Source: Rhodocyclaceae bacterium (GTDB taxonomy: Bacteria > Pseudomonadota > Gammaproteobacteria > Burkholderiales > Rhodocyclaceae). From it: a stretch of DNA of 64,000 bases. This document shows positions 1-64,000 of this stretch, in pieces. Both the position numbers and the translations under genes were made by a program. How positions within the stretch are numbered: the first letter of the stretch is position 1; every line of letters begins with the position of its first letter. The notes beneath the pieces are model-generated. The model ran no database searches. It worked only from the letters and a program-made list of their open reading frames with translations, and was not told the DNA's origin. The stretch covers positions 28,680 to 92,679 of the forward strand of contig JAGRFQ010000028.1 of assembly GCA_020445945.1 (NCBI GenBank), given 5' to 3'.

Positions 1-1278
1 AATGTGAATCCGCCGCTCCACCTCGTCGAGCCGGTGGCGCGTGCGCCGCTCGACGGTGACGAAGCGGAAGTCCACCCACTCGCGCAGGATCTGCACCAGA
101 GGCTTCTGCTGCGGGCGGCCGTCGCGGCCGATCATGGTGAGGTTGAGCGAGGTGTTGGTTTCGAGGCTGGTGTGCGCCAGCAGAACGGCCATGAATTCCT
201 CGCGCGGCTGGCGGCTCGAACGCGGCTCCAGCACGATGCGCACCGCGGCCTGGTCGGAGGACTCGTCGCGCACCGTGTCGAGCACGCCGAGCACCAACTG
301 CTTGAGCTGCTTTTGCTCCTGCGAAACGTCTTTCTTGCCGGCGCGTGGCTGCGGATTGGTGACGGTTTCGATCTCCGCCAGCACCTGCGCGGTCGACACC
401 CCGTGCGGCAGCTCGTCGACGACCACCCGCCACTGCCCGCGCGCCAGCTCCTCGACGTGCCAGCGCGCGCGCACGCGCAGCGAGCCGCGGCCGCTGGCGT
501 AGGCCTCGCGGATCGTCGCCGCGGGCGAAATGAGCTGCCCGCCGCCGGGGAAGTCCGGCCCCGGCAGCACCGCCATCACCTCGTCCAGCGAGGCCGCCGG
601 CTGCTTGATGAGCAGGCACGCGGCCTCGGCCACCTCGCGCAGGTTGTGCGACGGAATCTCGGTCGCCATGCCCACCGCGATGCCCGAGGCGCCGTTCATC
701 AGCACCACCGGCAGGCGCGCCGGCAGCAGCGCGGGCTCGTCGAAGGCGCCGTCGTAGTTGGGGCGGAAGTCCACCGTGCCGCGGTCGATTTCGGCGAGCA
801 GCAGCTCCGCGATGGGCGTCAGCCGGCACTCGGTGTAACGCATCGCGGCGGCCGAATCGCCGTCGCGCGAGCCGAAGTTGCCCTGCCCGTCGACCAGCGG
901 ATAGCGCAGCGAAAAATCCTGCGCGGTGCGCACCATCGCGTCGTACACCGAGCTGTCGCCGTGGGGGTGATATTTGCCGATCACGTCGCCGACCACGCGC
1001 GCCGACTTCACGTGCTTGGCGTCGGCGCGCAGGCGCATCTCGTTCATCGCAAACAGAATCCGCCGCTGCACCGGCTTCATCCCGTCTTCCACCTGCGGCA
1101 GCGCGCGCGACTTGACCACGCTCATCGCGTAGGCCAGATAGGCGCGCTCGGCAAAGCGGTCGAGCGGCAGCGCGTCGCCATCCATCGGCGGCTCGTCGCC
1201 GCCCGCCGGCGGGGCGGGAGGCGGCGCCTCGGCGGGCGGGAGTTCGTCAGCGAAAAGGTCGAGAGAGTCAGTGCTCAT
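1..1278 (-). CDS. parC: DNA topoisomerase IV subunit A (5' part; runs off left edge)
   Basis: Manual minus-strand translation from ATG 1278 gives [15 protein letters not shown]...[33 protein letters not shown]...[27 protein letters not shown]...[20 protein letters not shown]. These are GyrA/ParC motifs with the catalytic Tyr; the gene lies downstream of parE. It is absent from the ORF track because there is no stop in the window. Confidence 0.95.
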
Positions 1279-1307
1279 GGCGTTTCGGTGCAATCGGAAT
1301 TCGAGGG

Positions 1308-1313
1308 ATTGTA
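1308..1313 (-). promoter_or_regulatory. putative sigma70 -10 element (TACAAT) for parC
   Basis: ATTGTA on + strand about 30 nt upstream of the parC ATG; no clear -35. Confidence 0.4.
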
Positions 1314-1323
1314 GCGGCGATGC

Positions 1324-1755
1324 TTAAAGATACGAGGCGCGCGGCTCGCTCACCCCGTGCTCGGCCCAGTTCTCGATCACCAGGGCGTCGACGCGTTCAA
1401 ACTCGCGCACGTTGTTGGTGACGAGCGTGCAACCCAGCGCGCGGGCGTGGGCGGCGATCTGCAGGTCATACGGGCCGATTGGCGTGCCGCGCTGTTCGAG
1501 CTGGTGGCGAATGCGTGCGTAGTGGCCGATGGCGGTGTGCTCGAAGGGCGCAATTTCCAGCGGCAGAAGAAAGGTCTCCAGCGCCTGGCGGTTGCGCTCG
1601 GAGCCACTCTTCTCGACACCGAAGGCCAGTTCCATCGCGGTGATTGCCGACACGCCGATGTCGCCCACCGGGTGGGCATCGAAGCGTGCGCGCACGTGCG
1701 GTGGGCGGTGGTTGATGAGGTAGATGCAGATGTTGGTGTCGAGCATGTACCTCAC
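1324..1755 (-). CDS. vapC: VapC PIN-domain ribonuclease toxin
   Basis: [12 protein letters not shown]...ELAFG...[13 protein letters not shown]...[17 protein letters not shown], the classical PIN motifs; overlaps the vapB stop by 4 nt. Confidence 0.95.
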
Positions 1756-1982
1756 GGACGCAGCGCCTCGCGGGTCTGCATGGCGGGCTGGTCGCGCTCG
1801 ATGACGAAGCCCGGCTCGAAGGCGTCGAGCGCCGTAAACAGCGTGTTCCAGCCGTGTCGTGGGAGCAGCACCACCGCGTCACCCACGCGCTTGATGAAGA
1901 CCTCGTCGCCGTCGAAGCGGAATTCCTTCGGCAGCCGGACCGCCTGGCTGCGGCCGTTGATGAAGAGTTTTGCAGTGTCCAT
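1752..1982 (-). CDS. vapB: VapB/VagC AbrB-type antitoxin
   Basis: [34 protein letters not shown] signature. Confidence 0.95.
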
Positions 1983-1998
1983 GGCGGGTCTCGATTGT

Positions 1999-2035
1999 GG
2001 AATATATCAAAAGTATATACCTCGCTGCTAGGGCG

Positions 2036-2039
<4 letters not shown>
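1999..2039 (-). promoter_or_regulatory. vapBC sigma70 promoter with overlapping operator palindrome
   Basis: Minus strand TTGACG (2039-2034)-N16-TATACT (2017-2012); imperfect inverted repeat GG-a-ATATA-tcaaaag-TATAT-a-CC (1999-2021) over the -10. Confidence 0.65.
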
Positions 2040-4012
<1,973 letters not shown>

Positions 4013-4103
4013 GCTGCCTTTCACTGGATCGATGCGGCATCGCTGCCGGCGGGGAGTGCCGGGCGAAAGGATAGCGGCTTTGGCGGAATCTGTGTTCGGC
4101 GCG

Positions 4104-4580
4104 TCAGGCGCTGCCGAGGCGGCGGCCGCTGCCGGTGGGGCGGGATTGACCGTCGGCGCCGTAGAGCTGGGGCTGGTCGGCGGCGCTGAGCAGGGTGGTG
4201 AGCGCGGCCTGGTTGTGTTGCATGCGCTCGGTGATGAGCACGCCGTTGCGGGCATTGCGGGCCTGCGCCTCGCGCGCCAGTTCGAGCACCGTGTCCCAGT
4301 GGGCGGTGGCGTTGGCGGCGTTGCTGCACAGGCTGCGGATGGTTTCGTCGGAGGGTTTGAGGCCGAGCTGGGCGAGCAGGTGGCTGCGGTCGTCGTTGAT
4401 GCGCTGGAGCTTGCGGTAGCGCGCGGTTTTTTCTTCCGCCAGCGCCACCAGGGCGTCGGTCTGGCCTTCGAGCAGCAGGGCCTCTTCGCGCGCGAGCACA
4501 TCGACGAAGCCACGCAGTTGCGCGGCTTCGTCGGCGAGCAGGGTCAGGAGCCGGATCTTGGCAGGCTGCTGGGTGCTCAC
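4104..4580 (-). CDS. flgN: flagellar export chaperone FlgN
   Basis: Helical protein with 'RNARNG.LI' motif and C-terminal 'LY..DG', directly downstream of flgM. Confidence 0.85.
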   Translation of the reverse strand: MSTQQPAKIRLLTLLADEAAQLRGFVDVLAREEALLLEGQTDALVALAEEKTARYRKLQRINDDRSHLLAQLGLKPSDETIRSLCSNAANATAHWDTVLELAREAQARNARNGVLITERMQHNQAALTTLLSAADQPQLYGADGQSRPTGSGRRLGSA

Positions 4581-4873
4581 GTGCGTTGCGGTTGCGCCGC
4601 CAGCATCTGGCGAACGCTGTCGATGAGGCCGTCGGCGACTTTGCTCGAATCGACCTGGAAGCGGCCGTCGCTGATGGCTTGCTTGATTTCGTCGACGCGT
4701 GCCTGGTCAACCACCGGGGTATTGGCAATGGCTTGTTCTGCCTTCTGCATGCCCGATGAGAGCTGCACCTGGTCGCCCGCGGGGGCGGCCGGGTTGACCG
4801 AGCTCGCGGCCTTAGGTCGTTGTTCGTTGGCCGGTGGGGTGTTCACCGGCTTGACTGAGTTGTCGATTTTCAC
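4577..4873 (-). CDS. flgM: anti-sigma28 factor FlgM
   Basis: GTG start after AGAGGA RBS; MKIDNS...DQVQLS...VDQARVDEIKQAISDGRFQVDSSKVADGLI. Confidence 0.93.
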   Translation of the reverse strand: MKIDNSVKPVNTPPANEQRPKAASSVNPAAPAGDQVQLSSGMQKAEQAIANTPVVDQARVDEIKQAISDGRFQVDSSKVADGLIDSVRQMLAAQPQRT

Positions 4874-4909
4874 GGCATGGTCCTCTTTTTTTATATGACT
4901 ACAGAGGCT

Positions 4910-4936
4910 GTTACGGCGACGCAGCATCGAACTTTA
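4910..4936 (-). promoter_or_regulatory. sigma28 (FliA) promoter of flgMN
   Basis: Minus strand TAAA-gttcgatgctgcgtc (N15)-GCCGTAAC. Confidence 0.8.
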
Positions 4937-4996
4937 GCGGTGCCGCGACCTTTTGAGTGTAACGCCGTTTGATATTTCCTCAAGTCGTGAAACCGC

Positions 4997-5683
4997 TCAC
5001 GGTTCGATCCGCACCTCGCCGTTTTCGCTGGCCTCGCCCGACACCACCCGGCCGGATGCGAGGCGCACGCGCACCGTGTCGCCCAGCCGCGCGTTGCCTA
5101 GCGCGACCCCCTCGTTAGCGACCTGAAAACCGGTGCCCTGAACAATGACTTTGACCGGTCGGCCCGACTGGATGACGATCGGCTGGGCGACCATGGTGGC
5201 GCGCAGCGCCTGGCCGCGGGCGACGGCGAAGCGCATCTGGTGACCGATGGCCTGCGCCGGATCGGTGAGCAGGTGGCGGCCCATGGTAGTGAGGTCGCCG
5301 CGACGTTGGTCGAGGTCGGCCGCGGCGAGGATCTCGCCGGGGCGTAGCGCGCGTGCGCTGACCAGATAGTCGCCCACGACCTTGACCTCGGCCTGCACGT
5401 ACAAAGCCCAGTTGGCCTGGTCGACACAGCGTACGCCGACCCGCACCCGTCCCCACGCGCGGGCACCGGTGGGCAGCCACGGTTCGAGTTGATTGCACGG
5501 CGCAAGATGGCGCGGCAGCGTCGGCGGCGGCACGTCGATGCTGACCTCGCCGGGCTGGCCGGCGGTCTGCCCGCGCAGGAATTCGCGCACCACGGCGCGC
5601 ACGGTGTCGGCGCTCTGGGCGGCGGCGGCGAGCGGCAGCAGCGCCGTTGCGAACAGGATCAGGCGGGCGGCAATTTGTCTCAT
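4997..5683 (-). CDS. flgA: flagellar P-ring formation chaperone FlgA
   Basis: Signal peptide, Cys pair, SAF domain, 'GF.V..EG.AL.N...GD.VRVR..SGRVV'; divergent from flgB. Confidence 0.92.
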   Translation of the reverse strand: MRQIAARLILFATALLPLAAAAQSADTVRAVVREFLRGQTAGQPGEVSIDVPPPTLPRHLAPCNQLEPWLPTGARAWGRVRVGVRCVDQANWALYVQAEVKVVGDYLVSARALRPGEILAAADLDQRRGDLTTMGRHLLTDPAQAIGHQMRFAVARGQALRATMVAQPIVIQSGRPVKVIVQGTGFQVANEGVALGNARLGDTVRVRLASGRVVSGEASENGEVRIEP

Positions 5684-5757
5684 GGCGCTATTGCATCACG
5701 CGTGCGCGGTGCCGGCAACGGCGAACAGAGCCGGCTTTGAGCGCTTGTTCGGGCGAT

Positions 5758-5803
5758 CGGCAAAGCTTGCCGGTCGGGGGCGGCAAGCTTTGCGGGTTTG
5801 CCG
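5758..5803. promoter_or_regulatory. palindromic enhancer-like CGGCAA/TTGCCG array between flgA and flgB
   Basis: CGGCAA-AGC-TTGCCG (5758-5772), CGGCAA-GCT-TTGCGG (5781-5795), TTGCCG (5798-5803); includes a perfect 13-bp inverted repeat 5760-5772/5781-5793. Confidence 0.6.
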
Positions 5804-5880
5804 CCCCGCGGGGGGTGAAATGCTCGTGTTTTGGCGGCCTTTTCGGGCGATGGCGGGTGGTTTCGGCTGCGTAGGATGGC

Positions 5881-5896
5881 TGGCATGAAAGGTGCA
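5881..5896 (+). promoter_or_regulatory. sigma54 (RpoN) -24/-12 promoter of flgB operon
   Basis: TGGCATGAAAGGTGCA = TGGCA..GG-N10-GC..TGCA, about 60 nt upstream of flgB. Confidence 0.65.
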
Positions 5897-5954
5897 ATGG
5901 GTGAGGTGCCCGCGGCGCCAGTGGCTCCCGGCAGACGAACACAAGCGAGGTGAC

Positions 5955-6362
5955 ATGATGACCAACCGGCTCGACAAGGAACTGCAATTTCACCAGAGCG
6001 CCCTCAACCTGCGGGCGTATCGGCAGCAGTTGCTGTCATCGAACATCGCCAACGCCGACACGCCTAATTACAAGGCGCGCGACATCGATTTCACCAAGGC
6101 GCTGGGCAGCGCGCTGGATGCGCGGCTGGGGCCGCTGGCGCTGGCCACGACCTCGAACCGTCATCTGTCGCCGGCCGCTGCGCACCCCGCCGAGGCACTG
6201 GCGCAGTATCGCAACGATCAGCAGGCGAGCGTGGATGGCAACACCGTGAATATGGACGTGGAGCGCGCCGCCTTTGCGGAGAACGCGCTGCACTACGAGG
6301 CGAGCATCACCTTCATCAACGGTCTGCTGCGCTCGATGCAGAGCGCCGTCCAGAGCCAGTAA
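5955..6362 (+). CDS. flgB: flagellar basal-body rod protein FlgB
   Basis: RQQLLSSNIANADTPNYKARDIDF, DGNTVNMDVE; GAGG RBS. Confidence 0.96.
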   Translation: MMTNRLDKELQFHQSALNLRAYRQQLLSSNIANADTPNYKARDIDFTKALGSALDARLGPLALATTSNRHLSPAAAHPAEALAQYRNDQQASVDGNTVNMDVERAAFAENALHYEASITFINGLLRSMQSAVQSQ

Positions 6363-6376
6363 GGGGGTAGCGCGCG

Positions 6377-6781
6377 ATGAGCATGCTCAACGTTTTCAAG
6401 ATTGCCGGCTCGGCGCTCAATGCGCAGTCGGTGCGGATGAACACCACCGCCTCGAACATGGCCAACGTCGATAGCGTGGTCGGCCCCGACGGCCAGCCCT
6501 ACAAGGCCAAGCAGGTGGTGTTTTCAGCCAGGCCGATCGACGGCGCGCAGTCGGTTGGCGTGAAGGTCGAGCAGGTGGTCAATAGCGCGGCGCCGGGGCG
6601 CATGGTGTATGACCCGGCCAGCCCGGCGGCCAACGCCGAGGGCTATGTCGAGATGTCCAACGTGAACGTGGTGGAGGAGATGGTGAACATGATCTCCGCC
6701 TCGCGTTCCTACCAGGCCAACGCGGAAGTGATGAACACCGCGCGAACGCTGCTCCAGCGCACGCTGAGCATCGGTCAGTAA
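6377..6781 (+). CDS. flgC: flagellar basal-body rod protein FlgC
   Basis: [14 protein letters not shown]...PYKAKQVVF...[21 protein letters not shown]. Confidence 0.96.
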
Positions 6782-6801
6782 GACTGTCAGGAGAGAACAC
6801 C

Positions 6802-7470
6802 ATGGCCACTGTCGCCGCCACCGGAAGCGCCCAGCAGATTCTCAACAGTCTGGGTCGGACCGATACCGCCAGCGAGGTGGAGGACAACGGGCAGAGCCGT
6901 TTTCTGACTCTGCTCACCACCCAGCTCAAGAATCAGGACCCGCTCAACCCGCTCGACAATGCGGAGGTGACCTCGCAGCTGGCGCAGATCAGCACCGTCG
7001 ACGGCATCGAGCGCCTGAACACGATGCTCGGCCAGATCATGCAGGGCCAGCAGTCGAGCGAGGCGTTGCAGGCGGCGCAACTGGTCGGACGCGGGGTGCT
7101 GGTGCCGGGCAACGGGCTGGTGCTCACCGAGCAGGGGGCGCTGGGCGGCTTTACGCTGGATGCGGGTGCCGAGGACGTGACGGTGAGCATCACCGACGCC
7201 AACGGGCTGGAGATCGCGAACGTGAATCTCGGGGCCCACGAACTGGGCACCCACAGCTTCCAGTGGGATGGCACGGCGATCGATGGCTCGCAGGCGGTGG
7301 CTGGCGAATATCTGGTGAAAGTCACCGCCAGCAGCGGCGAAGACAACATCGGCGTGAAGGCGCTTGAACTCGGGCAGGTGTCGAGCGTGATCCGCGGGCC
7401 GACGAGCGTCGACCTGCAAGTGGGCCCGCTGGGCATTTTCCAGCTTTCTGAAATTCAGCAGATTCTCTGA
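6802..7470 (+). CDS. flgD: flagellar hook capping protein FlgD
   Basis: FLTLLTTQLKNQDPLNPLDNAEVTSQLAQISTV. Confidence 0.96.
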   Translation: MATVAATGSAQQILNSLGRTDTASEVEDNGQSRFLTLLTTQLKNQDPLNPLDNAEVTSQLAQISTVDGIERLNTMLGQIMQGQQSSEALQAAQLVGRGVLVPGNGLVLTEQGALGGFTLDAGAEDVTVSITDANGLEIANVNLGAHELGTHSFQWDGTAIDGSQAVAGEYLVKVTASSGEDNIGVKALELGQVSSVIRGPTSVDLQVGPLGIFQLSEIQQIL

Positions 7471-7484
7471 CCGGGAGCGAAGAC

Positions 7485-8711
7485 ATGGCTTTCCAACAAG
7501 GTTTGAGCGGACTTAACGCCGCCTCCAAGTCGCTTGACGTAATCAGCAACAACGTCGCCAACTCCGGCAACGTGGGCTTCAAGTCAGGCACGACGCTGTT
7601 CAACGACGTCTATGCCGCGGCGCTCAATGGCGCTGCCTCCGGGGTGCAGGTCGGCATCGGCACCGCGGTCGGTGCGGTGGCGCAGCAGTTCAGCCAGGGC
7701 AATATCACCCCCACCAACAATCCGCTCGACATCGCCATCAACGGCAACGGCTTCTTCCGCGTGAGCGGGCAGGGCACGATCGCCTACACCCGCAACGGCC
7801 AGTTCGATGTCGACAAGGACGGCTTCGTCACCAGCGCCAGCGGCTACCGGCTGACCGGATATCCGGCCGATGCGTCGGGCAACATCCTGCCGGCCTCGCC
7901 GATCGAGCTGCAGATCAACACCTCCGACCTGCAGCCGCAGCCGTCGGCGACGGTCGAGGTCGGGCTGAATCTGGATTCGCGCGAGACCGCGCCGGCCACC
8001 AGCCCGTTCAGCGCCACCGACCCGACCTCGTACAACGCCTCGACCTCGGTCACGCTGTACGACTCGCTGGGCAACTCGCACATCCTGACCACCTACTTCG
8101 TCAAGACCGCGACCGGCGGCCAGTGGAACCTGCACACCCAGCTCGACGGTGCCGCGGCGGTGGCTTCGTCTTCCAACCCGATCACCTTCAACGGTGCCGG
8201 CGCACTGACCGCCAACGCGACACACAGCCTGTCGCTGACCATTCCGGCGTCTTACGGCGCCAACTCGCCGCAGGCGGTGACGCTCGACTTCACCGGCAGC
8301 ACGCAGTTCGGCAGCGCCTTCGGGGTCAACCGCCAGTCGCAGGACGGCTATGCCTCGGGGCGGCTGACGGGGGTCACGATCAGCTCGACGGGGATCTTGC
8401 AGGGCCGTTACTCCAACGGCCAGTCGCGCGATCTCGGGCAGGTCGTGCTGGCCAACTTTGCCAGCCCCAACGGGCTGCTCTCGCTGGGCAACAACCTGTG
8501 GGGCGAGGCGCCCGATTCCGGCCAGCCGCTGGTCGGAGCGCCGGGGTCGAGCAGTCTCGGCCTGCTCTCGGCCGGTGCGGTGGAGGAGTCGAACGTCGAC
8601 CTCACCGCCGAGCTGGTGAACATGATTACCCAGCAGCGCGCCTACCAGGCCAACGCGCAGTCGATCCGCACCCAGGACCAGATTCTGCAAACCCTGGTCA
8701 ACCTGCGCTGA
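7485..8711 (+). CDS. flgE: flagellar hook protein FlgE
   Basis: GLSGLNAA..LDVISNNVANS..GFK, YTRNGQF, ESNVDLTAELVNMI.QRAYQAN. Confidence 0.96.
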   Translation: MAFQQGLSGLNAASKSLDVISNNVANSGNVGFKSGTTLFNDVYAAALNGAASGVQVGIGTAVGAVAQQFSQGNITPTNNPLDIAINGNGFFRVSGQGTIAYTRNGQFDVDKDGFVTSASGYRLTGYPADASGNILPASPIELQINTSDLQPQPSATVEVGLNLDSRETAPATSPFSATDPTSYNASTSVTLYDSLGNSHILTTYFVKTATGGQWNLHTQLDGAAAVASSSNPITFNGAGALTANATHSLSLTIPASYGANSPQAVTLDFTGSTQFGSAFGVNRQSQDGYASGRLTGVTISSTGILQGRYSNGQSRDLGQVVLANFASPNGLLSLGNNLWGEAPDSGQPLVGAPGSSSLGLLSAGAVEESNVDLTAELVNMITQQRAYQANAQSIRTQDQILQTLVNLR

Positions 8712-8733
8712 TCCGGATAAGGGGTGAGTCGCC

Positions 8734-9474
8734 ATGGACAAGCTGATCTACACCGCAATGACCGGCGCCAAGAGCACGCTCGGCCAGCAGGCCGCGGCGT
8801 CGCACAATCTGGCCAACGTCACCTCCACCGGTTTTCGCGCCGAGTTGCACAAGCTGCGCGCGGTGGAAGTGCAGAACGCGCCGCTGCCCAGCCGCGCCTT
8901 CGTGGTCGATGCCAGCATCGGCACCGACTACACTGCCGGCCCGCTGCAATTTACCGGCCGCACCTTCGATGTCGCGGTCGAGGGCAAGGGCTGGATGGCG
9001 GTGCAGGGCGCCGATGGCGGCGAGGCCTACACCCGCGACGGCAGCTTTGCGCTGTCGCCCGAAGGCGTGCTGCAGACCCGCGACGGGCGGCCGGTGATCG
9101 GCGACGGCGGCCCGATCACCATCCCGCCGGACAACGACGTGGTGATCGGCAAGGACGGTTCGATTTCCGCCATTCCGAGCACCGGCGACAAGAACGCGGT
9201 CAACGTGGTCGGCCGGCTCAAGCTGGTCAACCCGCCCGAAGCCGGGCTGGTGCGCGGCGACGATGGCCTGTTCCGTCTCGCTGGCGGCGCACCGGCGCCG
9301 GCCGATGAGGCCGTGCAGGTGGCCGGCGGCTATCTGGAAGGCAGCAACGTGAATGTGGTCGAGCAGATGGTGACCATGATCTCGCTGGCGCGCCAGTTCG
9401 AGATGCACACCCAGGTGCTGCGCAAGGCCGAGGCCAACGATCAGGCCGCGACCAAGCTGCTGAGCACCGGTTGA
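8734..9474 (+). CDS. flgF: flagellar basal-body rod protein FlgF
   Basis: MDKLIYTAMTGAK...NLANVTSTGFRA; LEGSNVN.VE.MV.MI..ARQFEM. Confidence 0.96.
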   Translation: MDKLIYTAMTGAKSTLGQQAAASHNLANVTSTGFRAELHKLRAVEVQNAPLPSRAFVVDASIGTDYTAGPLQFTGRTFDVAVEGKGWMAVQGADGGEAYTRDGSFALSPEGVLQTRDGRPVIGDGGPITIPPDNDVVIGKDGSISAIPSTGDKNAVNVVGRLKLVNPPEAGLVRGDDGLFRLAGGAPAPADEAVQVAGGYLEGSNVNVVEQMVTMISLARQFEMHTQVLRKAEANDQAATKLLSTG

Positions 9475-9488
9475 GGCGTGAAAGTGGC

Positions 9489-9524
9489 GGCGTTTTCGGC
9501 GCCTTCTCGGCCGACGAAAACGCC
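9489..9524 (+). other. intergenic stem-loop between flgF and flgG
   Basis: GGCGTTTTCG (9489-9498) / CGAAAACGCC (9515-9524) perfect 10-bp arms; no U-tract after it. Confidence 0.55.
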
Positions 9525-9598
9525 TCGCGTCACGCTAGATTAGACACATTGGCGGCCCGCGCCGCGAACACAGCGCCCCGCGCGCGAAGGAGTCCGAC

Positions 9599-10381
9599 AT
9601 GATCCGCTCACTGTGGATTGCCCGCACCGGCCTGGAGGCCCAGCAAACCCAGCTCGACGTGATCTCCAACAACCTGGCCAACGTGTCGACCAGCGGTTTC
9701 AAGCGCTCGCGCGCGGTGTTCGAGGATCTGCTCTACCAGACCCTGCGCCAGCCCGGCGCGCAGTCGACGCAGCAGACCCAGATCTCCAGCGGTCTGCAGA
9801 TCGGCACCGGCGTGCGCCCGGTGGCGACCGAGCGGATTCACACCCAGGGCAACCTGCAGCAGACCGGCAACGGGCTGGACGTGGCGATTCAGGGCAGCGG
9901 ATTCTTCCAGGTGTCGCTGCCCGATGGCACCACCGCCTACACCCGCGACGGCGCCTTCCAGCTCGACAGCCAGGGCCAGATCGTCACCGCCAGCGGTTAT
10001 CCGCTGTCGCCGGCGATCATCGTTCCGGCCGACACCCAGACGCTGACCATCGGCAAGGACGGCACGGTCAGCGCGCAGCAATCCGGGCAGACCTCGCCGA
10101 CCCAGATCGGCACCATCCAGATCGCCACCTTCGTCAATCCGGGCGGCCTGCAAAGCGCGGGCGAAAACCAGTTTCTCGAAACCGCCTCCAGCGGCACGCC
10201 GACCCCCAACACGCCGGGGAGCAACGGCGCCGGGGTGCTCAACCAGAACTATGTCGAGACCTCGAACGTGAATGTGGCCGAAGAGCTGGTGCAGATGATT
10301 ACCACCCAGCGCGCCTACGAGCTCAACTCGCGCGCCATCCAGACCTCCGACCAGATGCTCGGCCGGCTGACCCAGCTGTAA
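9599..10381 (+). CDS. flgG: flagellar distal rod protein FlgG
   Basis: [47 protein letters not shown]. Confidence 0.97.
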
Positions 10382-10402
10382 GCGAGTGAGCGGAGAGCCC
10401 CG

Positions 10403-11071
10403 ATGCGTGCCCTGATCTGTGCATTGCTGCTCGCCGTGCTGAGCGGTTGCGCGGCGCTGGATCGCACACCCCCGACGGCAGTGCACCAGCCCATGTCGGC
10501 GCGGCCGCAGGTGGCGATGCAGATGGTGCCGGCCAATGGCGCGATCTATCAGCCGACCCACACCCGACCACTGTTCGAGGACCGCCGCGCGCGCCTCGTC
10601 GGCGACACGCTGACCATCAACCTGGTCGAACGCAACACCGCGCAGAAGGCCTCCAACGCCAGCGCCAGCCGCGAATCGTCGATGTCCGGCGGTATCACCT
10701 CGATCAACAAGCTGCCGCTCAAGGGGCTCGCCGGGCTGGGGGTCGAGGCGGGGGCCGACAGCGATTTCTCCGGCGAGGGGGCCGCCGCGGCCAACAACCT
10801 GTTTACCGGCACCATCACCGTGACCGTGATCGAGGTCTATCCCAACGGCAACCTGCTGGTCTCCGGCGAAAAGCAGGTGGCGATCAACCAGGGCAACGAA
10901 TTCATCCGCTTCTCCGGGGTGGTGAACCCGGCCACGGTGACCACCAGCAACACCGTGCAATCCACTCAGGTGGCCGATGCGCGCATCGAATACAAGGGCA
11001 GCGGCTACATCAACGACAATCAGGTCATGGGCTGGCTGCAGCGCTTCTTTGTCGCGCTGCTGCCGTTCTGA
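10403..11071 (+). CDS. flgH: flagellar L-ring lipoprotein FlgH
   Basis: Lipobox LSGC; [31 protein letters not shown]. Confidence 0.96.
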
Positions 11072-11089
11072 GGCCTGCGGAGCACGCAC

Positions 11090-12208
11090 ATGAACCGGCA
11101 CATCGATCGTTTGCGTCGCGTGGTGCTTGGCGCCGTGCTCGGCATCGCGCTGCTGGGCAGCGCGCAGGCCGAGCGGATCAAGGATCTGGCCACCATCGCC
11201 GGCGTGCGCAGCAACCAGCTGGTCGGTTACGGCATCGTCGTCGGTCTGGACGGCAGCGGCGACCAGACCACCCAGACCCCGTTCACCGTGCAGAGCATCA
11301 TCAACATGCTCGGCAACATGGGCGTGCAGATGCCCACCGGCACCAACCTGCAGCTCAAGAACGTGGCCGCGGTGATGGTCACCGCCGACCTGCCGCCTTT
11401 CGCGCGGCCGGGCCAGAACATCGACATCACCGTCTCGTCCATCGGCAACGCCAAGAGCCTGCGCGGCGGCACGCTGGTGATGACCCCGCTCAAGGGGGCG
11501 GACAACCAGGTGTACGCCATTGCCCAGGGCAACGTGATCGTCGGCGGCGCGGGCGCGCAGGGGGCCGGCGCATCGGTGGTGGTCAATCACCTGTCGGCCG
11601 GGCGGATTCCGGCCGGAGCGACGGTCGAGCGCGCGGTGCCGACGGCGCTCGGGCAGGGCGACGTGATCCTGCTCGAACTCGAACGGATGGACTTCGGCAC
11701 CGCCAACCGGATGGTCGAGGCGATCAACGCCGCCACCATGCCGGGGCAGGCGCAGGCCCTGGACGGGCGCACGGTGCAGGTCCGCGCGCCGGCCGATCCG
11801 TCGCTGCGGGTGGCCTTCCTCGGGCGCCTCGAAAATCTGCAGGTCACGCCCGAGCAGGGCGCGGCGACGGTGATCATCAACTCGCGCACCGGCTCGGTGG
11901 TGATGAATCAGGCGGTCACCCTGCAGCAATGCGCGGTGGCCCACGGCAATCTCACCGTGTCGGTCAATACCGAACCGGTGGTCAGCCAGCCCAACCCGCT
12001 GGCCGGCGGGCGCACGGTGGTGGCCGAGCGCGGCGAAGCCAGCGTCGACCAGGCCGGCGGGGTGCTGATGCAGGTGCGCGGCGGCGCCAATCTGGCCGAT
12101 GTGGTCAAGGCGCTCAACACGCTCGGTGCCAACCCGATGGACCTGATCAGCATTCTGCAGGCGATGAAAGCCGCCGGCGCGCTGCGCGCCGATCTGCAGG
12201 TGATCTGA
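11090..12208 (+). CDS. flgI: flagellar P-ring protein FlgI
   Basis: ERIKDL...[45 protein letters not shown]. Confidence 0.97.
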
Positions 12209-12220
12209 GGCCGCACGGCG

Positions 12221-13156
12221 ATGACTTCCGCGCTGCCGGTCAACACCCTCGATCCCAATGCCATTGCCGACCTGAAGCGGCTGGCGCGGGACAACGATCC
12301 ACAGGCACTCGAAGCGGCGGCGAAGCAGTTCGAGTCGCTGTTTCTGTCGATGGTGCTCAAGTCCATGCGCGCCGCAATGCCGTCCGGCGGCCTGATGGAC
12401 AACGACCAGACCAAGCTCTACCAAAGCCTGCTCGACCAGCAGCTTGCCGCGAACATGGCGGCCAGCGGCGGCACCGGGCTGGCCCGCGCGCTGGTGCGCC
12501 AGATGAGCGGCGACCCGATGCAGGCGCCGGCCGCGGCGGAGGTGAGCGCCGGCTTCGACATTGCCAGCGTGGCGCGCCGACCGGCAAATGCTGCCGCCGC
12601 GACGCTGCCGCCGGTGGATCTTGCCGGGCGCAGCACGCCGCTTCGCCGCACGGCCACCATCGAGGCGACGCCGGCCGAGATTTCGCGCGATGCCGAGAGC
12701 TTCGTGCGCGAGCTGTTGCCGCACGCCCAGGCGGCGAGCCGCGCGACCGGCATCCCCGCCGAGTTCATGATCGCCCAGGCGGCGCTGGAAACCGGCTGGG
12801 GCAAATATCAGCTGCGCGACGCCAACGGCCAGCCGAGCTACAACCTGTTCAACATCAAGGCCGGGCGCAGCTGGCAGGGCGGCACGGTGAGCGTGGCGGC
12901 GACCGAATACGTGGATGGCCGCGCGCTGAGCGAGACCTCGCGTTTCCGCGCCTATGGCTCGTATCGCGAGAGTTTCCGCGACTATGCGCGCCTGATCGGC
13001 ACCAGCCCGCGCTACGCCGAGGTGGTCGGCCAGCAGGACGCGGCCAGCTTTGCGCGCGAGCTGCAGGCGGCCGGTTACGCCACCGATCCGCGTTACGCCG
13101 AGAAGCTCACCCGCATCATCAACGGCCCGACACTGCGCGGCGCCTTCCCCGGTTGA
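12221..13156 (+). CDS. flgJ: flagellar rod cap / peptidoglycan hydrolase FlgJ
   Basis: AAKQFESLF...LKSMR; GH73-type AQAALETGWG, NLFNIKA, GYATDP.YA.KL. Confidence 0.96.
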   Translation: MTSALPVNTLDPNAIADLKRLARDNDPQALEAAAKQFESLFLSMVLKSMRAAMPSGGLMDNDQTKLYQSLLDQQLAANMAASGGTGLARALVRQMSGDPMQAPAAAEVSAGFDIASVARRPANAAAATLPPVDLAGRSTPLRRTATIEATPAEISRDAESFVRELLPHAQAASRATGIPAEFMIAQAALETGWGKYQLRDANGQPSYNLFNIKAGRSWQGGTVSVAATEYVDGRALSETSRFRAYGSYRESFRDYARLIGTSPRYAEVVGQQDAASFARELQAAGYATDPRYAEKLTRIINGPTLRGAFPG

Positions 13157-13241
13157 TCGGTCACGTCGCCGCCTGGATGCCGCGTGGCGGCCTTCGGGGG
13201 CGTGGTCGTGCGCCTGCGCCGTTCGTCGATTGCGCGCCAAC

Positions 13242-13273
13242 TGGCATAAGTTTTGCAGCGTTCCAGTCGTAAC
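13242..13273 (+). promoter_or_regulatory. overlapping sigma54 and sigma28 promoters of flgKL
   Basis: TGGCATAAGTTTTGCA (13242-13257, GG-N10-GC) nested with TAAG-N15-GTCGTAAC (13247-13273). Confidence 0.65.
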
Positions 13274-13296
13274 AGTCTCAGCGACAAGGACTCACC

Positions 13297-15228
13297 ATGG
13301 CAGGCATGCTCAACATCGGTATCACCGGGCTCAACGCCGCACAGGCGGGGCTCAACACGACGAGCCACAACATCGCCAACGCGTCGACCGCCGGTTTCAG
13401 CCGTCAGAGCGTGGTGCAGAGCACGCTCGATCCCTTGTTCAGCGGCGCCGGCTTCTTTGGTCAGGGCACGCAGATCGACACGGTCAAGCGCTCCTACAGC
13501 CAGTTCCTCGAAAACCAGGTGCTGTCGGCCGACACCAAGCGCGCCTCGCTGGCGGCCTACGAAACCCAGATCAGCCAGATCGACAACCTGCTCGCCGACC
13601 CCACCGCCGGGCTCTCGCCGGCCTTGCAGAGCTTCTTTGCCGGGGTGCAGGAGGTGGCTGCCAACCCGTCGAGCGTGCCGGCACGCCAGGCGATGATCAG
13701 CAGCGCGCAGGCGCTGGCCTCGCGCTTCCAGTATCTCGACGCGCGGCTGTCGGAGATCCGTCAAGGCGTCGAGGGCAACATCTCAAGCACGGTCGATACC
13801 ATCAATGCCTACGCCACCGAGATTGCCGCGCTCAACCAGCGCATCGTCACCGTCGAGTCGGCCGGCGCGAGCGTGCCGGCCAACGATTTGCACGACCAGC
13901 GCAACAACCTGATCCGCGAACTCAACGGGCTGGTGCGGGTGAGCACGGTGGCCGAAGACAACGGCTCGCTCAGCGTGTTCATCGGCAACGGTCAACCGCT
14001 GGTGGTGGGCGTGCAGACCACGACCCTGAGCGCCACGCCAAGCCTCGAAGACCCGTCGCGCCTGGCGATCGGCCTGCTGCTGCCCAATGGGGCGTCGGTG
14101 CAGATGCCCGAGAGCCTGCTCAGCGGCGGCACCCTGGGCGGGCTGCTCGAGTTCCGGCGCGATACGCTGGATGTGACCCAGAACAAGCTCGGGCTGGTGG
14201 CCGCCGGGCTGGTCGAGACCTTCAATGCCCAGCATCGCCTCGGCCAGGATCTGGACGGCAATCTGGGGCTCGACTTCTTCACCCCGCTGAGCCCGACGGT
14301 GCGCGCGGTGGGCAGCGCCACCGGCACGCCGACGGTGGCCTTCGGCGATCCGGCCAAGCTCACCGGCGGCAGCTACCGGCTGACCTATACCGACACCAGC
14401 GGCGGCTATGCGCTGGTCGATCGTGCCACCGGCAACGCGGTCAGCGCGGCCAGTGTCGGCATCACCATCACCCCGCCGGGGACGACCGTGGTGGGCGAGG
14501 CCTTCGTGATCGAGCCGACGCGCCGGGCGGCCGAAGACATCCGCGTGGGGATCGGCGATACGCGGCTGGTGGCCGCGGCCGGGCCGATGCGCAGCGTGGC
14601 TGGCGGCAGCAATCTGGGCAGCGCCGCGGTGGATGCGCTGAAGGTCACCAGCGTGGCCGGCTTTGCGTCGGGTTCGCCGCATCTGGCCAGCTATTCGATC
14701 ACCTACAACGGTTCCAGCCAGTACGAAGTGCGCGATGCCAGCAACACCCTGATCGGCACCGTGGCCTACAACCCGGCGACCGACTCGGCGGGCGTCACGC
14801 GCACCTTGCCGGCGCCGCTGGGCGGCATCGACATCACGCTCTCCGGGGTGCCGAGCACCGGCGACAGTTTCACCCTCGAGAGCAACACCAATGGCGTTGC
14901 CGACAGTACCAACGCGGTGGCGCTCGGGGCGCTGCAAACCGCCAAGACCCTGCTCGGCGCGGGGGGCAACCCGACCGCCAGTTATCAGTCCACGTACTCG
15001 AATCTGGTCAGCCAGATCGGTAACAAGACCAATGAGATCAAGGTCAGCATGGCGGCGCAGGAGGGCTTGCTCGAACAGGCCACCGCGAGCCGCGAGGGGC
15101 TCTCCGGGGTCAACCTCGACGAGGAGGCCGCCAACCTGATCCGTTATCAGCAGGCCTATCAGGCGTCGGCGCGGGTGATGTCGGTGGCCTCGACCCTGTT
15201 CGACGAAATTCTGAGCATTGCGCGATAG
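13297..15228 (+). CDS. flgK: hook-associated protein FlgK
   Basis: GL.AAQ..L.TT.HNIANA.T.GFSRQ; SGVNLDEEAANL.RYQQAYQASARV. Confidence 0.96.
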   Translation: MAGMLNIGITGLNAAQAGLNTTSHNIANASTAGFSRQSVVQSTLDPLFSGAGFFGQGTQIDTVKRSYSQFLENQVLSADTKRASLAAYETQISQIDNLLADPTAGLSPALQSFFAGVQEVAANPSSVPARQAMISSAQALASRFQYLDARLSEIRQGVEGNISSTVDTINAYATEIAALNQRIVTVESAGASVPANDLHDQRNNLIRELNGLVRVSTVAEDNGSLSVFIGNGQPLVVGVQTTTLSATPSLEDPSRLAIGLLLPNGASVQMPESLLSGGTLGGLLEFRRDTLDVTQNKLGLVAAGLVETFNAQHRLGQDLDGNLGLDFFTPLSPTVRAVGSATGTPTVAFGDPAKLTGGSYRLTYTDTSGGYALVDRATGNAVSAASVGITITPPGTTVVGEAFVIEPTRRAAEDIRVGIGDTRLVAAAGPMRSVAGGSNLGSAAVDALKVTSVAGFASGSPHLASYSITYNGSSQYEVRDASNTLIGTVAYNPATDSAGVTRTLPAPLGGIDITLSGVPSTGDSFTLESNTNGVADSTNAVALGALQTAKTLLGAGGNPTASYQSTYSNLVSQIGNKTNEIKVSMAAQEGLLEQATASREGLSGVNLDEEAANLIRYQQAYQASARVMSVASTLFDEILSIAR

Positions 15229-15237
15229 GAGACGACC

Positions 15238-16401
15238 ATGCGAATCAGCACCAGCATGCTCTTCCAGACCGGCGTCAGCACGATCCAGAAGCAGACCGAA
15301 AAGCTGCTCCAGACGCAACAGCAGGTGGCCACCGGGCGGCGCATCGTTGCCCCCTCGGACGACCCCATCGCCAGCGCGCGGGCGCTGGAAGTGACGCAGG
15401 CACGCAATCTGAATACCGCGTGGCAGACCAACCAGGGCTATGCCACCGATTCGTTGGGGCTGCTCGAGAACAAGCTCGCCGCGGTCGAGGAGATCTACAT
15501 CCACACTCGCACTCGCGCGCTCGAGGCCGGCAACGGCAGCTACTCGGACAGCGAACTGGCGTCGATTGCGATCGATGTGCGCGCCAACTTCGATGCCTTG
15601 CTGTCGCTCGCCAACAGCCAGAACGGGCAGGGCGAGTATGTGTTCTCGGGCTATCAGGCGGACACCCAGCCCTACACCGGCAACCTCAACGGGGTGAGCT
15701 TTCAGGGCGATCAGGGCCAGCGCACCTTGCAGGTGTCGCCGTCGCGGATCATGTCGGTCAGCAATTCGGGCGCGGAAGTGTTCAACGCGGTGCGTGCGCC
15801 GCAGGGCAGCTTCTTCGCCGTGCCGGGGTCGCCCAACGGTGGCACCGGCCACGTGGCCGACGCGCAGACCACCGGCAGCTACGCCAACACGCGCTACAAC
15901 ATCGTGTGGGACGGCACCAACTACAACGTCACCAACGCCGATACCGGCGCCGCGGTGGTCAGCCAGAGCGGTCCGACGCTGAGCTTTGGCGCCGTGCAGC
16001 TGGAGATGGGCGGCACGCCGTCGGTTGGCGATGTGTTCGAGCTAGGCCCGCGTGCCAATGTGTTCAACATGTTCACCAACATGGTCCGCGCGCTGGAGAA
16101 TCCGTCGCCCACCGTCGGCATCGGCGGCGCCGTCGCGCAAGCGATCGCCGGCATGGATCAGGCGCTCGATCAGGAACTCAGCGTGCGTGCCTCGGTGGGC
16201 TCGCGGATGCTGGAAGTCGATGCGCTCGAATCCGTCGGCAGCGATCTCGACGTGCAATACGCCGAAACCCTGTCGCGGCTGCAGGATGTGGACTACGCCG
16301 AAGCGGTGAGCAACCTGACCCTGCAGCAGACCTATCTGCAAGCCTCGCAGCAGTCGTTCATGCGCATCACCAACCTGTCCTTGTTCAACTACCTGAGCTG
16401 A
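15238..16401 (+). CDS. flgL: hook-associated protein FlgL
   Basis: MRIST; TGRRI..PSDDP; LQDVDYAEA...LQASQQSF..I.NLSLFNYL. Confidence 0.96.
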   Translation: MRISTSMLFQTGVSTIQKQTEKLLQTQQQVATGRRIVAPSDDPIASARALEVTQARNLNTAWQTNQGYATDSLGLLENKLAAVEEIYIHTRTRALEAGNGSYSDSELASIAIDVRANFDALLSLANSQNGQGEYVFSGYQADTQPYTGNLNGVSFQGDQGQRTLQVSPSRIMSVSNSGAEVFNAVRAPQGSFFAVPGSPNGGTGHVADAQTTGSYANTRYNIVWDGTNYNVTNADTGAAVVSQSGPTLSFGAVQLEMGGTPSVGDVFELGPRANVFNMFTNMVRALENPSPTVGIGGAVAQAIAGMDQALDQELSVRASVGSRMLEVDALESVGSDLDVQYAETLSRLQDVDYAEAVSNLTLQQTYLQASQQSFMRITNLSLFNYLS

Positions 16402-16403
16402 CC

Positions 16404-16868
16404 ATGCGCCGCGCACTCGCACTTGTCGCCCTCTGCGGCGCCGCCCTCGGCGGTTGCAGCAGCGTCCCCGGCCCCGGCGAAGGCAGCTCGCAAAGCTGGT
16501 TGCTGGCCCCGGCGGCGGCGATCGCAATCGTCGAAAACGGCTATACCGAGCTGCCCCACGTCGGTATGGCGCTGGCCACCTGGGCACTGGTCGACCCGCT
16601 CGCGCCGAACTGGCAGATCAGCGCCGCGCGGCTCGACGAACGCCACGTCCGCTTCCATCTGCAGCACAAGCTGCTGCACACCGGTGGTGAGGGCGAGGCC
16701 CGGCAGGTGCTGGCGCGCAACGCCGAGCGCATCAGCCGCGAGGAAGGTTTCAGCGAGTACGAGATCATCCGTTTCGAGGAAGGCATCGAATCCACCCGGC
16801 CGTTCGCCCGCCGGACGGTGGTTGCCGACGTGCGTCTGCTCAGGGGCCGCGCGCTGCCGGGGCTTTGA
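16404..16868 (+). CDS. hypothetical lipoprotein, last gene of flgKL unit
   Basis: ATG 2 nt after the flgL stop; MRRALALVALCGAALGG-C lipobox; globular C-terminal region. Confidence 0.75.
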   Translation: MRRALALVALCGAALGGCSSVPGPGEGSSQSWLLAPAAAIAIVENGYTELPHVGMALATWALVDPLAPNWQISAARLDERHVRFHLQHKLLHTGGEGEARQVLARNAERISREEGFSEYEIIRFEEGIESTRPFARRTVVADVRLLRGRALPGL

Positions 16869-16890
16869 CGCCGGCTTGCATGGTGCCCCG

Positions 16891-16913
16891 CGTGTCGACG
16901 TAGTATCGACACG
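16891..16913. promoter_or_regulatory. palindrome (possible operator) upstream of small Cys-rich gene
   Basis: CGTGTCGA-cgtagta-TCGACACG perfect 8-bp arms spanning a TAGTAT -10-like hexamer. Confidence 0.4.
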
Positions 16914-16947
16914 TCCGCCAATGGGCGGTGGATTTCAAGGAGGGCGT

Positions 16948-17214
16948 ATGTCTCACAACTCAAAACGTGTTGCGGTGTTCGCGACTGCGGCGTGTGCCGT
17001 GCTGTCTGTGCTTGTCGTGGGGCTGCTGGGCCTGCGCGCCGGCGCGGTCGAGGCGCAGGGGGTGATGTCGGCGCCGGCGTGCCAGTGCTCGGCGGTGACC
17101 GAGGTGCCGGGGCTGTCGACCCGCCTGGCGCATTGCATGTGTGGTGCCATGGCGTGTGTGGTGAGTCGCCACGCCGCGGCGGGCAGCGAGAACCTGATGC
17201 AGTGTGTTAAATGA
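16948..17214 (+). CDS. small secreted/membrane-anchored cysteine-rich protein (88 aa)
   Basis: AAGGAGG RBS; hydrophobic N-terminus ending in AVEA; mature part with CQC, CMCGAMAC and a terminal QCVK. Confidence 0.7.
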   Translation: MSHNSKRVAVFATAACAVLSVLVVGLLGLRAGAVEAQGVMSAPACQCSAVTEVPGLSTRLAHCMCGAMACVVSRHAAAGSENLMQCVK

Positions 17215-17357
17215 GGCTTCACCGTCGCCGGCGCCGAAACGATCGGCGGCGTTTGCCGGTCTATCCCTGAACCGCGCCGTGCCCGGCCAGCGTCTTGGCG
17301 CAGCGCGGTTGCACCATTGCCGCGGGTGTGCGCGGTGACGTTTGGAGGGGCGCCGGT

Positions 17358-17726
17358 ATGGGGTTCAGCATTCGAGTGGCAGAGAGCCGCAAGTACATTG
17401 TGTGCCGGGTGCTTGGCCCGTTTACGGTCGATTACGCGCGCACCTTCACCATCGAGCTGGACCGCATCAGTCGCGCGGAGAAGATCAAGCGTTTTCTGAC
17501 CGATGTGCGAAACGCGGCCAACATCTCAAGCACCACCGAGAACTACAGGTTCGCCTACGAAGACATGCCCAGACTCGATCTGCAGCGCGATGTGCGTGCC
17601 GCCACGCTGGCGTCGCCGGGCGATCGCAGCCACGACTTCATCAAGACAGTGGCGCAGAATGCGGGGTATAACGTGCAGCTGTTTTTCGACGAGGCCGCGG
17701 CCGTCGCCTGGCTGTGCGAAGACTGA
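17358..17726 (+). CDS. hypothetical SpoIIAA/STAS-like alpha/beta protein
   Basis: GGAGG RBS; 'RFLTDVR' and C-terminal 'LFFDEAAAVAWL' pattern typical of SpoIIAA-like proteins. Confidence 0.7.
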   Translation: MGFSIRVAESRKYIVCRVLGPFTVDYARTFTIELDRISRAEKIKRFLTDVRNAANISSTTENYRFAYEDMPRLDLQRDVRAATLASPGDRSHDFIKTVAQNAGYNVQLFFDEAAAVAWLCED

Positions 17727-17783
17727 GCGCGCACGGTGCGCCGTCCGGGCCGGGCGTGGTTTCAATGACAAGGTGGCGAGAGC

Positions 17784-17999
17784 ATGCGGGATGTTGAACT
17801 GATGTGTGAGCCGGTCGAGCTCTTCAAGATTCTGAAGTTCGAGGGGCTGGTGGGCAGTGGAGGCGAGGCCAAGGCCTCGGTGGCGGAGGGGCTGGTCAAG
17901 GTCAATGGCGCGGTTGAGACGCGCAAGCGGCGCCAGATGGTGAGTGGCGACGTGGTCGAGTTCGCCGGCCAGAGACTTCGCCTGCGCCTGGGCGCGTAG
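17784..17999 (+). CDS. S4-domain RNA-binding protein (YbcJ/YaaA family)
   Basis: ELFKILK.EGLVGSGGEAK..V.EG.VKVNG.VETRKRRQ. Confidence 0.9.
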   Translation: MRDVELMCEPVELFKILKFEGLVGSGGEAKASVAEGLVKVNGAVETRKRRQMVSGDVVEFAGQRLRLRLGA

Positions 18000-18027
18000 C
18001 GCGCGGCAACGGGGCGGAGGGGGGAGC

Positions 18028-19326
18028 GTGGACGCGTTTCAGGCGTGGTGGCCGCAGGCGATGGAAGCGCTGATGAGCGCGGCGGTGCTGTATCAGCTCG
18101 GGGTGCTGCTGGCCGGTGCCGGGCTGGCGTGGCTGTTTCACATCCTGTTCAAGGCGCGCTTGCGTGCGCGCAGCGACGGTTACGCGCGCAACGACCTGCG
18201 CCGCCTGATGCTGCGCACCGTGCAGCGGCTGCTGCTGCCGGTGTCGATGCTCGGCGGGGTGCTCGTCGGGCGCGGCGTGATGCGCTCGCTTGGCCACGAC
18301 ACCACCGTGCTCGACGTGGCGGTGCCGCTGCTGGTGTCGCTCGCGGCGATCCGCCTGCTGGTCTACCTGCTGCGCAAGGGCTTTCCGGTCACCCCGGCGC
18401 TCAAGGCCTGGGAGAACATCATCGCGGCCACCATCTGGGGCCTGGTGGCGCTGCATCTGGTGGGCTGGCTGCCGGCGGTGGAGGCGGCGCTCGATGGTTT
18501 CGCGTTCAACGTGGGCAGCTCGCGCGTGTCGGTGCTGTCCACGATCAAGTTGATCGCGCTGATCTCGATCCTGCTGACGCTGGCGTTCTGGATCTCGGGG
18601 GTGATCGAGCGGCGCATGCGTGCTTCGGCACACATGAACCCCTCGCTGCAGGTCGCCTTCGGCAAGTTCAGCAAGTTCTTCCTGATCGCGCTGGCCTTTC
18701 TGCTGGCGATCGACGCGGTCGGCATCGACCTGACCACGCTCACCGTGTTTGGCGGCGCGCTCGGGGTGGGCATCGGCTTCGGTCTGCAGCGCATCACCAG
18801 CAACTTCATCAGCGGTTTCATTCTGGTGCTCGACCGCTCGATCAAGCCCGGCGACGTGATCTCGGTCGGCGGCAATGACGCCAAGTTCGGGTGGGTGCAG
18901 GAGCTGCGCGCGCGCTACGTGGTGGTGCGCGACCGCGACGGCGTCGAGCGCCTGATCCCGAACGAGAACCTGATTACCTCGGAGGTGGTGAACTGGAGCT
19001 ACACCGACACCAACACGCGGGTGCGCCTCCCGGTGCAGATCAGCTACGACGACGATCCCGAACAGGCGATGGCGCTGCTGATCGAAGCGGCCAAGGCCTC
19101 GCCGCGGATTCTGCCCGACCCGGTGCCGGCAGCGCGCATGCTGGCCTTCGCCGACAGCGGTATTGATCTGGAGTTGCGGGTCTGGATCTCCGACCCCGAA
19201 AACGGGATCGGCAACGTGCGCACCGATGTGAACCTGGCGATCTGGCGCCTGTTCAAGGACGCCGGCATCACCATTCCCTACCCGCAGCGCGACGTGCACT
19301 TCAAGGCCATGCCGGCGGCCGAATAG
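18028..19326 (+). CDS. MscS-family mechanosensitive channel
   Basis: Multiple TMs; GGALGVGIGFGLQ..TSNFISG, IKPGDVI, IPNE.LIT..V.NWS, GITIPYPQRDVH; start inferred at GTG 18028. Confidence 0.92.
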   Translation: MDAFQAWWPQAMEALMSAAVLYQLGVLLAGAGLAWLFHILFKARLRARSDGYARNDLRRLMLRTVQRLLLPVSMLGGVLVGRGVMRSLGHDTTVLDVAVPLLVSLAAIRLLVYLLRKGFPVTPALKAWENIIAATIWGLVALHLVGWLPAVEAALDGFAFNVGSSRVSVLSTIKLIALISILLTLAFWISGVIERRMRASAHMNPSLQVAFGKFSKFFLIALAFLLAIDAVGIDLTTLTVFGGALGVGIGFGLQRITSNFISGFILVLDRSIKPGDVISVGGNDAKFGWVQELRARYVVVRDRDGVERLIPNENLITSEVVNWSYTDTNTRVRLPVQISYDDDPEQAMALLIEAAKASPRILPDPVPAARMLAFADSGIDLELRVWISDPENGIGNVRTDVNLAIWRLFKDAGITIPYPQRDVHFKAMPAAE

Positions 19327-19337
19327 GCCGCCTCGTT

Positions 19338-19766
19338 TCAGGGGCGGGCGTGGACGTCGGCGGAGGCGGTGGCGGCGGTAACCAGCATCGCGAGCGGATC
19401 GGGCAGCGGCGCGCCCGGTGGGTTCGGGTCGGCGTAGGCGGCAACGATCATGGCCTGATCGAGCGGGGGGAGCCCGTGGCGGAGGCGTGCGCGGACGCAC
19501 TGGTCGCTGCCCATCGCTACCGCGCGGCAGCAGCTCGGGTGGCGGCCGTGGATGGCGCACACCGCGTCGATGCCCGGCGTGCCCGCCAGCGCGATGCAGC
19601 GCGGGGTGTTGCTCGACGTGCCTTTCATCGCCACCTCGTGCAGGCGCAGCGTCTCCGTCAATTCAAGTGGCACCGTGCCGCTTTCACAGGCGGTCGTCTC
19701 CGACCAGTGAAACGCGATCCGGTACGAGGCGCAGCACACGCCGCAACCGATGCACGCATTCGCCAT
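19338..19766 (-). CDS. YkgJ-family cysteine-cluster protein
   Basis: C..CG.CC, RC.AL.G, C.IH..HPS.CR, C.RAR.RHGL; start at ATG 19766 or 19784. Confidence 0.85.
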   Translation of the reverse strand: MANACIGCGVCCASYRIAFHWSETTACESGTVPLELTETLRLHEVAMKGTSSNTPRCIALAGTPGIDAVCAIHGRHPSCCRAVAMGSDQCVRARLRHGLPPLDQAMIVAAYADPNPPGAPLPDPLAMLVTAATASADVHARP

Positions 19767-19934
19767 GATGCGAATCCGCTCCAATAAAGATATCGAAGGG
19801 CGGCGAGGGAGCCGGGTGGCTGCGCGCCGGACAACACCGGGAACCCGATGCGGGCGCGAATATAGCGCGTCGCACGATGCTTGGGAAGCGCCGCGTGTGG
19901 CCTGCGGCTCGGGTGGCGAATGATGCGGCGGCGG

Positions 19935-21764
19935 CTATGACGTTGCGGCGCTGGCGGGCGTGGCCGGCGGCGCATCCGGTGGCGGCGTCGACGGGTCGAC
20001 CAAGACCACACCAAGCTCTTCCTCCAGAATCTGCGCCAGTTCGTGATTGGCTTCGTTGGCGCTCTGGATGAGCTGGTTCTCGTCGTGATAGAGCGCCTGC
20101 TCGCGCTTGAGCAGGGCGATGTCGTGGGCCGCGAAGCGGTCGAGAATCTGCTTCACTTTGTCGGCCGGCTTGCCCAGTTGTTCGAACACCATGCCGGTCA
20201 TCTCCAGCGTCGAGCGGAAGGTTTCGCGGGCGATCAGCTCGACGCCCAGATCCATCAGCCGGTAGGCGTGAAAGCGGTTGCGCGCGCGGGCGATCACGGT
20301 GACATGCGGAAAGTGCTTGCGCACCAGCTCGGCCGCGCGCAGTGAGGTCTCGATGTTGTCGATGGCGAGCACGAAGATTTTTGCCTCGCCCACCTGCGCC
20401 GCGTGCAGCACGTCGAGGTGCGCGGCGTTGCCGTAATAGGCCTGAATGCCGAAGCGCTTCACCATTTGCACTTCCTCGTGGTCGATGTCGAGCGCGGTGA
20501 AGGGCACCTTGCGCGCGATCAGAATGCGCCCGAGGACTTGGCCGACCCGGCCGAAACCGGCCACCACGACCGGGTTGGGTGCGTCGGGCAGGGCATCGCG
20601 CTCGGGCGTCTCCACCGGGTTGGCGGCCGCGTCGCGTGCGTTGAGCCGGTCGCCGAGAATGAACAGCAGCGGCGCGAGCGCCATCGACAGCGCGACCGAC
20701 AGGTTCAACTGGGCGACCATTTCCTGCGGCAGCAAGGCGTTGGCCTGCGCGGCGCCGAACAGCACGAAGGCGAACTCGCCGCACTGCGCCAGCGCCAGTG
20801 CCTGCATGCGCGACACCCGCTTGTTGCCGCGAAATGCGAGGCGCAGGCCGTACAAGCCGAAGCCCTTGACCAGAATCAGCGCAACGGTCAGCCCGAGCAC
20901 ATTGACCGGGTGGGCGACGATCATGCCGAGGTTGATGGTCATCCCCACGGCGATGAAGAAGAAGCCCATCAGCAAGCCCTGGAAGGGCAGGATTGCGGCT
21001 TCGAGCTCGTGACGGAAGTCGGAGTCCGACAGCAACACGCCGGCGACGAAGGCGCCCAGCGACATCGACAGCCCGCTGGCTTCGAGCAGCAGCGCAAGGC
21101 CGAGCGCGGTGGCCAGCGCGGCGGCGGTGAACATCTCGCGGCTGTTGACCCGCATCACGTGGCGGAACACCAGATCGAGCACCGGGCGGCCGATCAGGAT
21201 CGCCACCACCAGCACCCCGAGGCCGACCAGCGGGGAGACGCCGGCATCCCCGCTGCCGGCGCCGAGCAGCGGCAGCACGGCGAGCAGCGGAATCACCATC
21301 AGGTCCTGAAACAGCAGGATCGCAAAGGTGCCGCGGCCGTAGCGGCTGTGCAGCTCGTGGCGTTCGGCCAGCGTTGGCAGCACGAAGGCGGTGGATGACA
21401 GGGCCAGCGTGAGGCCCACCAGAATCGCCATCGGCCAGTCCAGCCCGAAGATCAACGCGCCACCGATGAGCAGACTGCCGACGCCGAAGAACTGCAGGCC
21501 GCCCAGCCCGAACACCGGTTTGCGCAGCGCCCACAGCCGCGAGGGCTGCAGTTCGAGGCCGATCACGAAGAGCAGCAGCACCACGCCCAGCTCTGCGGTG
21601 TGGAGCAGGTTTTCGGCGTCGTGCACCAGACCGAGCCCGAACGGGCCGATCAGCACGCCGGCGGCGAGATAGCCGAGTACGGTGCCCAGCCCGGCGCGCT
21701 TGAACAACGGCACGAGCAGGACGGCGACCACCAGCAGGGCGGCAAAGGTTGCAACCGATTGCAT
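19935..21764 (-). CDS. KefB/KefC-type CPA2 K+/H+ antiporter with TrkA_N domain
   Basis: AELGVV.LLF.IGLEL, LSSTA, LLFQD, RHELEA.I.PF.GLL, GFGRVGQ. Confidence 0.93.
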   Translation of the reverse strand: MQSVATFAALLVVAVLLVPLFKRAGLGTVLGYLAAGVLIGPFGLGLVHDAENLLHTAELGVVLLLFVIGLELQPSRLWALRKPVFGLGGLQFFGVGSLLIGGALIFGLDWPMAILVGLTLALSSTAFVLPTLAERHELHSRYGRGTFAILLFQDLMVIPLLAVLPLLGAGSGDAGVSPLVGLGVLVVAILIGRPVLDLVFRHVMRVNSREMFTAAALATALGLALLLEASGLSMSLGAFVAGVLLSDSDFRHELEAAILPFQGLLMGFFFIAVGMTINLGMIVAHPVNVLGLTVALILVKGFGLYGLRLAFRGNKRVSRMQALALAQCGEFAFVLFGAAQANALLPQEMVAQLNLSVALSMALAPLLFILGDRLNARDAAANPVETPERDALPDAPNPVVVAGFGRVGQVLGRILIARKVPFTALDIDHEEVQMVKRFGIQAYYGNAAHLDVLHAAQVGEAKIFVLAIDNIETSLRAAELVRKHFPHVTVIARARNRFHAYRLMDLGVELIARETFRSTLEMTGMVFEQLGKPADKVKQILDRFAAHDIALLKREQALYHDENQLIQSANEANHELAQILEEELGVVLVDPSTPPPDAPPATPASAATS

Positions 21765-21814
21765 GCAATGTCTCCTCTCGGCCGGCGTCGGGGGCGCCGG
21801 GCCAGCGGCCTATC

Positions 21815-22681
21815 TTACAGATCGGCGGCGTGGCGTGGCGAGGCGTGTGGCGCATAGACCCGGTCGCCCGGCGCGCGGGTTGCCGGGTCGATGTCGGGCG
21901 TGTCGGCAAGGCGCCGGTAGAGCGGCGCGAAGTCGTCGTGCATGACGGCGTACAGGTGCTCGAAGTCGGGGAGCACGAAATAGGTCTTCTGGAAGCTGTC
22001 GATCATGTAGTCGGTGCGCATCACGCGCGCCAGATCGAACCAGATGCGGTGGGGTTGCGGGCTGTCGAGCGAGTACAGCGTTTCTGCTTTCGAGGACAGC
22101 ATGCCGGCACCGTAGGCGCGCAGCCCGGCGGGGGTGTCGATCAGCCCGAACTCGACCATGTACCAGTACAGCCGCGCCAGCCGCGGCAGCGCGCCGAGCG
22201 CCTCGGCCTGCGCGCCCTTGGCGCCGTAGGCCGCGAGGTAGTCGGCGAATACCGGGTGGAGCAGCATCGGAACGTGGCCGAAAAAGTCGTGGAACAGGTC
22301 GGGCTCGACGAGGTAGTCGATCTCGTCGGGGCGGCGCACCCACACGCTCACCGGAAAACGTCGCGCTGCCAGATGGGCGAAGAAGACGGCGTCGGGGATG
22401 AAACCGGGGACCGCCACCAGCCGCCAGCCGGTGCGCGCGGCAATGAAGTCGCTCACCCGCGCGAGTTCCGGAATCTCCGGCGGCGCCTGCAGCAGATCGA
22501 TGCCGCGCACGAAGGCGTCGCACGCCGCGCCACGCACGATGGCGCACTGGCGGCGCATCAACTGGCGCCACACGCGGCGATCCGTGTCGGAATAGGCGGC
22601 CATGTCCTGATCGACCGTGTAGTCCGGGCGGGCGCGTGCATAATCGCCGCGCAAGGTGCTGTTCGAGTGGGCGCCGAGCAT
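21815..22681 (-). CDS. phhA: phenylalanine 4-hydroxylase
   Basis: EPDLFHDFFGHVPML (Fe-binding His pair), RLYWYMVEFGL, AYGAG.LSS, FQKTYFV. Confidence 0.93.
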   Translation of the reverse strand: MLGAHSNSTLRGDYARARPDYTVDQDMAAYSDTDRRVWRQLMRRQCAIVRGAACDAFVRGIDLLQAPPEIPELARVSDFIAARTGWRLVAVPGFIPDAVFFAHLAARRFPVSVWVRRPDEIDYLVEPDLFHDFFGHVPMLLHPVFADYLAAYGAKGAQAEALGALPRLARLYWYMVEFGLIDTPAGLRAYGAGMLSSKAETLYSLDSPQPHRIWFDLARVMRTDYMIDSFQKTYFVLPDFEHLYAVMHDDFAPLYRRLADTPDIDPATRAPGDRVYAPHASPRHAADL

Positions 22682-22829
22682 GAACCGACTCCTTCAATGG
22701 CGGTGCTGTCGACTAAGACCCGCGCGCGCAGCGGGTGTTCAGTGGCGCAAGTGTGACCTGCCCGTCGTGCGACGGCGCCGGGTTTGGTCTATGGTGACGG
22801 TATTGCCGAGGGGAGGGAGGCCCTGCTGC

Positions 22830-23312
22830 ATGCATATTGTGAAACCCAAGCGGGTGTGCCGGGAATACACCCAGCACTTGGTCGCGCCGGTGGCGGCGGT
22901 GTTTCCGCTACTTTGCCCGGTGCGCGAGGCGGAGTGGATCGAGGGCTGGGATCCGCGGCTGGTGCTGAGCCACTCCGGTGTCGCCGAGCCTGACTGTGTG
23001 TTCGTTACCGAGGCCGGGCCGTGCGACGGCATCTGGTACATCACGCGTCACGATGCGGATGCCGGCGTGGTGGAGATGATCAAGATCACGCCGGGGGTGA
23101 CGGCCTGCCGGCTCAATATCGCGGTCGAGGCGGTCGAGGGCGGCTCGGCGGCCACGATCCGCTACATGTACACCAGCCTCAGCGCGGAGGGCGACAAGTT
23201 CGTCGAGGCGTTTACCGAAACCTACTTCACCCGTTTCATGCAGGACTGGGAGGCGCGCATCAACTACTACCTCGTCCATGGCATCGCGCTGGGCGAGGTG
23301 CGCTGCGCCTGA
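22830..23312 (+). CDS. hypothetical SRPBCC/START-like protein
   Basis: GGAGG RBS; 'VFPLLCPVRE.EWI.GW' and C-terminal helix 'M.DWE.RINYYL'. Confidence 0.7.
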   Translation: MHIVKPKRVCREYTQHLVAPVAAVFPLLCPVREAEWIEGWDPRLVLSHSGVAEPDCVFVTEAGPCDGIWYITRHDADAGVVEMIKITPGVTACRLNIAVEAVEGGSAATIRYMYTSLSAEGDKFVEAFTETYFTRFMQDWEARINYYLVHGIALGEVRCA

Positions 23313-23317
23313 GCGGG

Positions 23318-24283
23318 TCAACCGCAGGCGTCGTCCAGCCCGCGCCGCACGGTGGCGATCACGCGCGTGGCGAGCCCGGGCTGCAGGCAGTCGAGCGGCG
23401 TGAGCGCATCCCACTGCGCCTCAAACTTGCGCTGCCAGGTGAGCTGGCGCTTGGCCAGCTGGCGCGTGGCGGCAATCGACTGGTCGCGGAAGGTGGCTGC
23501 ATCGGTGGCGCCGTCGAGATAGTCCCACGCCTGGCGATAGCCGACGCAGCGCATGCTTGGCAGCTCGAGGCTCAAATCATAGTGCCGCCGCAGCCGCGCC
23601 ACTTCGTCCACGAATCCGGCGGCCAGCATGGCGTCGAAACGCTGCGCAATGCGTGCGTGCAGCGCCGCGCGATCGGTCAGTGTCAGCGCCACGCTGATGA
23701 AGCGGTAGGGCGGCGAGTGCATCTCGCGGCGGGCATAGCTCTCGGCCAGCGGCCGCCCGGTCAGGCGCACGATCTCCAGCGCGCGCTGGATGCGCTGCGC
23801 GTCGTTGGGCTTGAGCGCTGCCGCGGCCGCCGGGTCGCGCCGCGCCAGCTCGGCGTGCAGCGCCGGCCAGCCGTGGGCGCGCGCGGCGGCGTCGATTTCG
23901 GCGCGCAGCGCAGCGTCGGCCGGCGGCAGATCGGACAGCCCCTCGCGCAGCGCCTTGAAGTACAGCATCGTCCCGCCGGCGAGCACCGGAATGCGGCCGC
24001 GCGCAGTGATGCCGGCCATCGCCTGCAGCGCGTCGTCGCGAAAGCGCGCGGCCGAGTAGGCTTCCTCCGGCGTGCAGATGTCGATCAGGTGATGCGGGCA
24101 CCGCGCCTGCTCGGCCGCGTCGGGTTTGGCGGTGCCGATGTCCATGTCGCGAAACACCTGCGCTGAGTCAACGCTGACGATCTCGACCGGCAGCGCGGCG
24201 GCCAGCGCCAGCGCGCTGGCCGTCTTGCCGCTGGCGGTCGGGCCGAGCAGCAGGATGGCGGGGGGAAGGGGTGCGGCGGACAT
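23318..24283 (-). CDS. miaA: tRNA dimethylallyltransferase
   Basis: [49 protein letters not shown]. Confidence 0.96.
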
Positions 24284-24437
24284 GGGCGCATTCTAGCCTG
24301 CGCACGGAGCGTGACCTACGTCATGGCGACGATGCGAATGTGTGAAAGCTTGCGTCGGGTTTGCGATAAGGCAAAGCGCGGCCGGCGCTTTGGTGCGATC
24401 AATGATCCATCGTTATCGTGGCCACGGAGGGCGCGCA

Positions 24438-25355
24438 ATGAACCGATGGATTGGCCGCATGGCGCGCGGCGCGCTTGTCGCGCTGGTGGGCGCGGGCCTC
24501 CCGGCCTGGGCCGACCCCGCGCTGTGGGAAGTGGCCGACGCGCGCGGTCAGGTCCGGGCCCACGTGTTCGGCACGGTGCACCTGTGCAACGCGACATGCT
24601 TTCCCTTGCCGGCGCCCGTGCGCGCAGCCTTCGAGCGCGCCGACACGCTGGCGGTCGAACTCGACATGCGCGACCCGGCGGTCGCCGCCACGCTCCTCCG
24701 CGCGGGCAGCTTGCCGGCGGGCGAGACGCTGGAGACCCGTCTGCCCGCCGATCTCTACGCCGACCTGAGCGCCGCGGCGGCGCGTGTCGGCGTGCCGGTG
24801 CAGCACGTGCGCGTCTTGCAGCCGTGGTTCGCGTCGTCCTTTCTCGTGGCGATGGCGGCGATCCAGGCGGGCTATTCGACCGACGCCGGGGTCGACAGCG
24901 TGCTGCAGGCGCGTGCCGGGCGCAGCGGCAAGGCGCTGGTTGCGCTGGAGAGTGCGCAGCGGCAGGTTGCCGCGCTGGCCGGTGGTGGCGACGGGGCGCA
25001 ACATGCGGCGATGCGTCAGACCCTCGACATGATCAATCAGAATCAGCTGCCGGACTATCTCGGGCGGGTGCTTGCGGCGTGGAAGAGCGGCGATGCGGCG
25101 CAGCTTGCGGCGCTGATGTTCGAAGGCGTCGACGAAAATGCGGTGGCGCCCCTGTTTGCCGAGCTGATCGATCGGCGCAATGCCGAGATGAGCGCGCGCA
25201 TCGACGCCCTGCTGGTGCATCCGGGCGTGCTATTCGTTGCCGTGGGCGGCGGGCATTTGGTCGGCGAGGGCGGCATTCCGGCCCGCCTCGCCGCGCGCGG
25301 CTGGCAGGTGCGCCAGGTATCCCCGGTCACCCGGCAGGCGCGCGGAAGCTACTGA
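24438..25355 (+). CDS. TraB/GumN-family periplasmic protein
   Basis: Signal peptide, LW.V, FGTVH, GVD, LE...Q, RRNAEM, VAVGGGHLVG..G. Confidence 0.88.
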   Translation: MNRWIGRMARGALVALVGAGLPAWADPALWEVADARGQVRAHVFGTVHLCNATCFPLPAPVRAAFERADTLAVELDMRDPAVAATLLRAGSLPAGETLETRLPADLYADLSAAAARVGVPVQHVRVLQPWFASSFLVAMAAIQAGYSTDAGVDSVLQARAGRSGKALVALESAQRQVAALAGGGDGAQHAAMRQTLDMINQNQLPDYLGRVLAAWKSGDAAQLAALMFEGVDENAVAPLFAELIDRRNAEMSARIDALLVHPGVLFVAVGGGHLVGEGGIPARLAARGWQVRQVSPVTRQARGSY

Positions 25356-27118
25356 CCGCGCAGAAAGAAGCGGTCGAGTTCGGCCAGCGAGAACTGGGTC
25401 CACGTCGGCCGGCCGTGGTTGCACTGGTCGGCGCGCTCGGTGGCTTCCATCTGGCGCAGCAGGGCGTTCATTTCCGGCACGGTGAGCGTGCGGTTGGCGC
25501 GCACCGCGCCGTGGCAGGCCATGGTGGCGAGCAGTGCGTTGCGCCGCGCGGTGACCACCTGCGAGGCCGGCATGTCTTCGAGCTCCGCCAGCACGGCGCG
25601 CACCAGCTCGCTCACATTGGCCGCCGCGAGCAGCGCCGGCACGGTACGCACCGACAGCGCCTGCGGGCCGGCGGCGCTGACTTCGAAACCCATCCCGGCA
25701 AGCACCTCGGTGCAGGTTTCGGCGGTGGCCATCTCGCGCGGCGAGAGCTGGAGCACCGCCGGTATCAGCAGGCGCTGCAGCGACGGCGCGCCGTCGAGCA
25801 CGGTCTTGAGGCGCTCGTACAGAATCCGCTCGTGTGCCGCGTGCATGTCGACCAGCACCAGCCCGTGGGCATTCTGGGCGAGGATGAAAATGCCGTGCAG
25901 CTGCGCCAGTGCAAAGCCCAGCGGCGGCGCCTCACCGGCCTGCTGGGCCGGCATCACGGGCGCCGCCGGCGGCGACGCGGCGGTGCCGACGCTGGGGCGT
26001 GCGGTGGCGGCGAAGTCGTAGTAAGTGTTTGCCGCCGACTCCATCGCCAGTGGCGACTGCTGCGCCGGGCGGGCGAAGCCGGCCGCCGGTGTGCCGGCCG
26101 GCGGGGAGGGCGTGTGGACCGGCGCGCCGCTGTCGGCCGTGCCGGCCTGACCCAGCGTGCGCTCCAGCGCGTGATAGACGAACTGGTGCACCGCGCGCGA
26201 TTCGCGAAAGCGCACTTCGATCTTGGCCGGATGCACGTTGACATCGACCGTGCGCGGGTCGATGTCGAGAAACAGCACGTAGGCCGGATGGCGGCTGCCG
26301 TGGAGGATGTCGCGGTAGGCCTCGCGGATCGCGTGGGTGACCAGCTTGTCGCGCACGAAACGGCCATTGACGAAGAAATACTGCGCGTCGCGGCTGGCGC
26401 GCGAGTAGGCCGGCAGCGAGGCAAAGCCGGTCAGCCGCGTCGCGCCCGCGTCGGCATCGACCGCCCGCGCATGGGCCAGAAAATCGTCGCCCATGATCTG
26501 CCCCACGCGGCGCGTCATGTCGCCGGCGGGCAGGCGGTGGCTGACCCGACCATTGTGGCTCAACTGCATCGCCACGTCGGGCCGCGCCAGCGCGACGCGG
26601 CGGAAGGCGTCGTCGCAGTGGGCGAACTCGGTGCCTTCGGTCTTGAGGAATTTTCGCCGCACCGGGGTGTTGTAGTAGAGCTCCTGCACGTCGACCACGG
26701 TGCCGTGATTCAGCGCGGCCGGCACCGGCGCCTTGCCCGGCCCGTCCACCCGCCAGGCGTGGCCGGCGCCATGCGCGCGGCTGGTGAGGGTGGTGCGCGC
26801 CACCGAGGCGATGGCGGCCAGTGCCTCGCCGCGAAAGCCCATCGTGGCGACGCCTTCAAGATCGTCGAGCGAACTGATCTTGCTGGTGGCGTGGCGTTCC
26901 AGCGCGAGGGCAAGGTCGTCCTTGTCGATGCCGCAGCCGTCGTCGCTGACCCGGATGCGCCGCGCGCCGCCACCGTCGAGGCTCACTTCAATTGCCTGCG
27001 CGCCCGCGTCGACCGCGTTCTCCAGCACTTCCTTGAGTACCGAGGCCGGGCGCTCGACGACCTCGCCGGCAGCGATCTGGTTGATGAGCGGGTCGGACAG
27101 GCGGTGGATGGCAGGCAT
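25349..27118 (-). CDS. mutL: DNA mismatch repair protein MutL
   Basis: NQIAAGEVVERPASVLKE, GFRGEAL, DVNVHPAK, endonuclease motif DMHAAHERILYE, ACH, CNHGRP; TATAAT at 27149-27144. Confidence 0.96.
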   Translation of the reverse strand: MPAIHRLSDPLINQIAAGEVVERPASVLKEVLENAVDAGAQAIEVSLDGGGARRIRVSDDGCGIDKDDLALALERHATSKISSLDDLEGVATMGFRGEALAAIASVARTTLTSRAHGAGHAWRVDGPGKAPVPAALNHGTVVDVQELYYNTPVRRKFLKTEGTEFAHCDDAFRRVALARPDVAMQLSHNGRVSHRLPAGDMTRRVGQIMGDDFLAHARAVDADAGATRLTGFASLPAYSRASRDAQYFFVNGRFVRDKLVTHAIREAYRDILHGSRHPAYVLFLDIDPRTVDVNVHPAKIEVRFRESRAVHQFVYHALERTLGQAGTADSGAPVHTPSPPAGTPAAGFARPAQQSPLAMESAANTYYDFAATARPSVGTAASPPAAPVMPAQQAGEAPPLGFALAQLHGIFILAQNAHGLVLVDMHAAHERILYERLKTVLDGAPSLQRLLIPAVLQLSPREMATAETCTEVLAGMGFEVSAAGPQALSVRTVPALLAAANVSELVRAVLAELEDMPASQVVTARRNALLATMACHGAVRANRTLTVPEMNALLRQMEATERADQCNHGRPTWTQFSLAELDRFFLRGQ

Positions 27119-27275
27119 GACGGCGTCGGCGGCGAAAACGCCGATTATACGGAGCCCGGCGCGTGTCGCCTGCTCGCGCTTGCGCTCAAAGGGTGACACT
27201 GTGTGACGGCATTGTTTGGTGCACCGCATTTGGCGCAAAATATGACAAAACACATAAATCAGGTCAGACATTGTC

Positions 27276-27911
27276 ATGGTGCTCAATCCCGAGTTCCGGT
27301 CGATTCGGCGGGTCAAGCACTATCCGTGGCGGGTGGTGCTGGTCGGCGCGTTTGCGCTGCTCGGCCTGATCGCGCTCAGCGGCTGGCTGGTGCAGGCCTT
27401 CGTTGCGCCGGGGCGCTCGGCGTCGGTGGCTGCCGACGTGGTGCGCTCTCCCGCGCCTCCCGACCGTCCGGCACCGCGCGTCGCGGCACAGCATTTGACC
27501 AGCGCGGACGCTGCGGATGTGTCCGCGACCGATATCCCGCTCGATCAGTTTCAAGCCCGCGTCGATGCCGCGCTGGCCGTGCAACCGCTGCTCTTCGACA
27601 GCCGCGGGGCGACGCTGAGCGTGGCGCAGCAGGCGTGGGTGGCGCAGCTTGCGGACGGCTTGCGTGACGGGCGCTTTCTGATCCGGGTGCGCGGCCACGC
27701 CGACAGCGCAGGCGGGCCGGAGCGCCGCTTGCTGATCAGCCGACAGCGCGCCGAGGCGGTGCGTGCGGCCTTCATCGGCGCCGGCATCGCGGCCGACCGG
27801 CTGCTGGTCGAGGGGTGGGGGGCGCGTTTGCCGGTCGCCTCGAACATGTCCGAGGACGGGCGCGCGCGCAATCGCCGCGTCGACCTGGTGTTGCGGGAGG
27901 GGCGCAGATGA
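27276..27911 (+). CDS. OmpA-family peptidoglycan-binding membrane protein
   Basis: N-terminal TM; GHADS.G, ISRQRAEAV, GWG...P, GRARNRRVD. Confidence 0.85.
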   Translation: MVLNPEFRSIRRVKHYPWRVVLVGAFALLGLIALSGWLVQAFVAPGRSASVAADVVRSPAPPDRPAPRVAAQHLTSADAADVSATDIPLDQFQARVDAALAVQPLLFDSRGATLSVAQQAWVAQLADGLRDGRFLIRVRGHADSAGGPERRLLISRQRAEAVRAAFIGAGIAADRLLVEGWGARLPVASNMSEDGRARNRRVDLVLREGRR

Positions 27912-28150
27912 CCGGACTGTGGATTGTGCTGTCGCTGGCGCTGCTGGCGGCGGCAGGCATCGGCTTCTGGGTTGGCTGGCGGTTGCGTTCGGCCGACTAC
28001 CTGCGCGTGCGCGGCGAACTAGACCGGCTCACGGCCCTGTGGGCGCGGATGGCGGCGTTTGAGGCGCGCACAGCGCATTCCCCCGACGTGGTCTCGATGC
28101 CGCCGGCGGGCGAGGCGACCGCGCCGAAGCGCTGCGCGGGCCAGCGCTGA
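27908..28150 (+). CDS. small single-pass membrane protein coupled to the OmpA-like gene
   Basis: ATGA overlap with upstream stop; MTGLWIVLSLALLAAAGIGFWVGWRLR TM followed by amphipathic helix. Confidence 0.6.
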   Translation: MTGLWIVLSLALLAAAGIGFWVGWRLRSADYLRVRGELDRLTALWARMAAFEARTAHSPDVVSMPPAGEATAPKRCAGQR

Positions 28151-28231
28151 GCGCGCGCCGCGACATGCTGCGCAGGCAGGCATGCGCCGAGTTGGGTATC
28201 ATGCCTGCTCCCGTGTTTTTTGCGCTGCGCC

Positions 28232-28876
28232 ATGGAACTGATTGCCACGTTCATCGACATCATCCTGCACCTCGACACGCACCTGGCTGCGTTGCTGGCA
28301 GAGTACGGCACCTGGATTTACGCGATCCTGTTCCTGATCATTTTCTGCGAAACCGGGCTGGTGGTGACGCCCTTCCTGCCGGGCGACTCGCTGCTCTTCG
28401 TGGCCGGTGCGCTGGCGGCGACGGGCGGCATGGACATCCAGATTCTGTGCGCCACGCTACTTGTCGCGGCGGTGCTCGGTGACAACCTGAACTACTGGAT
28501 CGGGCGCAGCATCGGGCCGCGCGTGTTTCGCTGGGAGCAGTCGCGGCTGTTCAACCGCGCAGCCTTCGACAAGACCCACGCCTACTTCGAAAAACATGGC
28601 GGCAAGACCATCATCATCGCCCGCTTCCTGCCCATCGTGCGCACCTTTGCGCCCTTCGTGGCGGGGGTGGCGAAGATGACCTACAGCCGGTATCTGCCGC
28701 TGGACTTCCTTGGCGGTTGCATCTGGATTTTCTCGCTCACCCTGGGCGGCTACCTGTTCGGCAACATCCCGTTCATCAAGAACAACCTGAGCCTGGTGAT
28801 TCTGGCGATCATCGCGCTGTCGCTGCTGCCCCTGTTCATCGGCTGGCTGCGCCATCGCCGCGAAGCGGTGGCCTGA
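28232..28876 (+). CDS. dedA: DedA-family membrane protein
   Basis: FCETGLVVTPFLPGDSLLF, GDNLNYWIG, ARFLPIVRTFAPFVAG. Confidence 0.93.
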   Translation: MELIATFIDIILHLDTHLAALLAEYGTWIYAILFLIIFCETGLVVTPFLPGDSLLFVAGALAATGGMDIQILCATLLVAAVLGDNLNYWIGRSIGPRVFRWEQSRLFNRAAFDKTHAYFEKHGGKTIIIARFLPIVRTFAPFVAGVAKMTYSRYLPLDFLGGCIWIFSLTLGGYLFGNIPFIKNNLSLVILAIIALSLLPLFIGWLRHRREAVA

Positions 28877-28894
28877 ACCGGGGTGGGACGGCAC

Positions 28895-29596
28895 ATGCGC
28901 GCCGGACTGCTGCTTGTCGCGTCTGTGAGTCTCATCGCCGGTTGTGCAATGCATGGTTCGGGCCCCGCGGCGTCGCGCGACAGCGGCTTTGCGGTCAGTG
29001 ACCTGGCCAAGTCCGACATCGACAAGGTCACCGAGGTGCACCACCGCCTGATCTTTGCCTCGCTGCGTCGATTGGCGCTCAAGCTTTACCGGCGCAACCC
29101 CGCCGAATGGCGCAGGCAGGGGCACGCCAGCGCAGCGGCGGCGGTGGCCGGGCTGTTTGGCCGCGACCACCGCTGGCGGCTGGAGGCGCTCAACTACCGG
29201 CGCGGCGCCGAGGCGGTGCAGATCGGGCTCAACCCCGACTATCCCGGCGATCGCGTGCAGGCCTTCATGGTCGGGCTGGCGGGCATGGTGCAGATCGCGC
29301 TGGGCGACCGCGCGGCCTTCTTCCTGCTCGATGATGTGGACCCGCAACGCCTGTACAATGCGGCCCGTAACTTCGAGATCGCGGCCTGGAAGCTGGCTCA
29401 CGCGCGCGACGCCGATGGCCGCTTGCTGCTGCTCTCCAACGCGGTCGAGCCGGTGCCCAATCTGAGCTTCGAACGCGAGTTCGGGCGCCTCATCGGTTCG
29501 CTTGACGCCCTCGCCGAAATCATGGCCGAGCGCGAGGGGCGCACCATCAGCCGTGTCATCCAGAATGCCGCCACCGCCGTTTTCCTCCCTTTGTAG
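28895..29596 (+). CDS. conserved hypothetical lipoprotein
   Basis: Lipobox LIAGC; 'KLYRRNP.EW', 'LYNAARN.EIA.WKL', 'NLSFEREFG'. Confidence 0.8.
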   Translation: MRAGLLLVASVSLIAGCAMHGSGPAASRDSGFAVSDLAKSDIDKVTEVHHRLIFASLRRLALKLYRRNPAEWRRQGHASAAAAVAGLFGRDHRWRLEALNYRRGAEAVQIGLNPDYPGDRVQAFMVGLAGMVQIALGDRAAFFLLDDVDPQRLYNAARNFEIAAWKLAHARDADGRLLLLSNAVEPVPNLSFEREFGRLIGSLDALAEIMAEREGRTISRVIQNAATAVFLPL

Positions 29597-29611
29597 ACAG
29601 GCCCCCGCTCC

Positions 29612-30253
29612 ATGAAGTCCATCGTCATCCTGATCTCCGGTCGTGGCAGCAACATGGAAGCCATCGTCCGCGCCGCAATCCCCGGCGCCCGCGTCGCCGC
29701 GGTGATCAGCAATCGCCCGCAGGCCGTGGGTCTGCGCTTCGCAGCGGACAACGGGATCGCGACCGCGGTGGTCGACCACACCGGCTTCGCCGATCGTGCC
29801 AGCTTCGACGCGGCGCTGGGCGAGACGATTGACCGTTATGCGCCGGATCTGGTGGTGCTGGCCGGCTTCATGCGGGTGCTGACGGCCGATCTGGTGCGTC
29901 GTTACGAGGGACGGATGATCAATATCCACCCCTCGCTGCTGCCCGCATTTACCGGGCTGCACACCCACCAGCGGGCGATCGACGCCGGGGCGCGGGTGGC
30001 CGGCACCACGGTGCATTTCGTGACCGCCGAGCTCGATTGCGGCCCGATCATTGTCCAGGCCTGCGTGCCCGTGCTGCCCGACGACGATGCCGACGCGCTG
30101 GCCGCACGGGTGCTGGTGCACGAGCACCGCATCTTTCCCCAAGCGGTGCGCTGGATCGTCGAGGACCGGGTGCGGATCGAGGACGGGCGCGCAACCGTCT
30201 GCGCTGCGCCGGCCACGGCCACACTCATCAACCCCGCGCTGGACGTGGCCTGA
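29612..30253 (+). CDS. purN: phosphoribosylglycinamide formyltransferase
   Basis: ILISGRGSNM, LAGFMRVL, NIHPSLLP, GTTVHFV..ELD.GPII. Confidence 0.97.
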   Translation: MKSIVILISGRGSNMEAIVRAAIPGARVAAVISNRPQAVGLRFAADNGIATAVVDHTGFADRASFDAALGETIDRYAPDLVVLAGFMRVLTADLVRRYEGRMINIHPSLLPAFTGLHTHQRAIDAGARVAGTTVHFVTAELDCGPIIVQACVPVLPDDDADALAARVLVHEHRIFPQAVRWIVEDRVRIEDGRATVCAAPATATLINPALDVA

Positions 30254-31020
30254 TGGGTACCGCCGTCGCGCGTGTCGCTGCGCTGTGCGTGCTGCTGGCG
30301 CTGCCGTTTCATGCGTTCGCCGACGGGGCCGTCGCCGCCGTGGCCGCGTCGCGTGCGGTCATGAACTGGCCGAGCAGCGGGCGCATCGTGTTTCGCGTGT
30401 TTCACGGCGACACCGGTTTGCAACTCGGGCGCACGACCCATACCTGGCAGCACGACGCCCGCCGCTACGAGATGGAGTCGCTGGTCGAAACCACCGGATT
30501 GGCCGCGCTGTTCAAAAACTTCCGCTACGTTCAGCGCAGCGAGGGTGAGCTCACCGCCGCGGGCTTGCGCCCGGCGCGCTTCAGCGTCGATCAGAAGGGC
30601 AAGCCGCCGCAGCATGCGCGCTTCGACTGGGCGCAGGGGCAGGTTTTCATCGACCGCGGCGACAGCCACCGCGAGGCTGCGCTGGCCGCTGGCGATCAGG
30701 ACGTGCTCAGCCTGTGGCATCAGCTCGCGCGCACGGCGCACGTCACGCTGCCGCTCACGCTGACCGTGGTGAGCAACAAGTCGGCAGCCTTGTCTGTGGT
30801 GCGCGACCTCGGACGCGAGACCGTCAAACTGCCGCTGGGCGACGTGCCGGCGCGCCACCTGAGCGTCAAGTCCGACGACGGCAACGTCAAGCTCGAGCTG
30901 TGGCTGGCCGAGGGGCAGCATCTGCTGCCCGTGCGCATCCGCATCGAGGATCGCCAGGGCGAGGTGCTCGACCAGCAGGCCGAGCGCATCGAGCTCGGCG
31001 CACCCAAGGCCGGCTCGTGA
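30253..31020 (+). CDS. DUF3108-like exported protein
   Basis: Signal peptide; beta-rich; 'GDQDVLS', 'LWLA....LLPVRIR'; between purN and rsmB-like gene. Confidence 0.78.
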   Translation: MGTAVARVAALCVLLALPFHAFADGAVAAVAASRAVMNWPSSGRIVFRVFHGDTGLQLGRTTHTWQHDARRYEMESLVETTGLAALFKNFRYVQRSEGELTAAGLRPARFSVDQKGKPPQHARFDWAQGQVFIDRGDSHREAALAAGDQDVLSLWHQLARTAHVTLPLTLTVVSNKSAALSVVRDLGRETVKLPLGDVPARHLSVKSDDGNVKLELWLAEGQHLLPVRIRIEDRQGEVLDQQAERIELGAPKAGS

Positions 31021-32222
31021 GCGACGCCCTCCCGCAGGCCCTGGTCGACCATGCTGGCAGCTTGCTGGCCGAGTTGATGCAGTTCGAACACCCCGCCGAC
31101 CAGGTCGTGCAGTACTACACCAAGCGCCATCGCCGCCTCGGCGCGCGCGACCGCGCGCAGTTGGCCGACGTGGTTTTCGGCGTGCTGCGCCATCTGCGCC
31201 GGGTGCAGGCCGCGGCCACCGATGCGGGCGACGCCGATGTGTTGATCGCGGTGTGGCTGAGCGGTGCGTGGCAGCGCGTCGATGCGGCCGGCTTCGGTGC
31301 CGGTGTGGCCGCCGACATGCCGGACTGGCTGCTGGCCCGCTGGCCGTGGGCCGACACGCCGGCCGAGGCGCAGGCCATGGCCGAGGCCTTCAATCAGCCG
31401 GCGCCGCTCGATCTGCGGGTGAACGTGCTGCGCGGCAAACGCGACGCAGTGCGCGCTGCGCTGGCCGCCGATGGCATCGAAACCACGCCCGGGCGCTGGT
31501 CGCCGTTGGCCTTGCGGGTGGTCGGCAAGCCGGCGCTGCAGCGCCATCCGCTGATGGCTGACGGGAGCCTTGAAGTGCAGGACGAAGGCAGTCAACTGCT
31601 CGGCATGCTGGTCGGCGCGCGGCGCGGCGAGCTGGTGGTCGACTTCTGTGCCGGGGCAGGGGGCAAGAGCCTGCAGCTTGGCGCGACGATGCGCAACGCG
31701 GGCCGGGTGCATGCCTTCGACGTGTCGGCCGGGCGCTTGTCCGAACTCGCGCTGCGTGCCAAGCGCGGCGGGCTCTCCAATATCTTTCCGATGGCGATTG
31801 CCGACGAGCACGATCCGCGCCTGCAGCGCCTCGCCGGCAAGGCCGACCGGGTGCTGGTCGATGCGCCGTGCAGTGGGCTGGGCACCGTGCGCCGCGCCCC
31901 CGATCTGAAGTGGCGGTACCGCGCCGAGGACATCGCGCCGCGGGTGGCGGCACAGCAGTCGATTCTCGCCGCCGCGGCGGCGCTGGTGAAGCCGGGCGGG
32001 GTGTTGGTGTACGCCACGTGCAGCGTGCTGGCGGCCGAGAACGAAGCGGTGGTGGCGGATTTTCTGGCCACCCATCCGTCCTTTTCGCTCGATCCGGCGT
32101 TGCCGCTGCTCGCCCGGCAGGGCGCCGCGCTGCCACCCGATGCCCGCGACACCTTGCATCTCGATCCGCTGCACCATGCGACGGATGGTTTCTTCGCCGC
32201 GCGGATGGTGCGTCAGGCGTGA
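31017..32222 (+). CDS. RsmB/NOP-family SAM-dependent RNA m5C methyltransferase
   Basis: EVQDEGSQL, DFCAGAGGK, LVDAPCSGLG..RR.PD, VYATCS, DGFF; GTG start overlapping upstream stop. Confidence 0.92.
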   Translation: MSDALPQALVDHAGSLLAELMQFEHPADQVVQYYTKRHRRLGARDRAQLADVVFGVLRHLRRVQAAATDAGDADVLIAVWLSGAWQRVDAAGFGAGVAADMPDWLLARWPWADTPAEAQAMAEAFNQPAPLDLRVNVLRGKRDAVRAALAADGIETTPGRWSPLALRVVGKPALQRHPLMADGSLEVQDEGSQLLGMLVGARRGELVVDFCAGAGGKSLQLGATMRNAGRVHAFDVSAGRLSELALRAKRGGLSNIFPMAIADEHDPRLQRLAGKADRVLVDAPCSGLGTVRRAPDLKWRYRAEDIAPRVAAQQSILAAAAALVKPGGVLVYATCSVLAAENEAVVADFLATHPSFSLDPALPLLARQGAALPPDARDTLHLDPLHHATDGFFAARMVRQA

Positions 32223-32365
32223 CCGGGCGGTGATTTTCCTTTCGGCATCGATGCCCCGCACACGGACGGTGCTTGCCGCTGGCATGTTGCGCTGCAGCTT
32301 CAGGCGAGCGGCTCCGGTCACGTATAATCGTCCGGTTTTTGTCTGATTCAGGGATACGCGCTCGC

Positions 32366-33532
32366 ATGCTTTCCGGTCTGATTGATCTGCCCTGGTGGGG
32401 CTATGTCGTGGTGGCGCTCGGGCTGACGCACGTCACCATCGCGTCGGTCACCATTTTTCTCCATCGCCACCAAGCCCATCGCGCGCTGGAGCTGCACCCC
32501 ATCCCCAGCCATTTTTTCCGTTTCTGGCTGTGGCTGACCACCGGCATGGTGACCAAGCAGTGGGCGGCCATCCACCGCAAACACCACGCCAAGTGCGAGA
32601 CCGAGGAAGATCCGCACAGCCCGCAGACCCGTGGTCTGAGCAAGGTGCTGTGGGAGGGCGCCGAGCTCTACCAGATCGAGGCCAAGAACCAGGAGACCCT
32701 CGATCGCTACGGCCACGGCACGCCGGACGACTGGCTGGAGCGCAACATCTACGAGAACAACTCGGTCGGCATCGGCCTGATGCTGGTGATCGACGTGGTG
32801 CTCTTCGGCGCGGCCGGGCTCACCATCTGGGCGGTGCAGATGATGTGGATTCCGTTCTTCGCGGCCGGCGTCATCAACGGCATCGGCCACTACTGGGGCT
32901 ACCGCAATTTCAACTGCGTGGATGCGTCCACCAACCTCGTGCCGTGGGGCATCCTCATCGGCGGCGAAGAGCTGCACAACAACCACCACACCTTCGCCAC
33001 CTCGGCCAAGCTGTCGGCCAAGTGGTACGAGTTCGACATTGGCTGGATGTACATCTGTATCCTCCAGTTCTTCGGGCTGGCCAAGGCCAAGAAGGTGATT
33101 CCGACGCCGAAGTTCGGTGCGGCGCGCACCGTGCCCGACAGCGAGATGCTGCAAGTCATCATCACCCATCGCTACGATGTGATGACGCGCTACATGCGTG
33201 CCCTCAAGCAGACCTACCAAGAAGAGATCGACGCCTTGCTGCGCAAGCACAACGATACGTTCAAGGGGCGGGGCAGCGATCTGCGCCGGCTGGTGCTGTC
33301 CGACAATCTGGCCGCGGCCGAGGCAGCGCAGCGTGAAGCCGCGCTGGCGCACAGCGCACGGCTGACCACGCTGGAGACGATGCGCGCCGAACTCGCCGCC
33401 CTGTGGGCGCGTTCGTCGGCCTCCAAGGATCAACTCCTCGCCCAGTTGCACGACTGGCTGGAGCGCGCCGAAAAGAGCGGCATCGCGCAGTTGCAGGAGT
33501 TCTCCCACCGCCTGCGCTGCTACGCGGCCTGA
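32366..33532 (+). CDS. acyl-CoA/fatty acid delta-9 desaturase
   Basis: His boxes HRHQAH, HRKHH, HNNHH; TATAAT at 32323-32328 upstream. Confidence 0.93.
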
Positions 33533-33543
33533 CGCTGCCTCCG

Positions 33544-33570
33544 GATGCGCCGCGCGGGGTGCGGCGCATC
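33544..33570 (+). terminator. GC-rich hairpin after desaturase (possible terminator or stabiliser)
   Basis: GATGCGCCGC-gcggggt-GCGGCGCATC perfect 10-bp stem; no U-tract. Confidence 0.45.
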
Positions 33571-33576
33571 GATCCC

Positions 33577-34161
33577 ATGTCCCGCCTGTTGCTGTTCAAC
33601 AAGCCGTTCAACGTCTTGTGCCAGTTTTCGCCCGAGGGCGCGCGCGCGACGCTGAAAGACTACATCGACGTGCCGGCGGTGTATCCGGCCGGCCGGCTCG
33701 ACGCCGACAGCGAGGGGCTGCTGGTGCTGACCGATGATGGCGCGCTGCAGCACCGGATCGCCGACCCGCGCCACAAGGCGCCCAAAACCTATCTGGCGCA
33801 GGTCGAGGGGGCGGTGACGCCGGCGGCGATCGCCGCGCTGTGCGCGGGGGTCGATCTGGGCGACTTCCGCACCCGCCCCGCGCAGGTGCGCGCGGTGGCC
33901 GAGCCCGCCTGGTTGTGGCCGCGCACGCCGCCGATCCGCGAACGCAAGCACATCCCCACCAGCTGGCTGGAGCTGGTGCTGCGCGAGGGCAAGAACCGTC
34001 AGGTGCGGCGCATGACCGCCCGCGTCGGCCACCCGACCCTGCGTCTGATCCGCACCGCCATCGGCGACTGGCGCCTCGCCGGTCTGGCGCCCGGGCAGTG
34101 GCGTGAAGCCGCCGTGCCGGGCCCGGCCCCCGTGCGGCGGGCTCGGCGTCGTGACATATGA
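33577..34161 (+). CDS. rluE: RluE-like rRNA pseudouridine synthase
   Basis: [55 protein letters not shown]. Confidence 0.85.
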
Positions 34162-34206
34162 ATACGCTATGCTTGGCCTCGCGCCGGGCTCAACAAGGAT
34201 TGTTTT

Positions 34207-36033
34207 GTGACCGAACACATCATTGAGCTGCTTGCCGGCGTCGCTGTTCTGGGCGGCGCGTGCCAGTGGCTTGCCTGGCAGATGCGTCTGCCGGCGATCC
34301 TGTTTCTGCTCCTTGCCGGCATTTTTGTCGGCCCGGTGGCGGGCTGGCTCGACCCCGACGCGCTGCTCGGCGATCTGCTCTTTCCCTTCGTATCGCTGGC
34401 GGTCTCGGTGATTCTGTTCGAAGGCAGCCTGACCCTCAAGTTCGCAGAAATCCGGGGGCTCGAAAAGGTCGTCCGCCGTTTTGTCACCACCGGCATGCTC
34501 ACCACGTGGTTCATCACCACGCTGGCGACGCGCTGGCTGGCTGATTTTTCGTGGGGCATGTCGATGCTCTTTGGCGCAATGATGGTGGTCACCGGGCCGA
34601 CCGTGATCGTGCCCATGCTGCGCACCGTTCGCCCGACCGCCAAGGTGGCCAGCATCCTGCGCTGGGAAGGGATCATCATCGACCCGATCGGCGCCTTGCT
34701 GGCGGTGCTGGTCTACGAATTCCTGATCTCGTCCGGTCAGGGCGCCGCCTGGGTCGATACCCTGCAGACTTTCCTCAAGCTGATCCTGTCCGGCGCGCTG
34801 GTGGGTATCGCCATCGGCTATCTGCTGGGCGAGGCGCTGCGTCGCGACTGGCTGCCGCATTACCTCTTCAACGTCGCCACAATGGCCGCCGTGATGGGCG
34901 CTTTCGCGCTCTCCAACGCGCTGGCGATGGAATCCGGCCTGCTCGCGGTGACGGTGATGGGCATCTATCTGGCCAACCGCAAGGGCGTGCCGGTCGATGA
35001 GATTCTGGCCTTCAAGGAAAGTCTCAGCCTGCTGCTGATTACCGCGCTGTTCATCCTGCTCGCGGCGCGACTCGATCTGGGCCTGCTCAGGGAGCTGGGC
35101 TGGGTGTCGGTGCAGATTTTTCTGGTGCTGCAGTTCGTGGCGCGGCCGCTCAAGGTTTTGTTGACCACGCGCGGCTCCAGCCTCACCTGGCGCGAGCGCG
35201 CATTGCTGGGCTGGATCGCGCCGCGTGGTATTGTCGCCGCCGCGGTGATGGCCCTGTTCTCGCTGCAGCTCACCCAAAAAGGCTTTGCCGACGCCGAGAT
35301 GCTGGTGCCGCTGACCTTCGTCATCATCATCGGCACGGTGGTGTTGCAGAGCCTGACCGCGGGGCCGCTGGCGCGTTTGCTGAAAGTGGCCGAGCCGGGC
35401 TCGGGCGGCTTTCTCATCGTCGGTGCCAACCCGCTGGCGCGCGCCATCGCCAAGGCGCTGGTGCAGCAGGATGTGTCGGTGCGCCTGACCGACACTCTGT
35501 GGGACAACGTCAGCCGGGCGCGCATGGCCGGCCTGAAGACCTACTACGGCAATCCGCTGTCGGAGCACGCCGAGGTCTACCTCGACACCGCCGGGCTCGG
35601 CCGGGTGCTGGCGCTGACCGCCGACGAGCACCTCAACGAACTGGCGTGCACCCGCTTCAAGGCCTATTTCGGCCCCAAGCGCGCGTTCGCGCTGCGGGTC
35701 AGCCCACTCGAAAAAGGGCGCAAGACGGTGTCGTCGGGGCGCGGGCAGTGGGCGTTTGGGGATACGGCCAATTTCGTCGATCTGTCGCGCCGGGTGGCGC
35801 GTGGCGCGGAGATCCGCCAGACCAACATCAGCGAGGCCTTCACCTTCGAGCAGTTCGTCGACAAGTACGGCGAGCGCGCCACGCCGCTGTTCGCAGTCGA
35901 TCAGAAGTCGCGGGTCGAGGTCTTCACCACCGACAACACCTTCGTGCCCAAGGCGGGGTGGGTGGTGCTGGCGCTGGTCGATCCGGAGCGCGAAGATGCG
36001 CGTCGCGCACCGGCCAAGGCTGTATCGCGCTGA
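34207..36033 (+). CDS. CPA1/NhaP-type Na+/H+ antiporter with C-terminal NAD-binding-like domain
   Basis: ILFEGSL, VTGPTVI.P, WEGIIIDPIGA, APRGIVAAA. Confidence 0.9.
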   Translation: MTEHIIELLAGVAVLGGACQWLAWQMRLPAILFLLLAGIFVGPVAGWLDPDALLGDLLFPFVSLAVSVILFEGSLTLKFAEIRGLEKVVRRFVTTGMLTTWFITTLATRWLADFSWGMSMLFGAMMVVTGPTVIVPMLRTVRPTAKVASILRWEGIIIDPIGALLAVLVYEFLISSGQGAAWVDTLQTFLKLILSGALVGIAIGYLLGEALRRDWLPHYLFNVATMAAVMGAFALSNALAMESGLLAVTVMGIYLANRKGVPVDEILAFKESLSLLLITALFILLAARLDLGLLRELGWVSVQIFLVLQFVARPLKVLLTTRGSSLTWRERALLGWIAPRGIVAAAVMALFSLQLTQKGFADAEMLVPLTFVIIIGTVVLQSLTAGPLARLLKVAEPGSGGFLIVGANPLARAIAKALVQQDVSVRLTDTLWDNVSRARMAGLKTYYGNPLSEHAEVYLDTAGLGRVLALTADEHLNELACTRFKAYFGPKRAFALRVSPLEKGRKTVSSGRGQWAFGDTANFVDLSRRVARGAEIRQTNISEAFTFEQFVDKYGERATPLFAVDQKSRVEVFTTDNTFVPKAGWVVLALVDPEREDARRAPAKAVSR

Positions 36034-36666
36034 TCAAGCGTCGAGCACGCGGGCGCGGCTCTGCTGCGGCAGGTGCTGGACCAGAAAATCCATCTGGTCG
36101 GCGAGGATGTTGCGGTTCGAGAGGATCAGATACTCGGCCTTGTTGGGCACGTAGGGCGCATACAGCAGCGCCATCCCGGCCTGCTCGGGGCGCCGGTTGT
36201 CCTTGCGCTGATTGCAGGCGCGGCACGCGGTGACCACGTTCATCCACACATCGCGCCCGCCGCGGGAGACCGGCTGGATGTGATCGCGGGTGAGCTGGCC
36301 GCCGGCCAGCGTGGCACTGCAGTAGGCGCAGGTGTGGCGGTCGCGGCGGAACAGTTCGCGATTGCTCAGCGGGGGAATCTGGCGCAGGCTGGCCGGGCGC
36401 AGGGCGCGCCCCTTGATGGCGATGATGCTCTGGCTGCTGAGCTGCGAACGCTCGCCGGTGAGGCGGCTGGTGCCACCGAAAATCATGAAGGCCTGTTCAC
36501 CCACCGACCACGCCACCATGTCGCGGGCATGATAGGTGCACGCCGCCTGCCAGCTCACCCAGCGATGCGGCCGGCCATTGACGTCGAGGGTCAGAATCCA
36601 CGGCCTGCGATGGGGTACGCCGCCCGGGCCGTGGTCCAAACCGTCGAGAGCTTCCATGATTCGCAT
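36034..36666 (-). CDS. HNH endonuclease
   Basis: RD..TCAYC, TRDHIQP.SRGG.D.W.NVVTAC..CN.RK. Confidence 0.9.
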   Translation of the reverse strand: MRIMEALDGLDHGPGGVPHRRPWILTLDVNGRPHRWVSWQAACTYHARDMVAWSVGEQAFMIFGGTSRLTGERSQLSSQSIIAIKGRALRPASLRQIPPLSNRELFRRDRHTCAYCSATLAGGQLTRDHIQPVSRGGRDVWMNVVTACRACNQRKDNRRPEQAGMALLYAPYVPNKAEYLILSNRNILADQMDFLVQHLPQQSRARVLDA

Positions 36667-36778
36667 TGCCTTCCCCCGTTGCGTCGCTCCGGTATTGTGC
36701 GCTCTGGCGGCGTTTCAATCCAAGTCGAGATGTGCCTGATCGCACCGTCCCGAAAGGCTTTGAGCGCCGCCCCGGGGC

Positions 36779-37336
36779 TTAGGTTCCATTGCCGGTGAGT
36801 GGTGCGCTGATGTCGAGATCGGCACTGTGAAAGCCGAACTGCGCGGCGCGCCGATCGTCGAAGAAATGTTGCAGAGTGAGGCTCACCGAGCGAAACGCGA
36901 GCGCTTCCCACGGGATGTCGGCTTCATCGAACAAGGCCACGTCGAGCGACTCTGCGCCGGCCGCGAATTCGGGACGCAGCAGGCGGGCGCGATAGAACAG
37001 GTGCACCTGGCTGATGTGGGGGATGTTGATCATCGAGAAGGGCGCGTCGATGGCGATCTCGGCGCAGGCCTCTTCGCGCGTTTCGCGTGCCGCCGCCTCG
37101 GCGGTGGTCTCCTTGTTTTCCATGAACCCGGCCGGCAGCGTCCACTTGCCGTGGCGCGGCTCGATTGCCCGCCGGCACAGCAGCACCCGCTCGCCCCACA
37201 CGGCCACGGCACCGACCACGAGCTTGGGATTCTGGTAGTGGATCTCGCCGCAGGCATCGCACACATGGCGCAGTGCGGTGTCGCCTTGCGGAATCCGCAA
37301 ATTGACCGTGGCACCGCAGGCGGAACAGAAATTCAT
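36779..37336 (-). CDS. NUDIX hydrolase with N-terminal Zn ribbon
   Basis: CSACG...C.ACG.IHYQNP; Nudix box GFMENKETTAEAAARETREE. Confidence 0.92.
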   Translation of the reverse strand: MNFCSACGATVNLRIPQGDTALRHVCDACGEIHYQNPKLVVGAVAVWGERVLLCRRAIEPRHGKWTLPAGFMENKETTAEAAARETREEACAEIAIDAPFSMINIPHISQVHLFYRARLLRPEFAAGAESLDVALFDEADIPWEALAFRSVSLTLQHFFDDRRAAQFGFHSADLDISAPLTGNGT

Positions 37337-37396
37337 GGCGTCCTCCAGAACTCACGCATTCTAGCAGGCGCACTGTTTCACCACGGTGGATACGGC

Positions 37397-37423
37397 TCAA
37401 GTTTCCGGGGACTATGACGTTAG
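37397..37423 (+). promoter_or_regulatory. sigma28 promoter of HDOD-REC-GGDEF gene
   Basis: TCAA-gtttccggggactat (N15)-GACGTTAG. Confidence 0.6.
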
Positions 37424-37480
37424 TGAAAAAAAGAAACGCGCCGGGCACCACACCTCCGCCGACAGGGATCGCCGACGTAC

Positions 37481-39544
37481 ATGTCTCCACCGATTGATAT
37501 CACCAAGTTCGAGCACCTGAAGGCCTCGGGAGACTTGCCGTCGCCCAAGGGCGTGGCGCTGGCGATCATTCGCCTGACGCGCAAGGACGATTTGTCGCTG
37601 GCCGAGCTGGCGCGGGTGATCAAGACCGACCCGGCCTTCGTCGGGCGCCTGGTCAAGTCGGCCAACAGCGCCGGGGTTGGCGCCCGCCGGCCGATTGCCT
37701 CGGTGCAGGATGCGCTGATGGTGCTGGGCTTGCCGGCGGTGCGCAACATGGCGCTGGGCTTCTCGCTGCTGTCCAACTACCGCAACGGCGGCTGCGCCAA
37801 CTTCAATTACGAACGCTATTGGTCGGGCGCGCTGGTGATGGCGCTGGCGGCGCAGGCCATCGGCCAGCGGGTGCACTGCGCCGCGGCGGATGAAATGTTC
37901 TGCCTCGGCTTGTTGAGCCGGGTCGGCGAACTCGCGCTGGCCACGCTCTATCCCAAGGAATACAGCGCCGTGCTTGTCGAAGCCGGGGCGAGCGGGGGCG
38001 GCCTTGTCGCGCGCGAGCAGCAGGCTTTTGCGATGAACCACCGCGAGCTGACGGCGGTCATGCTCGCCGATTGGGGTTTGCCGAAGCTGTTCTTCGAGCC
38101 GGCTGCCTATTTCGAGGTGCCGGACGAGGCGCCCTTTGGCGAGGGCAGCCGTGGCGCGCAGATCGTCGCCGCGCTCAGCCTCGCCGACACGATTTGCGCG
38201 CTGTGCATGGCCGAGCCGGCGGCGCGGCACGCCCTGATCGAAACCCTGTATCTGCGTGGGCAGTGCCTGTCGCTGGATGAGGAGACGCTCAACGCGATGT
38301 GCGACCAGGTGGTCGAGGAGTGGGGCGAGTGGGGGCGGATGCTGCGCGTGGCGACCCACGCCGTGCCGCCGCTGGCCAGCGTCGCGGCGAGCGCTGCAAC
38401 GTCGGCGGGCACGGTCCGCCACGAGGGCCGCGACGGGGTGGTCGCGGCCGAGGCGCCGGTGATCGCCCGCCCCAAGGGGGCTGCAGCGATGCGCGTGGTG
38501 GTGGTCGATGACGACGGGGAGGTGCGTCGCACCCTGCGCGGGCTGCTCGAACGGGCCGGGCATCTGGTGTTCGAGGCCGACAACGGGCGCCACGGCATGG
38601 AGCTGGCGCTGGAGGTGCAGCCGCAGATGATGCTGGTCGACGCCAACATGCCTGAGATGGGCGGGCTGGATCTGACCCGCGCGCTGCGCCAGACGCGTAT
38701 CGGACGCACCATCTATATTTTGCTGCTGACCTCGCTGGAAGATGAAGAGCGCTTGATCGAGGCCTTTGAGAACGGCGTCGACGATTTCGTTGCCAAGCCG
38801 ATTCGTCCGCGCGTGCTGGCGGCGCGCCTGCGCGCGGGCCATCGGGTCATTCGGCTGCAGCAGGAGGTCGAGCGCGAGCGCGAGGAGATCCGGCGCTTTG
38901 CCGCCGAGCTGGCGGTGACCAACCGGCGGTTGCAGGAGGTGGCGCTCACCGATCAGCTCACCGGCTTCCCGAACCGGCGCTATGCCATCGAGCGTATCGA
39001 ACAGGAGTGGGCCAGCGCGACGCGCTCGCGCCGTCCGCTGTCGTGCATGGTCATCGACATCGACGAGTTCAAGCAGATCAACGACACCTATGGGCACGAT
39101 GTTGGCGATACCGTGCTGCGCCAGGCGTCGATTGCGATCAAGAATGGCCTGCGTTCGCAGGACGTGGTTGCGCGTACCGGCGGCGACGAGTTTCTGGTGC
39201 TGTGCCCGGACACCGAGCTGGGTGCCGCGCTGCGCTGTGCCGAGCGTCTGCGTCAGTCGGTGCATGCAGCCAAGGTGCTTGCCGGCGGGGTGAAGCTGCG
39301 CGTGTCGGTGAGCGTGGGGGTGGCCCAGCGCGACAAGAGCATGAACGATGCCGATGCGATGGTGAAGCGTGCAGACCAGGGCGCTTACGTTGCCAAGGCG
39401 CAGGGGCGCAACAAGGTGTCGAGTGTGCAGCTGAGCGCGGTTGCCGATCCGCCGGGGGTCGTCAAAAAGTCACAAATCCAGCCGATGGGCGGCGCTCAAG
39501 TTGATGTCCCGCCTACCGCTAAAGTGAAACAGTCGCCCCAGTGA
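37481..39544 (+). CDS. HDOD-REC-GGDEF diguanylate cyclase
   Basis: HDOD (LPSP, DPAFVGRLVK.AN), REC (VVDDD, DANMP, KP), GGDEF with RSQD I-site and RTGGDEF. Confidence 0.9.
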   Translation: MSPPIDITKFEHLKASGDLPSPKGVALAIIRLTRKDDLSLAELARVIKTDPAFVGRLVKSANSAGVGARRPIASVQDALMVLGLPAVRNMALGFSLLSNYRNGGCANFNYERYWSGALVMALAAQAIGQRVHCAAADEMFCLGLLSRVGELALATLYPKEYSAVLVEAGASGGGLVAREQQAFAMNHRELTAVMLADWGLPKLFFEPAAYFEVPDEAPFGEGSRGAQIVAALSLADTICALCMAEPAARHALIETLYLRGQCLSLDEETLNAMCDQVVEEWGEWGRMLRVATHAVPPLASVAASAATSAGTVRHEGRDGVVAAEAPVIARPKGAAAMRVVVVDDDGEVRRTLRGLLERAGHLVFEADNGRHGMELALEVQPQMMLVDANMPEMGGLDLTRALRQTRIGRTIYILLLTSLEDEERLIEAFENGVDDFVAKPIRPRVLAARLRAGHRVIRLQQEVEREREEIRRFAAELAVTNRRLQEVALTDQLTGFPNRRYAIERIEQEWASATRSRRPLSCMVIDIDEFKQINDTYGHDVGDTVLRQASIAIKNGLRSQDVVARTGGDEFLVLCPDTELGAALRCAERLRQSVHAAKVLAGGVKLRVSVSVGVAQRDKSMNDADAMVKRADQGAYVAKAQGRNKVSSVQLSAVADPPGVVKKSQIQPMGGAQVDVPPTAKVKQSPQ
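39496..39522 (+). promoter_or_regulatory. sigma28-type promoter inside the 3' end of the DGC gene, for the EAL gene
   Basis: TCAA-gttgatgtcccgcct (N15)-ACCGCTAA. Confidence 0.5.
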
Positions 39545-39557
39545 GTCATCGCTGATC

Positions 39558-41315
39558 ATGAGCCATAATGACAATGCCGTGAGCCGCCACGATGCGCCGA
39601 TTCAGGCCTTGGTGGTGGACGATTCGGAAGACGACGCCTTCTTGCTGCGCGCCGAGTTGGCACAGCGCGGCGTGGCCATCGAGTATCGCCGCGTCGATAC
39701 CGAAGTCGACATGACGGCAGCTCTGGCCAATGACGAGTGGGACCTGATCATCTCCGACCACAACATGCCGGGTTTCGACGCGCTGGCTGCGCTGGGGGTG
39801 CTCAAGCGCAGCGGGCGCGACATCCCGTTCATCATCCATTCGGGATGCATGAGTGACGACATGGCGGTGTCGGCGATGTACGACGGTGTGCACGACTTCG
39901 TCCAGAAGGGCCAGTACGGGCGCATGGTGCCGGTGATCGAGCGTGAGTTGCGCGGCGCGGCAGCGCGCAACGCGGTGCGCCGCGCCGATCTGCGCATCGA
40001 ACAGCTGGCGCATTTCGACAAACTCAGCTCGCTCCCCAACCAGAGCCTGTTCTGCTCCAAGGTCTCGGCCTGGCTGGAGGAGGCCGGCCGGCGCGGGCGG
40101 CTGGCGCGTGGCGCGCTGTTCGTGATCGACATCGACCGCTTCCTGCGGGTGAATGCGAGTTTCGGCTACGAGGCCGGCAATGTGGTGATCCAGCAGATCA
40201 GCGCGCGCTTGTCGGAAATCCTGCAGTCCGACGTGGTCCTCGCGCGTCTCGGCGGTGACGAGTTCGGGGTGTTTGTGCCGGGCATCGGCGAGCGTCCGAG
40301 CGCCGAGGTGTTTGCGCGCTGGATCGCCCGCGCGTTCGATGCGCCGTTCCTGAAAAACGGGATCGAGCTGTTTCTGACCCCCAGCATCGGCGTGGCGCTG
40401 GTGCCGGCCGATGGCACGCAGGTCTACGATCTGCTGATGAACGCGGAGACCGCCAGCGCACAGGTCAAGCGCAAGGGCGGCAACAGCTTCCGTTTCTACG
40501 ATCGCGAGATGAATGCGGCGTCGGCCGAGCGTGTGGCGCTGGAGGCGGATCTGCGTCACGCCGTGGAGCGCGGCGAACTGTTTCTCGAATTCCAGCCGGT
40601 GCTCGACGCGCGCAGCGGGCGCATCGTCAGCGCCGAGGCGCTGGTGCGCTGGAATCATCCGCGGCTGGGGCGCGTGCCGCCGGATCGCTTCATCTCGCTG
40701 GCCGACGAGACGGGGCTGATTGTCGATATCGGCGGCTGGGTGCTCGACGAAGCCTGCCGCTGCTGCCGGGCCTGGCATCAGGCCGGTTTCACCGACATGC
40801 ACGTGTCGGTCAACGTCTCGGCGATGCAGTTCGGCCAGCCGCGCCTGCTCGAGGCGGTGCGCGACGCGCTGGCGCGGACGCACCTGCCGTCGGGCTGTCT
40901 GATGCTTGAAATCACCGAGTCGTCGCTGATGGAAAACGCCGAGTCCACCGCCGGCATGCTGCGCGCACTGCGCAACATGGGGGTACGCATTTCGGTCGAT
41001 GACTTCGGCACCGGCTACTCGTCGCTGTCCTACCTGAAGCGCTTTCCGCTCGATGTGATCAAGATCGACAAATCCTTCGTGCGCGACCTGTGCGTGGACG
41101 AGGAAGACGCGGCGATCGTGCGCGCGATCATCGCGCTGGCGCACAGCATGCGCCGCTCGACGATTGCCGAGGGGGTGGAGACCCAGGCCCAGATCGACAT
41201 TCTCAAACGCGAGAACTGCGAGTTTTTTCAGGGCTTTTACTTCGGTCGACCGATGGTGCTCGAGCGTATCGTTGAACGGCTCGCGGCACAGGATGCGCCA
41301 CCCGCCCCGAGCTGA
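39558..41315 (+). CDS. REC-GGDEF-EAL c-di-GMP phosphodiesterase
   Basis: REC (VDDSEDD, SDHNMP), RLGGDEF, EALVRW, DDFGTGYSS, KIDKSF, EGVET. Confidence 0.92.
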   Translation: MSHNDNAVSRHDAPIQALVVDDSEDDAFLLRAELAQRGVAIEYRRVDTEVDMTAALANDEWDLIISDHNMPGFDALAALGVLKRSGRDIPFIIHSGCMSDDMAVSAMYDGVHDFVQKGQYGRMVPVIERELRGAAARNAVRRADLRIEQLAHFDKLSSLPNQSLFCSKVSAWLEEAGRRGRLARGALFVIDIDRFLRVNASFGYEAGNVVIQQISARLSEILQSDVVLARLGGDEFGVFVPGIGERPSAEVFARWIARAFDAPFLKNGIELFLTPSIGVALVPADGTQVYDLLMNAETASAQVKRKGGNSFRFYDREMNAASAERVALEADLRHAVERGELFLEFQPVLDARSGRIVSAEALVRWNHPRLGRVPPDRFISLADETGLIVDIGGWVLDEACRCCRAWHQAGFTDMHVSVNVSAMQFGQPRLLEAVRDALARTHLPSGCLMLEITESSLMENAESTAGMLRALRNMGVRISVDDFGTGYSSLSYLKRFPLDVIKIDKSFVRDLCVDEEDAAIVRAIIALAHSMRRSTIAEGVETQAQIDILKRENCEFFQGFYFGRPMVLERIVERLAAQDAPPAPS

Positions 41316-41362
41316 AAAACGACATCCACTGCGCTGTTCGCTGCTGCCGGTCGCCGCCTGCG

Positions 41363-41381
41363 TGTAGGTCAAATTCCTACA
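41363..41381. promoter_or_regulatory. palindromic regulator box upstream of flhD
   Basis: TGTAGG-tcaaatt-CCTACA perfect 6-bp arms. Confidence 0.5.
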
Positions 41382-41428
41382 TCGCGGCGTCCGCGCCTTT
41401 GTACGTCAAGTTACCCGGCGGGCCGATA

Positions 41429-41445
41429 CCGGCAAGGTTTGCCGG
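41429..41445. promoter_or_regulatory. CGGCAA-N3-TTGCCG palindrome upstream of flhD (same as at flgB)
   Basis: CCGGCAA-GGT-TTGCCGG. Confidence 0.5.
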
Positions 41446-41499
41446 CGAGGACAATGGTCCCCACGACGCGTAAAGCGCGAACTGGTCAGGAGATTTGTG

Positions 41500-41817
41500 A
41501 TGAAGAGCGCCGACTTGCACGAACAGATCCGGGAAATCAACCTCGCCTACCTCATGCTCGCCCAGCAGATGGTGCGCGAGGACCGCGAAGCGGCCATGTT
41601 CCGGCTCGGCATCGCCGCCGACGTCGCCGAGTTGCTCGATGGGCTGAGCACCGCCCAGGTGGTGCGCATGGCCAGCCAGCAGATGGTGTTGTGCCGCTTC
41701 CGCTTCGACGACAGCGCGATGATCGGGATGCTCACCGGCAAGGGCCGCGACGCTGCGACCTCGTCGCTTCACGCCGCCATCATCGCCGCCGCCACCCCGG
41801 TGGAAGCGCTGGCCTGA
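41500..41817 (+). CDS. flhD: flagellar master regulator FlhD
   Basis: IREINLAYLMLAQQM...AMFRLGI...LCRFRFDD...H. Confidence 0.95.
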   Translation: MKSADLHEQIREINLAYLMLAQQMVREDREAAMFRLGIAADVAELLDGLSTAQVVRMASQQMVLCRFRFDDSAMIGMLTGKGRDAATSSLHAAIIAAATPVEALA

Positions 41818-41835
41818 GCCGGCACGGAGCCCATC

Positions 41836-42387
41836 ATGCGAAATAAAAGCGTTCTGGCCGAGGCTGAAGATATCCAGCGCGCGGTGGACATGATCCGCCT
41901 CGGCGCGCGCATGCAGATGCTGGAGACCGAGACCAAACTCAGTCGCGAGCGGCTGCTCAAACTCTACAAGGAAGTGCGCGGCGTCTCGCCCCCGAAAGGC
42001 ATGCTGCCGTTTTCGACCGACTGGTTCATGACCTGGCAGCCGAACGTGCACTCCTCGCTGTTCATGTCCTTCTACCGCTTCATGAAAGACGAGGCCGGTC
42101 TGAGTGACCTGGACGCCATCATCAAGGGCTTTCGCCTCTACCTCGACCACATCGAAGCCGAGGATCTCGACGAAGTGCTGAGCCTCACCCGGGCGTGGAC
42201 CCTGGTGCGTTTCTTCGATGCCGATTTGCTTCAGCAGGCCACCTGCACGTGTTGCGGCGGACATTACGTCGCGCATGCGTATGACCCGACGCATGAATTC
42301 GTGTGCGGCCTGTGCAACATGCCTTCGCGTGCCGGAAAGGGCCGTCGTGCGCGCAAAGGTGTCTCTGATCGTAGTGCCATGGTCTGA
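41836..42387 (+). CDS. flhC: flagellar master regulator FlhC
   Basis: LGARMQ.LETET.LSRERL.KLYKE..G.SPPKGMLPFSTDWF; Zn-binding C..C/C..C. Confidence 0.96.
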   Translation: MRNKSVLAEAEDIQRAVDMIRLGARMQMLETETKLSRERLLKLYKEVRGVSPPKGMLPFSTDWFMTWQPNVHSSLFMSFYRFMKDEAGLSDLDAIIKGFRLYLDHIEAEDLDEVLSLTRAWTLVRFFDADLLQQATCTCCGGHYVAHAYDPTHEFVCGLCNMPSRAGKGRRARKGVSDRSAMV

Positions 42388-42416
42388 CCTCCTCCTTGCT
42401 AAGCAAGGGGTTATAT

Positions 42417-42445
42417 GCCGCCGGAGATTTTCCGGCGGCTTTTTT
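42417..42445 (+). terminator. Rho-independent terminator after flhC
   Basis: GCCGCCGGA-GATTT-TCCGGCGGC followed by TTTTTT. Confidence 0.88.
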
Positions 42446-42494
42446 ATGTGCGCCTGCCGCCGGGATGCGGTGCGCCATACCCGCCTTCGGGTGC

Positions 42495-42521
42495 TCAAGT
42501 TTCGCTTGGCAGGGCCGTTAG
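42495..42521 (+). promoter_or_regulatory. sigma28 promoter of motAB
   Basis: TCAA-gtttcgcttggcagg (N15)-GCCGTTAG. Confidence 0.72.
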
Positions 42522-42623
42522 CAGGCACATGTGGCGAGGCCTTGCGGCGCGCCGCTTCGGCAGTCTTCGGCAGGGCGCTTTGAGGCGCTGCGAATCGGTC
42601 TTACAAGCACAAGGGATGCATCG

Positions 42624-43478
42624 ATGTTTCTCATCATCGGATACGTCATCGTACTCGCGGCGTCTTTGGGGACGTACGCGGTCCACGGATCGCTGGCGGC
42701 GTTGTGGGTGCCGACCGAATACATCGCCATCGTCGGCCTGATGATCGGTGGCTTCGTGGCCAGCAACGGCATCAAGGCGATCAAGTCCACGGTGGGCGCG
42801 CTTCCGTCGGTGCTCAAGGGTTCGGCCTACAACAAGGCGTTCTATGTCGACGTGCTGGCGCTGATGTACGAGCTGCTCTCCAAGGTGCGCAAGGAGGGGC
42901 TGATGTCGATCGAAGGCGACATCGAGAACGCCGAAGGCAGCCCGATCTTTTCCAAGTATCCGAATTTTCTCGCCGATCACCACGCGGTCGAGTTCCTGAC
43001 CGACTACCTGCGCATGATGGTCGGCGGCAACCTCAACGCCTTCGAGATCGAGAACCTGATGGACATGGAGATCGAGACCCATCACACCGAGGCGCATGGC
43101 CCGGCGCACGTGATGTCAAAGGTGGCCGACTCGGTGCCGGCCTTCGGTATTGTGGTGGCGGTGATGGGGGTGGTGAACGTGATGGGCTCGGTCGGCCAGC
43201 CGCCGGCGGTGCTCGGCAAGATGATCGGCGGCGCGCTGGTGGGTACCTTCCTCGGTATTCTGGTGTCCTACGGGTTCGTCGCCCCGATCGCCGGCCAGCT
43301 CGAACAGAAGGTCGAAGAGGGCGGCAAGATCTACGAGTGCATGAAGGTGGTGCTGCTCGCGAGCATGAACGGCTATGCGCCCCAGGTGGCGATCGAATTC
43401 GGCCGCAAGGTGCTGTACTCGACCGACCGCCCGTCCTTCAGCGAGCTGGAGGAAGAGGTGAAGAACCGCAAGGGTTAA
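42624..43478 (+). CDS. motA: flagellar stator MotA
   Basis: MFLIIGY.IV; RKEGLMSIE.DIE; PAFGIVVAVMGVV; GGALVGTFLGIL..YGFV.P; EFGRK. Confidence 0.96.
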   Translation: MFLIIGYVIVLAASLGTYAVHGSLAALWVPTEYIAIVGLMIGGFVASNGIKAIKSTVGALPSVLKGSAYNKAFYVDVLALMYELLSKVRKEGLMSIEGDIENAEGSPIFSKYPNFLADHHAVEFLTDYLRMMVGGNLNAFEIENLMDMEIETHHTEAHGPAHVMSKVADSVPAFGIVVAVMGVVNVMGSVGQPPAVLGKMIGGALVGTFLGILVSYGFVAPIAGQLEQKVEEGGKIYECMKVVLLASMNGYAPQVAIEFGRKVLYSTDRPSFSELEEEVKNRKG

Positions 43479-43511
43479 GCGTCATCGACTCAGGCTTGAA
43501 ATCCATAAATC

Positions 43512-44609
43512 ATGAGTGACGATACCCAACAACCGATAGTCGTCAAGAAAATCAAGAAGGGCGGAGGCGGCGCCCACGGCGGGGCGTGGAAAATCGCCTA
43601 CGCCGACTTCGTGACCGCGATGATGGCCTTCTTCCTGCTCATGTGGCTGCTCGGCTCGACCGCCGAGGGTGACATGGAAGGGATTGCCGAATTCTTCGAC
43701 AATCCGCTCAAGGTCGGTATGGGCGGCGGCTCCGGCTCCGGCGACAGTTCCAGCATCATCAAGGGCGGCGGCGAAGACCTCACGCGCTCGGTGGGGCAGG
43801 TCAAGCGCGGCGACGTCAAGGGCAGGCAGACCATCAACCTCGATGCTGCCAACGATCCCTCCGCCGCGCCCAAGGGCGAAGACGCGAAGCAGTTCGAGCA
43901 GGCCGAACGCGCTCAACTGGTCGACCTCAAAGGCCAGATCGAAGCGCTGATCGAAGCCAGTTCGACCCTGCGCGCGATGAAGAACCAGCTCATCATGGAC
44001 ATCACCGTGGAGGGACTGCGGATCCAGATCGTCGATGAGCAGAACCGGCCGATGTTCGCCCAAGCCTCCGATCGCCTGCAGCCCTACACCAAGGAGTTGC
44101 TGCACGCCATCGGCAATGCGCTCAACAGCGTGGATAACCGCATCAGTCTGTCCGGGCACACCGACGCCAGCCGCTACGCCGGCGGTGGCGGCGGCTTCTC
44201 GAACTGGGAGCTGTCGTCGAACCGCGCCAACGCCTCGCGGCGCGAGCTGGTGGCGGGCGGGCTCGAGGACGGCAAGGTGATCCGGGTGGTCGGTCTGGCG
44301 GACATGATTCCGTTCAAATCCGACGATCCCTACGACCCGACCAACCGGCGGATCAGCATCATCGTCATGAACCGCAAGACCGAAGAGGCGGTCATGGGCG
44401 AGCGTGCCCGTCTGGATGTCAATGCAGACGCCCCGCTCGACGCGACGCGGCTGCGCGACGGCGTCAGTGCGCAGCAGGCGCCGCCGAATCCGGCGTTTGC
44501 GCTGCCGCCCACCGCAGCGCCACGCGCCGCCCCGGCGCGACGCGAGGCGTTCGATGAGCGCCCCCGCGGCCCGATACGCCCGCGCATCGTCATGCCATCG
44601 CAGCGCTGA
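43512..44609 (+). CDS. motB: flagellar stator MotB
   Basis: HGGAWKIAYADFVTAMMAFFLLMWL; GHTD; NWELS..RA; NRRISI. Confidence 0.96.
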   Translation: MSDDTQQPIVVKKIKKGGGGAHGGAWKIAYADFVTAMMAFFLLMWLLGSTAEGDMEGIAEFFDNPLKVGMGGGSGSGDSSSIIKGGGEDLTRSVGQVKRGDVKGRQTINLDAANDPSAAPKGEDAKQFEQAERAQLVDLKGQIEALIEASSTLRAMKNQLIMDITVEGLRIQIVDEQNRPMFAQASDRLQPYTKELLHAIGNALNSVDNRISLSGHTDASRYAGGGGGFSNWELSSNRANASRRELVAGGLEDGKVIRVVGLADMIPFKSDDPYDPTNRRISIIVMNRKTEEAVMGERARLDVNADAPLDATRLRDGVSAQQAPPNPAFALPPTAAPRAAPARREAFDERPRGPIRPRIVMPSQR

Positions 44610-44683
44610 GCTGCGCGTCCGGCCGGTGCGCCGCCCATATGCCAGAGGCGTTTTTCGTGCCCGTGCGTCAGCCCGTTCGGGCC

Positions 44684-44710
44684 TAAAGTCGGGCCGCCCG
44701 TTGACGATAT
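44684..44710 (+). promoter_or_regulatory. sigma28 promoter of mcpA-like/cheY/cheA unit
   Basis: TAAA-gtcgggccgcccgtt (N15)-GACGATAT. Confidence 0.7.
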
Positions 44711-44748
44711 ATCGTGCACTGCAAACCAAGCGGAAAGCGTGACCGGGC

Positions 44749-45960
44749 ATGTCGATGACACGGACTCAAATGATTCTTGCCGGCGGGGTGTGGAGCGCCG
44801 CCGTGCCGGCTGCGCTGCAGCGCATGCCGGTGCCCGGCGGCAGCATGTGGGCCGTCGCCGCGCTGGTGGCGGCAGGGTGGCTGGTGCTGCTCTGGGGCGC
44901 GGGTCGCGGGGTTGCTGTCGCCCCGGGGGATGAGCCCGAGGCGTCCGCCGACAGCTCCCAGAGGCAGGACTTTCAGCGCGCCATGGGGCACTGCGTGCGT
45001 CAGTTCGATGCCCAGTTCACGGCGGTCGACGGCGAGTTCGAACGGGTCGCCGGCGTGCTTTCCGATGCGATCGGCCAGCTCACGAAGAGTTTTCACGCCA
45101 TGCACGAGCGGACTCGGCGCCAGCAGGCCGCGGCGGCCGATCTGATGTCGGCCGGGGTGACCCTCGACGACGACAGCGGTGCCGATTTCAGCGACTTCGC
45201 GGCGCAGACCACCGAGACGATGCAGAAGATCGTCGACAGCGTCGTCACCAACAGCAAGCTGGGTATGGAGCTGGTCGAGTTGACCGATGGCATCGCCCAG
45301 CGGGCGCTGGAAGTGGAGTCGATCCTCGGCGAGATCGGTGCCATCGCCAAGCAGACCAATTTGCTCGCGCTCAACGCGGCCATCGAGGCCGCCCGCGCGG
45401 GCGAGGCCGGCCGGGGTTTCGCGGTGGTGGCCGACGAGGTGCGTGAGCTGTCGACGCGCACCACCCAGTTCAGCCAGCAGATTGCGGTGGTGATGGGGTC
45501 GATGCGCACGGTGGTCACCGACACCGAGTCGGCGATCCGACAGATGGCTTCGCAGGACATGACCTTTGCGCTGACCTCCAAGAAGCAGGTCGGTACCGTG
45601 CTGGGCGCCGTGGCGCGGTTCAACGATGCCCGCAACGACGCCATTGCCGGTTTGCACACCCAGGCCAGCGCGATGGACGAGGATCTTGCCCGGGCCATCA
45701 CCGCGCTGCAGTTTCAGGACATGGTGGCGCAGTTGATGGGCCACGTCGGTCATCGCCTGGACGGCATCCGCACGGCGCTCGGCGCGCTGGCCGAGGTGGC
45801 GCAGGCGGCACCGGCCGCGGCCGACGACGCCTCGCTCGAGGCGCTGGCGGCACGCACCGAGGCGGTGTGTGAGTCGCTCGATGCGATCGCCGCCTTCGGT
45901 ACCAGCAATCCGGTCCGGCAGGCAAACAGCGTCGCCAGCGGTGGTGTCGAATTGTTCTAG
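44749..45960 (+). CDS. McpA/CttP-like short chemoreceptor
   Basis: [30 protein letters not shown]; ALQFQD..Q; C-terminal NPV.Q...GGVELF; first gene before cheY. Confidence 0.88.
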
Positions 45961-45990
45961 CCTTGTGCCTCAGCCAACAGGAATCTCGCG

Positions 45991-46356
45991 ATGGTAAAGA
46001 CCATTCTTGCAGTTGATGACTCACCTTCGATTCGCCAGATGGTGTCGTTCACGCTCAACAGTGTCGGGTACGAGGTGGTCGAAGCCGTCGATGGCGTCGA
46101 CGCGCTGCGCGTGGCCAAGGCGCAGACGTTCGGGTTGGTGCTCACCGACCAGAACATGCCGCGCATGGACGGCCTCGGGCTGATCCGCGCGCTGCGCTGT
46201 GCGCCCGCCTACCGCGACGTGCCGATCCTGATGTTGACCACCGAGTCGTCGGAGCAGATGAAATCGGCAGGGCGCGCGGCCGGGGCCACCGGCTGGCTGG
46301 TCAAGCCCTTCGATCCGCAGAAGCTGATCGAAGTGGTCAGGAAGGTCATCGGTTGA
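45991..46356 (+). CDS. cheY: CheY-like response regulator (F7/CheY2 type)
   Basis: ILAVDDSPSIRQMV.FTL, TDQNMPRMDG, LTTESS, GATGWLVKPFDP. Confidence 0.9.
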   Translation: MVKTILAVDDSPSIRQMVSFTLNSVGYEVVEAVDGVDALRVAKAQTFGLVLTDQNMPRMDGLGLIRALRCAPAYRDVPILMLTTESSEQMKSAGRAAGATGWLVKPFDPQKLIEVVRKVIG

Positions 46357-46383
46357 GTCGCGCCGCGACCGCAGGAGGGCTTC

Positions 46384-48489
46384 ATGGCCATTGACATGAC
46401 CCAGTTCTACCAGGTGTTCTTCGACGAAGCCGACGAGCACCTGGCGCAGATGGAATCGCTGCTCGTGGCGCTGGATCTCACTGCGCCCGACATGGAAGAC
46501 GTGAACGCCATCTTCCGCGCCGCGCACTCGATCAAGGGGTCGAGTGGCACCTTCGGGTTCGACGACATGATGGAGATCACGCATGTCATGGAGACCCTGC
46601 TCGACAAGGTACGCAAGGGTGAGCTGGCGCTCGACACCGAGCGGGTCGACGCCTGCCTGCGCGCCGGTGATGTATTGCGCACCCTGCTCGGTGCGCATCG
46701 CGGTGGCCAGGCCGCCGACCCGGCCGCGGCGGCGCTGATCCGCGATCGGCTGAACGCGCTGTGCGCGGGAGAGGGCGCCCCGGCTGCGGCGTCGGCCACG
46801 CCGCTCGTGGCGCCGCCGGCTGTTTCAGCGCCGGCGTCGCCGGACGACGCTGAAATGCGGTCGCTGGAAGTGCGTTTCGTCCCCGAGCCGCACGTCGCCG
46901 GTCAGCGCGAGTTGATGAGCAACATGCTCGAAGAGCTGGCCCGGCTGGGCTCGGTCGAGGTGCTCGAAGAGCCGCCGCCGGATGCGCAATACGGGCAATG
47001 GCGCCTGGCAATGTGCACACGTCTGTCCGAGGCGGACTTGCGCGGGGTGATCGATTTCATGGCCGAGCCGCGCTCGGTCGTGATTCTGGCGCGCAGCGAT
47101 GCTGCGGCCGCCCCGCCGGCATCGGCGACGGCCGAGGCGGCGTATGGTTTCTTCGCGCCCCGCCCGGCGGCCGCCGAGGCCGAAGTCGAGGTCGAGGCGG
47201 TGGACGAGGAGGCGGCGTTCGGCTTTTTCGCGCCCCTGCCGGCGGTTGCGCCGCCAGCGGTGCCGGCCGAGCCCGCCGACGCGGCAAGCGCGCCCGCCAA
47301 GGTCAAGGCGGACAGCTCGATCCGCGTCAGCGTGGAGAAGGTCGACCAGCTCATCAACATGGTCGGCGAGCTGGTGATCACCCAGTCCATGCTCCAGCAG
47401 TCGGCGAGCCAGATCAACCCGGTGCTTTTCGAATCCTTGATGAGCAGCCTGGTGCAACTGGAACGCAACACCCGCGATCTGCAGGAATCGGTGATGTCGA
47501 TCCGCATGATGCCGATCTCGGCGGTGTTCTCGCGCTTCCCGCGGGTGGTGCGCGATCTGTCGCAGAAGCTCGGCAAGCAGGTCGAACTCAAGACGCGCGG
47601 CGAAACCACCGAGCTCGATCGCGGCCTGATCGAGCGCGTCGCCGATCCGCTGACGCATCTGGTACGCAACAGCCTCGATCACGGCATCGAGTCGCCCGAA
47701 GCCCGCCGCGCGGCCGGCAAGGCCGAGAGTGGCACCATCACCCTGGCGGCGGCGCACAAGGGCGGCAGCGTGGTGATCGAGGTGAGCGACGACGGCGCCG
47801 GACTCGACCGCGCGCGGATCCTTGCCACAGCGCGCGAGCGCGGCATCGTGGCGCCGGACAGCTTGAGCGACGCCGAGGTCTGGGCGCTGATCTTCGACGC
47901 CGGCTTTTCGACCGCCAAAGAAGTCACCGAGGTCTCCGGCCGCGGGGTCGGCATGGATGTGGTCAAGAAGAACATCGCGGCCATGGGCGGGCGCGTGGAG
48001 ATCGAATCCATGCTCGGCGTGGGCACGCGCATCACCGTGCGCCTGCCGCTCACGCTGGCGATTCTCGACGGCATGTCGGTGCGCGTTGGCGGGGAAACCT
48101 ACATCCTGCCGCTCAACTACGTGGTCGAGTCGCTGCAGGTCACGCGCGACATGGTGCACAGCATTTCAGGGGCCGACCGGCTGATCCGGCTGCGTGGCGA
48201 GTTCATCTCCGTGGTCCCGCTCGGCACGCGCTTTGGCGTCGCGCAGGCGCAGACCGACTGGTGCGCCGGCATCATGGTGGTGGTCGAGGCCGACGGCCTC
48301 AAGGCGGCCTTGTTCGTCGACGAACTGGGCGGCCAGCACCAGGTGGTCATCAAGTCGCTGCAAGCCAACTTCCGGCGCGTGGACGGGGTCTCCGGGGCAA
48401 CCATCATGGGTGACGGGCAGGTGGCGATGATCCTCGACGCGCCGAGCCTCGTCAGCGGCGCGCGCCGGCGCTTGCAGTCCGTCGCCTGA
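46384..48489 (+). CDS. cheA: chemotaxis histidine kinase CheA (F7 class)
   Basis: QFYQVFFDEADEHL, IFRAAHSIKG, SIRVSVEKVDQLIN.VGELVI, LVRNSLDHGIE, SGRGVGMDVV, CheW domain. Confidence 0.96.
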   Translation: MAIDMTQFYQVFFDEADEHLAQMESLLVALDLTAPDMEDVNAIFRAAHSIKGSSGTFGFDDMMEITHVMETLLDKVRKGELALDTERVDACLRAGDVLRTLLGAHRGGQAADPAAAALIRDRLNALCAGEGAPAAASATPLVAPPAVSAPASPDDAEMRSLEVRFVPEPHVAGQRELMSNMLEELARLGSVEVLEEPPPDAQYGQWRLAMCTRLSEADLRGVIDFMAEPRSVVILARSDAAAAPPASATAEAAYGFFAPRPAAAEAEVEVEAVDEEAAFGFFAPLPAVAPPAVPAEPADAASAPAKVKADSSIRVSVEKVDQLINMVGELVITQSMLQQSASQINPVLFESLMSSLVQLERNTRDLQESVMSIRMMPISAVFSRFPRVVRDLSQKLGKQVELKTRGETTELDRGLIERVADPLTHLVRNSLDHGIESPEARRAAGKAESGTITLAAAHKGGSVVIEVSDDGAGLDRARILATARERGIVAPDSLSDAEVWALIFDAGFSTAKEVTEVSGRGVGMDVVKKNIAAMGGRVEIESMLGVGTRITVRLPLTLAILDGMSVRVGGETYILPLNYVVESLQVTRDMVHSISGADRLIRLRGEFISVVPLGTRFGVAQAQTDWCAGIMVVVEADGLKAALFVDELGGQHQVVIKSLQANFRRVDGVSGATIMGDGQVAMILDAPSLVSGARRRLQSVA

Positions 48490-48526
48490 CCCGCCCCCGC
48501 GGCGGCCGCCTCTCGTCGGCGGCGGC

Positions 48527-48553
48527 TTAAGTCACCCCCTGCGCTGCCGTTGA
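48527..48553 (+). promoter_or_regulatory. sigma28 promoter of cheW
   Basis: TTAA-gtcaccccctgcgct (N15)-GCCGTTGA. Confidence 0.6.
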
Positions 48554-48582
48554 TCCCGGGGACAGAGACCGGGAGAGCCGAG

Positions 48583-49104
48583 ATGCAGTTTCAGCCAGCC
48601 GCAACGCCGGGCAACGCCTGGCACGACGAAGAAATCGCGGCCGACGAATTCCTCACCTTTACGCTGGGCGGCGAGGAGTACGCCATCGACATTCTCAAGG
48701 TGCAGGAGATTCGTGGCTACGACGCGGTCACCAGCATTGCCAACGCGCCGCGTTTCATCAAGGGGGTCATCAACCTGCGCGGCACCATCGTGCCGATCGT
48801 CGATCTGCGCATCAAATTCGGCGTCGGCGAGGTGACCTACACGGCGTTTACCGTGGTCATCATTCTGAATGTGGCCGAGCGCGTGGTCGGTATCGTGGTC
48901 GACAGCGTCTCCGATGTGCTGGCCCTGCCCGCCGCGGCGATTCGCCCGGCGCCCGACTTTGCCGCCCAGGTCGGCGCGGCCTACATCCTAGGGCTGGGCA
49001 CGCTCGATGCGCGGATGCTGATTCTGGTCGACATCGAGCGCCTGCTGCTCTCGCCCGACATGGCGCTGGTCGACGATGACGCATCCGCCGAGGTGGCCGC
49101 CTGA
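48583..49104 (+). CDS. cheW: chemotaxis coupling protein CheW
   Basis: [23 protein letters not shown]; [17 protein letters not shown]; [10 protein letters not shown]. Confidence 0.95.
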
Positions 49105-49119
49105 TTCAAGGAGTGCGAG

Positions 49120-52100
49120 ATGAGTGGTTCAACGCCATCAATGCCGGCAAGCAGCTGGCTCGAACGCCGGCTCGGGCGCTTCAGCCTGTCCGGCAAGGTC
49201 GGGCTGATGGGGACGGTGCTGCTGGCTTTGTCGCTGATGCTTGCCGCGTTGCTGATGGGGCTGCACTGGCAGGCCCTCGAACGGGCTGAACGCGAACAGC
49301 TGGGTGTCGACGCGGCGCGGCCGATGATCGGGCTGATCGATGCCGTACAGCGCCATCGCGGGCAGCGCAGCCGCTGGCTCAATGGCGAGCAGAGCGCCGT
49401 CGGCGACGTTGCCGCAATGCGCACCCTGGTCGACCAGGCCATCGCCCAGGCCGACGCCGGCCTCGGCACCCTCGTCGATACGCTGGCGATGCGCGAGGCG
49501 TGGGCCGGCCTGAAGACGCGTTGGGGCGCCTTGCGCGAGGCGCGCCCCAGCGCCGCGGAGGACTTCGCGCAGCATTCGGCCTGGATCGACGATGCCATTG
49601 CCTTCATCGTACTGGCGGCGGACCGCTCGGGGCTGAGCTTCCACGCCTCGGTCGATGCCTATTATCTGAAAGAAGTGGTGGTTTTCGGCCTGCCGAGCCT
49701 GATCGAAAGTGCCGGCGTGGCACGCGGGTTGAGCGCCGGGCTGGCCGCGCGCGGGCAGCTCTCCAGCGCCGAGCGCGTTCGTCTGGGGGCCGCGCTGGCG
49801 CGGCTTGATGCCCGGCATACCGCGCTGGCGGTTGCGCTGAGCAAGGCCGGTGCGGTCAACCCGCAACTGCGCGCCACGCTGGAGGCGCGCAAGCGCGCCC
49901 TTGAGGCGGCGGTTGCCGCGCTGAGCGATGCACTGAGCACCCATATTGTCGATGCGCCGACGCTTGGCATCGACAGCGCGCGCGCGTTCTCGGTGGGAAC
50001 CACGGTGGTCGATGCGGGTTACGCCCTGTGGCGGGACAGTCTCGACAGCCTGGCGGCAGCGCTGGCGGAGCATGCCGGGCAGCGGTCCCGCGCGCTGCTG
50101 CAGATCGGTCTGCTGGTGCTGGTGCTGCTGATGTTCAGCGCGGTGTTGTTTCGTACGATCAGCCGCGCCATCGGCCGTTCGGCCGGAATCATCTCAAGTG
50201 GCGCGAAGCGCTTTGCGGCGGACGACCTCGACCAGGACGTGCGGGTTGCCGGGCGCGACGAATTTGCCAGCATCGCCGATTCGCTCAATCGCATGCGCAG
50301 GGCGCTGGCCGCCAACCGCGAGGCCGAGCAGGCGCTCGCGCGGGAGAACCTGCGGATTCGCGAGGCGCTGGATGTGGTGAACACCAACATGCGCATCGCC
50401 GATGTGGATGGCACCGTGGTCTACGCCAACCGGGCGATGCTCGAAACCTTGCGGCGTGAAGAGGCCAACATTGCCAAGACCGTGCCGGGGTTTTCGGCGG
50501 CCGGTTTTGTCGGCTCCAATGTGGGGATGTTCTACCCGCCGGAGATTGCGGCGTCCAAGGTGGCCTATCTGGCCGCCCTGAACGCGCCCGAACGCTTCGA
50601 GTTGGAGATCGGCGGGCGCTTGTATGCAATGACCGTCAGCCCGGTGATCGGCGAGAACGGCGAGCGGGTCGGGACGGTGGCCGAGTGGCACGACCGGACC
50701 GCCGAGGTGGCCGCCGAGCGCGAGGTGACGGGCTTGGTCGAGGCGGCCGGCGATGGCGATTTCTCGCGGCGCATCGCGCTCGCCGGCAAGCACGGCTTTT
50801 TCCGCCAGACCGCCGAGGGCATCAACCGCTTGATGGGGGTGATGTCGGCGGCGATCGAGGATGTGGCGCGGGTGCTGGCCGCGGTGGCCGGGGGCGACCT
50901 GAGCCAGAAGATCGAGGCTGAGTATCTGGGCACCATCGGCGAGCTCAAGGACAGCGTCAACAAGACGGTCGAGCAGTTGCGCGAGGTGGTCGGCCAGATC
51001 CAGCGTTCGACCGATGTGATCAGCGCCGCGGCCGGCGAGATCGCGACCGGCAACAACGACTTGTCGATCCGCACCGAGACCCAGGCGATCTCGCTCGGGC
51101 GCACCGCCAGTTCGCTCGAGGAGCTCAGCGTGACGGTGGCGCACAACGCCGACAGCGCGCGCGAAGCCAGCGAGCTGGCGGCGAGTTCGAACGCGGTGGC
51201 CGAGGCCGGGGGCGACAAGATGGTGCGGGTGGTGGGCACCATGGGCGACATCCAGGCTGCCGCGCGGCGTATCGGCGACATCATCGCGGTGATCGACGCG
51301 ATCGCCTTTCAGACCAACATCCTGGCACTCAATGCCGCGGTGGAGGCGGCCCGCGCGGGTGACCAGGGGCGCGGTTTTGCGGTGGTGGCCTCGGAGGTGC
51401 GCGGGCTGGCCCAGCGCAGCGCCCAGGCGGCACGCGAGATCAAGACGCTGATTACCGAATCGGTCGAGAAGGTGGAGGGCGGTGTAGCGCTGGTGAGCGA
51501 TGCGGGCCAGACCATGGATGAGGTGGTCAGCAACTCGCAGCGCCTCCGCGCGCTGGTCAATGACATCAGCCAGGCCACCCGCGAGCAGCGCAGCGGCATC
51601 GAGGAGGTGGCCCGTGCAGTGAGCGAGATGGACCAGATCACCCAGCAGAACGCGGCACTGGTGGAGGAGGCCGCGGCGGGTACCGAGGGGCTGGCGTCGC
51701 AGGCCGAGGAGTTGCGTCAGCAGGTGGCGCTGTTCCGGCTCGCCGACGGCGGCGCGGCGCAGGCGGAAATCGACGCGCTCGATGTCGACGCGGTGATCGG
51801 CACGCATCTGCGCTGGCGCCAGCGATTGAGCGCGTATCTGAAAGGGGTGGGTGAAACGCTGGACGCGGAAGAGGTTGGCTGCGATTCGGCGTGCACGCTG
51901 GGTCGCTGGATCTACGGCCCGGGCGCGCGTCTGGGGCGTGACGCCGAGATCGAACGGCTGCGCGCGGTGCACGCCCGCTTCCAAGTGTGCGCGCAAGACG
52001 TGGTTGAACGCCATCAGGCCGGCGATTCGGCGGGGGCCCAGCGGGTGCTCGACAGCGCGTTCGCGGTGCTTGCCGAAGAGGTGGTCAAGTGCCTGCGGTC

Positions 52101-52152
52101 CTTCAAGTCGCAAGGGGGTGAGGCCGGGCGAAAATTTGTGCGGGTGGCGTAG
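49120..52152 (+). CDS. chemoreceptor: TM - NIT-like periplasmic domain - TM - HAMP - Aer2-type PAS - HAMP - MCP signal - CZB
   Basis: QRHRG and YYL...LP.L.E..G..RG (NIT-like); 'IAD..G.VVYAN...EW.DRT' PAS; [20 protein letters not shown]; C-terminal H.W...C.LG.W...H. Confidence 0.88.
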
Positions 52153-52163
52153 CCGCAGGGTGG

Positions 52164-52190
52164 TCAAGCTGGCGCGCAAACGGCCGTAGA
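52164..52190 (+). promoter_or_regulatory. sigma28 promoter of the Aer-like receptor/cheRDB
   Basis: TCAA-gctggcgcgcaaacg (N15)-GCCGTAGA. Confidence 0.62.
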
Positions 52191-52255
52191 TACATTGAAG
52201 CCTGTCGGTGCCAGCCCAGTCGGCGCGCCGACAGACAGTACAGCAAGGGACCCCA

Positions 52256-55114
52256 ATGAAGATCAACAAGCCGGTGACCGATCATGAGGTAGAGCTCACC
52301 GATGCGCACTCGATCGTGTCGAGGACCGACCTCAAGGGCCGAATCACCTACATCAACCGGGATTTCGTCGAGGTCAGCGGTTTTTCCGAGAAAGAGCTGA
52401 TCGGCCAGCCGCACAACATCGTGCGTCACCCCGACATGCCGGCCGAAGCATTCGGCGATCTGTGGCGCAATCTCAAGGCCGGCCGGCCGTGGACCGGCTA
52501 TATCAAGAATCGCTGCAAGAACGGCGACCACTACTGGGTGCTGGCCAATGTCACGCCGGTGCGCGAGCGCGGCGAGGTGGTGGGTTACATGTCGGTGCGC
52601 ACGCGGGCGACGCGCCAGTCGATTGCGCAGGCCGAGACCGACTACCGGGCGTTCCGCGACGGGACCGCCGCCGGGCTGGCGATGCGCGACGGCAAGGTCG
52701 TGCGCGCGGGGTTTTCGTTCGGGCGCTGGTTTGCGCGGGTGTCGATCCGCCACAAGATGTTCGCGGTTGCGGCGGTGCTCGGTGTGTTCATGGCGGCCAT
52801 CGGTGGGGTTGCCCTGGTGGGCATGAAGGGCCAGGAGCAGGCACTGGGCCACGTGTATGAAACCCGCCTGGTGGCCTTGAGTCATCTCAAGGTGGTGGCC
52901 GATGAATACGCGGTCGACATCGTCGATACGACCCACAAGGTCCGCGACGGTAACATCGCTTTCGCCGAGGGTCTGGCGCGCATCGAGGCGGCGCAGGCGC
53001 AGATTGCGATGCACTGGCGTTCGTATGTGGCCCAGCCCCACAGCGCGGCGATGCGTGCTCACGTGGACGATTCGTGGCAGTACTTGCGCGGCGCGGATGC
53101 CGCGGTCGAGCAGATCAAGGCCTTGCTGCGACGCGAAGATGGCGAGGCATTGCATGCGTTTGTAGCCAGCCGGCTGTATCCGGCGATCGAGCCGGTGTCG
53201 ACGGCGGTGGGCGGACTTGTCGAGCGCGAGATCGCCGAATCCTCGGCCGATGTCAGCGCTGCGGCTGCCCGCGCGCTGCGCATCGATGGGGTCGTGATCG
53301 CCATGATCGGGCTGGGGCTCGTTCTCGCCGTGGGGGCCGGGCTGCTGCTGTTGCGGGTGGTCTTGCGGCCGGTCGACACCGCCTACGCGGCGCTGATCGA
53401 GATGAGCAGCGGGCGCCTCGACACGGTGATCGACACCACCCGGCATGACGAGATGGGGCGCATTCTCGACGCGGCCAAGTCGATGCAGATCAAGGTCGGC
53501 TTCGACATGAGCGAAGCGCGCCGGGTGGGCGAGCAGAGCCGGCGCATCCAGATCGGGCTCGACAATGTCGCCACCAGCGTGATGATCGTGAATCGCGATC
53601 TCGACATCATCTACCTGAACCGCGCGGTCGAAAAAATGTTCGCCCAGACCGAAGCCGGCCTGCGCGAGGTGCTGCCGCAGTTTTCGGCCCAGGCCTTGAT
53701 GGGGGCGAATCTGGGTATTTTCGGCAGCGATGAGCTCTTTGCGCGGCGCGAGCTCGAACACCTGCGCGACACGCGCCGCTCGACGCTCGAGCTGGGCGCG
53801 CACACCTTCACGCTGGCGGTCACGCCGGTGCTCGACGACGCTGGTGCGCGGCTGGGCACGGCGCTCGAATGGGTGGATCGCACCAGCGAAGTGGCGGTGG
53901 AGAAAGAAGTGGCAGGTCTCGTCGATGCCGCTGCGGCGGGCGATTTTACCCGGCGTCTGCCGAGCGACGACAAGCGCGGCTTCCTGCGCCACCTGTCCGA
54001 CGGGCTGAACCGCCTGATGGAGATCATTTCGGGCGGCTTGACCGACGTCGCTTCGGCGCTCAACGCGGTCGCGCGTGGCGACCTTACCGCCACCATCGGC
54101 ACCGACTACGCCGGCACCTTCGGCCAGTTGAAGCACGACACCAACACCACGGTCGAGCGTCTGCGCGAGATTGTCGGCCAGATCAAGGAGACCTCCGAGG
54201 CGATCAATACCGCGGCGAGCGAGATCTCCGCGGGCAACGCCGACCTGTCGCATCGCACCGAAAAGCAGGCCGCTTCGCTGGAGGAGACGGCCAGCTCAAT
54301 GGAACAGATCAACGCGACCGTGCGAATGAGCGCCGACAACGCGCGCAAGGCCAACGAATTGGCCCAGGAATCGAATGTGGTGGCCGAGCGCAGCGGCCAC
54401 AAGATGAGCGAGGCGATGGCCACCATGGCCGAAATCCAGGCCTCCGCCAAGCGCATCGCCGACATCATCGGGGTGATCGACTCGATCGCCTTCCAGACCA
54501 ACATCCTGGCGCTCAACGCGGCGGTCGAAGCCGCCCGCGCCGGTGAGCAGGGGCGCGGTTTCGCGGTGGTGGCTTCCGAGGTGCGCGGGCTGGCGCAGCG
54601 CAGTGCGCAGGCCGCCAAGGAGATCAAGACCCTGATCTCGGAATCGACCGACAAGATCGAAAGCGGCGCGGGCATGGTCAACGATGCCGGCGACACACTG
54701 GACCGGGTGGTCGACAATTTCAAACACCTCGCAGCGCTGGTGACCGAAATCAGTACCGCCAGCCGCGAGCAGGCCGAGGGGGTGGGGCAGGTCACCAACG
54801 CGGTGTCGCAGATGGATGAGGCGACGCAGCAGAACGCGTCGCTGGTTGAAGAGGCCGCGGCGGCTGCGGAGAGCCTGGAAGACCAGGCGCGCTCGCTGGT
54901 CGAGGCGGTGGCCATTTTCCGTCTTTCGGCGGATGAGGCGGAGGCACAGCCGGCGCCTGCCGCGGGCCCCCGGCCTGCCGCGCCGCGCAAGGCCAAGGTG
55001 TCGACACTGCCGCTGCGCCCGCCGCCACCGCGCACCGCACGCCACGATCAGGCCGCGCCGCTGCCCAAGGTCAAGCGCAGCGCCGGGCTCGATGATGAGT
55101 GGGAGGAGTTCTGA
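52256..55114 (+). CDS. chemoreceptor: Aer-type PAS - TM - 4HB - TM - HAMP - Aer2-type PAS - HAMP - MCP signal - EWEEF pentapeptide
   Basis: N-terminal TDLKG.ITY.N..F..VSGF...ELIGQPHNIVRHPDMP..AF.DLW..L..G.PW.G..KNRCKNGDHYWV (Aer PAS); periplasmic four-helix bundle; second PAS; C-terminal DDEWEEF. Confidence 0.9.
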   Translation: MKINKPVTDHEVELTDAHSIVSRTDLKGRITYINRDFVEVSGFSEKELIGQPHNIVRHPDMPAEAFGDLWRNLKAGRPWTGYIKNRCKNGDHYWVLANVTPVRERGEVVGYMSVRTRATRQSIAQAETDYRAFRDGTAAGLAMRDGKVVRAGFSFGRWFARVSIRHKMFAVAAVLGVFMAAIGGVALVGMKGQEQALGHVYETRLVALSHLKVVADEYAVDIVDTTHKVRDGNIAFAEGLARIEAAQAQIAMHWRSYVAQPHSAAMRAHVDDSWQYLRGADAAVEQIKALLRREDGEALHAFVASRLYPAIEPVSTAVGGLVEREIAESSADVSAAAARALRIDGVVIAMIGLGLVLAVGAGLLLLRVVLRPVDTAYAALIEMSSGRLDTVIDTTRHDEMGRILDAAKSMQIKVGFDMSEARRVGEQSRRIQIGLDNVATSVMIVNRDLDIIYLNRAVEKMFAQTEAGLREVLPQFSAQALMGANLGIFGSDELFARRELEHLRDTRRSTLELGAHTFTLAVTPVLDDAGARLGTALEWVDRTSEVAVEKEVAGLVDAAAAGDFTRRLPSDDKRGFLRHLSDGLNRLMEIISGGLTDVASALNAVARGDLTATIGTDYAGTFGQLKHDTNTTVERLREIVGQIKETSEAINTAASEISAGNADLSHRTEKQAASLEETASSMEQINATVRMSADNARKANELAQESNVVAERSGHKMSEAMATMAEIQASAKRIADIIGVIDSIAFQTNILALNAAVEAARAGEQGRGFAVVASEVRGLAQRSAQAAKEIKTLISESTDKIESGAGMVNDAGDTLDRVVDNFKHLAALVTEISTASREQAEGVGQVTNAVSQMDEATQQNASLVEEAAAAAESLEDQARSLVEAVAIFRLSADEAEAQPAPAAGPRPAAPRKAKVSTLPLRPPPPRTARHDQAAPLPKVKRSAGLDDEWEEF

Positions 55115-55116
55115 CC

Positions 55117-55996
<880 letters not shown>

Positions 55997-56013
<17 letters not shown>

Positions 56014-56617
56014 GTCGCTGTTCACCGAGCATCTGGCGGGCAACCGCTATTTCGACCGCAGTTTCGCGATCGACGCCGTCAAGGTGCTGCCGGGCGAATA
56101 CTTCGTGACCGCGAAGAACGAGGTGCTGGTGACCGTGCTCGGCTCCTGCGTGTCGGCCTGCATTCGCGACCGCTGTCGCGGCATTGGCGGGATGAACCAT
56201 TTCATGCTGCCGGTGCGCGGCGATGCCGATCCGCTGATGTCGGCCTCGGCGCGTTACGGCATCTTTGCCATGGAGGTGTTGATCAACCACCTGCTCAAGC
56301 TCGGCGCACGGCGCGAAGATCTGGAAGCCAAGGTGTTTGGCGGCGGTCGCGTGGTGGCCTCGCTCAGCGGCTGCGATGTGGGCGAGCGCAACGTTGCGTT
56401 CGTGCGTGCCTATCTGGCGCGTGAGCGCATCGCGCTGGTGGCCGAAGACCTGCTCGATGTGCATCCGCGCAAGGTCTATTTCTTTCCGCTCTCCGGGCGG
56501 GTGATGATGAAAAAACTGGTGCTCGAGCGCAACGATTGCGTCGTCGATCGCGAGCGCGCCTACGCCAGACAACTGCGCGACACGCCGGTCTCCGGCGATG
56601 TCGAGCTGTTCCGGTGA
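55997..56617 (+). CDS. cheD: chemoreceptor glutamine deamidase CheD
   Basis: [38 protein letters not shown]. Confidence 0.95.
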
Positions 56618-56627
56618 GGCGCCGGCG

Positions 56628-57722
56628 ATGACGATCAAGGTCCTCGTCTGCGATGACTCGGCGCTGGTGCGCGTGCTGCTCACCACCGTGATCAACGCCC
56701 GGTCCGACATGACGGTGGTCGGTTGCGCGCCCGATGCGCTCGCGGCGCGGGAAATGATCAAGTCACTCAACCCCGATGTGCTGACGCTCGATATCGAGAT
56801 GCCGCGCATGGACGGGCTCGATTTCCTCGAAAAATTGATGCGCCTGCGGCCGATGCCGGTGGTGATGATCTCCAGCCTCACCGCGCGTGGGTCGGACGCC
56901 GCGCTCAAGGCGCTCGAACTCGGCGCGGTGGACTTCGTGGCCAAGCCGGTGGCGACCGATCCGCGCGCATTGGCAAACAGTGGCGACGAAATCTGCGACA
57001 AGCTCCGCGCGGCCTACAAGGCGCAGGTGGCCCGCTTGCGCGAGGTGCCGGGTGCGACCGAGGCGCGCGCGACACCGGCGCTGCCCTCGCGCCTGCTCGA
57101 CGAGCGCCTGATCTGCATCGGGGCGTCGACCGGTGGCACCGAGGCGATTCGCGAAGTGCTCATCCACCTGCCCGCGCAGTGCCCGCCGGTGCTGCTGGTG
57201 CAACACATGCCGGAGATGTTTACCGGCTCGTTCGCGCGGCGCCTCGACGGCGTATGCACGCTTCACGTCAAGGAGGCCGAGCACGGCGAACCGCTTCGCC
57301 CCGGGGTGGCCTATCTCGCCCCCGGCCACTCGCATCTGACGCTCACCTCCAGGGGCGGGCGGTATTGCTGCGCGCTCTCCCAGAGCGAGCCCGTCAACCG
57401 CCACCGCCCCGCGGTGGATGTGCTGTTCAATAGCGTCGCGGCGTGCGCCGGGCGGGCCGCGCTGGGCGTGCTGCTCACCGGCATGGGCAAGGACGGCGCG
57501 CGCGGTCTGCTGGCGATGCGTGCTGCCGGGGCGTGGACCGTGGCGCAGGACGAGGACTCGTGCGTGGTGTACGGCATGCCGCGCGAGGCGGCACATATCG
57601 GCGCCGCGGTGGAGGTGGCGCCGCTCAAGGACATTGCACCGCGTGTGCTCAATCAACTACTGCGCGGCGATGGCGCTTTGCGCCTCGGGCCGCGCACCGA
57701 ATCAGCGACAAAAGTGAGGTGA
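56628..57722 (+). CDS. cheB: chemotaxis methylesterase CheB
   Basis: REC ([10 protein letters not shown]) plus [29 protein letters not shown]. Confidence 0.96.
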
Positions 57723-57726
57723 TGAC

Positions 57727-58026
57727 ATGGAAGTAACGGTGACCAGGAGCGCTGATGGCGCGCAGATCAAGCTCAACGGGCGCTTCGACTTCAACGCCCA
57801 CCGCGAATTTCGCGACGGGGTTGACCGGGTCTTGAAGGAGAACGGCCGGGTGGATGTGGATCTGGCCGACGTGGCCTACCTCGACAGTTCGGCGCTGGGC
57901 ATGCTGCTGATGCTGCGTGACAAGGCCAAGGGCGGGAACCGCGAGGTGCGCCTGGTCAATGCGCGCGGCAGCGTGCGCCAGGTGCTCGACATCGCCAATT
58001 TCGGCAAGCTGTTTGCCATCCCCTGA
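57727..58026 (+). CDS. STAS-domain anti-anti-sigma factor, HsbA-like
   Basis: GRFDF.AH..FRD...DL....YLDSSALGMLL.LRD...L.I.NF..LF, closely resembling Pseudomonas HsbA as recalled. Confidence 0.85.
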   Translation: MEVTVTRSADGAQIKLNGRFDFNAHREFRDGVDRVLKENGRVDVDLADVAYLDSSALGMLLMLRDKAKGGNREVRLVNARGSVRQVLDIANFGKLFAIP

Positions 58027-58185
58027 GTGCGGCGGGCGTTTGCGTCCGCAAGCCTCGCGCGGGGGTGTCACCGGCCCGGTGGCGGGAGACGGCATGGCGT
58101 GGTGTGCGCCATGCCGTTGTTTTTTCAGGCGCGCGGGGCCCCCCGCGATGGCAGGACCATCCGGCGGCGCGGTGGGCGCCGTCCC

Positions 58186-58212
58186 TAAAGAAAATAGCCC
58201 CCCGACCGTAAT
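58186..58212 (+). promoter_or_regulatory. sigma28 promoter of downstream MCP
   Basis: TAAA-gaaaatagccccccg (N15)-ACCGTAAT. Confidence 0.68.
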
Positions 58213-58283
58213 GCGGCTTATCGGCTCTCGCGTCGGCACCGGCGTCGCGATGGGTCCAACCGGAAGTGGTGGAGGAAGGAGTC

Positions 58284-59963
58284 ATGGGGATATACCTCGT
58301 GTTGGCGCTCACGGGCGTTGCGATTGCCGCCGCGGGCATTGGCGCTGCGCTGATCGGCGGCGGGACATTGTCGGCCAGCCTGGTCGGGGCCAACCTGCTT
58401 GGCGGGGCGGTGATTGCCGCGGCCCTCGGTGCGCTGTTGCGCAGCCGGATTCTGGCGCCGCTGGCGTCGCTGACCCAGACCTTTGTGCATATGCACCACA
58501 ACGGCGACCTGTCGCACCGGGTGTCGCTGGGGGCGGGACCGGTGGGGCTGTGTGGCGAGCGCTTCAATGAGTTGATCGAGAGTTTCCAGGGCATCATCGG
58601 CAAGGTCATCTTCGACGCCGACCGGGTGGCCAATACCGCCGACAAGCTGTCGGCTCATGCCAGCACCGTGGCGCAGGGCTCGCGGGCGCAGCGCACGGCG
58701 TCGGAGACCATGGCGCGCAGCATCGAGGACATGACGGCCGGCGTCAATGCGGTGGCCGAGCATGCCAGCCAGACCGCAAAGAACGCCCAACAGGCGCGCG
58801 AGCTGTCGCTCGAAGGCGGCAAGATCGTGTCGCAGGCGTCGGACGAGATTGAGCGGATCGCGCGTTCGGTAGAGCAGTCGGCGCAGGTCATCGGTGCGCT
58901 GGGCGAGCGCTCGGAGGCGATCAGCGGCATCGTCAAGGTGATTCGCGAGATCGCCGACCAGACCAATCTGCTGGCACTCAACGCGGCCATCGAGGCGGCG
59001 CGCGCCGGCGAGCAGGGGCGGGGTTTCGCGGTGGTGGCCGACGAGGTGCGCAAGCTGGCCGAGCGCACCTCGAGCGCGACCACCGAGATCAGCACCATGA
59101 TCGAGGCGATCCAGGACGAGACGCAGTCCGCCATCGGGTCGATCGAGGAAGGGAGCGAGCAGGCACGCAGCGGTGCCTCGCTGGCCCGCCAGGCGGCCGA
59201 TGCGCTGGAGAAGATCAATGTCGGTGCCACCGAGACGATGGAGAAAATCGACGCCATCGCGACGTCGATTTCGGCACAGAGCCGCGAGGCCGACGGGGTG
59301 GTGTGCAACGTGCGCGAGATCATGTCGATGGTCGAGCAGAACTCGACGGGCGCGTCCAACACGCTGGAAGAGGCCAAGCGGCTGGAGTCGCTGGCGGCCA
59401 ATCTGCACGAGGTGAGCAAGGTGTTCCGTCTGGGGCAGGCCGGCGAGCAGGCGATGGACATTCATGGGCGCATGCCGGCGCTGGTCACCTCCTCGGCGCG
59501 GGCCGTCGGACGTGCGCTGGAGAGCGCGGTGGCGCAGGGGCGGATCGATATCGACAAGCTGTTCGACAGCAAGTATGACCCGATCCCCAATACCAAACCG
59601 CAGAAATTCAAGACCGCTTTCGACGCGCTCACCGACGAGCTGTTCCCGTCATTGCAGGAGGGCGTGCTCAGCAGCAACAGCGAGGTGGTGTATGCCATTG
59701 GCTGCGATCTGCGCGGCTATGTGCCGACCCACAACAACACGTTCTGCAAGCCGCTGACCGGCGACTACGAGGTCGACTTCGTGGGCAACCGCACCAAGCG
59801 CATCTTTGATGACCCGGTGGGCAAGCAGTGTGGCGCGCATGAGCTCGAGTTCCTGATCCAGACCTACCGTCGCGACACCGGCGAGATCATGCACGACGTG
59901 TCGGCGCCGGTGTATGTGAATGGCCGCCACTGGGGCGGTTTCCGCATCGGCTACCGCGCCTAA
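58284..59963 (+). CDS. chemoreceptor with TM hairpin, HAMP, MCP signal and extra C-terminal domain
   Basis: [40 protein letters not shown]; C-terminal D.RGY.PTHN...NRTKRIFDD...[23 protein letters not shown]. Confidence 0.92.
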
Positions 59964-59988
59964 AGGAAGAATGGAACCATGCCGTTAG
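59961..59988 (+). promoter_or_regulatory. possible sigma28 promoter of cheV-cheV-cheY-cheZ-cheA
   Basis: TAAA (the MCP stop codon)-N16-GCCGTTAG; spacer one nt longer than the others. Confidence 0.45.
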
Positions 59989-60055
59989 TAGTGGCGAAAC
60001 CGGTTACCAATGCACCTCGCAGGCGGGCTTCCGGGCGCGCCGTCGGAGAGATGAA

Positions 60056-61024
60056 ATGTCGGACTTGCTGAAGAACATCGATGCGCGCACCCGCCTGGCA
60101 GGCACGAACAAGCTGGAGATCCTGCTGTTCTCGCTGGGGACCGATGCGCGCACCGGGCGACGCGAGACCTACGGTATCAACGTGTTCAAGGTGCGCGAGG
60201 TGATGCGCACGCCGCCGATCACCTCGGCGCCCGAGATGCCGCCCTCCGTCGAGGGCATGGTGAGTTTGCGCGGGGTGCTGGTGCCGGTGGTGGATCTGGC
60301 CAAGTACGCCGGGATCGGCGACGGGGCCAAACGCGAAATCATGATCGTCACCGAGTACAACGGTCACACCCAGGGGTTCCTGGTCGAAGCCGTCGATACC
60401 ATCCTGCGGCTGGACTGGGCGCAGATGCGTGTGCCGCCGGCCATGCTGATGGCCAAACTCGGTGGCCTGGTGACCGCCGTGACCGAATTGCCGAACAACG
60501 AGCTGGTGATGATGCTGGACGTCGAAAAGGTGCTTGCCGAGACGGCGGGCAGCGACGACGAGCACCTGTTCAAGGGCATCGAGCCGCTGGACGAAGAGAA
60601 CGTCACCATTCTCTACGCCGACGATTCGTCGGTGGCCCGCAACCAGATCGCACGCACGCTCGATGTGCTCAAGGTTCGCGGCATCGCGGCGGTCAATGGC
60701 CGGGCTGCGTGGGATGAGCTCGACAAGATCGCCCGCGCCGCCGACGCCAACGGACGCAAGATGCGCGATGTGGTGCGGCTGGTGCTGACCGACATAGAGA
60801 TGCCGGAGATGGATGGCTACATCCTGACCAAGAAGATCAAGTCCGACCCGCGCTTCGAAGGCATTCCGGTGCTGATGCATTCGTCCCTGTCCGGGATGTC
60901 GAACCAGCAGCTCGGGCTGTCGGTCGGGGTGGATGAATACGTGCCCAAGTTCGAGCCTCAGCGCCTGTCGTCAACCCTGCGCCGTTTGCTCGGCAAGGGC
61001 GGCGTCGACGCCGAGGCGGCTTAA
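60056..61024 (+). CDS. cheV: chemotaxis protein CheV (CheW-REC)
   Basis: [49 protein letters not shown]. Confidence 0.93.
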   Translation: MSDLLKNIDARTRLAGTNKLEILLFSLGTDARTGRRETYGINVFKVREVMRTPPITSAPEMPPSVEGMVSLRGVLVPVVDLAKYAGIGDGAKREIMIVTEYNGHTQGFLVEAVDTILRLDWAQMRVPPAMLMAKLGGLVTAVTELPNNELVMMLDVEKVLAETAGSDDEHLFKGIEPLDEENVTILYADDSSVARNQIARTLDVLKVRGIAAVNGRAAWDELDKIARAADANGRKMRDVVRLVLTDIEMPEMDGYILTKKIKSDPRFEGIPVLMHSSLSGMSNQQLGLSVGVDEYVPKFEPQRLSSTLRRLLGKGGVDAEAA

Positions 61025-61038
61025 TCAAGGATGAGCAC

Positions 61039-62016
61039 ATGAGCAAGCTTGAGACCAGACAGCCTGGCACGACGGTGGGCGGCGCGGAAAAGACCATGCT
61101 CGACGACGTCGACGCGCGCACGAAGCTCGTCGGCTCGAATCGCATGGAGATCCTGCTCTTCTCGCTCGGCACCGGCGAGACCTTCGGCATCAACGTGTTC
61201 AAGGTGCGCGAGGTGTCGAAGACGCCGTTCATCACCAAGGCGCCGAACATGCCGGTCGGGGTCGAGGGACTGATCTCGCTGCGCGGCAACGTCATTCCGG
61301 TGCTCGCGCTGTCCCGGGTGCTGGGCCTGGCGGATCCCGGCGCGCCGCTGGGCGGCTCGATGATGGTGACCGAATACAGCAAGCGCACGCTCGGCTTCCT
61401 GGTGGACGAAGTGGACCGCATCATTCGCGTCGACTGGGACCGGGTGCGCACCCCGGAGAACGTCTCCAACGGCGTCAACAGCTTCATCACCGCGATTACC
61501 GAGCTGCCCGACGGCACGCTGGTGTCGATCCTCGACGTCGAGACCATTCTCTCCAACACCTTTGGCGAGGTGGTCATCGGCAGCATCCAGCCGCTCGGCG
61601 GTGCGACCGAGGCCAACGTGTTCTTCGTCGACGACTCGGCGGTGGCCCGCAAGAAAATCGCCGAAGTGCTCGACAAGCTCGACGTCAAGCACAAGCATGC
61701 CCAGAACGGGCTCGAAGCCTGGACGCGGCTCGAAGGCATGGCCAAGCACGCGCACGCCTGCGGGCGACCGCTGGTCGATGATGTCGATCTCATTCTGGTC
61801 GATGCCGAAATGCCCGAGATGGACGGCTACGTGCTGACCCGCAACATCAAGGCCGATGTGCGCTTCGAAGGCATTCCCGTGGTGATGCATTCATCCTTGT
61901 CCTCGGAGGCCAGCCGCTCCATGGGCAAGCGCGTAGGGGTGGACGCCTACGTGGCCAAATTCGATGCCGATCACCTGGCAGAAACCCTGCGCCCGCTCTT
62001 GATGCGCCACCGGTGA
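61039..62016 (+). CDS. cheV: second chemotaxis protein CheV (CheW-REC)
   Basis: [50 protein letters not shown]. Confidence 0.93.
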
Positions 62017-62051
62017 GCGGAACCGGCGCAAAGGACACACCGGAGAAAACG

Positions 62052-62453
62052 ATGGCGGATCCAAACATGAAGTTTCTCGTTGTTGATGACTTTTCGACCA
62101 TGCGGCGCATCGTCCGCAACCTCCTCAAGGAGTTGGGATTCACCAACGTCGATGAGGCCGAAGACGGTGTCGCGGCCTTGCAAAAACTCGGCTCGGCCCA
62201 GTTCGATTTTGTGGTGACGGACTGGAACATGCCCAACATGGATGGCCTGACCCTCCTGCAGACCATCCGCAAGACACCACAGTTCAAGGACCTTCCGGTG
62301 CTGATGATTACCGCCGAGGCGAAGAAGGAAAACATCATCGCCGCCGCGCAGGCCGGTGCCAGTGGCTACATCGTCAAGCCCTTCACTGCCGCGACGATGG
62401 CCGAAAAACTGGAAAAGATCTTCGAAAAAATGGGCAAGAAGGCGGCTGCCTGA
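62052..62453 (+). CDS. cheY: motor-binding chemotaxis response regulator CheY
   Basis: [30 protein letters not shown]...DWNMPNMDG...[29 protein letters not shown] (E. coli-like). Confidence 0.97.
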
Positions 62454-62480
62454 ACGCCGTTGGACGACAGGAGGCCGATC

Positions 62481-63359
62481 ATGGCAAATCGCATGAAATT
62501 TGACGAGACCGGAGACTCGGACGATCTCCAGGCATTGTTCGACAGTATCGCCAGCGCCCCGGCAGAGAAGCCCAAACTCGAGGTGATTGCTGCGCAGGCC
62601 GACAGCAGCGGCGACGATGACGAGCTGCAAGCCTTGTTTGACGCCGTGGCCGATGAATTCGAAACCGCGGCCGCGGACGCCGAGGTGCCGCCGAGCGCGC
62701 CGCCTTCCGCGCCTGACGCCGTCGAGCGCCCGCAGCTGCCCCCCGATCATGGCGGCGAGACGATGTTCCGGCGCTTGGGCGAGATGACGCGCCGGGTGCA
62801 CGATTCGCTGCGCGAGCTGGGTTACGACAAGGAATTGAAGGACGCGGTCGAGGCGATTCCCGACACCCGCCAGCGGCTCAACTACATCGCCCAGATGACC
62901 GAGCAGGCCGCCAGCCGGGTGCTCAACGCCACCGACATCGCCCAGCCGATCCAGGAGCGTGTGGCCACCGGCGCCGACACGCTCAAGGGGCAGTGGGACA
63001 AGCTCTACGCCAACCAACTGTCGCCGGACGAATTCAAACAGCTCGCGCAGCAGACGCGGGACTTCCTCGGCAGCGTGGCCGACGACAGCCGCGCCACCAA
63101 CGCCCAGCTGACCGAAATCATGATGGCACAGGACTTTCAGGACCTGACCGGCCAGGTCATCAAGAAGGTCGTCGCGCTGGCGCAGACCCTCGAATCGCAG
63201 TTGCTCGAAGTGCTGCTCGAGACCGCCCCGGAAGACAAGCGCCCGGCGCGCAAGGACGACGGCCTGATGAACGGCCCGGTGGTCAGCAGCGCGGGCAGGG
63301 AAGATGTGGTGACCAGCCAGGAGCAGGTCGACGATCTGCTCGAGAGCCTGGGATTCTGA
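62481..63359 (+). CDS. cheZ: CheY-P phosphatase CheZ with N-terminal extension
   Basis: IPD.R.RL.YI..MTEQAA, EIMMAQDFQDLTGQVIKK, NGP, SQEQVDDLLESLGF. Confidence 0.95.
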   Translation: MANRMKFDETGDSDDLQALFDSIASAPAEKPKLEVIAAQADSSGDDDELQALFDAVADEFETAAADAEVPPSAPPSAPDAVERPQLPPDHGGETMFRRLGEMTRRVHDSLRELGYDKELKDAVEAIPDTRQRLNYIAQMTEQAASRVLNATDIAQPIQERVATGADTLKGQWDKLYANQLSPDEFKQLAQQTRDFLGSVADDSRATNAQLTEIMMAQDFQDLTGQVIKKVVALAQTLESQLLEVLLETAPEDKRPARKDDGLMNGPVVSSAGREDVVTSQEQVDDLLESLGF

Positions 63360-63421
63360 AACACGATGCAGCCCGTCGACAGGTGTCGACGCCGGCCGGG
63401 TGACAAGCGGAGAGAGCCAAG

Positions 63422-64000
63422 ATGAGCGACTTCAGCGGAATGGAAGAGCTGCTGCAGGATTTTCTGGTGGAAGCCGGAGATCTGTTGTCGGACGTGGACA
63501 ACAAGCTGGTCGATCTCGAGCGTTCGGCAGACGATGTGGGCTTGCTCAACGAGATCTTTCGCGGCTTTCATACCATCAAGGGGGGGGCCGGCTTTCTGGC
63601 CGCCTCGGAGCTGGTGACGCTGTGCCACCTGACCGAGAACCTGTTCGACAAGCTGCGTAACGGCGAGCTCGAAGTGACGCCGGAGATCATGGATGTGATC
63701 CTCGCCGCGACCGGCGCGGTGCGCGACATGTTCGGCTATCTCGAGCAAGCCACCCAGCCGCCCGCGGCAGACGATGCGCTGATCGCCAGCCTCAAGCAGG
63801 CGCTCGCCGGCGAGCTGGTGCTGGCCACCGGGGCAAGCGTCGACGCGGCACCGGCCGAGGCCGCCGCGTCGGCCGCCAGCGACGGCGGGCCGGACTGGAA
63901 CCAGATGTATCAGGTCGTGGTCGGCACTGCCGCGCCAACGGTCGAACCGTCGCCGCCGGCCACGACACCCGCGCCGCAGCCGGCCAACCCGCCGGAAGAA
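63422..64000 (+). CDS. cheA: second CheA (F6-like; 5' part, runs off right edge)
   Basis: MSDFSGMEELLQDFLVEAGDLLSDVDNKLVDLE...NEIFRGFHTIKGGAGFL...LCHLTENLFDKLRNG (Hpt domain), after cheY-cheZ. Confidence 0.93.
   Translation, partial: MSDFSGMEELLQDFLVEAGDLLSDVDNKLVDLERSADDVGLLNEIFRGFHTIKGGAGFLAASELVTLCHLTENLFDKLRNGELEVTPEIMDVILAATGAVRDMFGYLEQATQPPAADDALIASLKQALAGELVLATGASVDAAPAEAAASAASDGGPDWNQMYQVVVGTAAPTVEPSPPATTPAPQPANPPEE

Follow-up and report, generated by a model that had tools for sequence, protein, structure and literature searches.

The window, by which we mean the whole 64,000-nucleotide stretch of Rhodocyclaceae DNA analysed here (part of a 3.1-Mb assembly, G000, that is 87% complete), contains flgA and, divergent from it, flgB and the rod, hook and ring genes that follow (Table 1). 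The spacer between flgA and flgB is 270 bases long. A preliminary description of this region had pointed to six CGGCAA/TTGCCG hexamers, a perfect 13-bp inverted repeat and a sigma54-type site, and all of them are present: CGGCAA at 5668, 5713, 5758 and 5781, TTGCCG at 5767 and 5798, repeat arms at 5760-5772 and 5781-5793, and the site TGGCATGAAAGGTGCA. Its picture of an upstream array of six needs trimming to five within the spacer, as the hexamer at 5668 lies in the flgA coding sequence, and of the CGGCAA-N3-TTGCCG dyads that it gave in the plural, one is exact while the second (5781-5795) has one mismatch.

Table 1. Features of the window that bear on the flgA/flgB spacer and its regulation (window coordinates; a dot marks features without assigned strand)
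Feature	Position	Strand	Remark
sigma28-type promoter before flgM	4909..4936	-	
flgA	4997..5683	-	Pfam ChapFlgA
Predicted extended sigma70 -10 of flgA, TG-n-TGCAAT	5690..5698	-	hexamer at offset 27 from box A
FlhDC-type box A, GAACA-N18-TGTTC, predicted for flgA	5722..5751	.	matrix from 23 other genomes; genome-scan rank 11
Exact CGGCAA-N3-TTGCCG dyad, predicted FleR enhancer	5758..5772	.	tracks FleR helix-turn-helix across genomes
Second dyad, one mismatch (5781-5795), and extra half-site (5798-5803)	5781..5803	.	
FlhDC-type box B, predicted for sigma70 promoter of flgB	5816..5845	.	genome-scan rank 5
Predicted sigma70 -10 of flgB, TAGGAT	5872..5877	+	offset 27 from box B
sigma54 -24/-12 site	5881..5896	+	GG 5882-5883, GC 5894-5895; predicted start near 5907
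flgB to flgL, rod/hook/ring genes	5955..16401	+	flgB = 5955-6362
FlhDC-type box upstream of flgG, plus TAGATT (offset 27)	9480..9541	+	
sigma54 site before flgK	13242..13257	+	score at least 6 in 5/11 hybrids, 0/21 FlhC-only
flhD and flhC	41500..42387	+	full-length Pfam matches; FlhC cysteine cluster present
sigma28-type promoter before motA	42495..42521	+	

Hexamers occur in this genome at 1.8 per kb, and the flgA/flgB spacer region is the sole place in the assembly where at least six of them fall within 136 bp. The exact dyad occurs six times genome-wide, five of these at or in flagellar genes; the copy in the spacer has its centre 118 bases upstream of the sigma54 GG. All 13 same-genus genomes with a flgB match retain the exact dyad together with the sigma54 site, while the second dyad is kept at no more than one mismatch in two of them (G002 and G006) and is degenerate in the others. 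The sigma54 site has the features of an enhancer-dependent promoter, being a conserved GG-N10-GC in a TGGCA...TGC context upstream of flgB, in a genome that encodes both rpoN and a cognate activator. At some distance from these genes, window positions 1324-1982 hold a putative toxin-antitoxin pair, called vapBC-like solely on the appearance of its translations.

The dyads are located between two copies of a second element, boxes A and B, which belong to a palindrome (consensus GAAnAgg.GG.gaattc.CC.ccTnTTC) found de novo in 23 genomes that encode FlhC and lack a full-length FleR. We take this palindrome as the putative FlhDC box on the evidence of its sequence and distribution. The matrix built from it recovers nine of ten held-out flhB promoters, and on 40 kb of E. 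coli it places the flgA/flgB, fliA and fliD sites among its top matches, although there a site within a gene scores above the flgA/flgB box, and neither fliE/fliF nor fliL reaches the top eight. The E. coli flgA/flgB match contains the FlhDC half-site core AAATAgcg, as given in the available text of a published study (PMC1935009). Across our genome, the highest rank goes to the fliF/fleS spacer and the second to fliO; box B (score 20.5, p=0.005 against 200 shuffles) is followed by fliA, flhB and flhF at ranks 6, 7 and 8 and then by box A, and each of these flagellar matches has a -10-like hexamer at an offset of 26-27, the remaining ranks 3, 4, 9 and 10 being non-structural-flagellar sites. 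The third-best of these boxes (C17:11871), which also has a -10, precedes a sugar-nucleotide cluster, possibly one for flagellin glycosylation. The palindrome thus has the make-up of an FlhDC class II promoter, namely a box that tracks FlhC, with a sigma70 -10 at fixed spacing.

On the flgA side, an offset of 26-27 is the mode in FlhC-only genomes, and the -10 ends six bases before the ATG, a spacing from which the flgA transcript is likely leaderless. The flhF region (C26:87101) is also leaderless-looking, with a -10 hexamer that ends six bases before an ATG. On the flgB side, TAGGAT ends three bases before the sigma54 site, which itself lies at offset 36 from box B. FlhC-only genomes have a single box for both directions, with the flgB-side -10 hexamer at offset 27 in 12 of 20. 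A sigma70 start about seven bases past TAGGAT would fall within the sigma54 -24 element.

The regulators that these elements call for are encoded in the genome. The distance from flgB to flhDC is about 35.5 kb, in agreement with the earlier figure of about 36 kb. A genome search for rpoN, fleSR and fleQ, proposed in the preliminary description, returned one copy of rpoN and a fleS-fleR pair, but not fleQ; 13 of the 15 sigma54-activator matches listed were strong. On contig C20, fleS-fleR-fliE is divergent from fliF, and the FleR product has an intact receiver (REC) aspartate, Walker A motif and GAFTGA. A quick tree built on 78 activator domains (FlbD not among them) groups it with the FleR/FlrC proteins of Pseudomonas, Vibrio and others (support 93), and its domain order (REC-AAA-HTH), the kinase gene before it and fliE after it are those of the FleSR/FlrBC system, so an enhancer-binding protein of this clade, the absence of which would have told against the earlier proposal, is indeed present. 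The closest named FleR records are from Rhodocyclaceae. The genome also has fliA and flhF. In the same tree, the FleQ/FlrA clade (support 99) contains none of this genome's activators. A Pseudomonas FleQ query gave no match at E<=1e-95 in 161 genomes of the order (best match in a complete relative, 5e-80), while four of four gammaproteobacterial controls gave 1e-123 to 1e-157; tblastn with FleQ on this genome reached at most 37-54% identity, to general activators. Detection of FleQ through Pfam PF06490 was also tried and discarded, giving weak receiver-domain matches only. Since the genome is 87% complete, the case for a missing FleQ rests partly on its relatives.

Two other candidates at these loci were rejected. 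A second fleR (C20:8420-9994), which follows an NN gap together with the tail of another kinase gene, is nearer to the copy of another genus (74%) than to that of its own (68%), and relatives have one copy; it is likely a scaffold chimera and not a true paralogue. Feedback of FleR on flhDC had been suggested by an exact dyad before flhD (window 41430), which is kept in none of the 19 relatives with a flhD match among the 20 fetched, a degenerate copy being found in two same-genus genomes. Separately, a TGTAGG-N6/7-CCTACA palindrome lies 100-150 bases before flhD (window about 41350-41375) and also in most relatives fetched, with FleR present or absent, and is a candidate site for a regulator of flhDC.

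To see which element goes with which regulator, we used a sample of 160 Burkholderiales genomes at least 95% complete, with cut-offs of E<=1e-110 for FleR and E<=1e-30 for FlhC. FleR was found in 65, FlhC in 54 and both in 10, these last spanning five families and including one with a weak FlhC match. The region upstream of flgB was then compared in 70 genomes spread over families: 19 with both regulators (hereafter hybrids), 27 with FleR only, 23 with FlhC but no full-length FleR, and G055, set aside for its weak FlhC. The hybrid counts are not independent, since 6 of the 19 belong to one genus and 13 to one family. A sigma54 site (score of at least 6 of 8 on a simple in-house scale) precedes flgB in 18/19 hybrids and 27/27 FleR-only genomes, and in none of the 23 others, that is, in 45/46 genomes with full-length FleR against 0/23 without. 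The dyad, at no more than one mismatch, is present in 17/19, 24/27 and 2/23, respectively, so neither element follows FlhDC. G047 and G176 are the hybrids without the dyad. The two exceptions in the FlhC group (G099 and G151), both without a sigma54 site, retain parts of FleR: in G151, FleR lacks the receiver domain and fleS is missing; in G099, all that is left is a short reading frame, located between fliF and fliE, that encodes the FleR helix-turn-helix. A search with the FleR helix alone matched 69 of the 160 genomes and, among the 21 examined FlhC genomes within that sample, exactly these two, while the dyad is absent in all 19 sampled FlhC genomes without the FleR helix. The CGGCAA elements thus behave as FleR/FlrC binding elements would, in following the FleR DNA-binding domain, the link being one of correlation.

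These counts bear on the view that the dyad is a site for FlhDC or for some other regulator. The dyad does sit in the middle of an FlhDC-type box at fliF/fleS and at fliO, both without a sigma54 site; however, its presence in 24 of 27 genomes without strong FlhC, its absence from FlhC genomes without the FleR helix, and the citation of CGGCAA as a proposed FlrC motif in the available text of a Pseudomonas study, which also has it conserved at Pseudomonas flgB (10.1101/2021.08.29.457346), make this view very improbable. Still harder to credit is that the two regulators co-occur through a mixed assembly or as parts of two separate flagellar systems. Although our genome is a fragmented draft in which one fleR copy is apparently mis-scaffolded, FlhC and FleR are found together in 15/15 same-genus genomes, one of them a single contig, each genome of the genus has one flgB, and both kinds of site share one 270-base spacer; complete relatives already contradict either version.

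Some observations from the sample stand apart from this comparison. In G099, the helix-turn-helix-only frame (locus L300) sits behind an FlhDC-type box and may encode a stand-alone repressor, and the predicted flgA start site has the dyad close by. In G019, G022 and other FleR-only genomes, which have FleSR along with sigma54 promoters at flagellar genes, the searches detected neither FlhC nor FleQ. G016 and G023, which are near-complete and have no flgB or fleR match, keep flhC, which hints at a non-flagellar role.

The FlhDC-type box, in turn, goes with FlhC. It precedes flgB at p<=0.02 (200 shuffles) in 15 of 19 hybrids, the other four having no significant box, and in none of the 27 FleR-only genomes. 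Twelve of 18 hybrids, drawn from four families, and 1 of 27 FleR-only genomes have TAnnnT placed 8-9 bases ahead of the sigma54 site. The preliminary description had set flgB on sigma54 against the FlhDC/sigma70 control of enterics. The sigma54 site stands, but there has been no simple swap, as a box and a sigma70 -10 are kept and overlap it. One could read box B and TAGGAT as leftovers of a flgB promoter now driven by FleR and sigma54 only, or suppose that FlhDC at box B bends the DNA as IHF does elsewhere. No IHF-like consensus was found between the enhancer and the flgB promoter, box B is where a bending protein would sit, and the -10 is degenerate in 6 of the 18 hybrids. Against this, in the 12 hybrids that retain it, the -10 keeps the offset of 27 that is the FlhC-only mode, and the hybrid G030, which has full fleSR and a dyad but no sigma54 site, carries exactly such a box plus -10. 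We therefore consider this reading unlikely. With the FlhDC-type box and the sigma70 -10 kept, an rpoN mutant may retain some flgB expression.

The fleSR locus suggests how the two regulators are connected. In this genome, fleSR lies between the divergent fliF and fliE, behind the top-scoring FlhDC-type box, and the promoter scan of the genome returned no sigma54 site before fleS. The same arrangement, fliF divergent from fleS-fleR-fliE, is found in all 18 hybrid loci fetched, whereas among 13 loci without strong FlhC, ten have fliE-fliF after fleR as in Pseudomonas, two have the hybrid order and one has no flagellar neighbour. A box at p<=0.02 is present in the fliF/fleS spacer of 17 of 19 hybrids, mostly with -10 hexamers on both sides, and in neither of the two same-order loci without FlhC. 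At the centre of this box lies a dyad in 10 of 19 hybrids, all of one family. The preliminary description had envisaged both master-regulatory logics running one flagellum. Both are present, but not side by side: the lack of a detectable FleQ/FlrA and the FlhDC-type box before fleS would place FleR in a second tier under FlhDC.

Further sigma54 sites precede flgK, fliK and fliE, with no exact dyad near those of fliK or flgK. Separately, the end of a flagellin gene before flaG-fliD contains a sigma54-like site (C35:4216-4362), downstream of which are two near-dyads. The sites at fliE, fliK and flgK matter for another view, in which FlhDC and sigma70 alone build the flagellum, and FleR with sigma54 serves, as in P. 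putida, only to boost or safeguard under certain conditions. FlhDC-type boxes do cover the early genes and flgB, related lineages lost fleSR yet kept their flagellar genes, and the P. putida fleR deletion swims normally, with FleR dispensable and effects on flgB only 2-fold in the available text of that study (10.1101/2021.08.29.457346). In P. aeruginosa, by the accessible part of another report, FleR is essential (PMC8335546). The booster view is compatible with the wiring that we prefer, but none of the fliE, fliK and flgK sites has a counterpart among the 45 best FlhDC-matrix matches, so FleR may be required for these genes, and we regard the view as quite unlikely.

Taken together, the spacer is probably one node of a hybrid FlhDC-to-FleR cascade, in which flgB has overlapping sigma70 and sigma54 promoters. 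That the flgB operon answers to a FleR/FlrC-like activator, as the preliminary description proposed, is likewise favoured by the presence of rpoN and FleR and by a dyad and sigma54 site that track FleR across the order. From the elements and the fixed distances between them, the presence of flhDC, fleSR, rpoN and fliA, and the co-occurrence of elements with regulators, we infer binding, start sites, the order of events and a hand-over at flgB. In the proposed cascade, FlhDC would take FleQ's place in the first tier; FlhDC with sigma70 would drive fliF, fleSR, fliO, flhB, flhF, fliA, flgA, flgG and a first level of flgB in the second; phosphorylated FleR with sigma54 would act on flgB, fliE, fliK and flgK in the third; and sigma28 would serve flgM and motA in the fourth. 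Because the sigma70 start falls inside the sigma54 -24 element, two polymerases could not occupy the flgB promoter together, and it would pass between them; until FleR is active, the sigma70 promoter may also be damped by idle sigma54 polymerase. At early promoters where the dyad lies mid-box (fliF/fleS and fliO), FleR would likely repress, as FlbD does at Caulobacter ftr4, a role that this layout suggests by analogy.

Each component of this wiring is known, and it is the wiring that is new, although an earlier remark on it may exist. As in the enteric FlhDC/sigma70/sigma28 system of E. coli and Salmonella, flhDC lies before motAB-che, flgA/flgB and fliF/fliE are divergent, and a palindromic box has its sigma70 -10 about 27 bases away. 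Unlike in the enteric system, fleSR separates fliF from fliE, two boxes with the enhancer between them take the place of the one shared box, and sigma54 sites, of which E. coli spacers have none, stand at flgB, fliE, fliK and flgK; these sites, together with fleSR, set the arrangement apart from the three-tier enteric scheme. With the polar hierarchy of Pseudomonas and Vibrio (FleQ/FlrA, then FleSR/FlrBC, then sigma54), it shares FleS-FleR upstream of fliE, flhF and, judging from the available text on the V. cholerae RpoN regulon (PMC3439928), the sigma54 sites at flgB, flgK and fliK. It differs from that four-tier hierarchy in that no FleQ/FlrA was found, that fleSR has an FlhDC-type sigma70 promoter and no detected sigma54 site, and that fliF is divergent from fleS instead of following fliE. 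The Caulobacter ftr element resembles CGGCAA-N3-TTGCCG. There, too, a non-sigma54 master (CtrA) stands above a sigma54 activator (FlbD), which uses the same kind of site both to activate later genes and to repress fliF, according to the available portion of a review of RpoN-dependent flagellar genes (PMC3930126); here, by contrast, the master is FlhDC, the activator is FleR with its kinase FleS, and sigma28 is kept. Azotobacter vinelandii has flhDC and fleQ in one genome, and a paper on it states by its title that FlhDC, not FleQ, controls flagella (PMC2885672), whereas in our case the same promoters carry sites for both systems.

A search by title and opening abstract, with most subscription papers outside it, found no published description of the FlhDC/FleR-sigma54 combination. 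In their accessible text, the review of RpoN-dependent genes never mentions FlhDC (PMC3930126), and in a survey of polar flagellates FlhDC turns up a single time, within a reference (PMC7064773). For flhDC, the transcriptome study of Azoarcus olearius relies on analogy with E. coli (PMC8467165), and the two systems stay separate in two other papers (PMC13432727 and PMC6543871). So far as the reviews were available, FlhDC and FleQ/FleSR-sigma54 are treated as alternative programmes of different bacteria. The wiring proposed here joins both in one spacer, in Rhodocyclaceae and several other Burkholderiales families (closest named records Azoarcus, Rhodocyclaceae and Nitrosomonas).

To approach how this wiring arose, six Flg proteins were concatenated for 62 genomes; in the resulting tree, hybrids appear in three places among FlhC-only lineages; hybrids as a single clade were rejected (p-AU 1e-111; 30 of the 62 rows, quick LG+G4 tree). 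G093, with plain divergent fliF/fliE and one box, is the sister of the hybrid G042 (support 100), and G093, G030, G151 and G099 read as repeated decay from hybrid to FlhDC-only systems. The backbone of the tree gives no resolution between gain and loss at the root of the order, extension to that root or to the enterics is a hypothesis, and whole-cluster transfer may instead account for the distribution.

A wider reading, which we hold as possible but doubtful when all its parts are taken together, is that FlhDC over FleSR/sigma54 over sigma28 is a third self-standing hierarchy. If so, it would form an evolutionary bridge between the two textbook hierarchies; FlhDC-only systems, possibly the enteric one too, would descend from it by stepwise loss of fleSR, with divergent fliF/fliE as its trace; flgB would have a promoter with a sigma70-to-sigma54 hand-over switch built in; and truncated forms of FleR, down to a lone helix-turn-helix, would survive as repressors of FlhDC promoters. 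For Rhodocyclaceae and the other families with this wiring, the analysis gives a base-resolution, testable model of motility control, and for betaproteobacteria a usable FlhDC box and FleR dyad. The flgB spacer would offer a naturally occurring example in which sigma70 and sigma54 promoters overlap, and the lineages that carry it may be living intermediates between flagellar hierarchies.

Follow-up and report, generated by a model that had tools for sequence, protein, structure and literature searches.

The locus analysed here, which closes a 64,000-nt stretch of DNA of a Rhodocyclaceae bacterium (the window), appears to be a betaproteobacterial flagellar operon with a chemosensory cassette of class F7 placed between motB and the gene of a 40H receptor. 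With a probability of about 0.6, the reduced F6-class kinase CheA2 drives the motor via CheY2, two CheV proteins are the sole adaptors, and CheR and CheB of the F7 cassette are the methylation enzymes. As regards interactions and motor output, this reading is drawn from gene content, classes, distribution, trees, receptor classes and motif patterns. The dispersed 40H receptors, and probably also McpA, which in Shewanella is described as signaling to the F6 system (PMC9855816), would assemble with CheV1, CheV2 and CheA2. This kinase lacks a P2 domain and would phosphorylate CheY2, and CheZ would reset it. The two 36H receptors, CheW and CheA1 would form an F7 array providing accessory input; it may signal to CheY1 and to the receiver domain of CheB and in this way set demethylation for both arrays, and the F7 CheR and CheB would likely serve receptor methylation in the F6 array.

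The reading frames of all genes of the locus are intact, lie on the + strand and are supported by Pfam/NCBIfam. The flagellar backbone, which would comprise flhDC-motAB-[40H receptor]-cheV-cheV-cheY-cheZ-cheA(F6), starts with flhD (41500..41817; PF05247 and NF002783 above cut-off) and flhC (41836..42387; PF05280 and NF009365 above cut-off), followed by an intrinsic terminator-like hairpin (42417..42449, +; fold z -3.99), motA (42624..43478; MotA_N and MotA_ExbB domains) and motB (43512..44609; NF006548 above cut-off). A predicted FliA (sigma-28)-like promoter precedes motA (42495..42520, +; two mismatches to the consensus), and sites with no more than two mismatches are present upstream of motA in 8 of 18 relatives. 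The F7 unit opens with another predicted FliA-like promoter (44684..44709, +; one mismatch), with a comparable site 5' of mcpA in 4 of 10 relatives, and with the gene of an McpA-like receptor of no heptad class (44749..45960; PF00015 and alignment), the C-terminus of which, GVELF, presumably resembles that of P. aeruginosa McpA. Next are cheY1 (45991..46356; domain match and CheY signature count), cheA1 (46384..48489), the P2-like region of which gave a weak CheY-binding match (E 0.12), cheW (48583..49104), the sole stand-alone CheW gene of the flagellar systems, and two 36H receptor genes (49120..52152 and 52256..55114). The unit ends with cheR (55099..56013; domain match, start uncertain), cheD (55985..56617; NF010013 above cut-off), cheB with a receiver domain (56628..57722; Pfam/NCBIfam) and the gene of a STAS anti-sigma antagonist (57727..58026; PF13466), an accessory gene of stage-1/2 F7 systems.

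A terminator-like hairpin (58088..58128, +; 14-pair stem, z -3.51) lies between the F7 and F6 units. The latter comprises the 40H receptor gene (58284..59963), the product of which may end in a PDC/Cache-like domain (a fold taken as a lead only; Atlas 0.88), a predicted FliA-like promoter (59961..59987, +; one mismatch, 16-nt spacer), cheV1 (60056..61024; CheW and REC domains), cheV2 (61039..62016; product 50% identical to CheV1), cheY2 of motor type (62052..62453; NF007901 above cut-off, 77% identity to E. coli CheY), cheZ (62481..63359), the product of which is extended at its N-terminus by two acidic DLQALFDS helices, and cheA2, which occupies 63422..64000 in the window and ends at 65305 beyond it (627 aa). 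The 3' neighbors of cheA2 are unrelated genes and not flhBA. Thus, every gene of the order given in the preliminary description, flhDC-motAB, the F7 set and MCP-cheV-cheV-cheY-cheZ-cheA, was found in the sequence claimed, as were the motifs quoted for CheA1 (FYQVFFDEA and FRAAHSIKG) and CheA2 (LQDFLVEAG and FRGFHTIKGGAGFL). The GC content drops only from about 0.67 to 0.64 across the F6 part. A search of the locus with Rfam gave nothing at the gathering score and a single chance-level match over the flhC terminator, and a scan for sigma-70 promoters gave a chance-level result.

The assignment of CheA1 to F7 and CheA2 to F6, proposed earlier from their motifs, agrees with the CheA tree, in which F6 references were genomes defined by gene context. 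CheA1 falls into a 112-row clade with E. coli CheA, and CheA2 into a 69-row clade (support 99) that includes 21 gammaproteobacterial cheY-cheZ-cheA rows. An F8 identity of CheA1 was ruled out, F8-like clusters forming a separate 9-row clade. The CheA1 unit has the F7 gene order cheY-cheA-cheW-MCP-cheR-cheD-cheB with 36H receptors, and its CheA, CheB and CheR cluster with F7 sequences in concatenated trees. No CheW, CheB or CheR dedicated to F6 was found in the source genome (87% complete), in which a single CheR, a single CheB and a single CheD were detected. Its proteins with a CheW domain are CheW, two CheVs, CheA1, CheA2 and two proteins encoded by contig C62 together with a 1883-aa ChpA-like kinase. 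In two closed genomes (G006 and G056) no extra stand-alone CheR was found outside F7 and F8-like clusters. The F6 part of the locus is a remnant devoid of its own CheW, CheB and CheR, yet it is not vestigial. The terminal branch of CheA2 has a length of 0.10, while orphan cheZ-cheA6 copies beside stage-4 systems lie on a branch of 1.32.

Stage 4 of F7 system evolution, as described by Ortega et al. (2020), has the order flhDC-motAB-cheY-cheA-cheW-tar-like-cheR-cheD-cheB-cheY-cheZ (PMC7184735), and the locus had been proposed to be an intermediate from which deletions would give the enteric operon. The geometry of this proposal stands: removing mcpA, STAS-MCP-cheV-cheV and cheA2 yields the stage-4 order, and the stage-4 flanks are present, flhDC-motAB in front and cheY-cheZ behind, though MCP-cheV-cheV intervene. 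Direct descent is not supported. Rhodocyclaceae CheA/CheB/CheR form their own clade (100/100), separate from the stage-4/5 clade (100/100); the placement of Rhodocyclaceae F7 as a sister of enteric-lineage F7 is rejected at the borderline (AU p=0.044, LG+G4 only); and in the FlhC/MotAB/CheY/CheZ tree E. coli is placed with other betaproteobacteria. Recent horizontal assembly, named beforehand as an outcome that such phylogenies might reveal, was ruled out, both halves of the locus grouping with Rhodocyclaceae relatives. The locus is likely a cousin that preserves a pre-takeover state rather than a direct intermediate.

It is possible, at the strength of a minority opinion, that the motB-[F7]-cheV/cheY order was inherited from an ancestor shared with stages 4 and 5, and that deletion gave the enteric operon. 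The junctions are the same as in stages 4/5, including flhB-flhA, carried by many relatives 3' of cheA2 and by E. coli 3' of cheZ. Stage-4 Oxalobacteraceae retain a decayed cheZ-cheA6 pair, which indicates that their ancestor had CheA6 adjoining cheZ. Moreover, an old arrangement can persist in non-sister lineages, and the base of the betaproteobacterial F7 tree is poorly resolved. However, neither the F7 unit nor the backbone of Rhodocyclaceae is sister to stages 4/5, and in intervening lineages F7 is located after cheA6, divergently upstream of the F6 module or unlinked to it, which shows repeated shuffling; as F7 positions vary around the same F6 module, the shared order may be convergent.

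Among 150 genomes of the family, a kinase of CheA2 type was found in 129 and of CheA1 type in 78; both were found in 72, only F6 in 57 and only F7 in 6, where absences from draft genomes count as "not found" and a split cheA1 (G021) was scored absent. The two kinases are encoded in tandem in half of the two-kinase genomes (36/72), and this layout is the family norm in Rhodocyclaceae. In this family it is usually the F7 kinase that is lost, the reverse of the enteric outcome. The family-wide occurrence of the layout, the F6 system without CheW, CheB and CheR, and the loss of the F7 kinase were overlooked in the preliminary description. Across the order (160 genomes), both kinases are present in 49, only F6 in 26, only F7 in 30 and neither in 55. 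Of 18 genomes at this level that have both flhC and cheA6, 13, from 8 families, carry flhC no more than 9 kb 5' of cheA6 (counted by eye). In the closed family genome G474, with the order flhDC-motAB-MCP-V-V-Y-Z-A6, CheA6 is the only CheA, there are just three proteins with a CheW domain (the two CheVs and CheA6), and CheR and CheB are absent. Several F6-only genomes also hold F8-like clusters, which could in principle reach the motor. Taken together, the comparative data point to CheA2 rather than the F7 CheA as the motor kinase.

The receptor 49120..52152 has a NIT-like periplasmic domain (found by the Atlas feature search only; no Pfam match), HAMP, Aer2-type PAS-HAMP-HAMP and a C-terminal CZB domain, as assigned by domain and feature searches, and the receptor 52256..55114 has an N-terminal PAS, a periplasmic TarH domain, HAMP, Aer2-type PAS-HAMP-HAMP and the pentapeptide EWEEF. 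Their proposed derivation from Aer2 was corroborated by matches of both to the Aer2 PAS-HAMP block (PDB 3VOL; E 1.8e-54 and 1.6e-50). In Aer2 heme receptors a His residue of PAS coordinates heme (PMC10107281); in the alignment neither 36H receptor has it, the position being Tyr in the former and Gly in the latter. Both are, as judged from their domains, hybrids of an Aer2 core with acquired periplasmic input domains. Six receptors of the source genome are 40H and two are 36H, both within the F7 cassette. At a cut-off of 180 bits, chosen after the scores were known, 36H-like receptors account for 3/22, 5/28, 0/38, 0/33 and 0/7 in five Rhodocyclaceae and for 17/19, 5/6, 18/20, 6/8 and 11/13 in five stage-3/4 genomes. 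The majority of receptors are assigned to the 40H (F6) type.

CheY1 and CheY2 are 40% identical, and of the ten derived residues of a CheY signature of F7 stages 3-5 that is regarded as an adaptation to the F7 kinase, CheY2 has nine and CheY1 one. In Comamonas, F7 CheA is described as phosphorylating the CheZ-linked CheY2, and the locus CheY2 has the residues that let this type of CheY work with F7 CheA (PMC6391922), so CheA1 may feed CheY2 too. Both kinases would then phosphorylate CheY2, F7 (nitrate/redox-type) and F6 (40H) would jointly steer the motor, and the locus would represent the actual state of hand-over in the switch from F6 to F7. The periplasmic inputs acquired by both F7 receptors, with their Aer2 heme His lost, and the predicted FliA-like promoters at both units are consistent with such wiring. 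We nevertheless regard it as unlikely. Signature residues were found in 45/45 betaproteobacterial CheYs beside CheA6, and strains without F7 CheA have 8-10 of the ten, which gives no indication of a CheA7 partnership; moreover, CheA1 is often lost, and CheY1 is retained. The reading in which the motor is already under F7 control and F6 CheA survives as a non-functional relic is very improbable: although stage-3/4 F6 CheAs without CheB/CheR are described as ones that "may no longer be functional" (PMC7184735), the locus has no F6 CheW, CheB or CheR, and decaying orphan copies are known in Oxalobacteraceae genomes, F6 is the more often kept and more conserved kinase, G474 has no other CheA, and 40H receptors prevail.

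As to CheZ, a transfer of its N-terminal helix from the CheA6 linker was rejected, since among 1.84 billion proteins searched there were 72 matches, none CheA-linker-like and all close to the N-terminus of proteins of at most 477 aa. The likeness of the CheZ helices to the CheA6 linker is by eye only. The predicted complex of a CheZ dimer with CheA2 residues 1-224 scored 0.31 against a mark of 0.32 and was not taken as evidence.

Lineages without CheA1 often retain F7 CheR/CheB, frequently minus the CheB receiver domain. The 18 cheR-cheB remnants lacking CheA7 all derive from F7 and have the catalytic S/H/D intact; the receiver is lost in 10, degenerate in 1 and kept in 7, while it is kept in 80/80 loci with CheA7 upstream. 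Its loss amounts to seven changes on the tree; in a test with six independent pairs, 3.4 went the same way and none the opposite (p 0.25, not significant). A search of 10 remnant genomes found no CheA in the F7 range in 9 of them; among the remnant genomes, G042 carries a cut F7-like cheA at another site and G046 carries a second F7 cluster. We would propose, rather doubtfully, that the E. coli operon started out as an F6 flagellar operon (flhDC-motAB-cheV-cheV-cheY-cheZ-cheA6-flhBA) with an F7 cassette inserted behind motB, where F7 first gave CheR/CheB to a CheW-less F6 array and later took over the motor. Rhodocyclaceae would still be at the former step, repeatedly resolving to an F6 kinase with a receiver-less F7 CheB, a mirror-image chimera.

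The standard account of E. coli chemotaxis dates the hand-over of the motor to between stages 2 and 3, holds the betaproteobacterial F6 kinase to be probably dead, and attributes ten substitutions in CheY to adaptation to the F7 kinase. The locus and its relatives, as read here, contradict it on all three. They also point to an array containing CheV but lacking CheW, to a single CheR/CheB pair for two receptor classes, and to receptors midway between Aer2 and Tar architectures. Culturable and harmless relatives exist in three states, with both kinases, F6 only and F7 only. The parts belong to known families throughout, and class-aware databases may already list such systems; a literature search for the two-kinase locus gave annotation-level mentions only, and older surveys may cover these lineages.

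The locus shares with F7 stage 4 the skeleton order, two CheYs, F6-derived CheY/CheZ and the lack of F6 CheB/CheR. It differs in retaining mcpA, STAS and receptors with an Aer2-type PAS-HAMP, the loss of which is assigned to stage 3 (PMC7184735); the marks of stages 3/4, loss of mcpA and of the anti-sigma antagonist and a Tar-like receptor without cytoplasmic PAS, were not found in it. It also differs in two CheVs, absent from the main text of that paper, in a conserved CheA6 inside the cluster, in chiefly 40H receptors, and in CheA/CheB/CheR lying outside the stage-4/5 clade. According to the same source, F6 CheA is retained in 3/27 stage-4 and 7/21 stage-3 genomes, and Dechloromonas aromatica and Gallionella are among the taxa in its tree file. 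As in stage 2 (P. aeruginosa Che2, S. oneidensis Che1), mcpA is ahead of cheY-cheA-cheW-aer2-like-cheR-cheD-cheB and an F6 kinase coexists; unlike there, the cassette is embedded in the flhDC-motAB operon, the partner F6 is reduced, and the receptors have periplasmic inputs and no heme His. The Pseudomonas/Vibrio F6 system (cheY-cheZ-cheA-cheB-...-cheW) shares the cheY-cheZ-cheA order, the CheA clade and 40H receptors, whereas the F6 of the locus has no CheW, CheB, CheR or ParA, has two cheV genes in front, and its CheA2 lacks the repeated EFEALLD linker helices, similar acidic helices having been gained by CheZ. The cheV-cheV-cheY-cheZ-cheA module is also present in clusters CA and CC of Laribacter hongkongensis, adjoining in CA an MCP-cheY-cheA-cheW-MCP-cheR-cheB-cheD cluster (PMC3180692, an annotation giving no class or function). 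In the related Iodobacter, the two units are divergent and without flhDC. Helicobacter pylori chemotaxis is of class F3, CheV-based and without CheR/CheB, and has CheW; the extreme case, G474, differs from it in class and in the lack of CheW, and resembles it in being CheV-based with no CheR/CheB.

The cluster from flhD (41500) to cheA2 (63422-65305) comprises 20 genes, all with intact frames and on one strand, in the order proposed in the preliminary description (flhDC-motAB followed by an F7 and then an F6 chemosensory system). A terminator-like hairpin at 58088-58118 and predicted FliA-like sites ahead of motA, mcpA and cheV1 suggest that the F7 and F6 systems form separate transcription units. 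Azoarcus, Zoogloea, Dechloromonas and Rhodocyclus supply close relatives of its CheR, which assigns the genome to the Rhodocyclaceae sensu lato. In the 87% complete genome we found one each of CheR, CheB, CheD and CheZ and three CheA proteins, the third being a ChpA-like kinase of 1883 aa. Genes for HDOD-REC-GGDEF and REC-GGDEF-EAL proteins lie immediately 5' of flhD (37481-41315) and are possibly a c-di-GMP output for CheY1/CheA1 of the F7 system; several relatives encode a receiver protein of ~660 aa ahead of flhD. The flagellar hook and rod cluster flgD-flgL is located 25 kb upstream (about 6800-16400).

A tree of 191 CheA rows, with F6 reference kinases defined by gene context and not by class HMMs, groups CheA1 with E. 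coli CheA and places CheA2 inside a 69-row clade with 21 gammaproteobacterial cheY-cheZ-cheA kinases (support 99), F8-like clusters being separate from both groups. The earlier assignment of CheA1 to F7 and of CheA2 to F6 is thus supported. In CheA2, a disordered linker holding a single short helix joins P1 to P3-P5, and P2 is absent. The helix, an Asp-Trp motif where P2 would be (residues 158-167, about 63893-63922), is invariant in 57 of 57 aligned betaproteobacterial CheA6 (F6-class) sequences, which were selected on the motif itself. The CheZ N-terminus carries two copies of an acidic helix motif, DLQALFDS (62481-62690). Such a motif occurs in 69 of the 71 CheZ proteins immediately preceding beta-type CheA6, in one of 27 without CheA6 directly after, and in none of 18 gammaproteobacterial F6 CheZ proteins; the acidic helices are likely a docking element linked to CheA6.

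Retention, short branches, a sole-CheA genome and receptor classes suggest that CheA2 would be the kinase driving the motor. CheA6 is retained more often than CheA7 (the F7-class kinase), and its branch in the 191-row tree is 0.10 at this locus vs. 1.32 for orphan copies beside systems of stage 4 in the five-stage model of F7 evolution. In one closed genome (G474), CheA6 is the sole CheA, the only CheW-domain proteins are two CheVs and CheA6 itself, and no CheW, CheR or CheB was found. The minimal system of this 2.7-Mb genome comprises two CheVs, CheA6, CheY, CheZ and 7 receptors. Fast-evolving orphan cheZ-cheA6 pairs (L092, L196-L199) occur in genomes of stage-4 Oxalobacteraceae in addition to a normal cheY-cheZ. 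A counter-point to motor control by CheA6 is the presence of F8-like clusters in some F6-only genomes; absence counts include drafts, where genes can be hidden. The literature searched yielded no mutant data on which kinase runs the motor.

CheA1 may also phosphorylate CheY2, the motor-type CheY beside cheZ, as the F7 CheA of Comamonas is described to do with CheY2 there (PMC6391922). CheY2 shares 77% identity with its E. coli counterpart and has nine of the ten derived signature residues, which Ortega et al. read as adaptation to the F7 kinase (PMC7184735). All 45 betaproteobacterial CheYs in the cheV-cheV-cheY-cheZ-cheA6 context carry 8-10 of them, and 22 gammaproteobacterial controls from cheY-cheZ-cheA6 loci only 0-5. 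Because strains without CheA7 are among the 45, the ten changes are either older than the motor hand-over or independent of it.

Both F7-cassette receptors are of the 36H heptad class, while the receptor ahead of cheV1 and five dispersed ones are of the F6-type 40H class, as is a further PilJ-like one; two of the 11 receptors in the genome are unclassified. The proposed Aer2 origin of the 36H pair is borne out by the PAS-HAMP block kept in both, but the heme His is missing and periplasmic domains have been gained (TarH in one, NIT-like in the other). These receptors are an intermediate for the Aer2-to-Tar swap speculated on in PMC7184735. With a cut-off of 180 bits, chosen after scores were known, 36H-like receptors are a minority in five Rhodocyclaceae (3/22, 5/28, 0/38, 0/33 and 0/7) and predominate in five stage-3/4 genomes (17/19, 5/6, 18/20, 6/8 and 11/13).

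Where CheA7, CheW and 36H receptors are lost, cheR-cheB often persist, as in Azoarcus indigens, Rhodocyclus tenuis and Propionivibrio, where they lie between motB and the cheV-cheV-cheY-cheZ-cheA6 module. No F7-range CheA was found in nine of ten such genomes searched, and a cut copy was found in one. The 18 remnants analysed all fall within F7 CheR/CheB and have an intact catalytic triad; the CheB receiver is lost in 10, degenerate in one and kept in seven, and it is kept in 80/80 loci with CheA7 upstream. Receiver loss accounts for seven changes on the tree, never in the opposite direction, although the association is not significant on independent pairs (p 0.25). In the simplest reading, CheA7 would switch on a CheB that also serves 40H receptors.

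In 150 genomes of the family, each 95% complete or better, searches detected the F6 kinase in 129 and the F7 kinase in 78. Both occur in 72 (36 in tandem within 25 kb, two far apart on one contig, 34 on different contigs), F6 only in 57, F7 only in six and neither in 15; the corresponding numbers for 160 genomes of the order are 49, 26, 30 and 55. A common F6-only layout is flhDC-motAB-[MCP]-cheV-(cheV)-cheY-cheZ-cheA6-flhBA, and of the 18 genomes of the order with both flhC and cheA6, 13 have flhC no more than 9 kb upstream of cheA6 (eight families, counted by eye). Therefore, flhDC-motAB and cheY-cheZ belong to a single F6 backbone, in or near which F7 takes variable positions: behind motB in Rhodocyclaceae, behind cheA6 in Ferriphaselus and locus L179, divergent in Iodobacter, and elsewhere unlinked. 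In four gammaproteobacterial loci (L103, L104, L108, L109) F6 is immediately upstream of F7, with no CheB behind cheA6. One closed family genome (G021, locus L085) has cheA1 in two frames, possibly ongoing F7 decay or else a sequencing error.

In trees of CheA, CheB and CheR combined (FastTree on 84 rows, IQ-TREE on 40 of them), Rhodocyclaceae and stage 4/5 form distinct, fully supported clades within a poorly resolved betaproteobacterial radiation, and in a 32-row backbone tree E. coli clusters with other betaproteobacteria. The locus is thus a cousin of the E. coli line that displays the pre-takeover state. The suggested evolutionary intermediate stands as an illustration of that state and not as a demonstrated step of the lineage, since the trees keep Rhodocyclaceae apart from stage 4/5 (borderline p-AU of 0.044 for constraining them as one group). 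The gene order may have been inherited from an ancestor shared with stage 4/5, to which we give a probability of about one in three, or may have arisen convergently. In the backbone tree, Rhodocyclaceae with F6 alone are interspersed with two-kinase relatives, which means several losses of F7.

Judged by the gene orders of Bordetella and Comamonas, the Fig. 4 legend of PMC7184735 (Bordetella as stage 3, Comamonas as stage 4) appears swapped relative to the stage definitions in its text. There, stage 3 brings the loss of mcpA and Aer2-type receptors, stage 4 is defined as flhDC-motAB-Y-A-W-tar-R-D-B-Y-Z, and the residual F6 CheA in 7/21 stage-3 and 3/27 stage-4 genomes is regarded as perhaps non-functional; its main text mentions neither CheV nor Rhodocyclales, and the preprint (10.1101/653600) agrees on these points. 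The cheV-cheV-cheY-cheZ-cheA module is tabulated for Laribacter (PMC3180692) and the cluster is mentioned for Rhodocyclus, called highly motile (PMC8954225), in both without class or function in the portions available, and CheV can serve as an adaptor (PMC4742279); PMC9855816, PMC10107281 and PMC6943060 were also used. The F6 kinase beside the F7 cassette likely works, without a CheW of its own. Parts of our finding may already be in the supplement of PMC7184735 or in class databases. The locus, a stage-2-type F7 cassette within a stage-4-type frame, is a family-wide variant of known parts that the five-stage model does not describe and that partly contradicts it.
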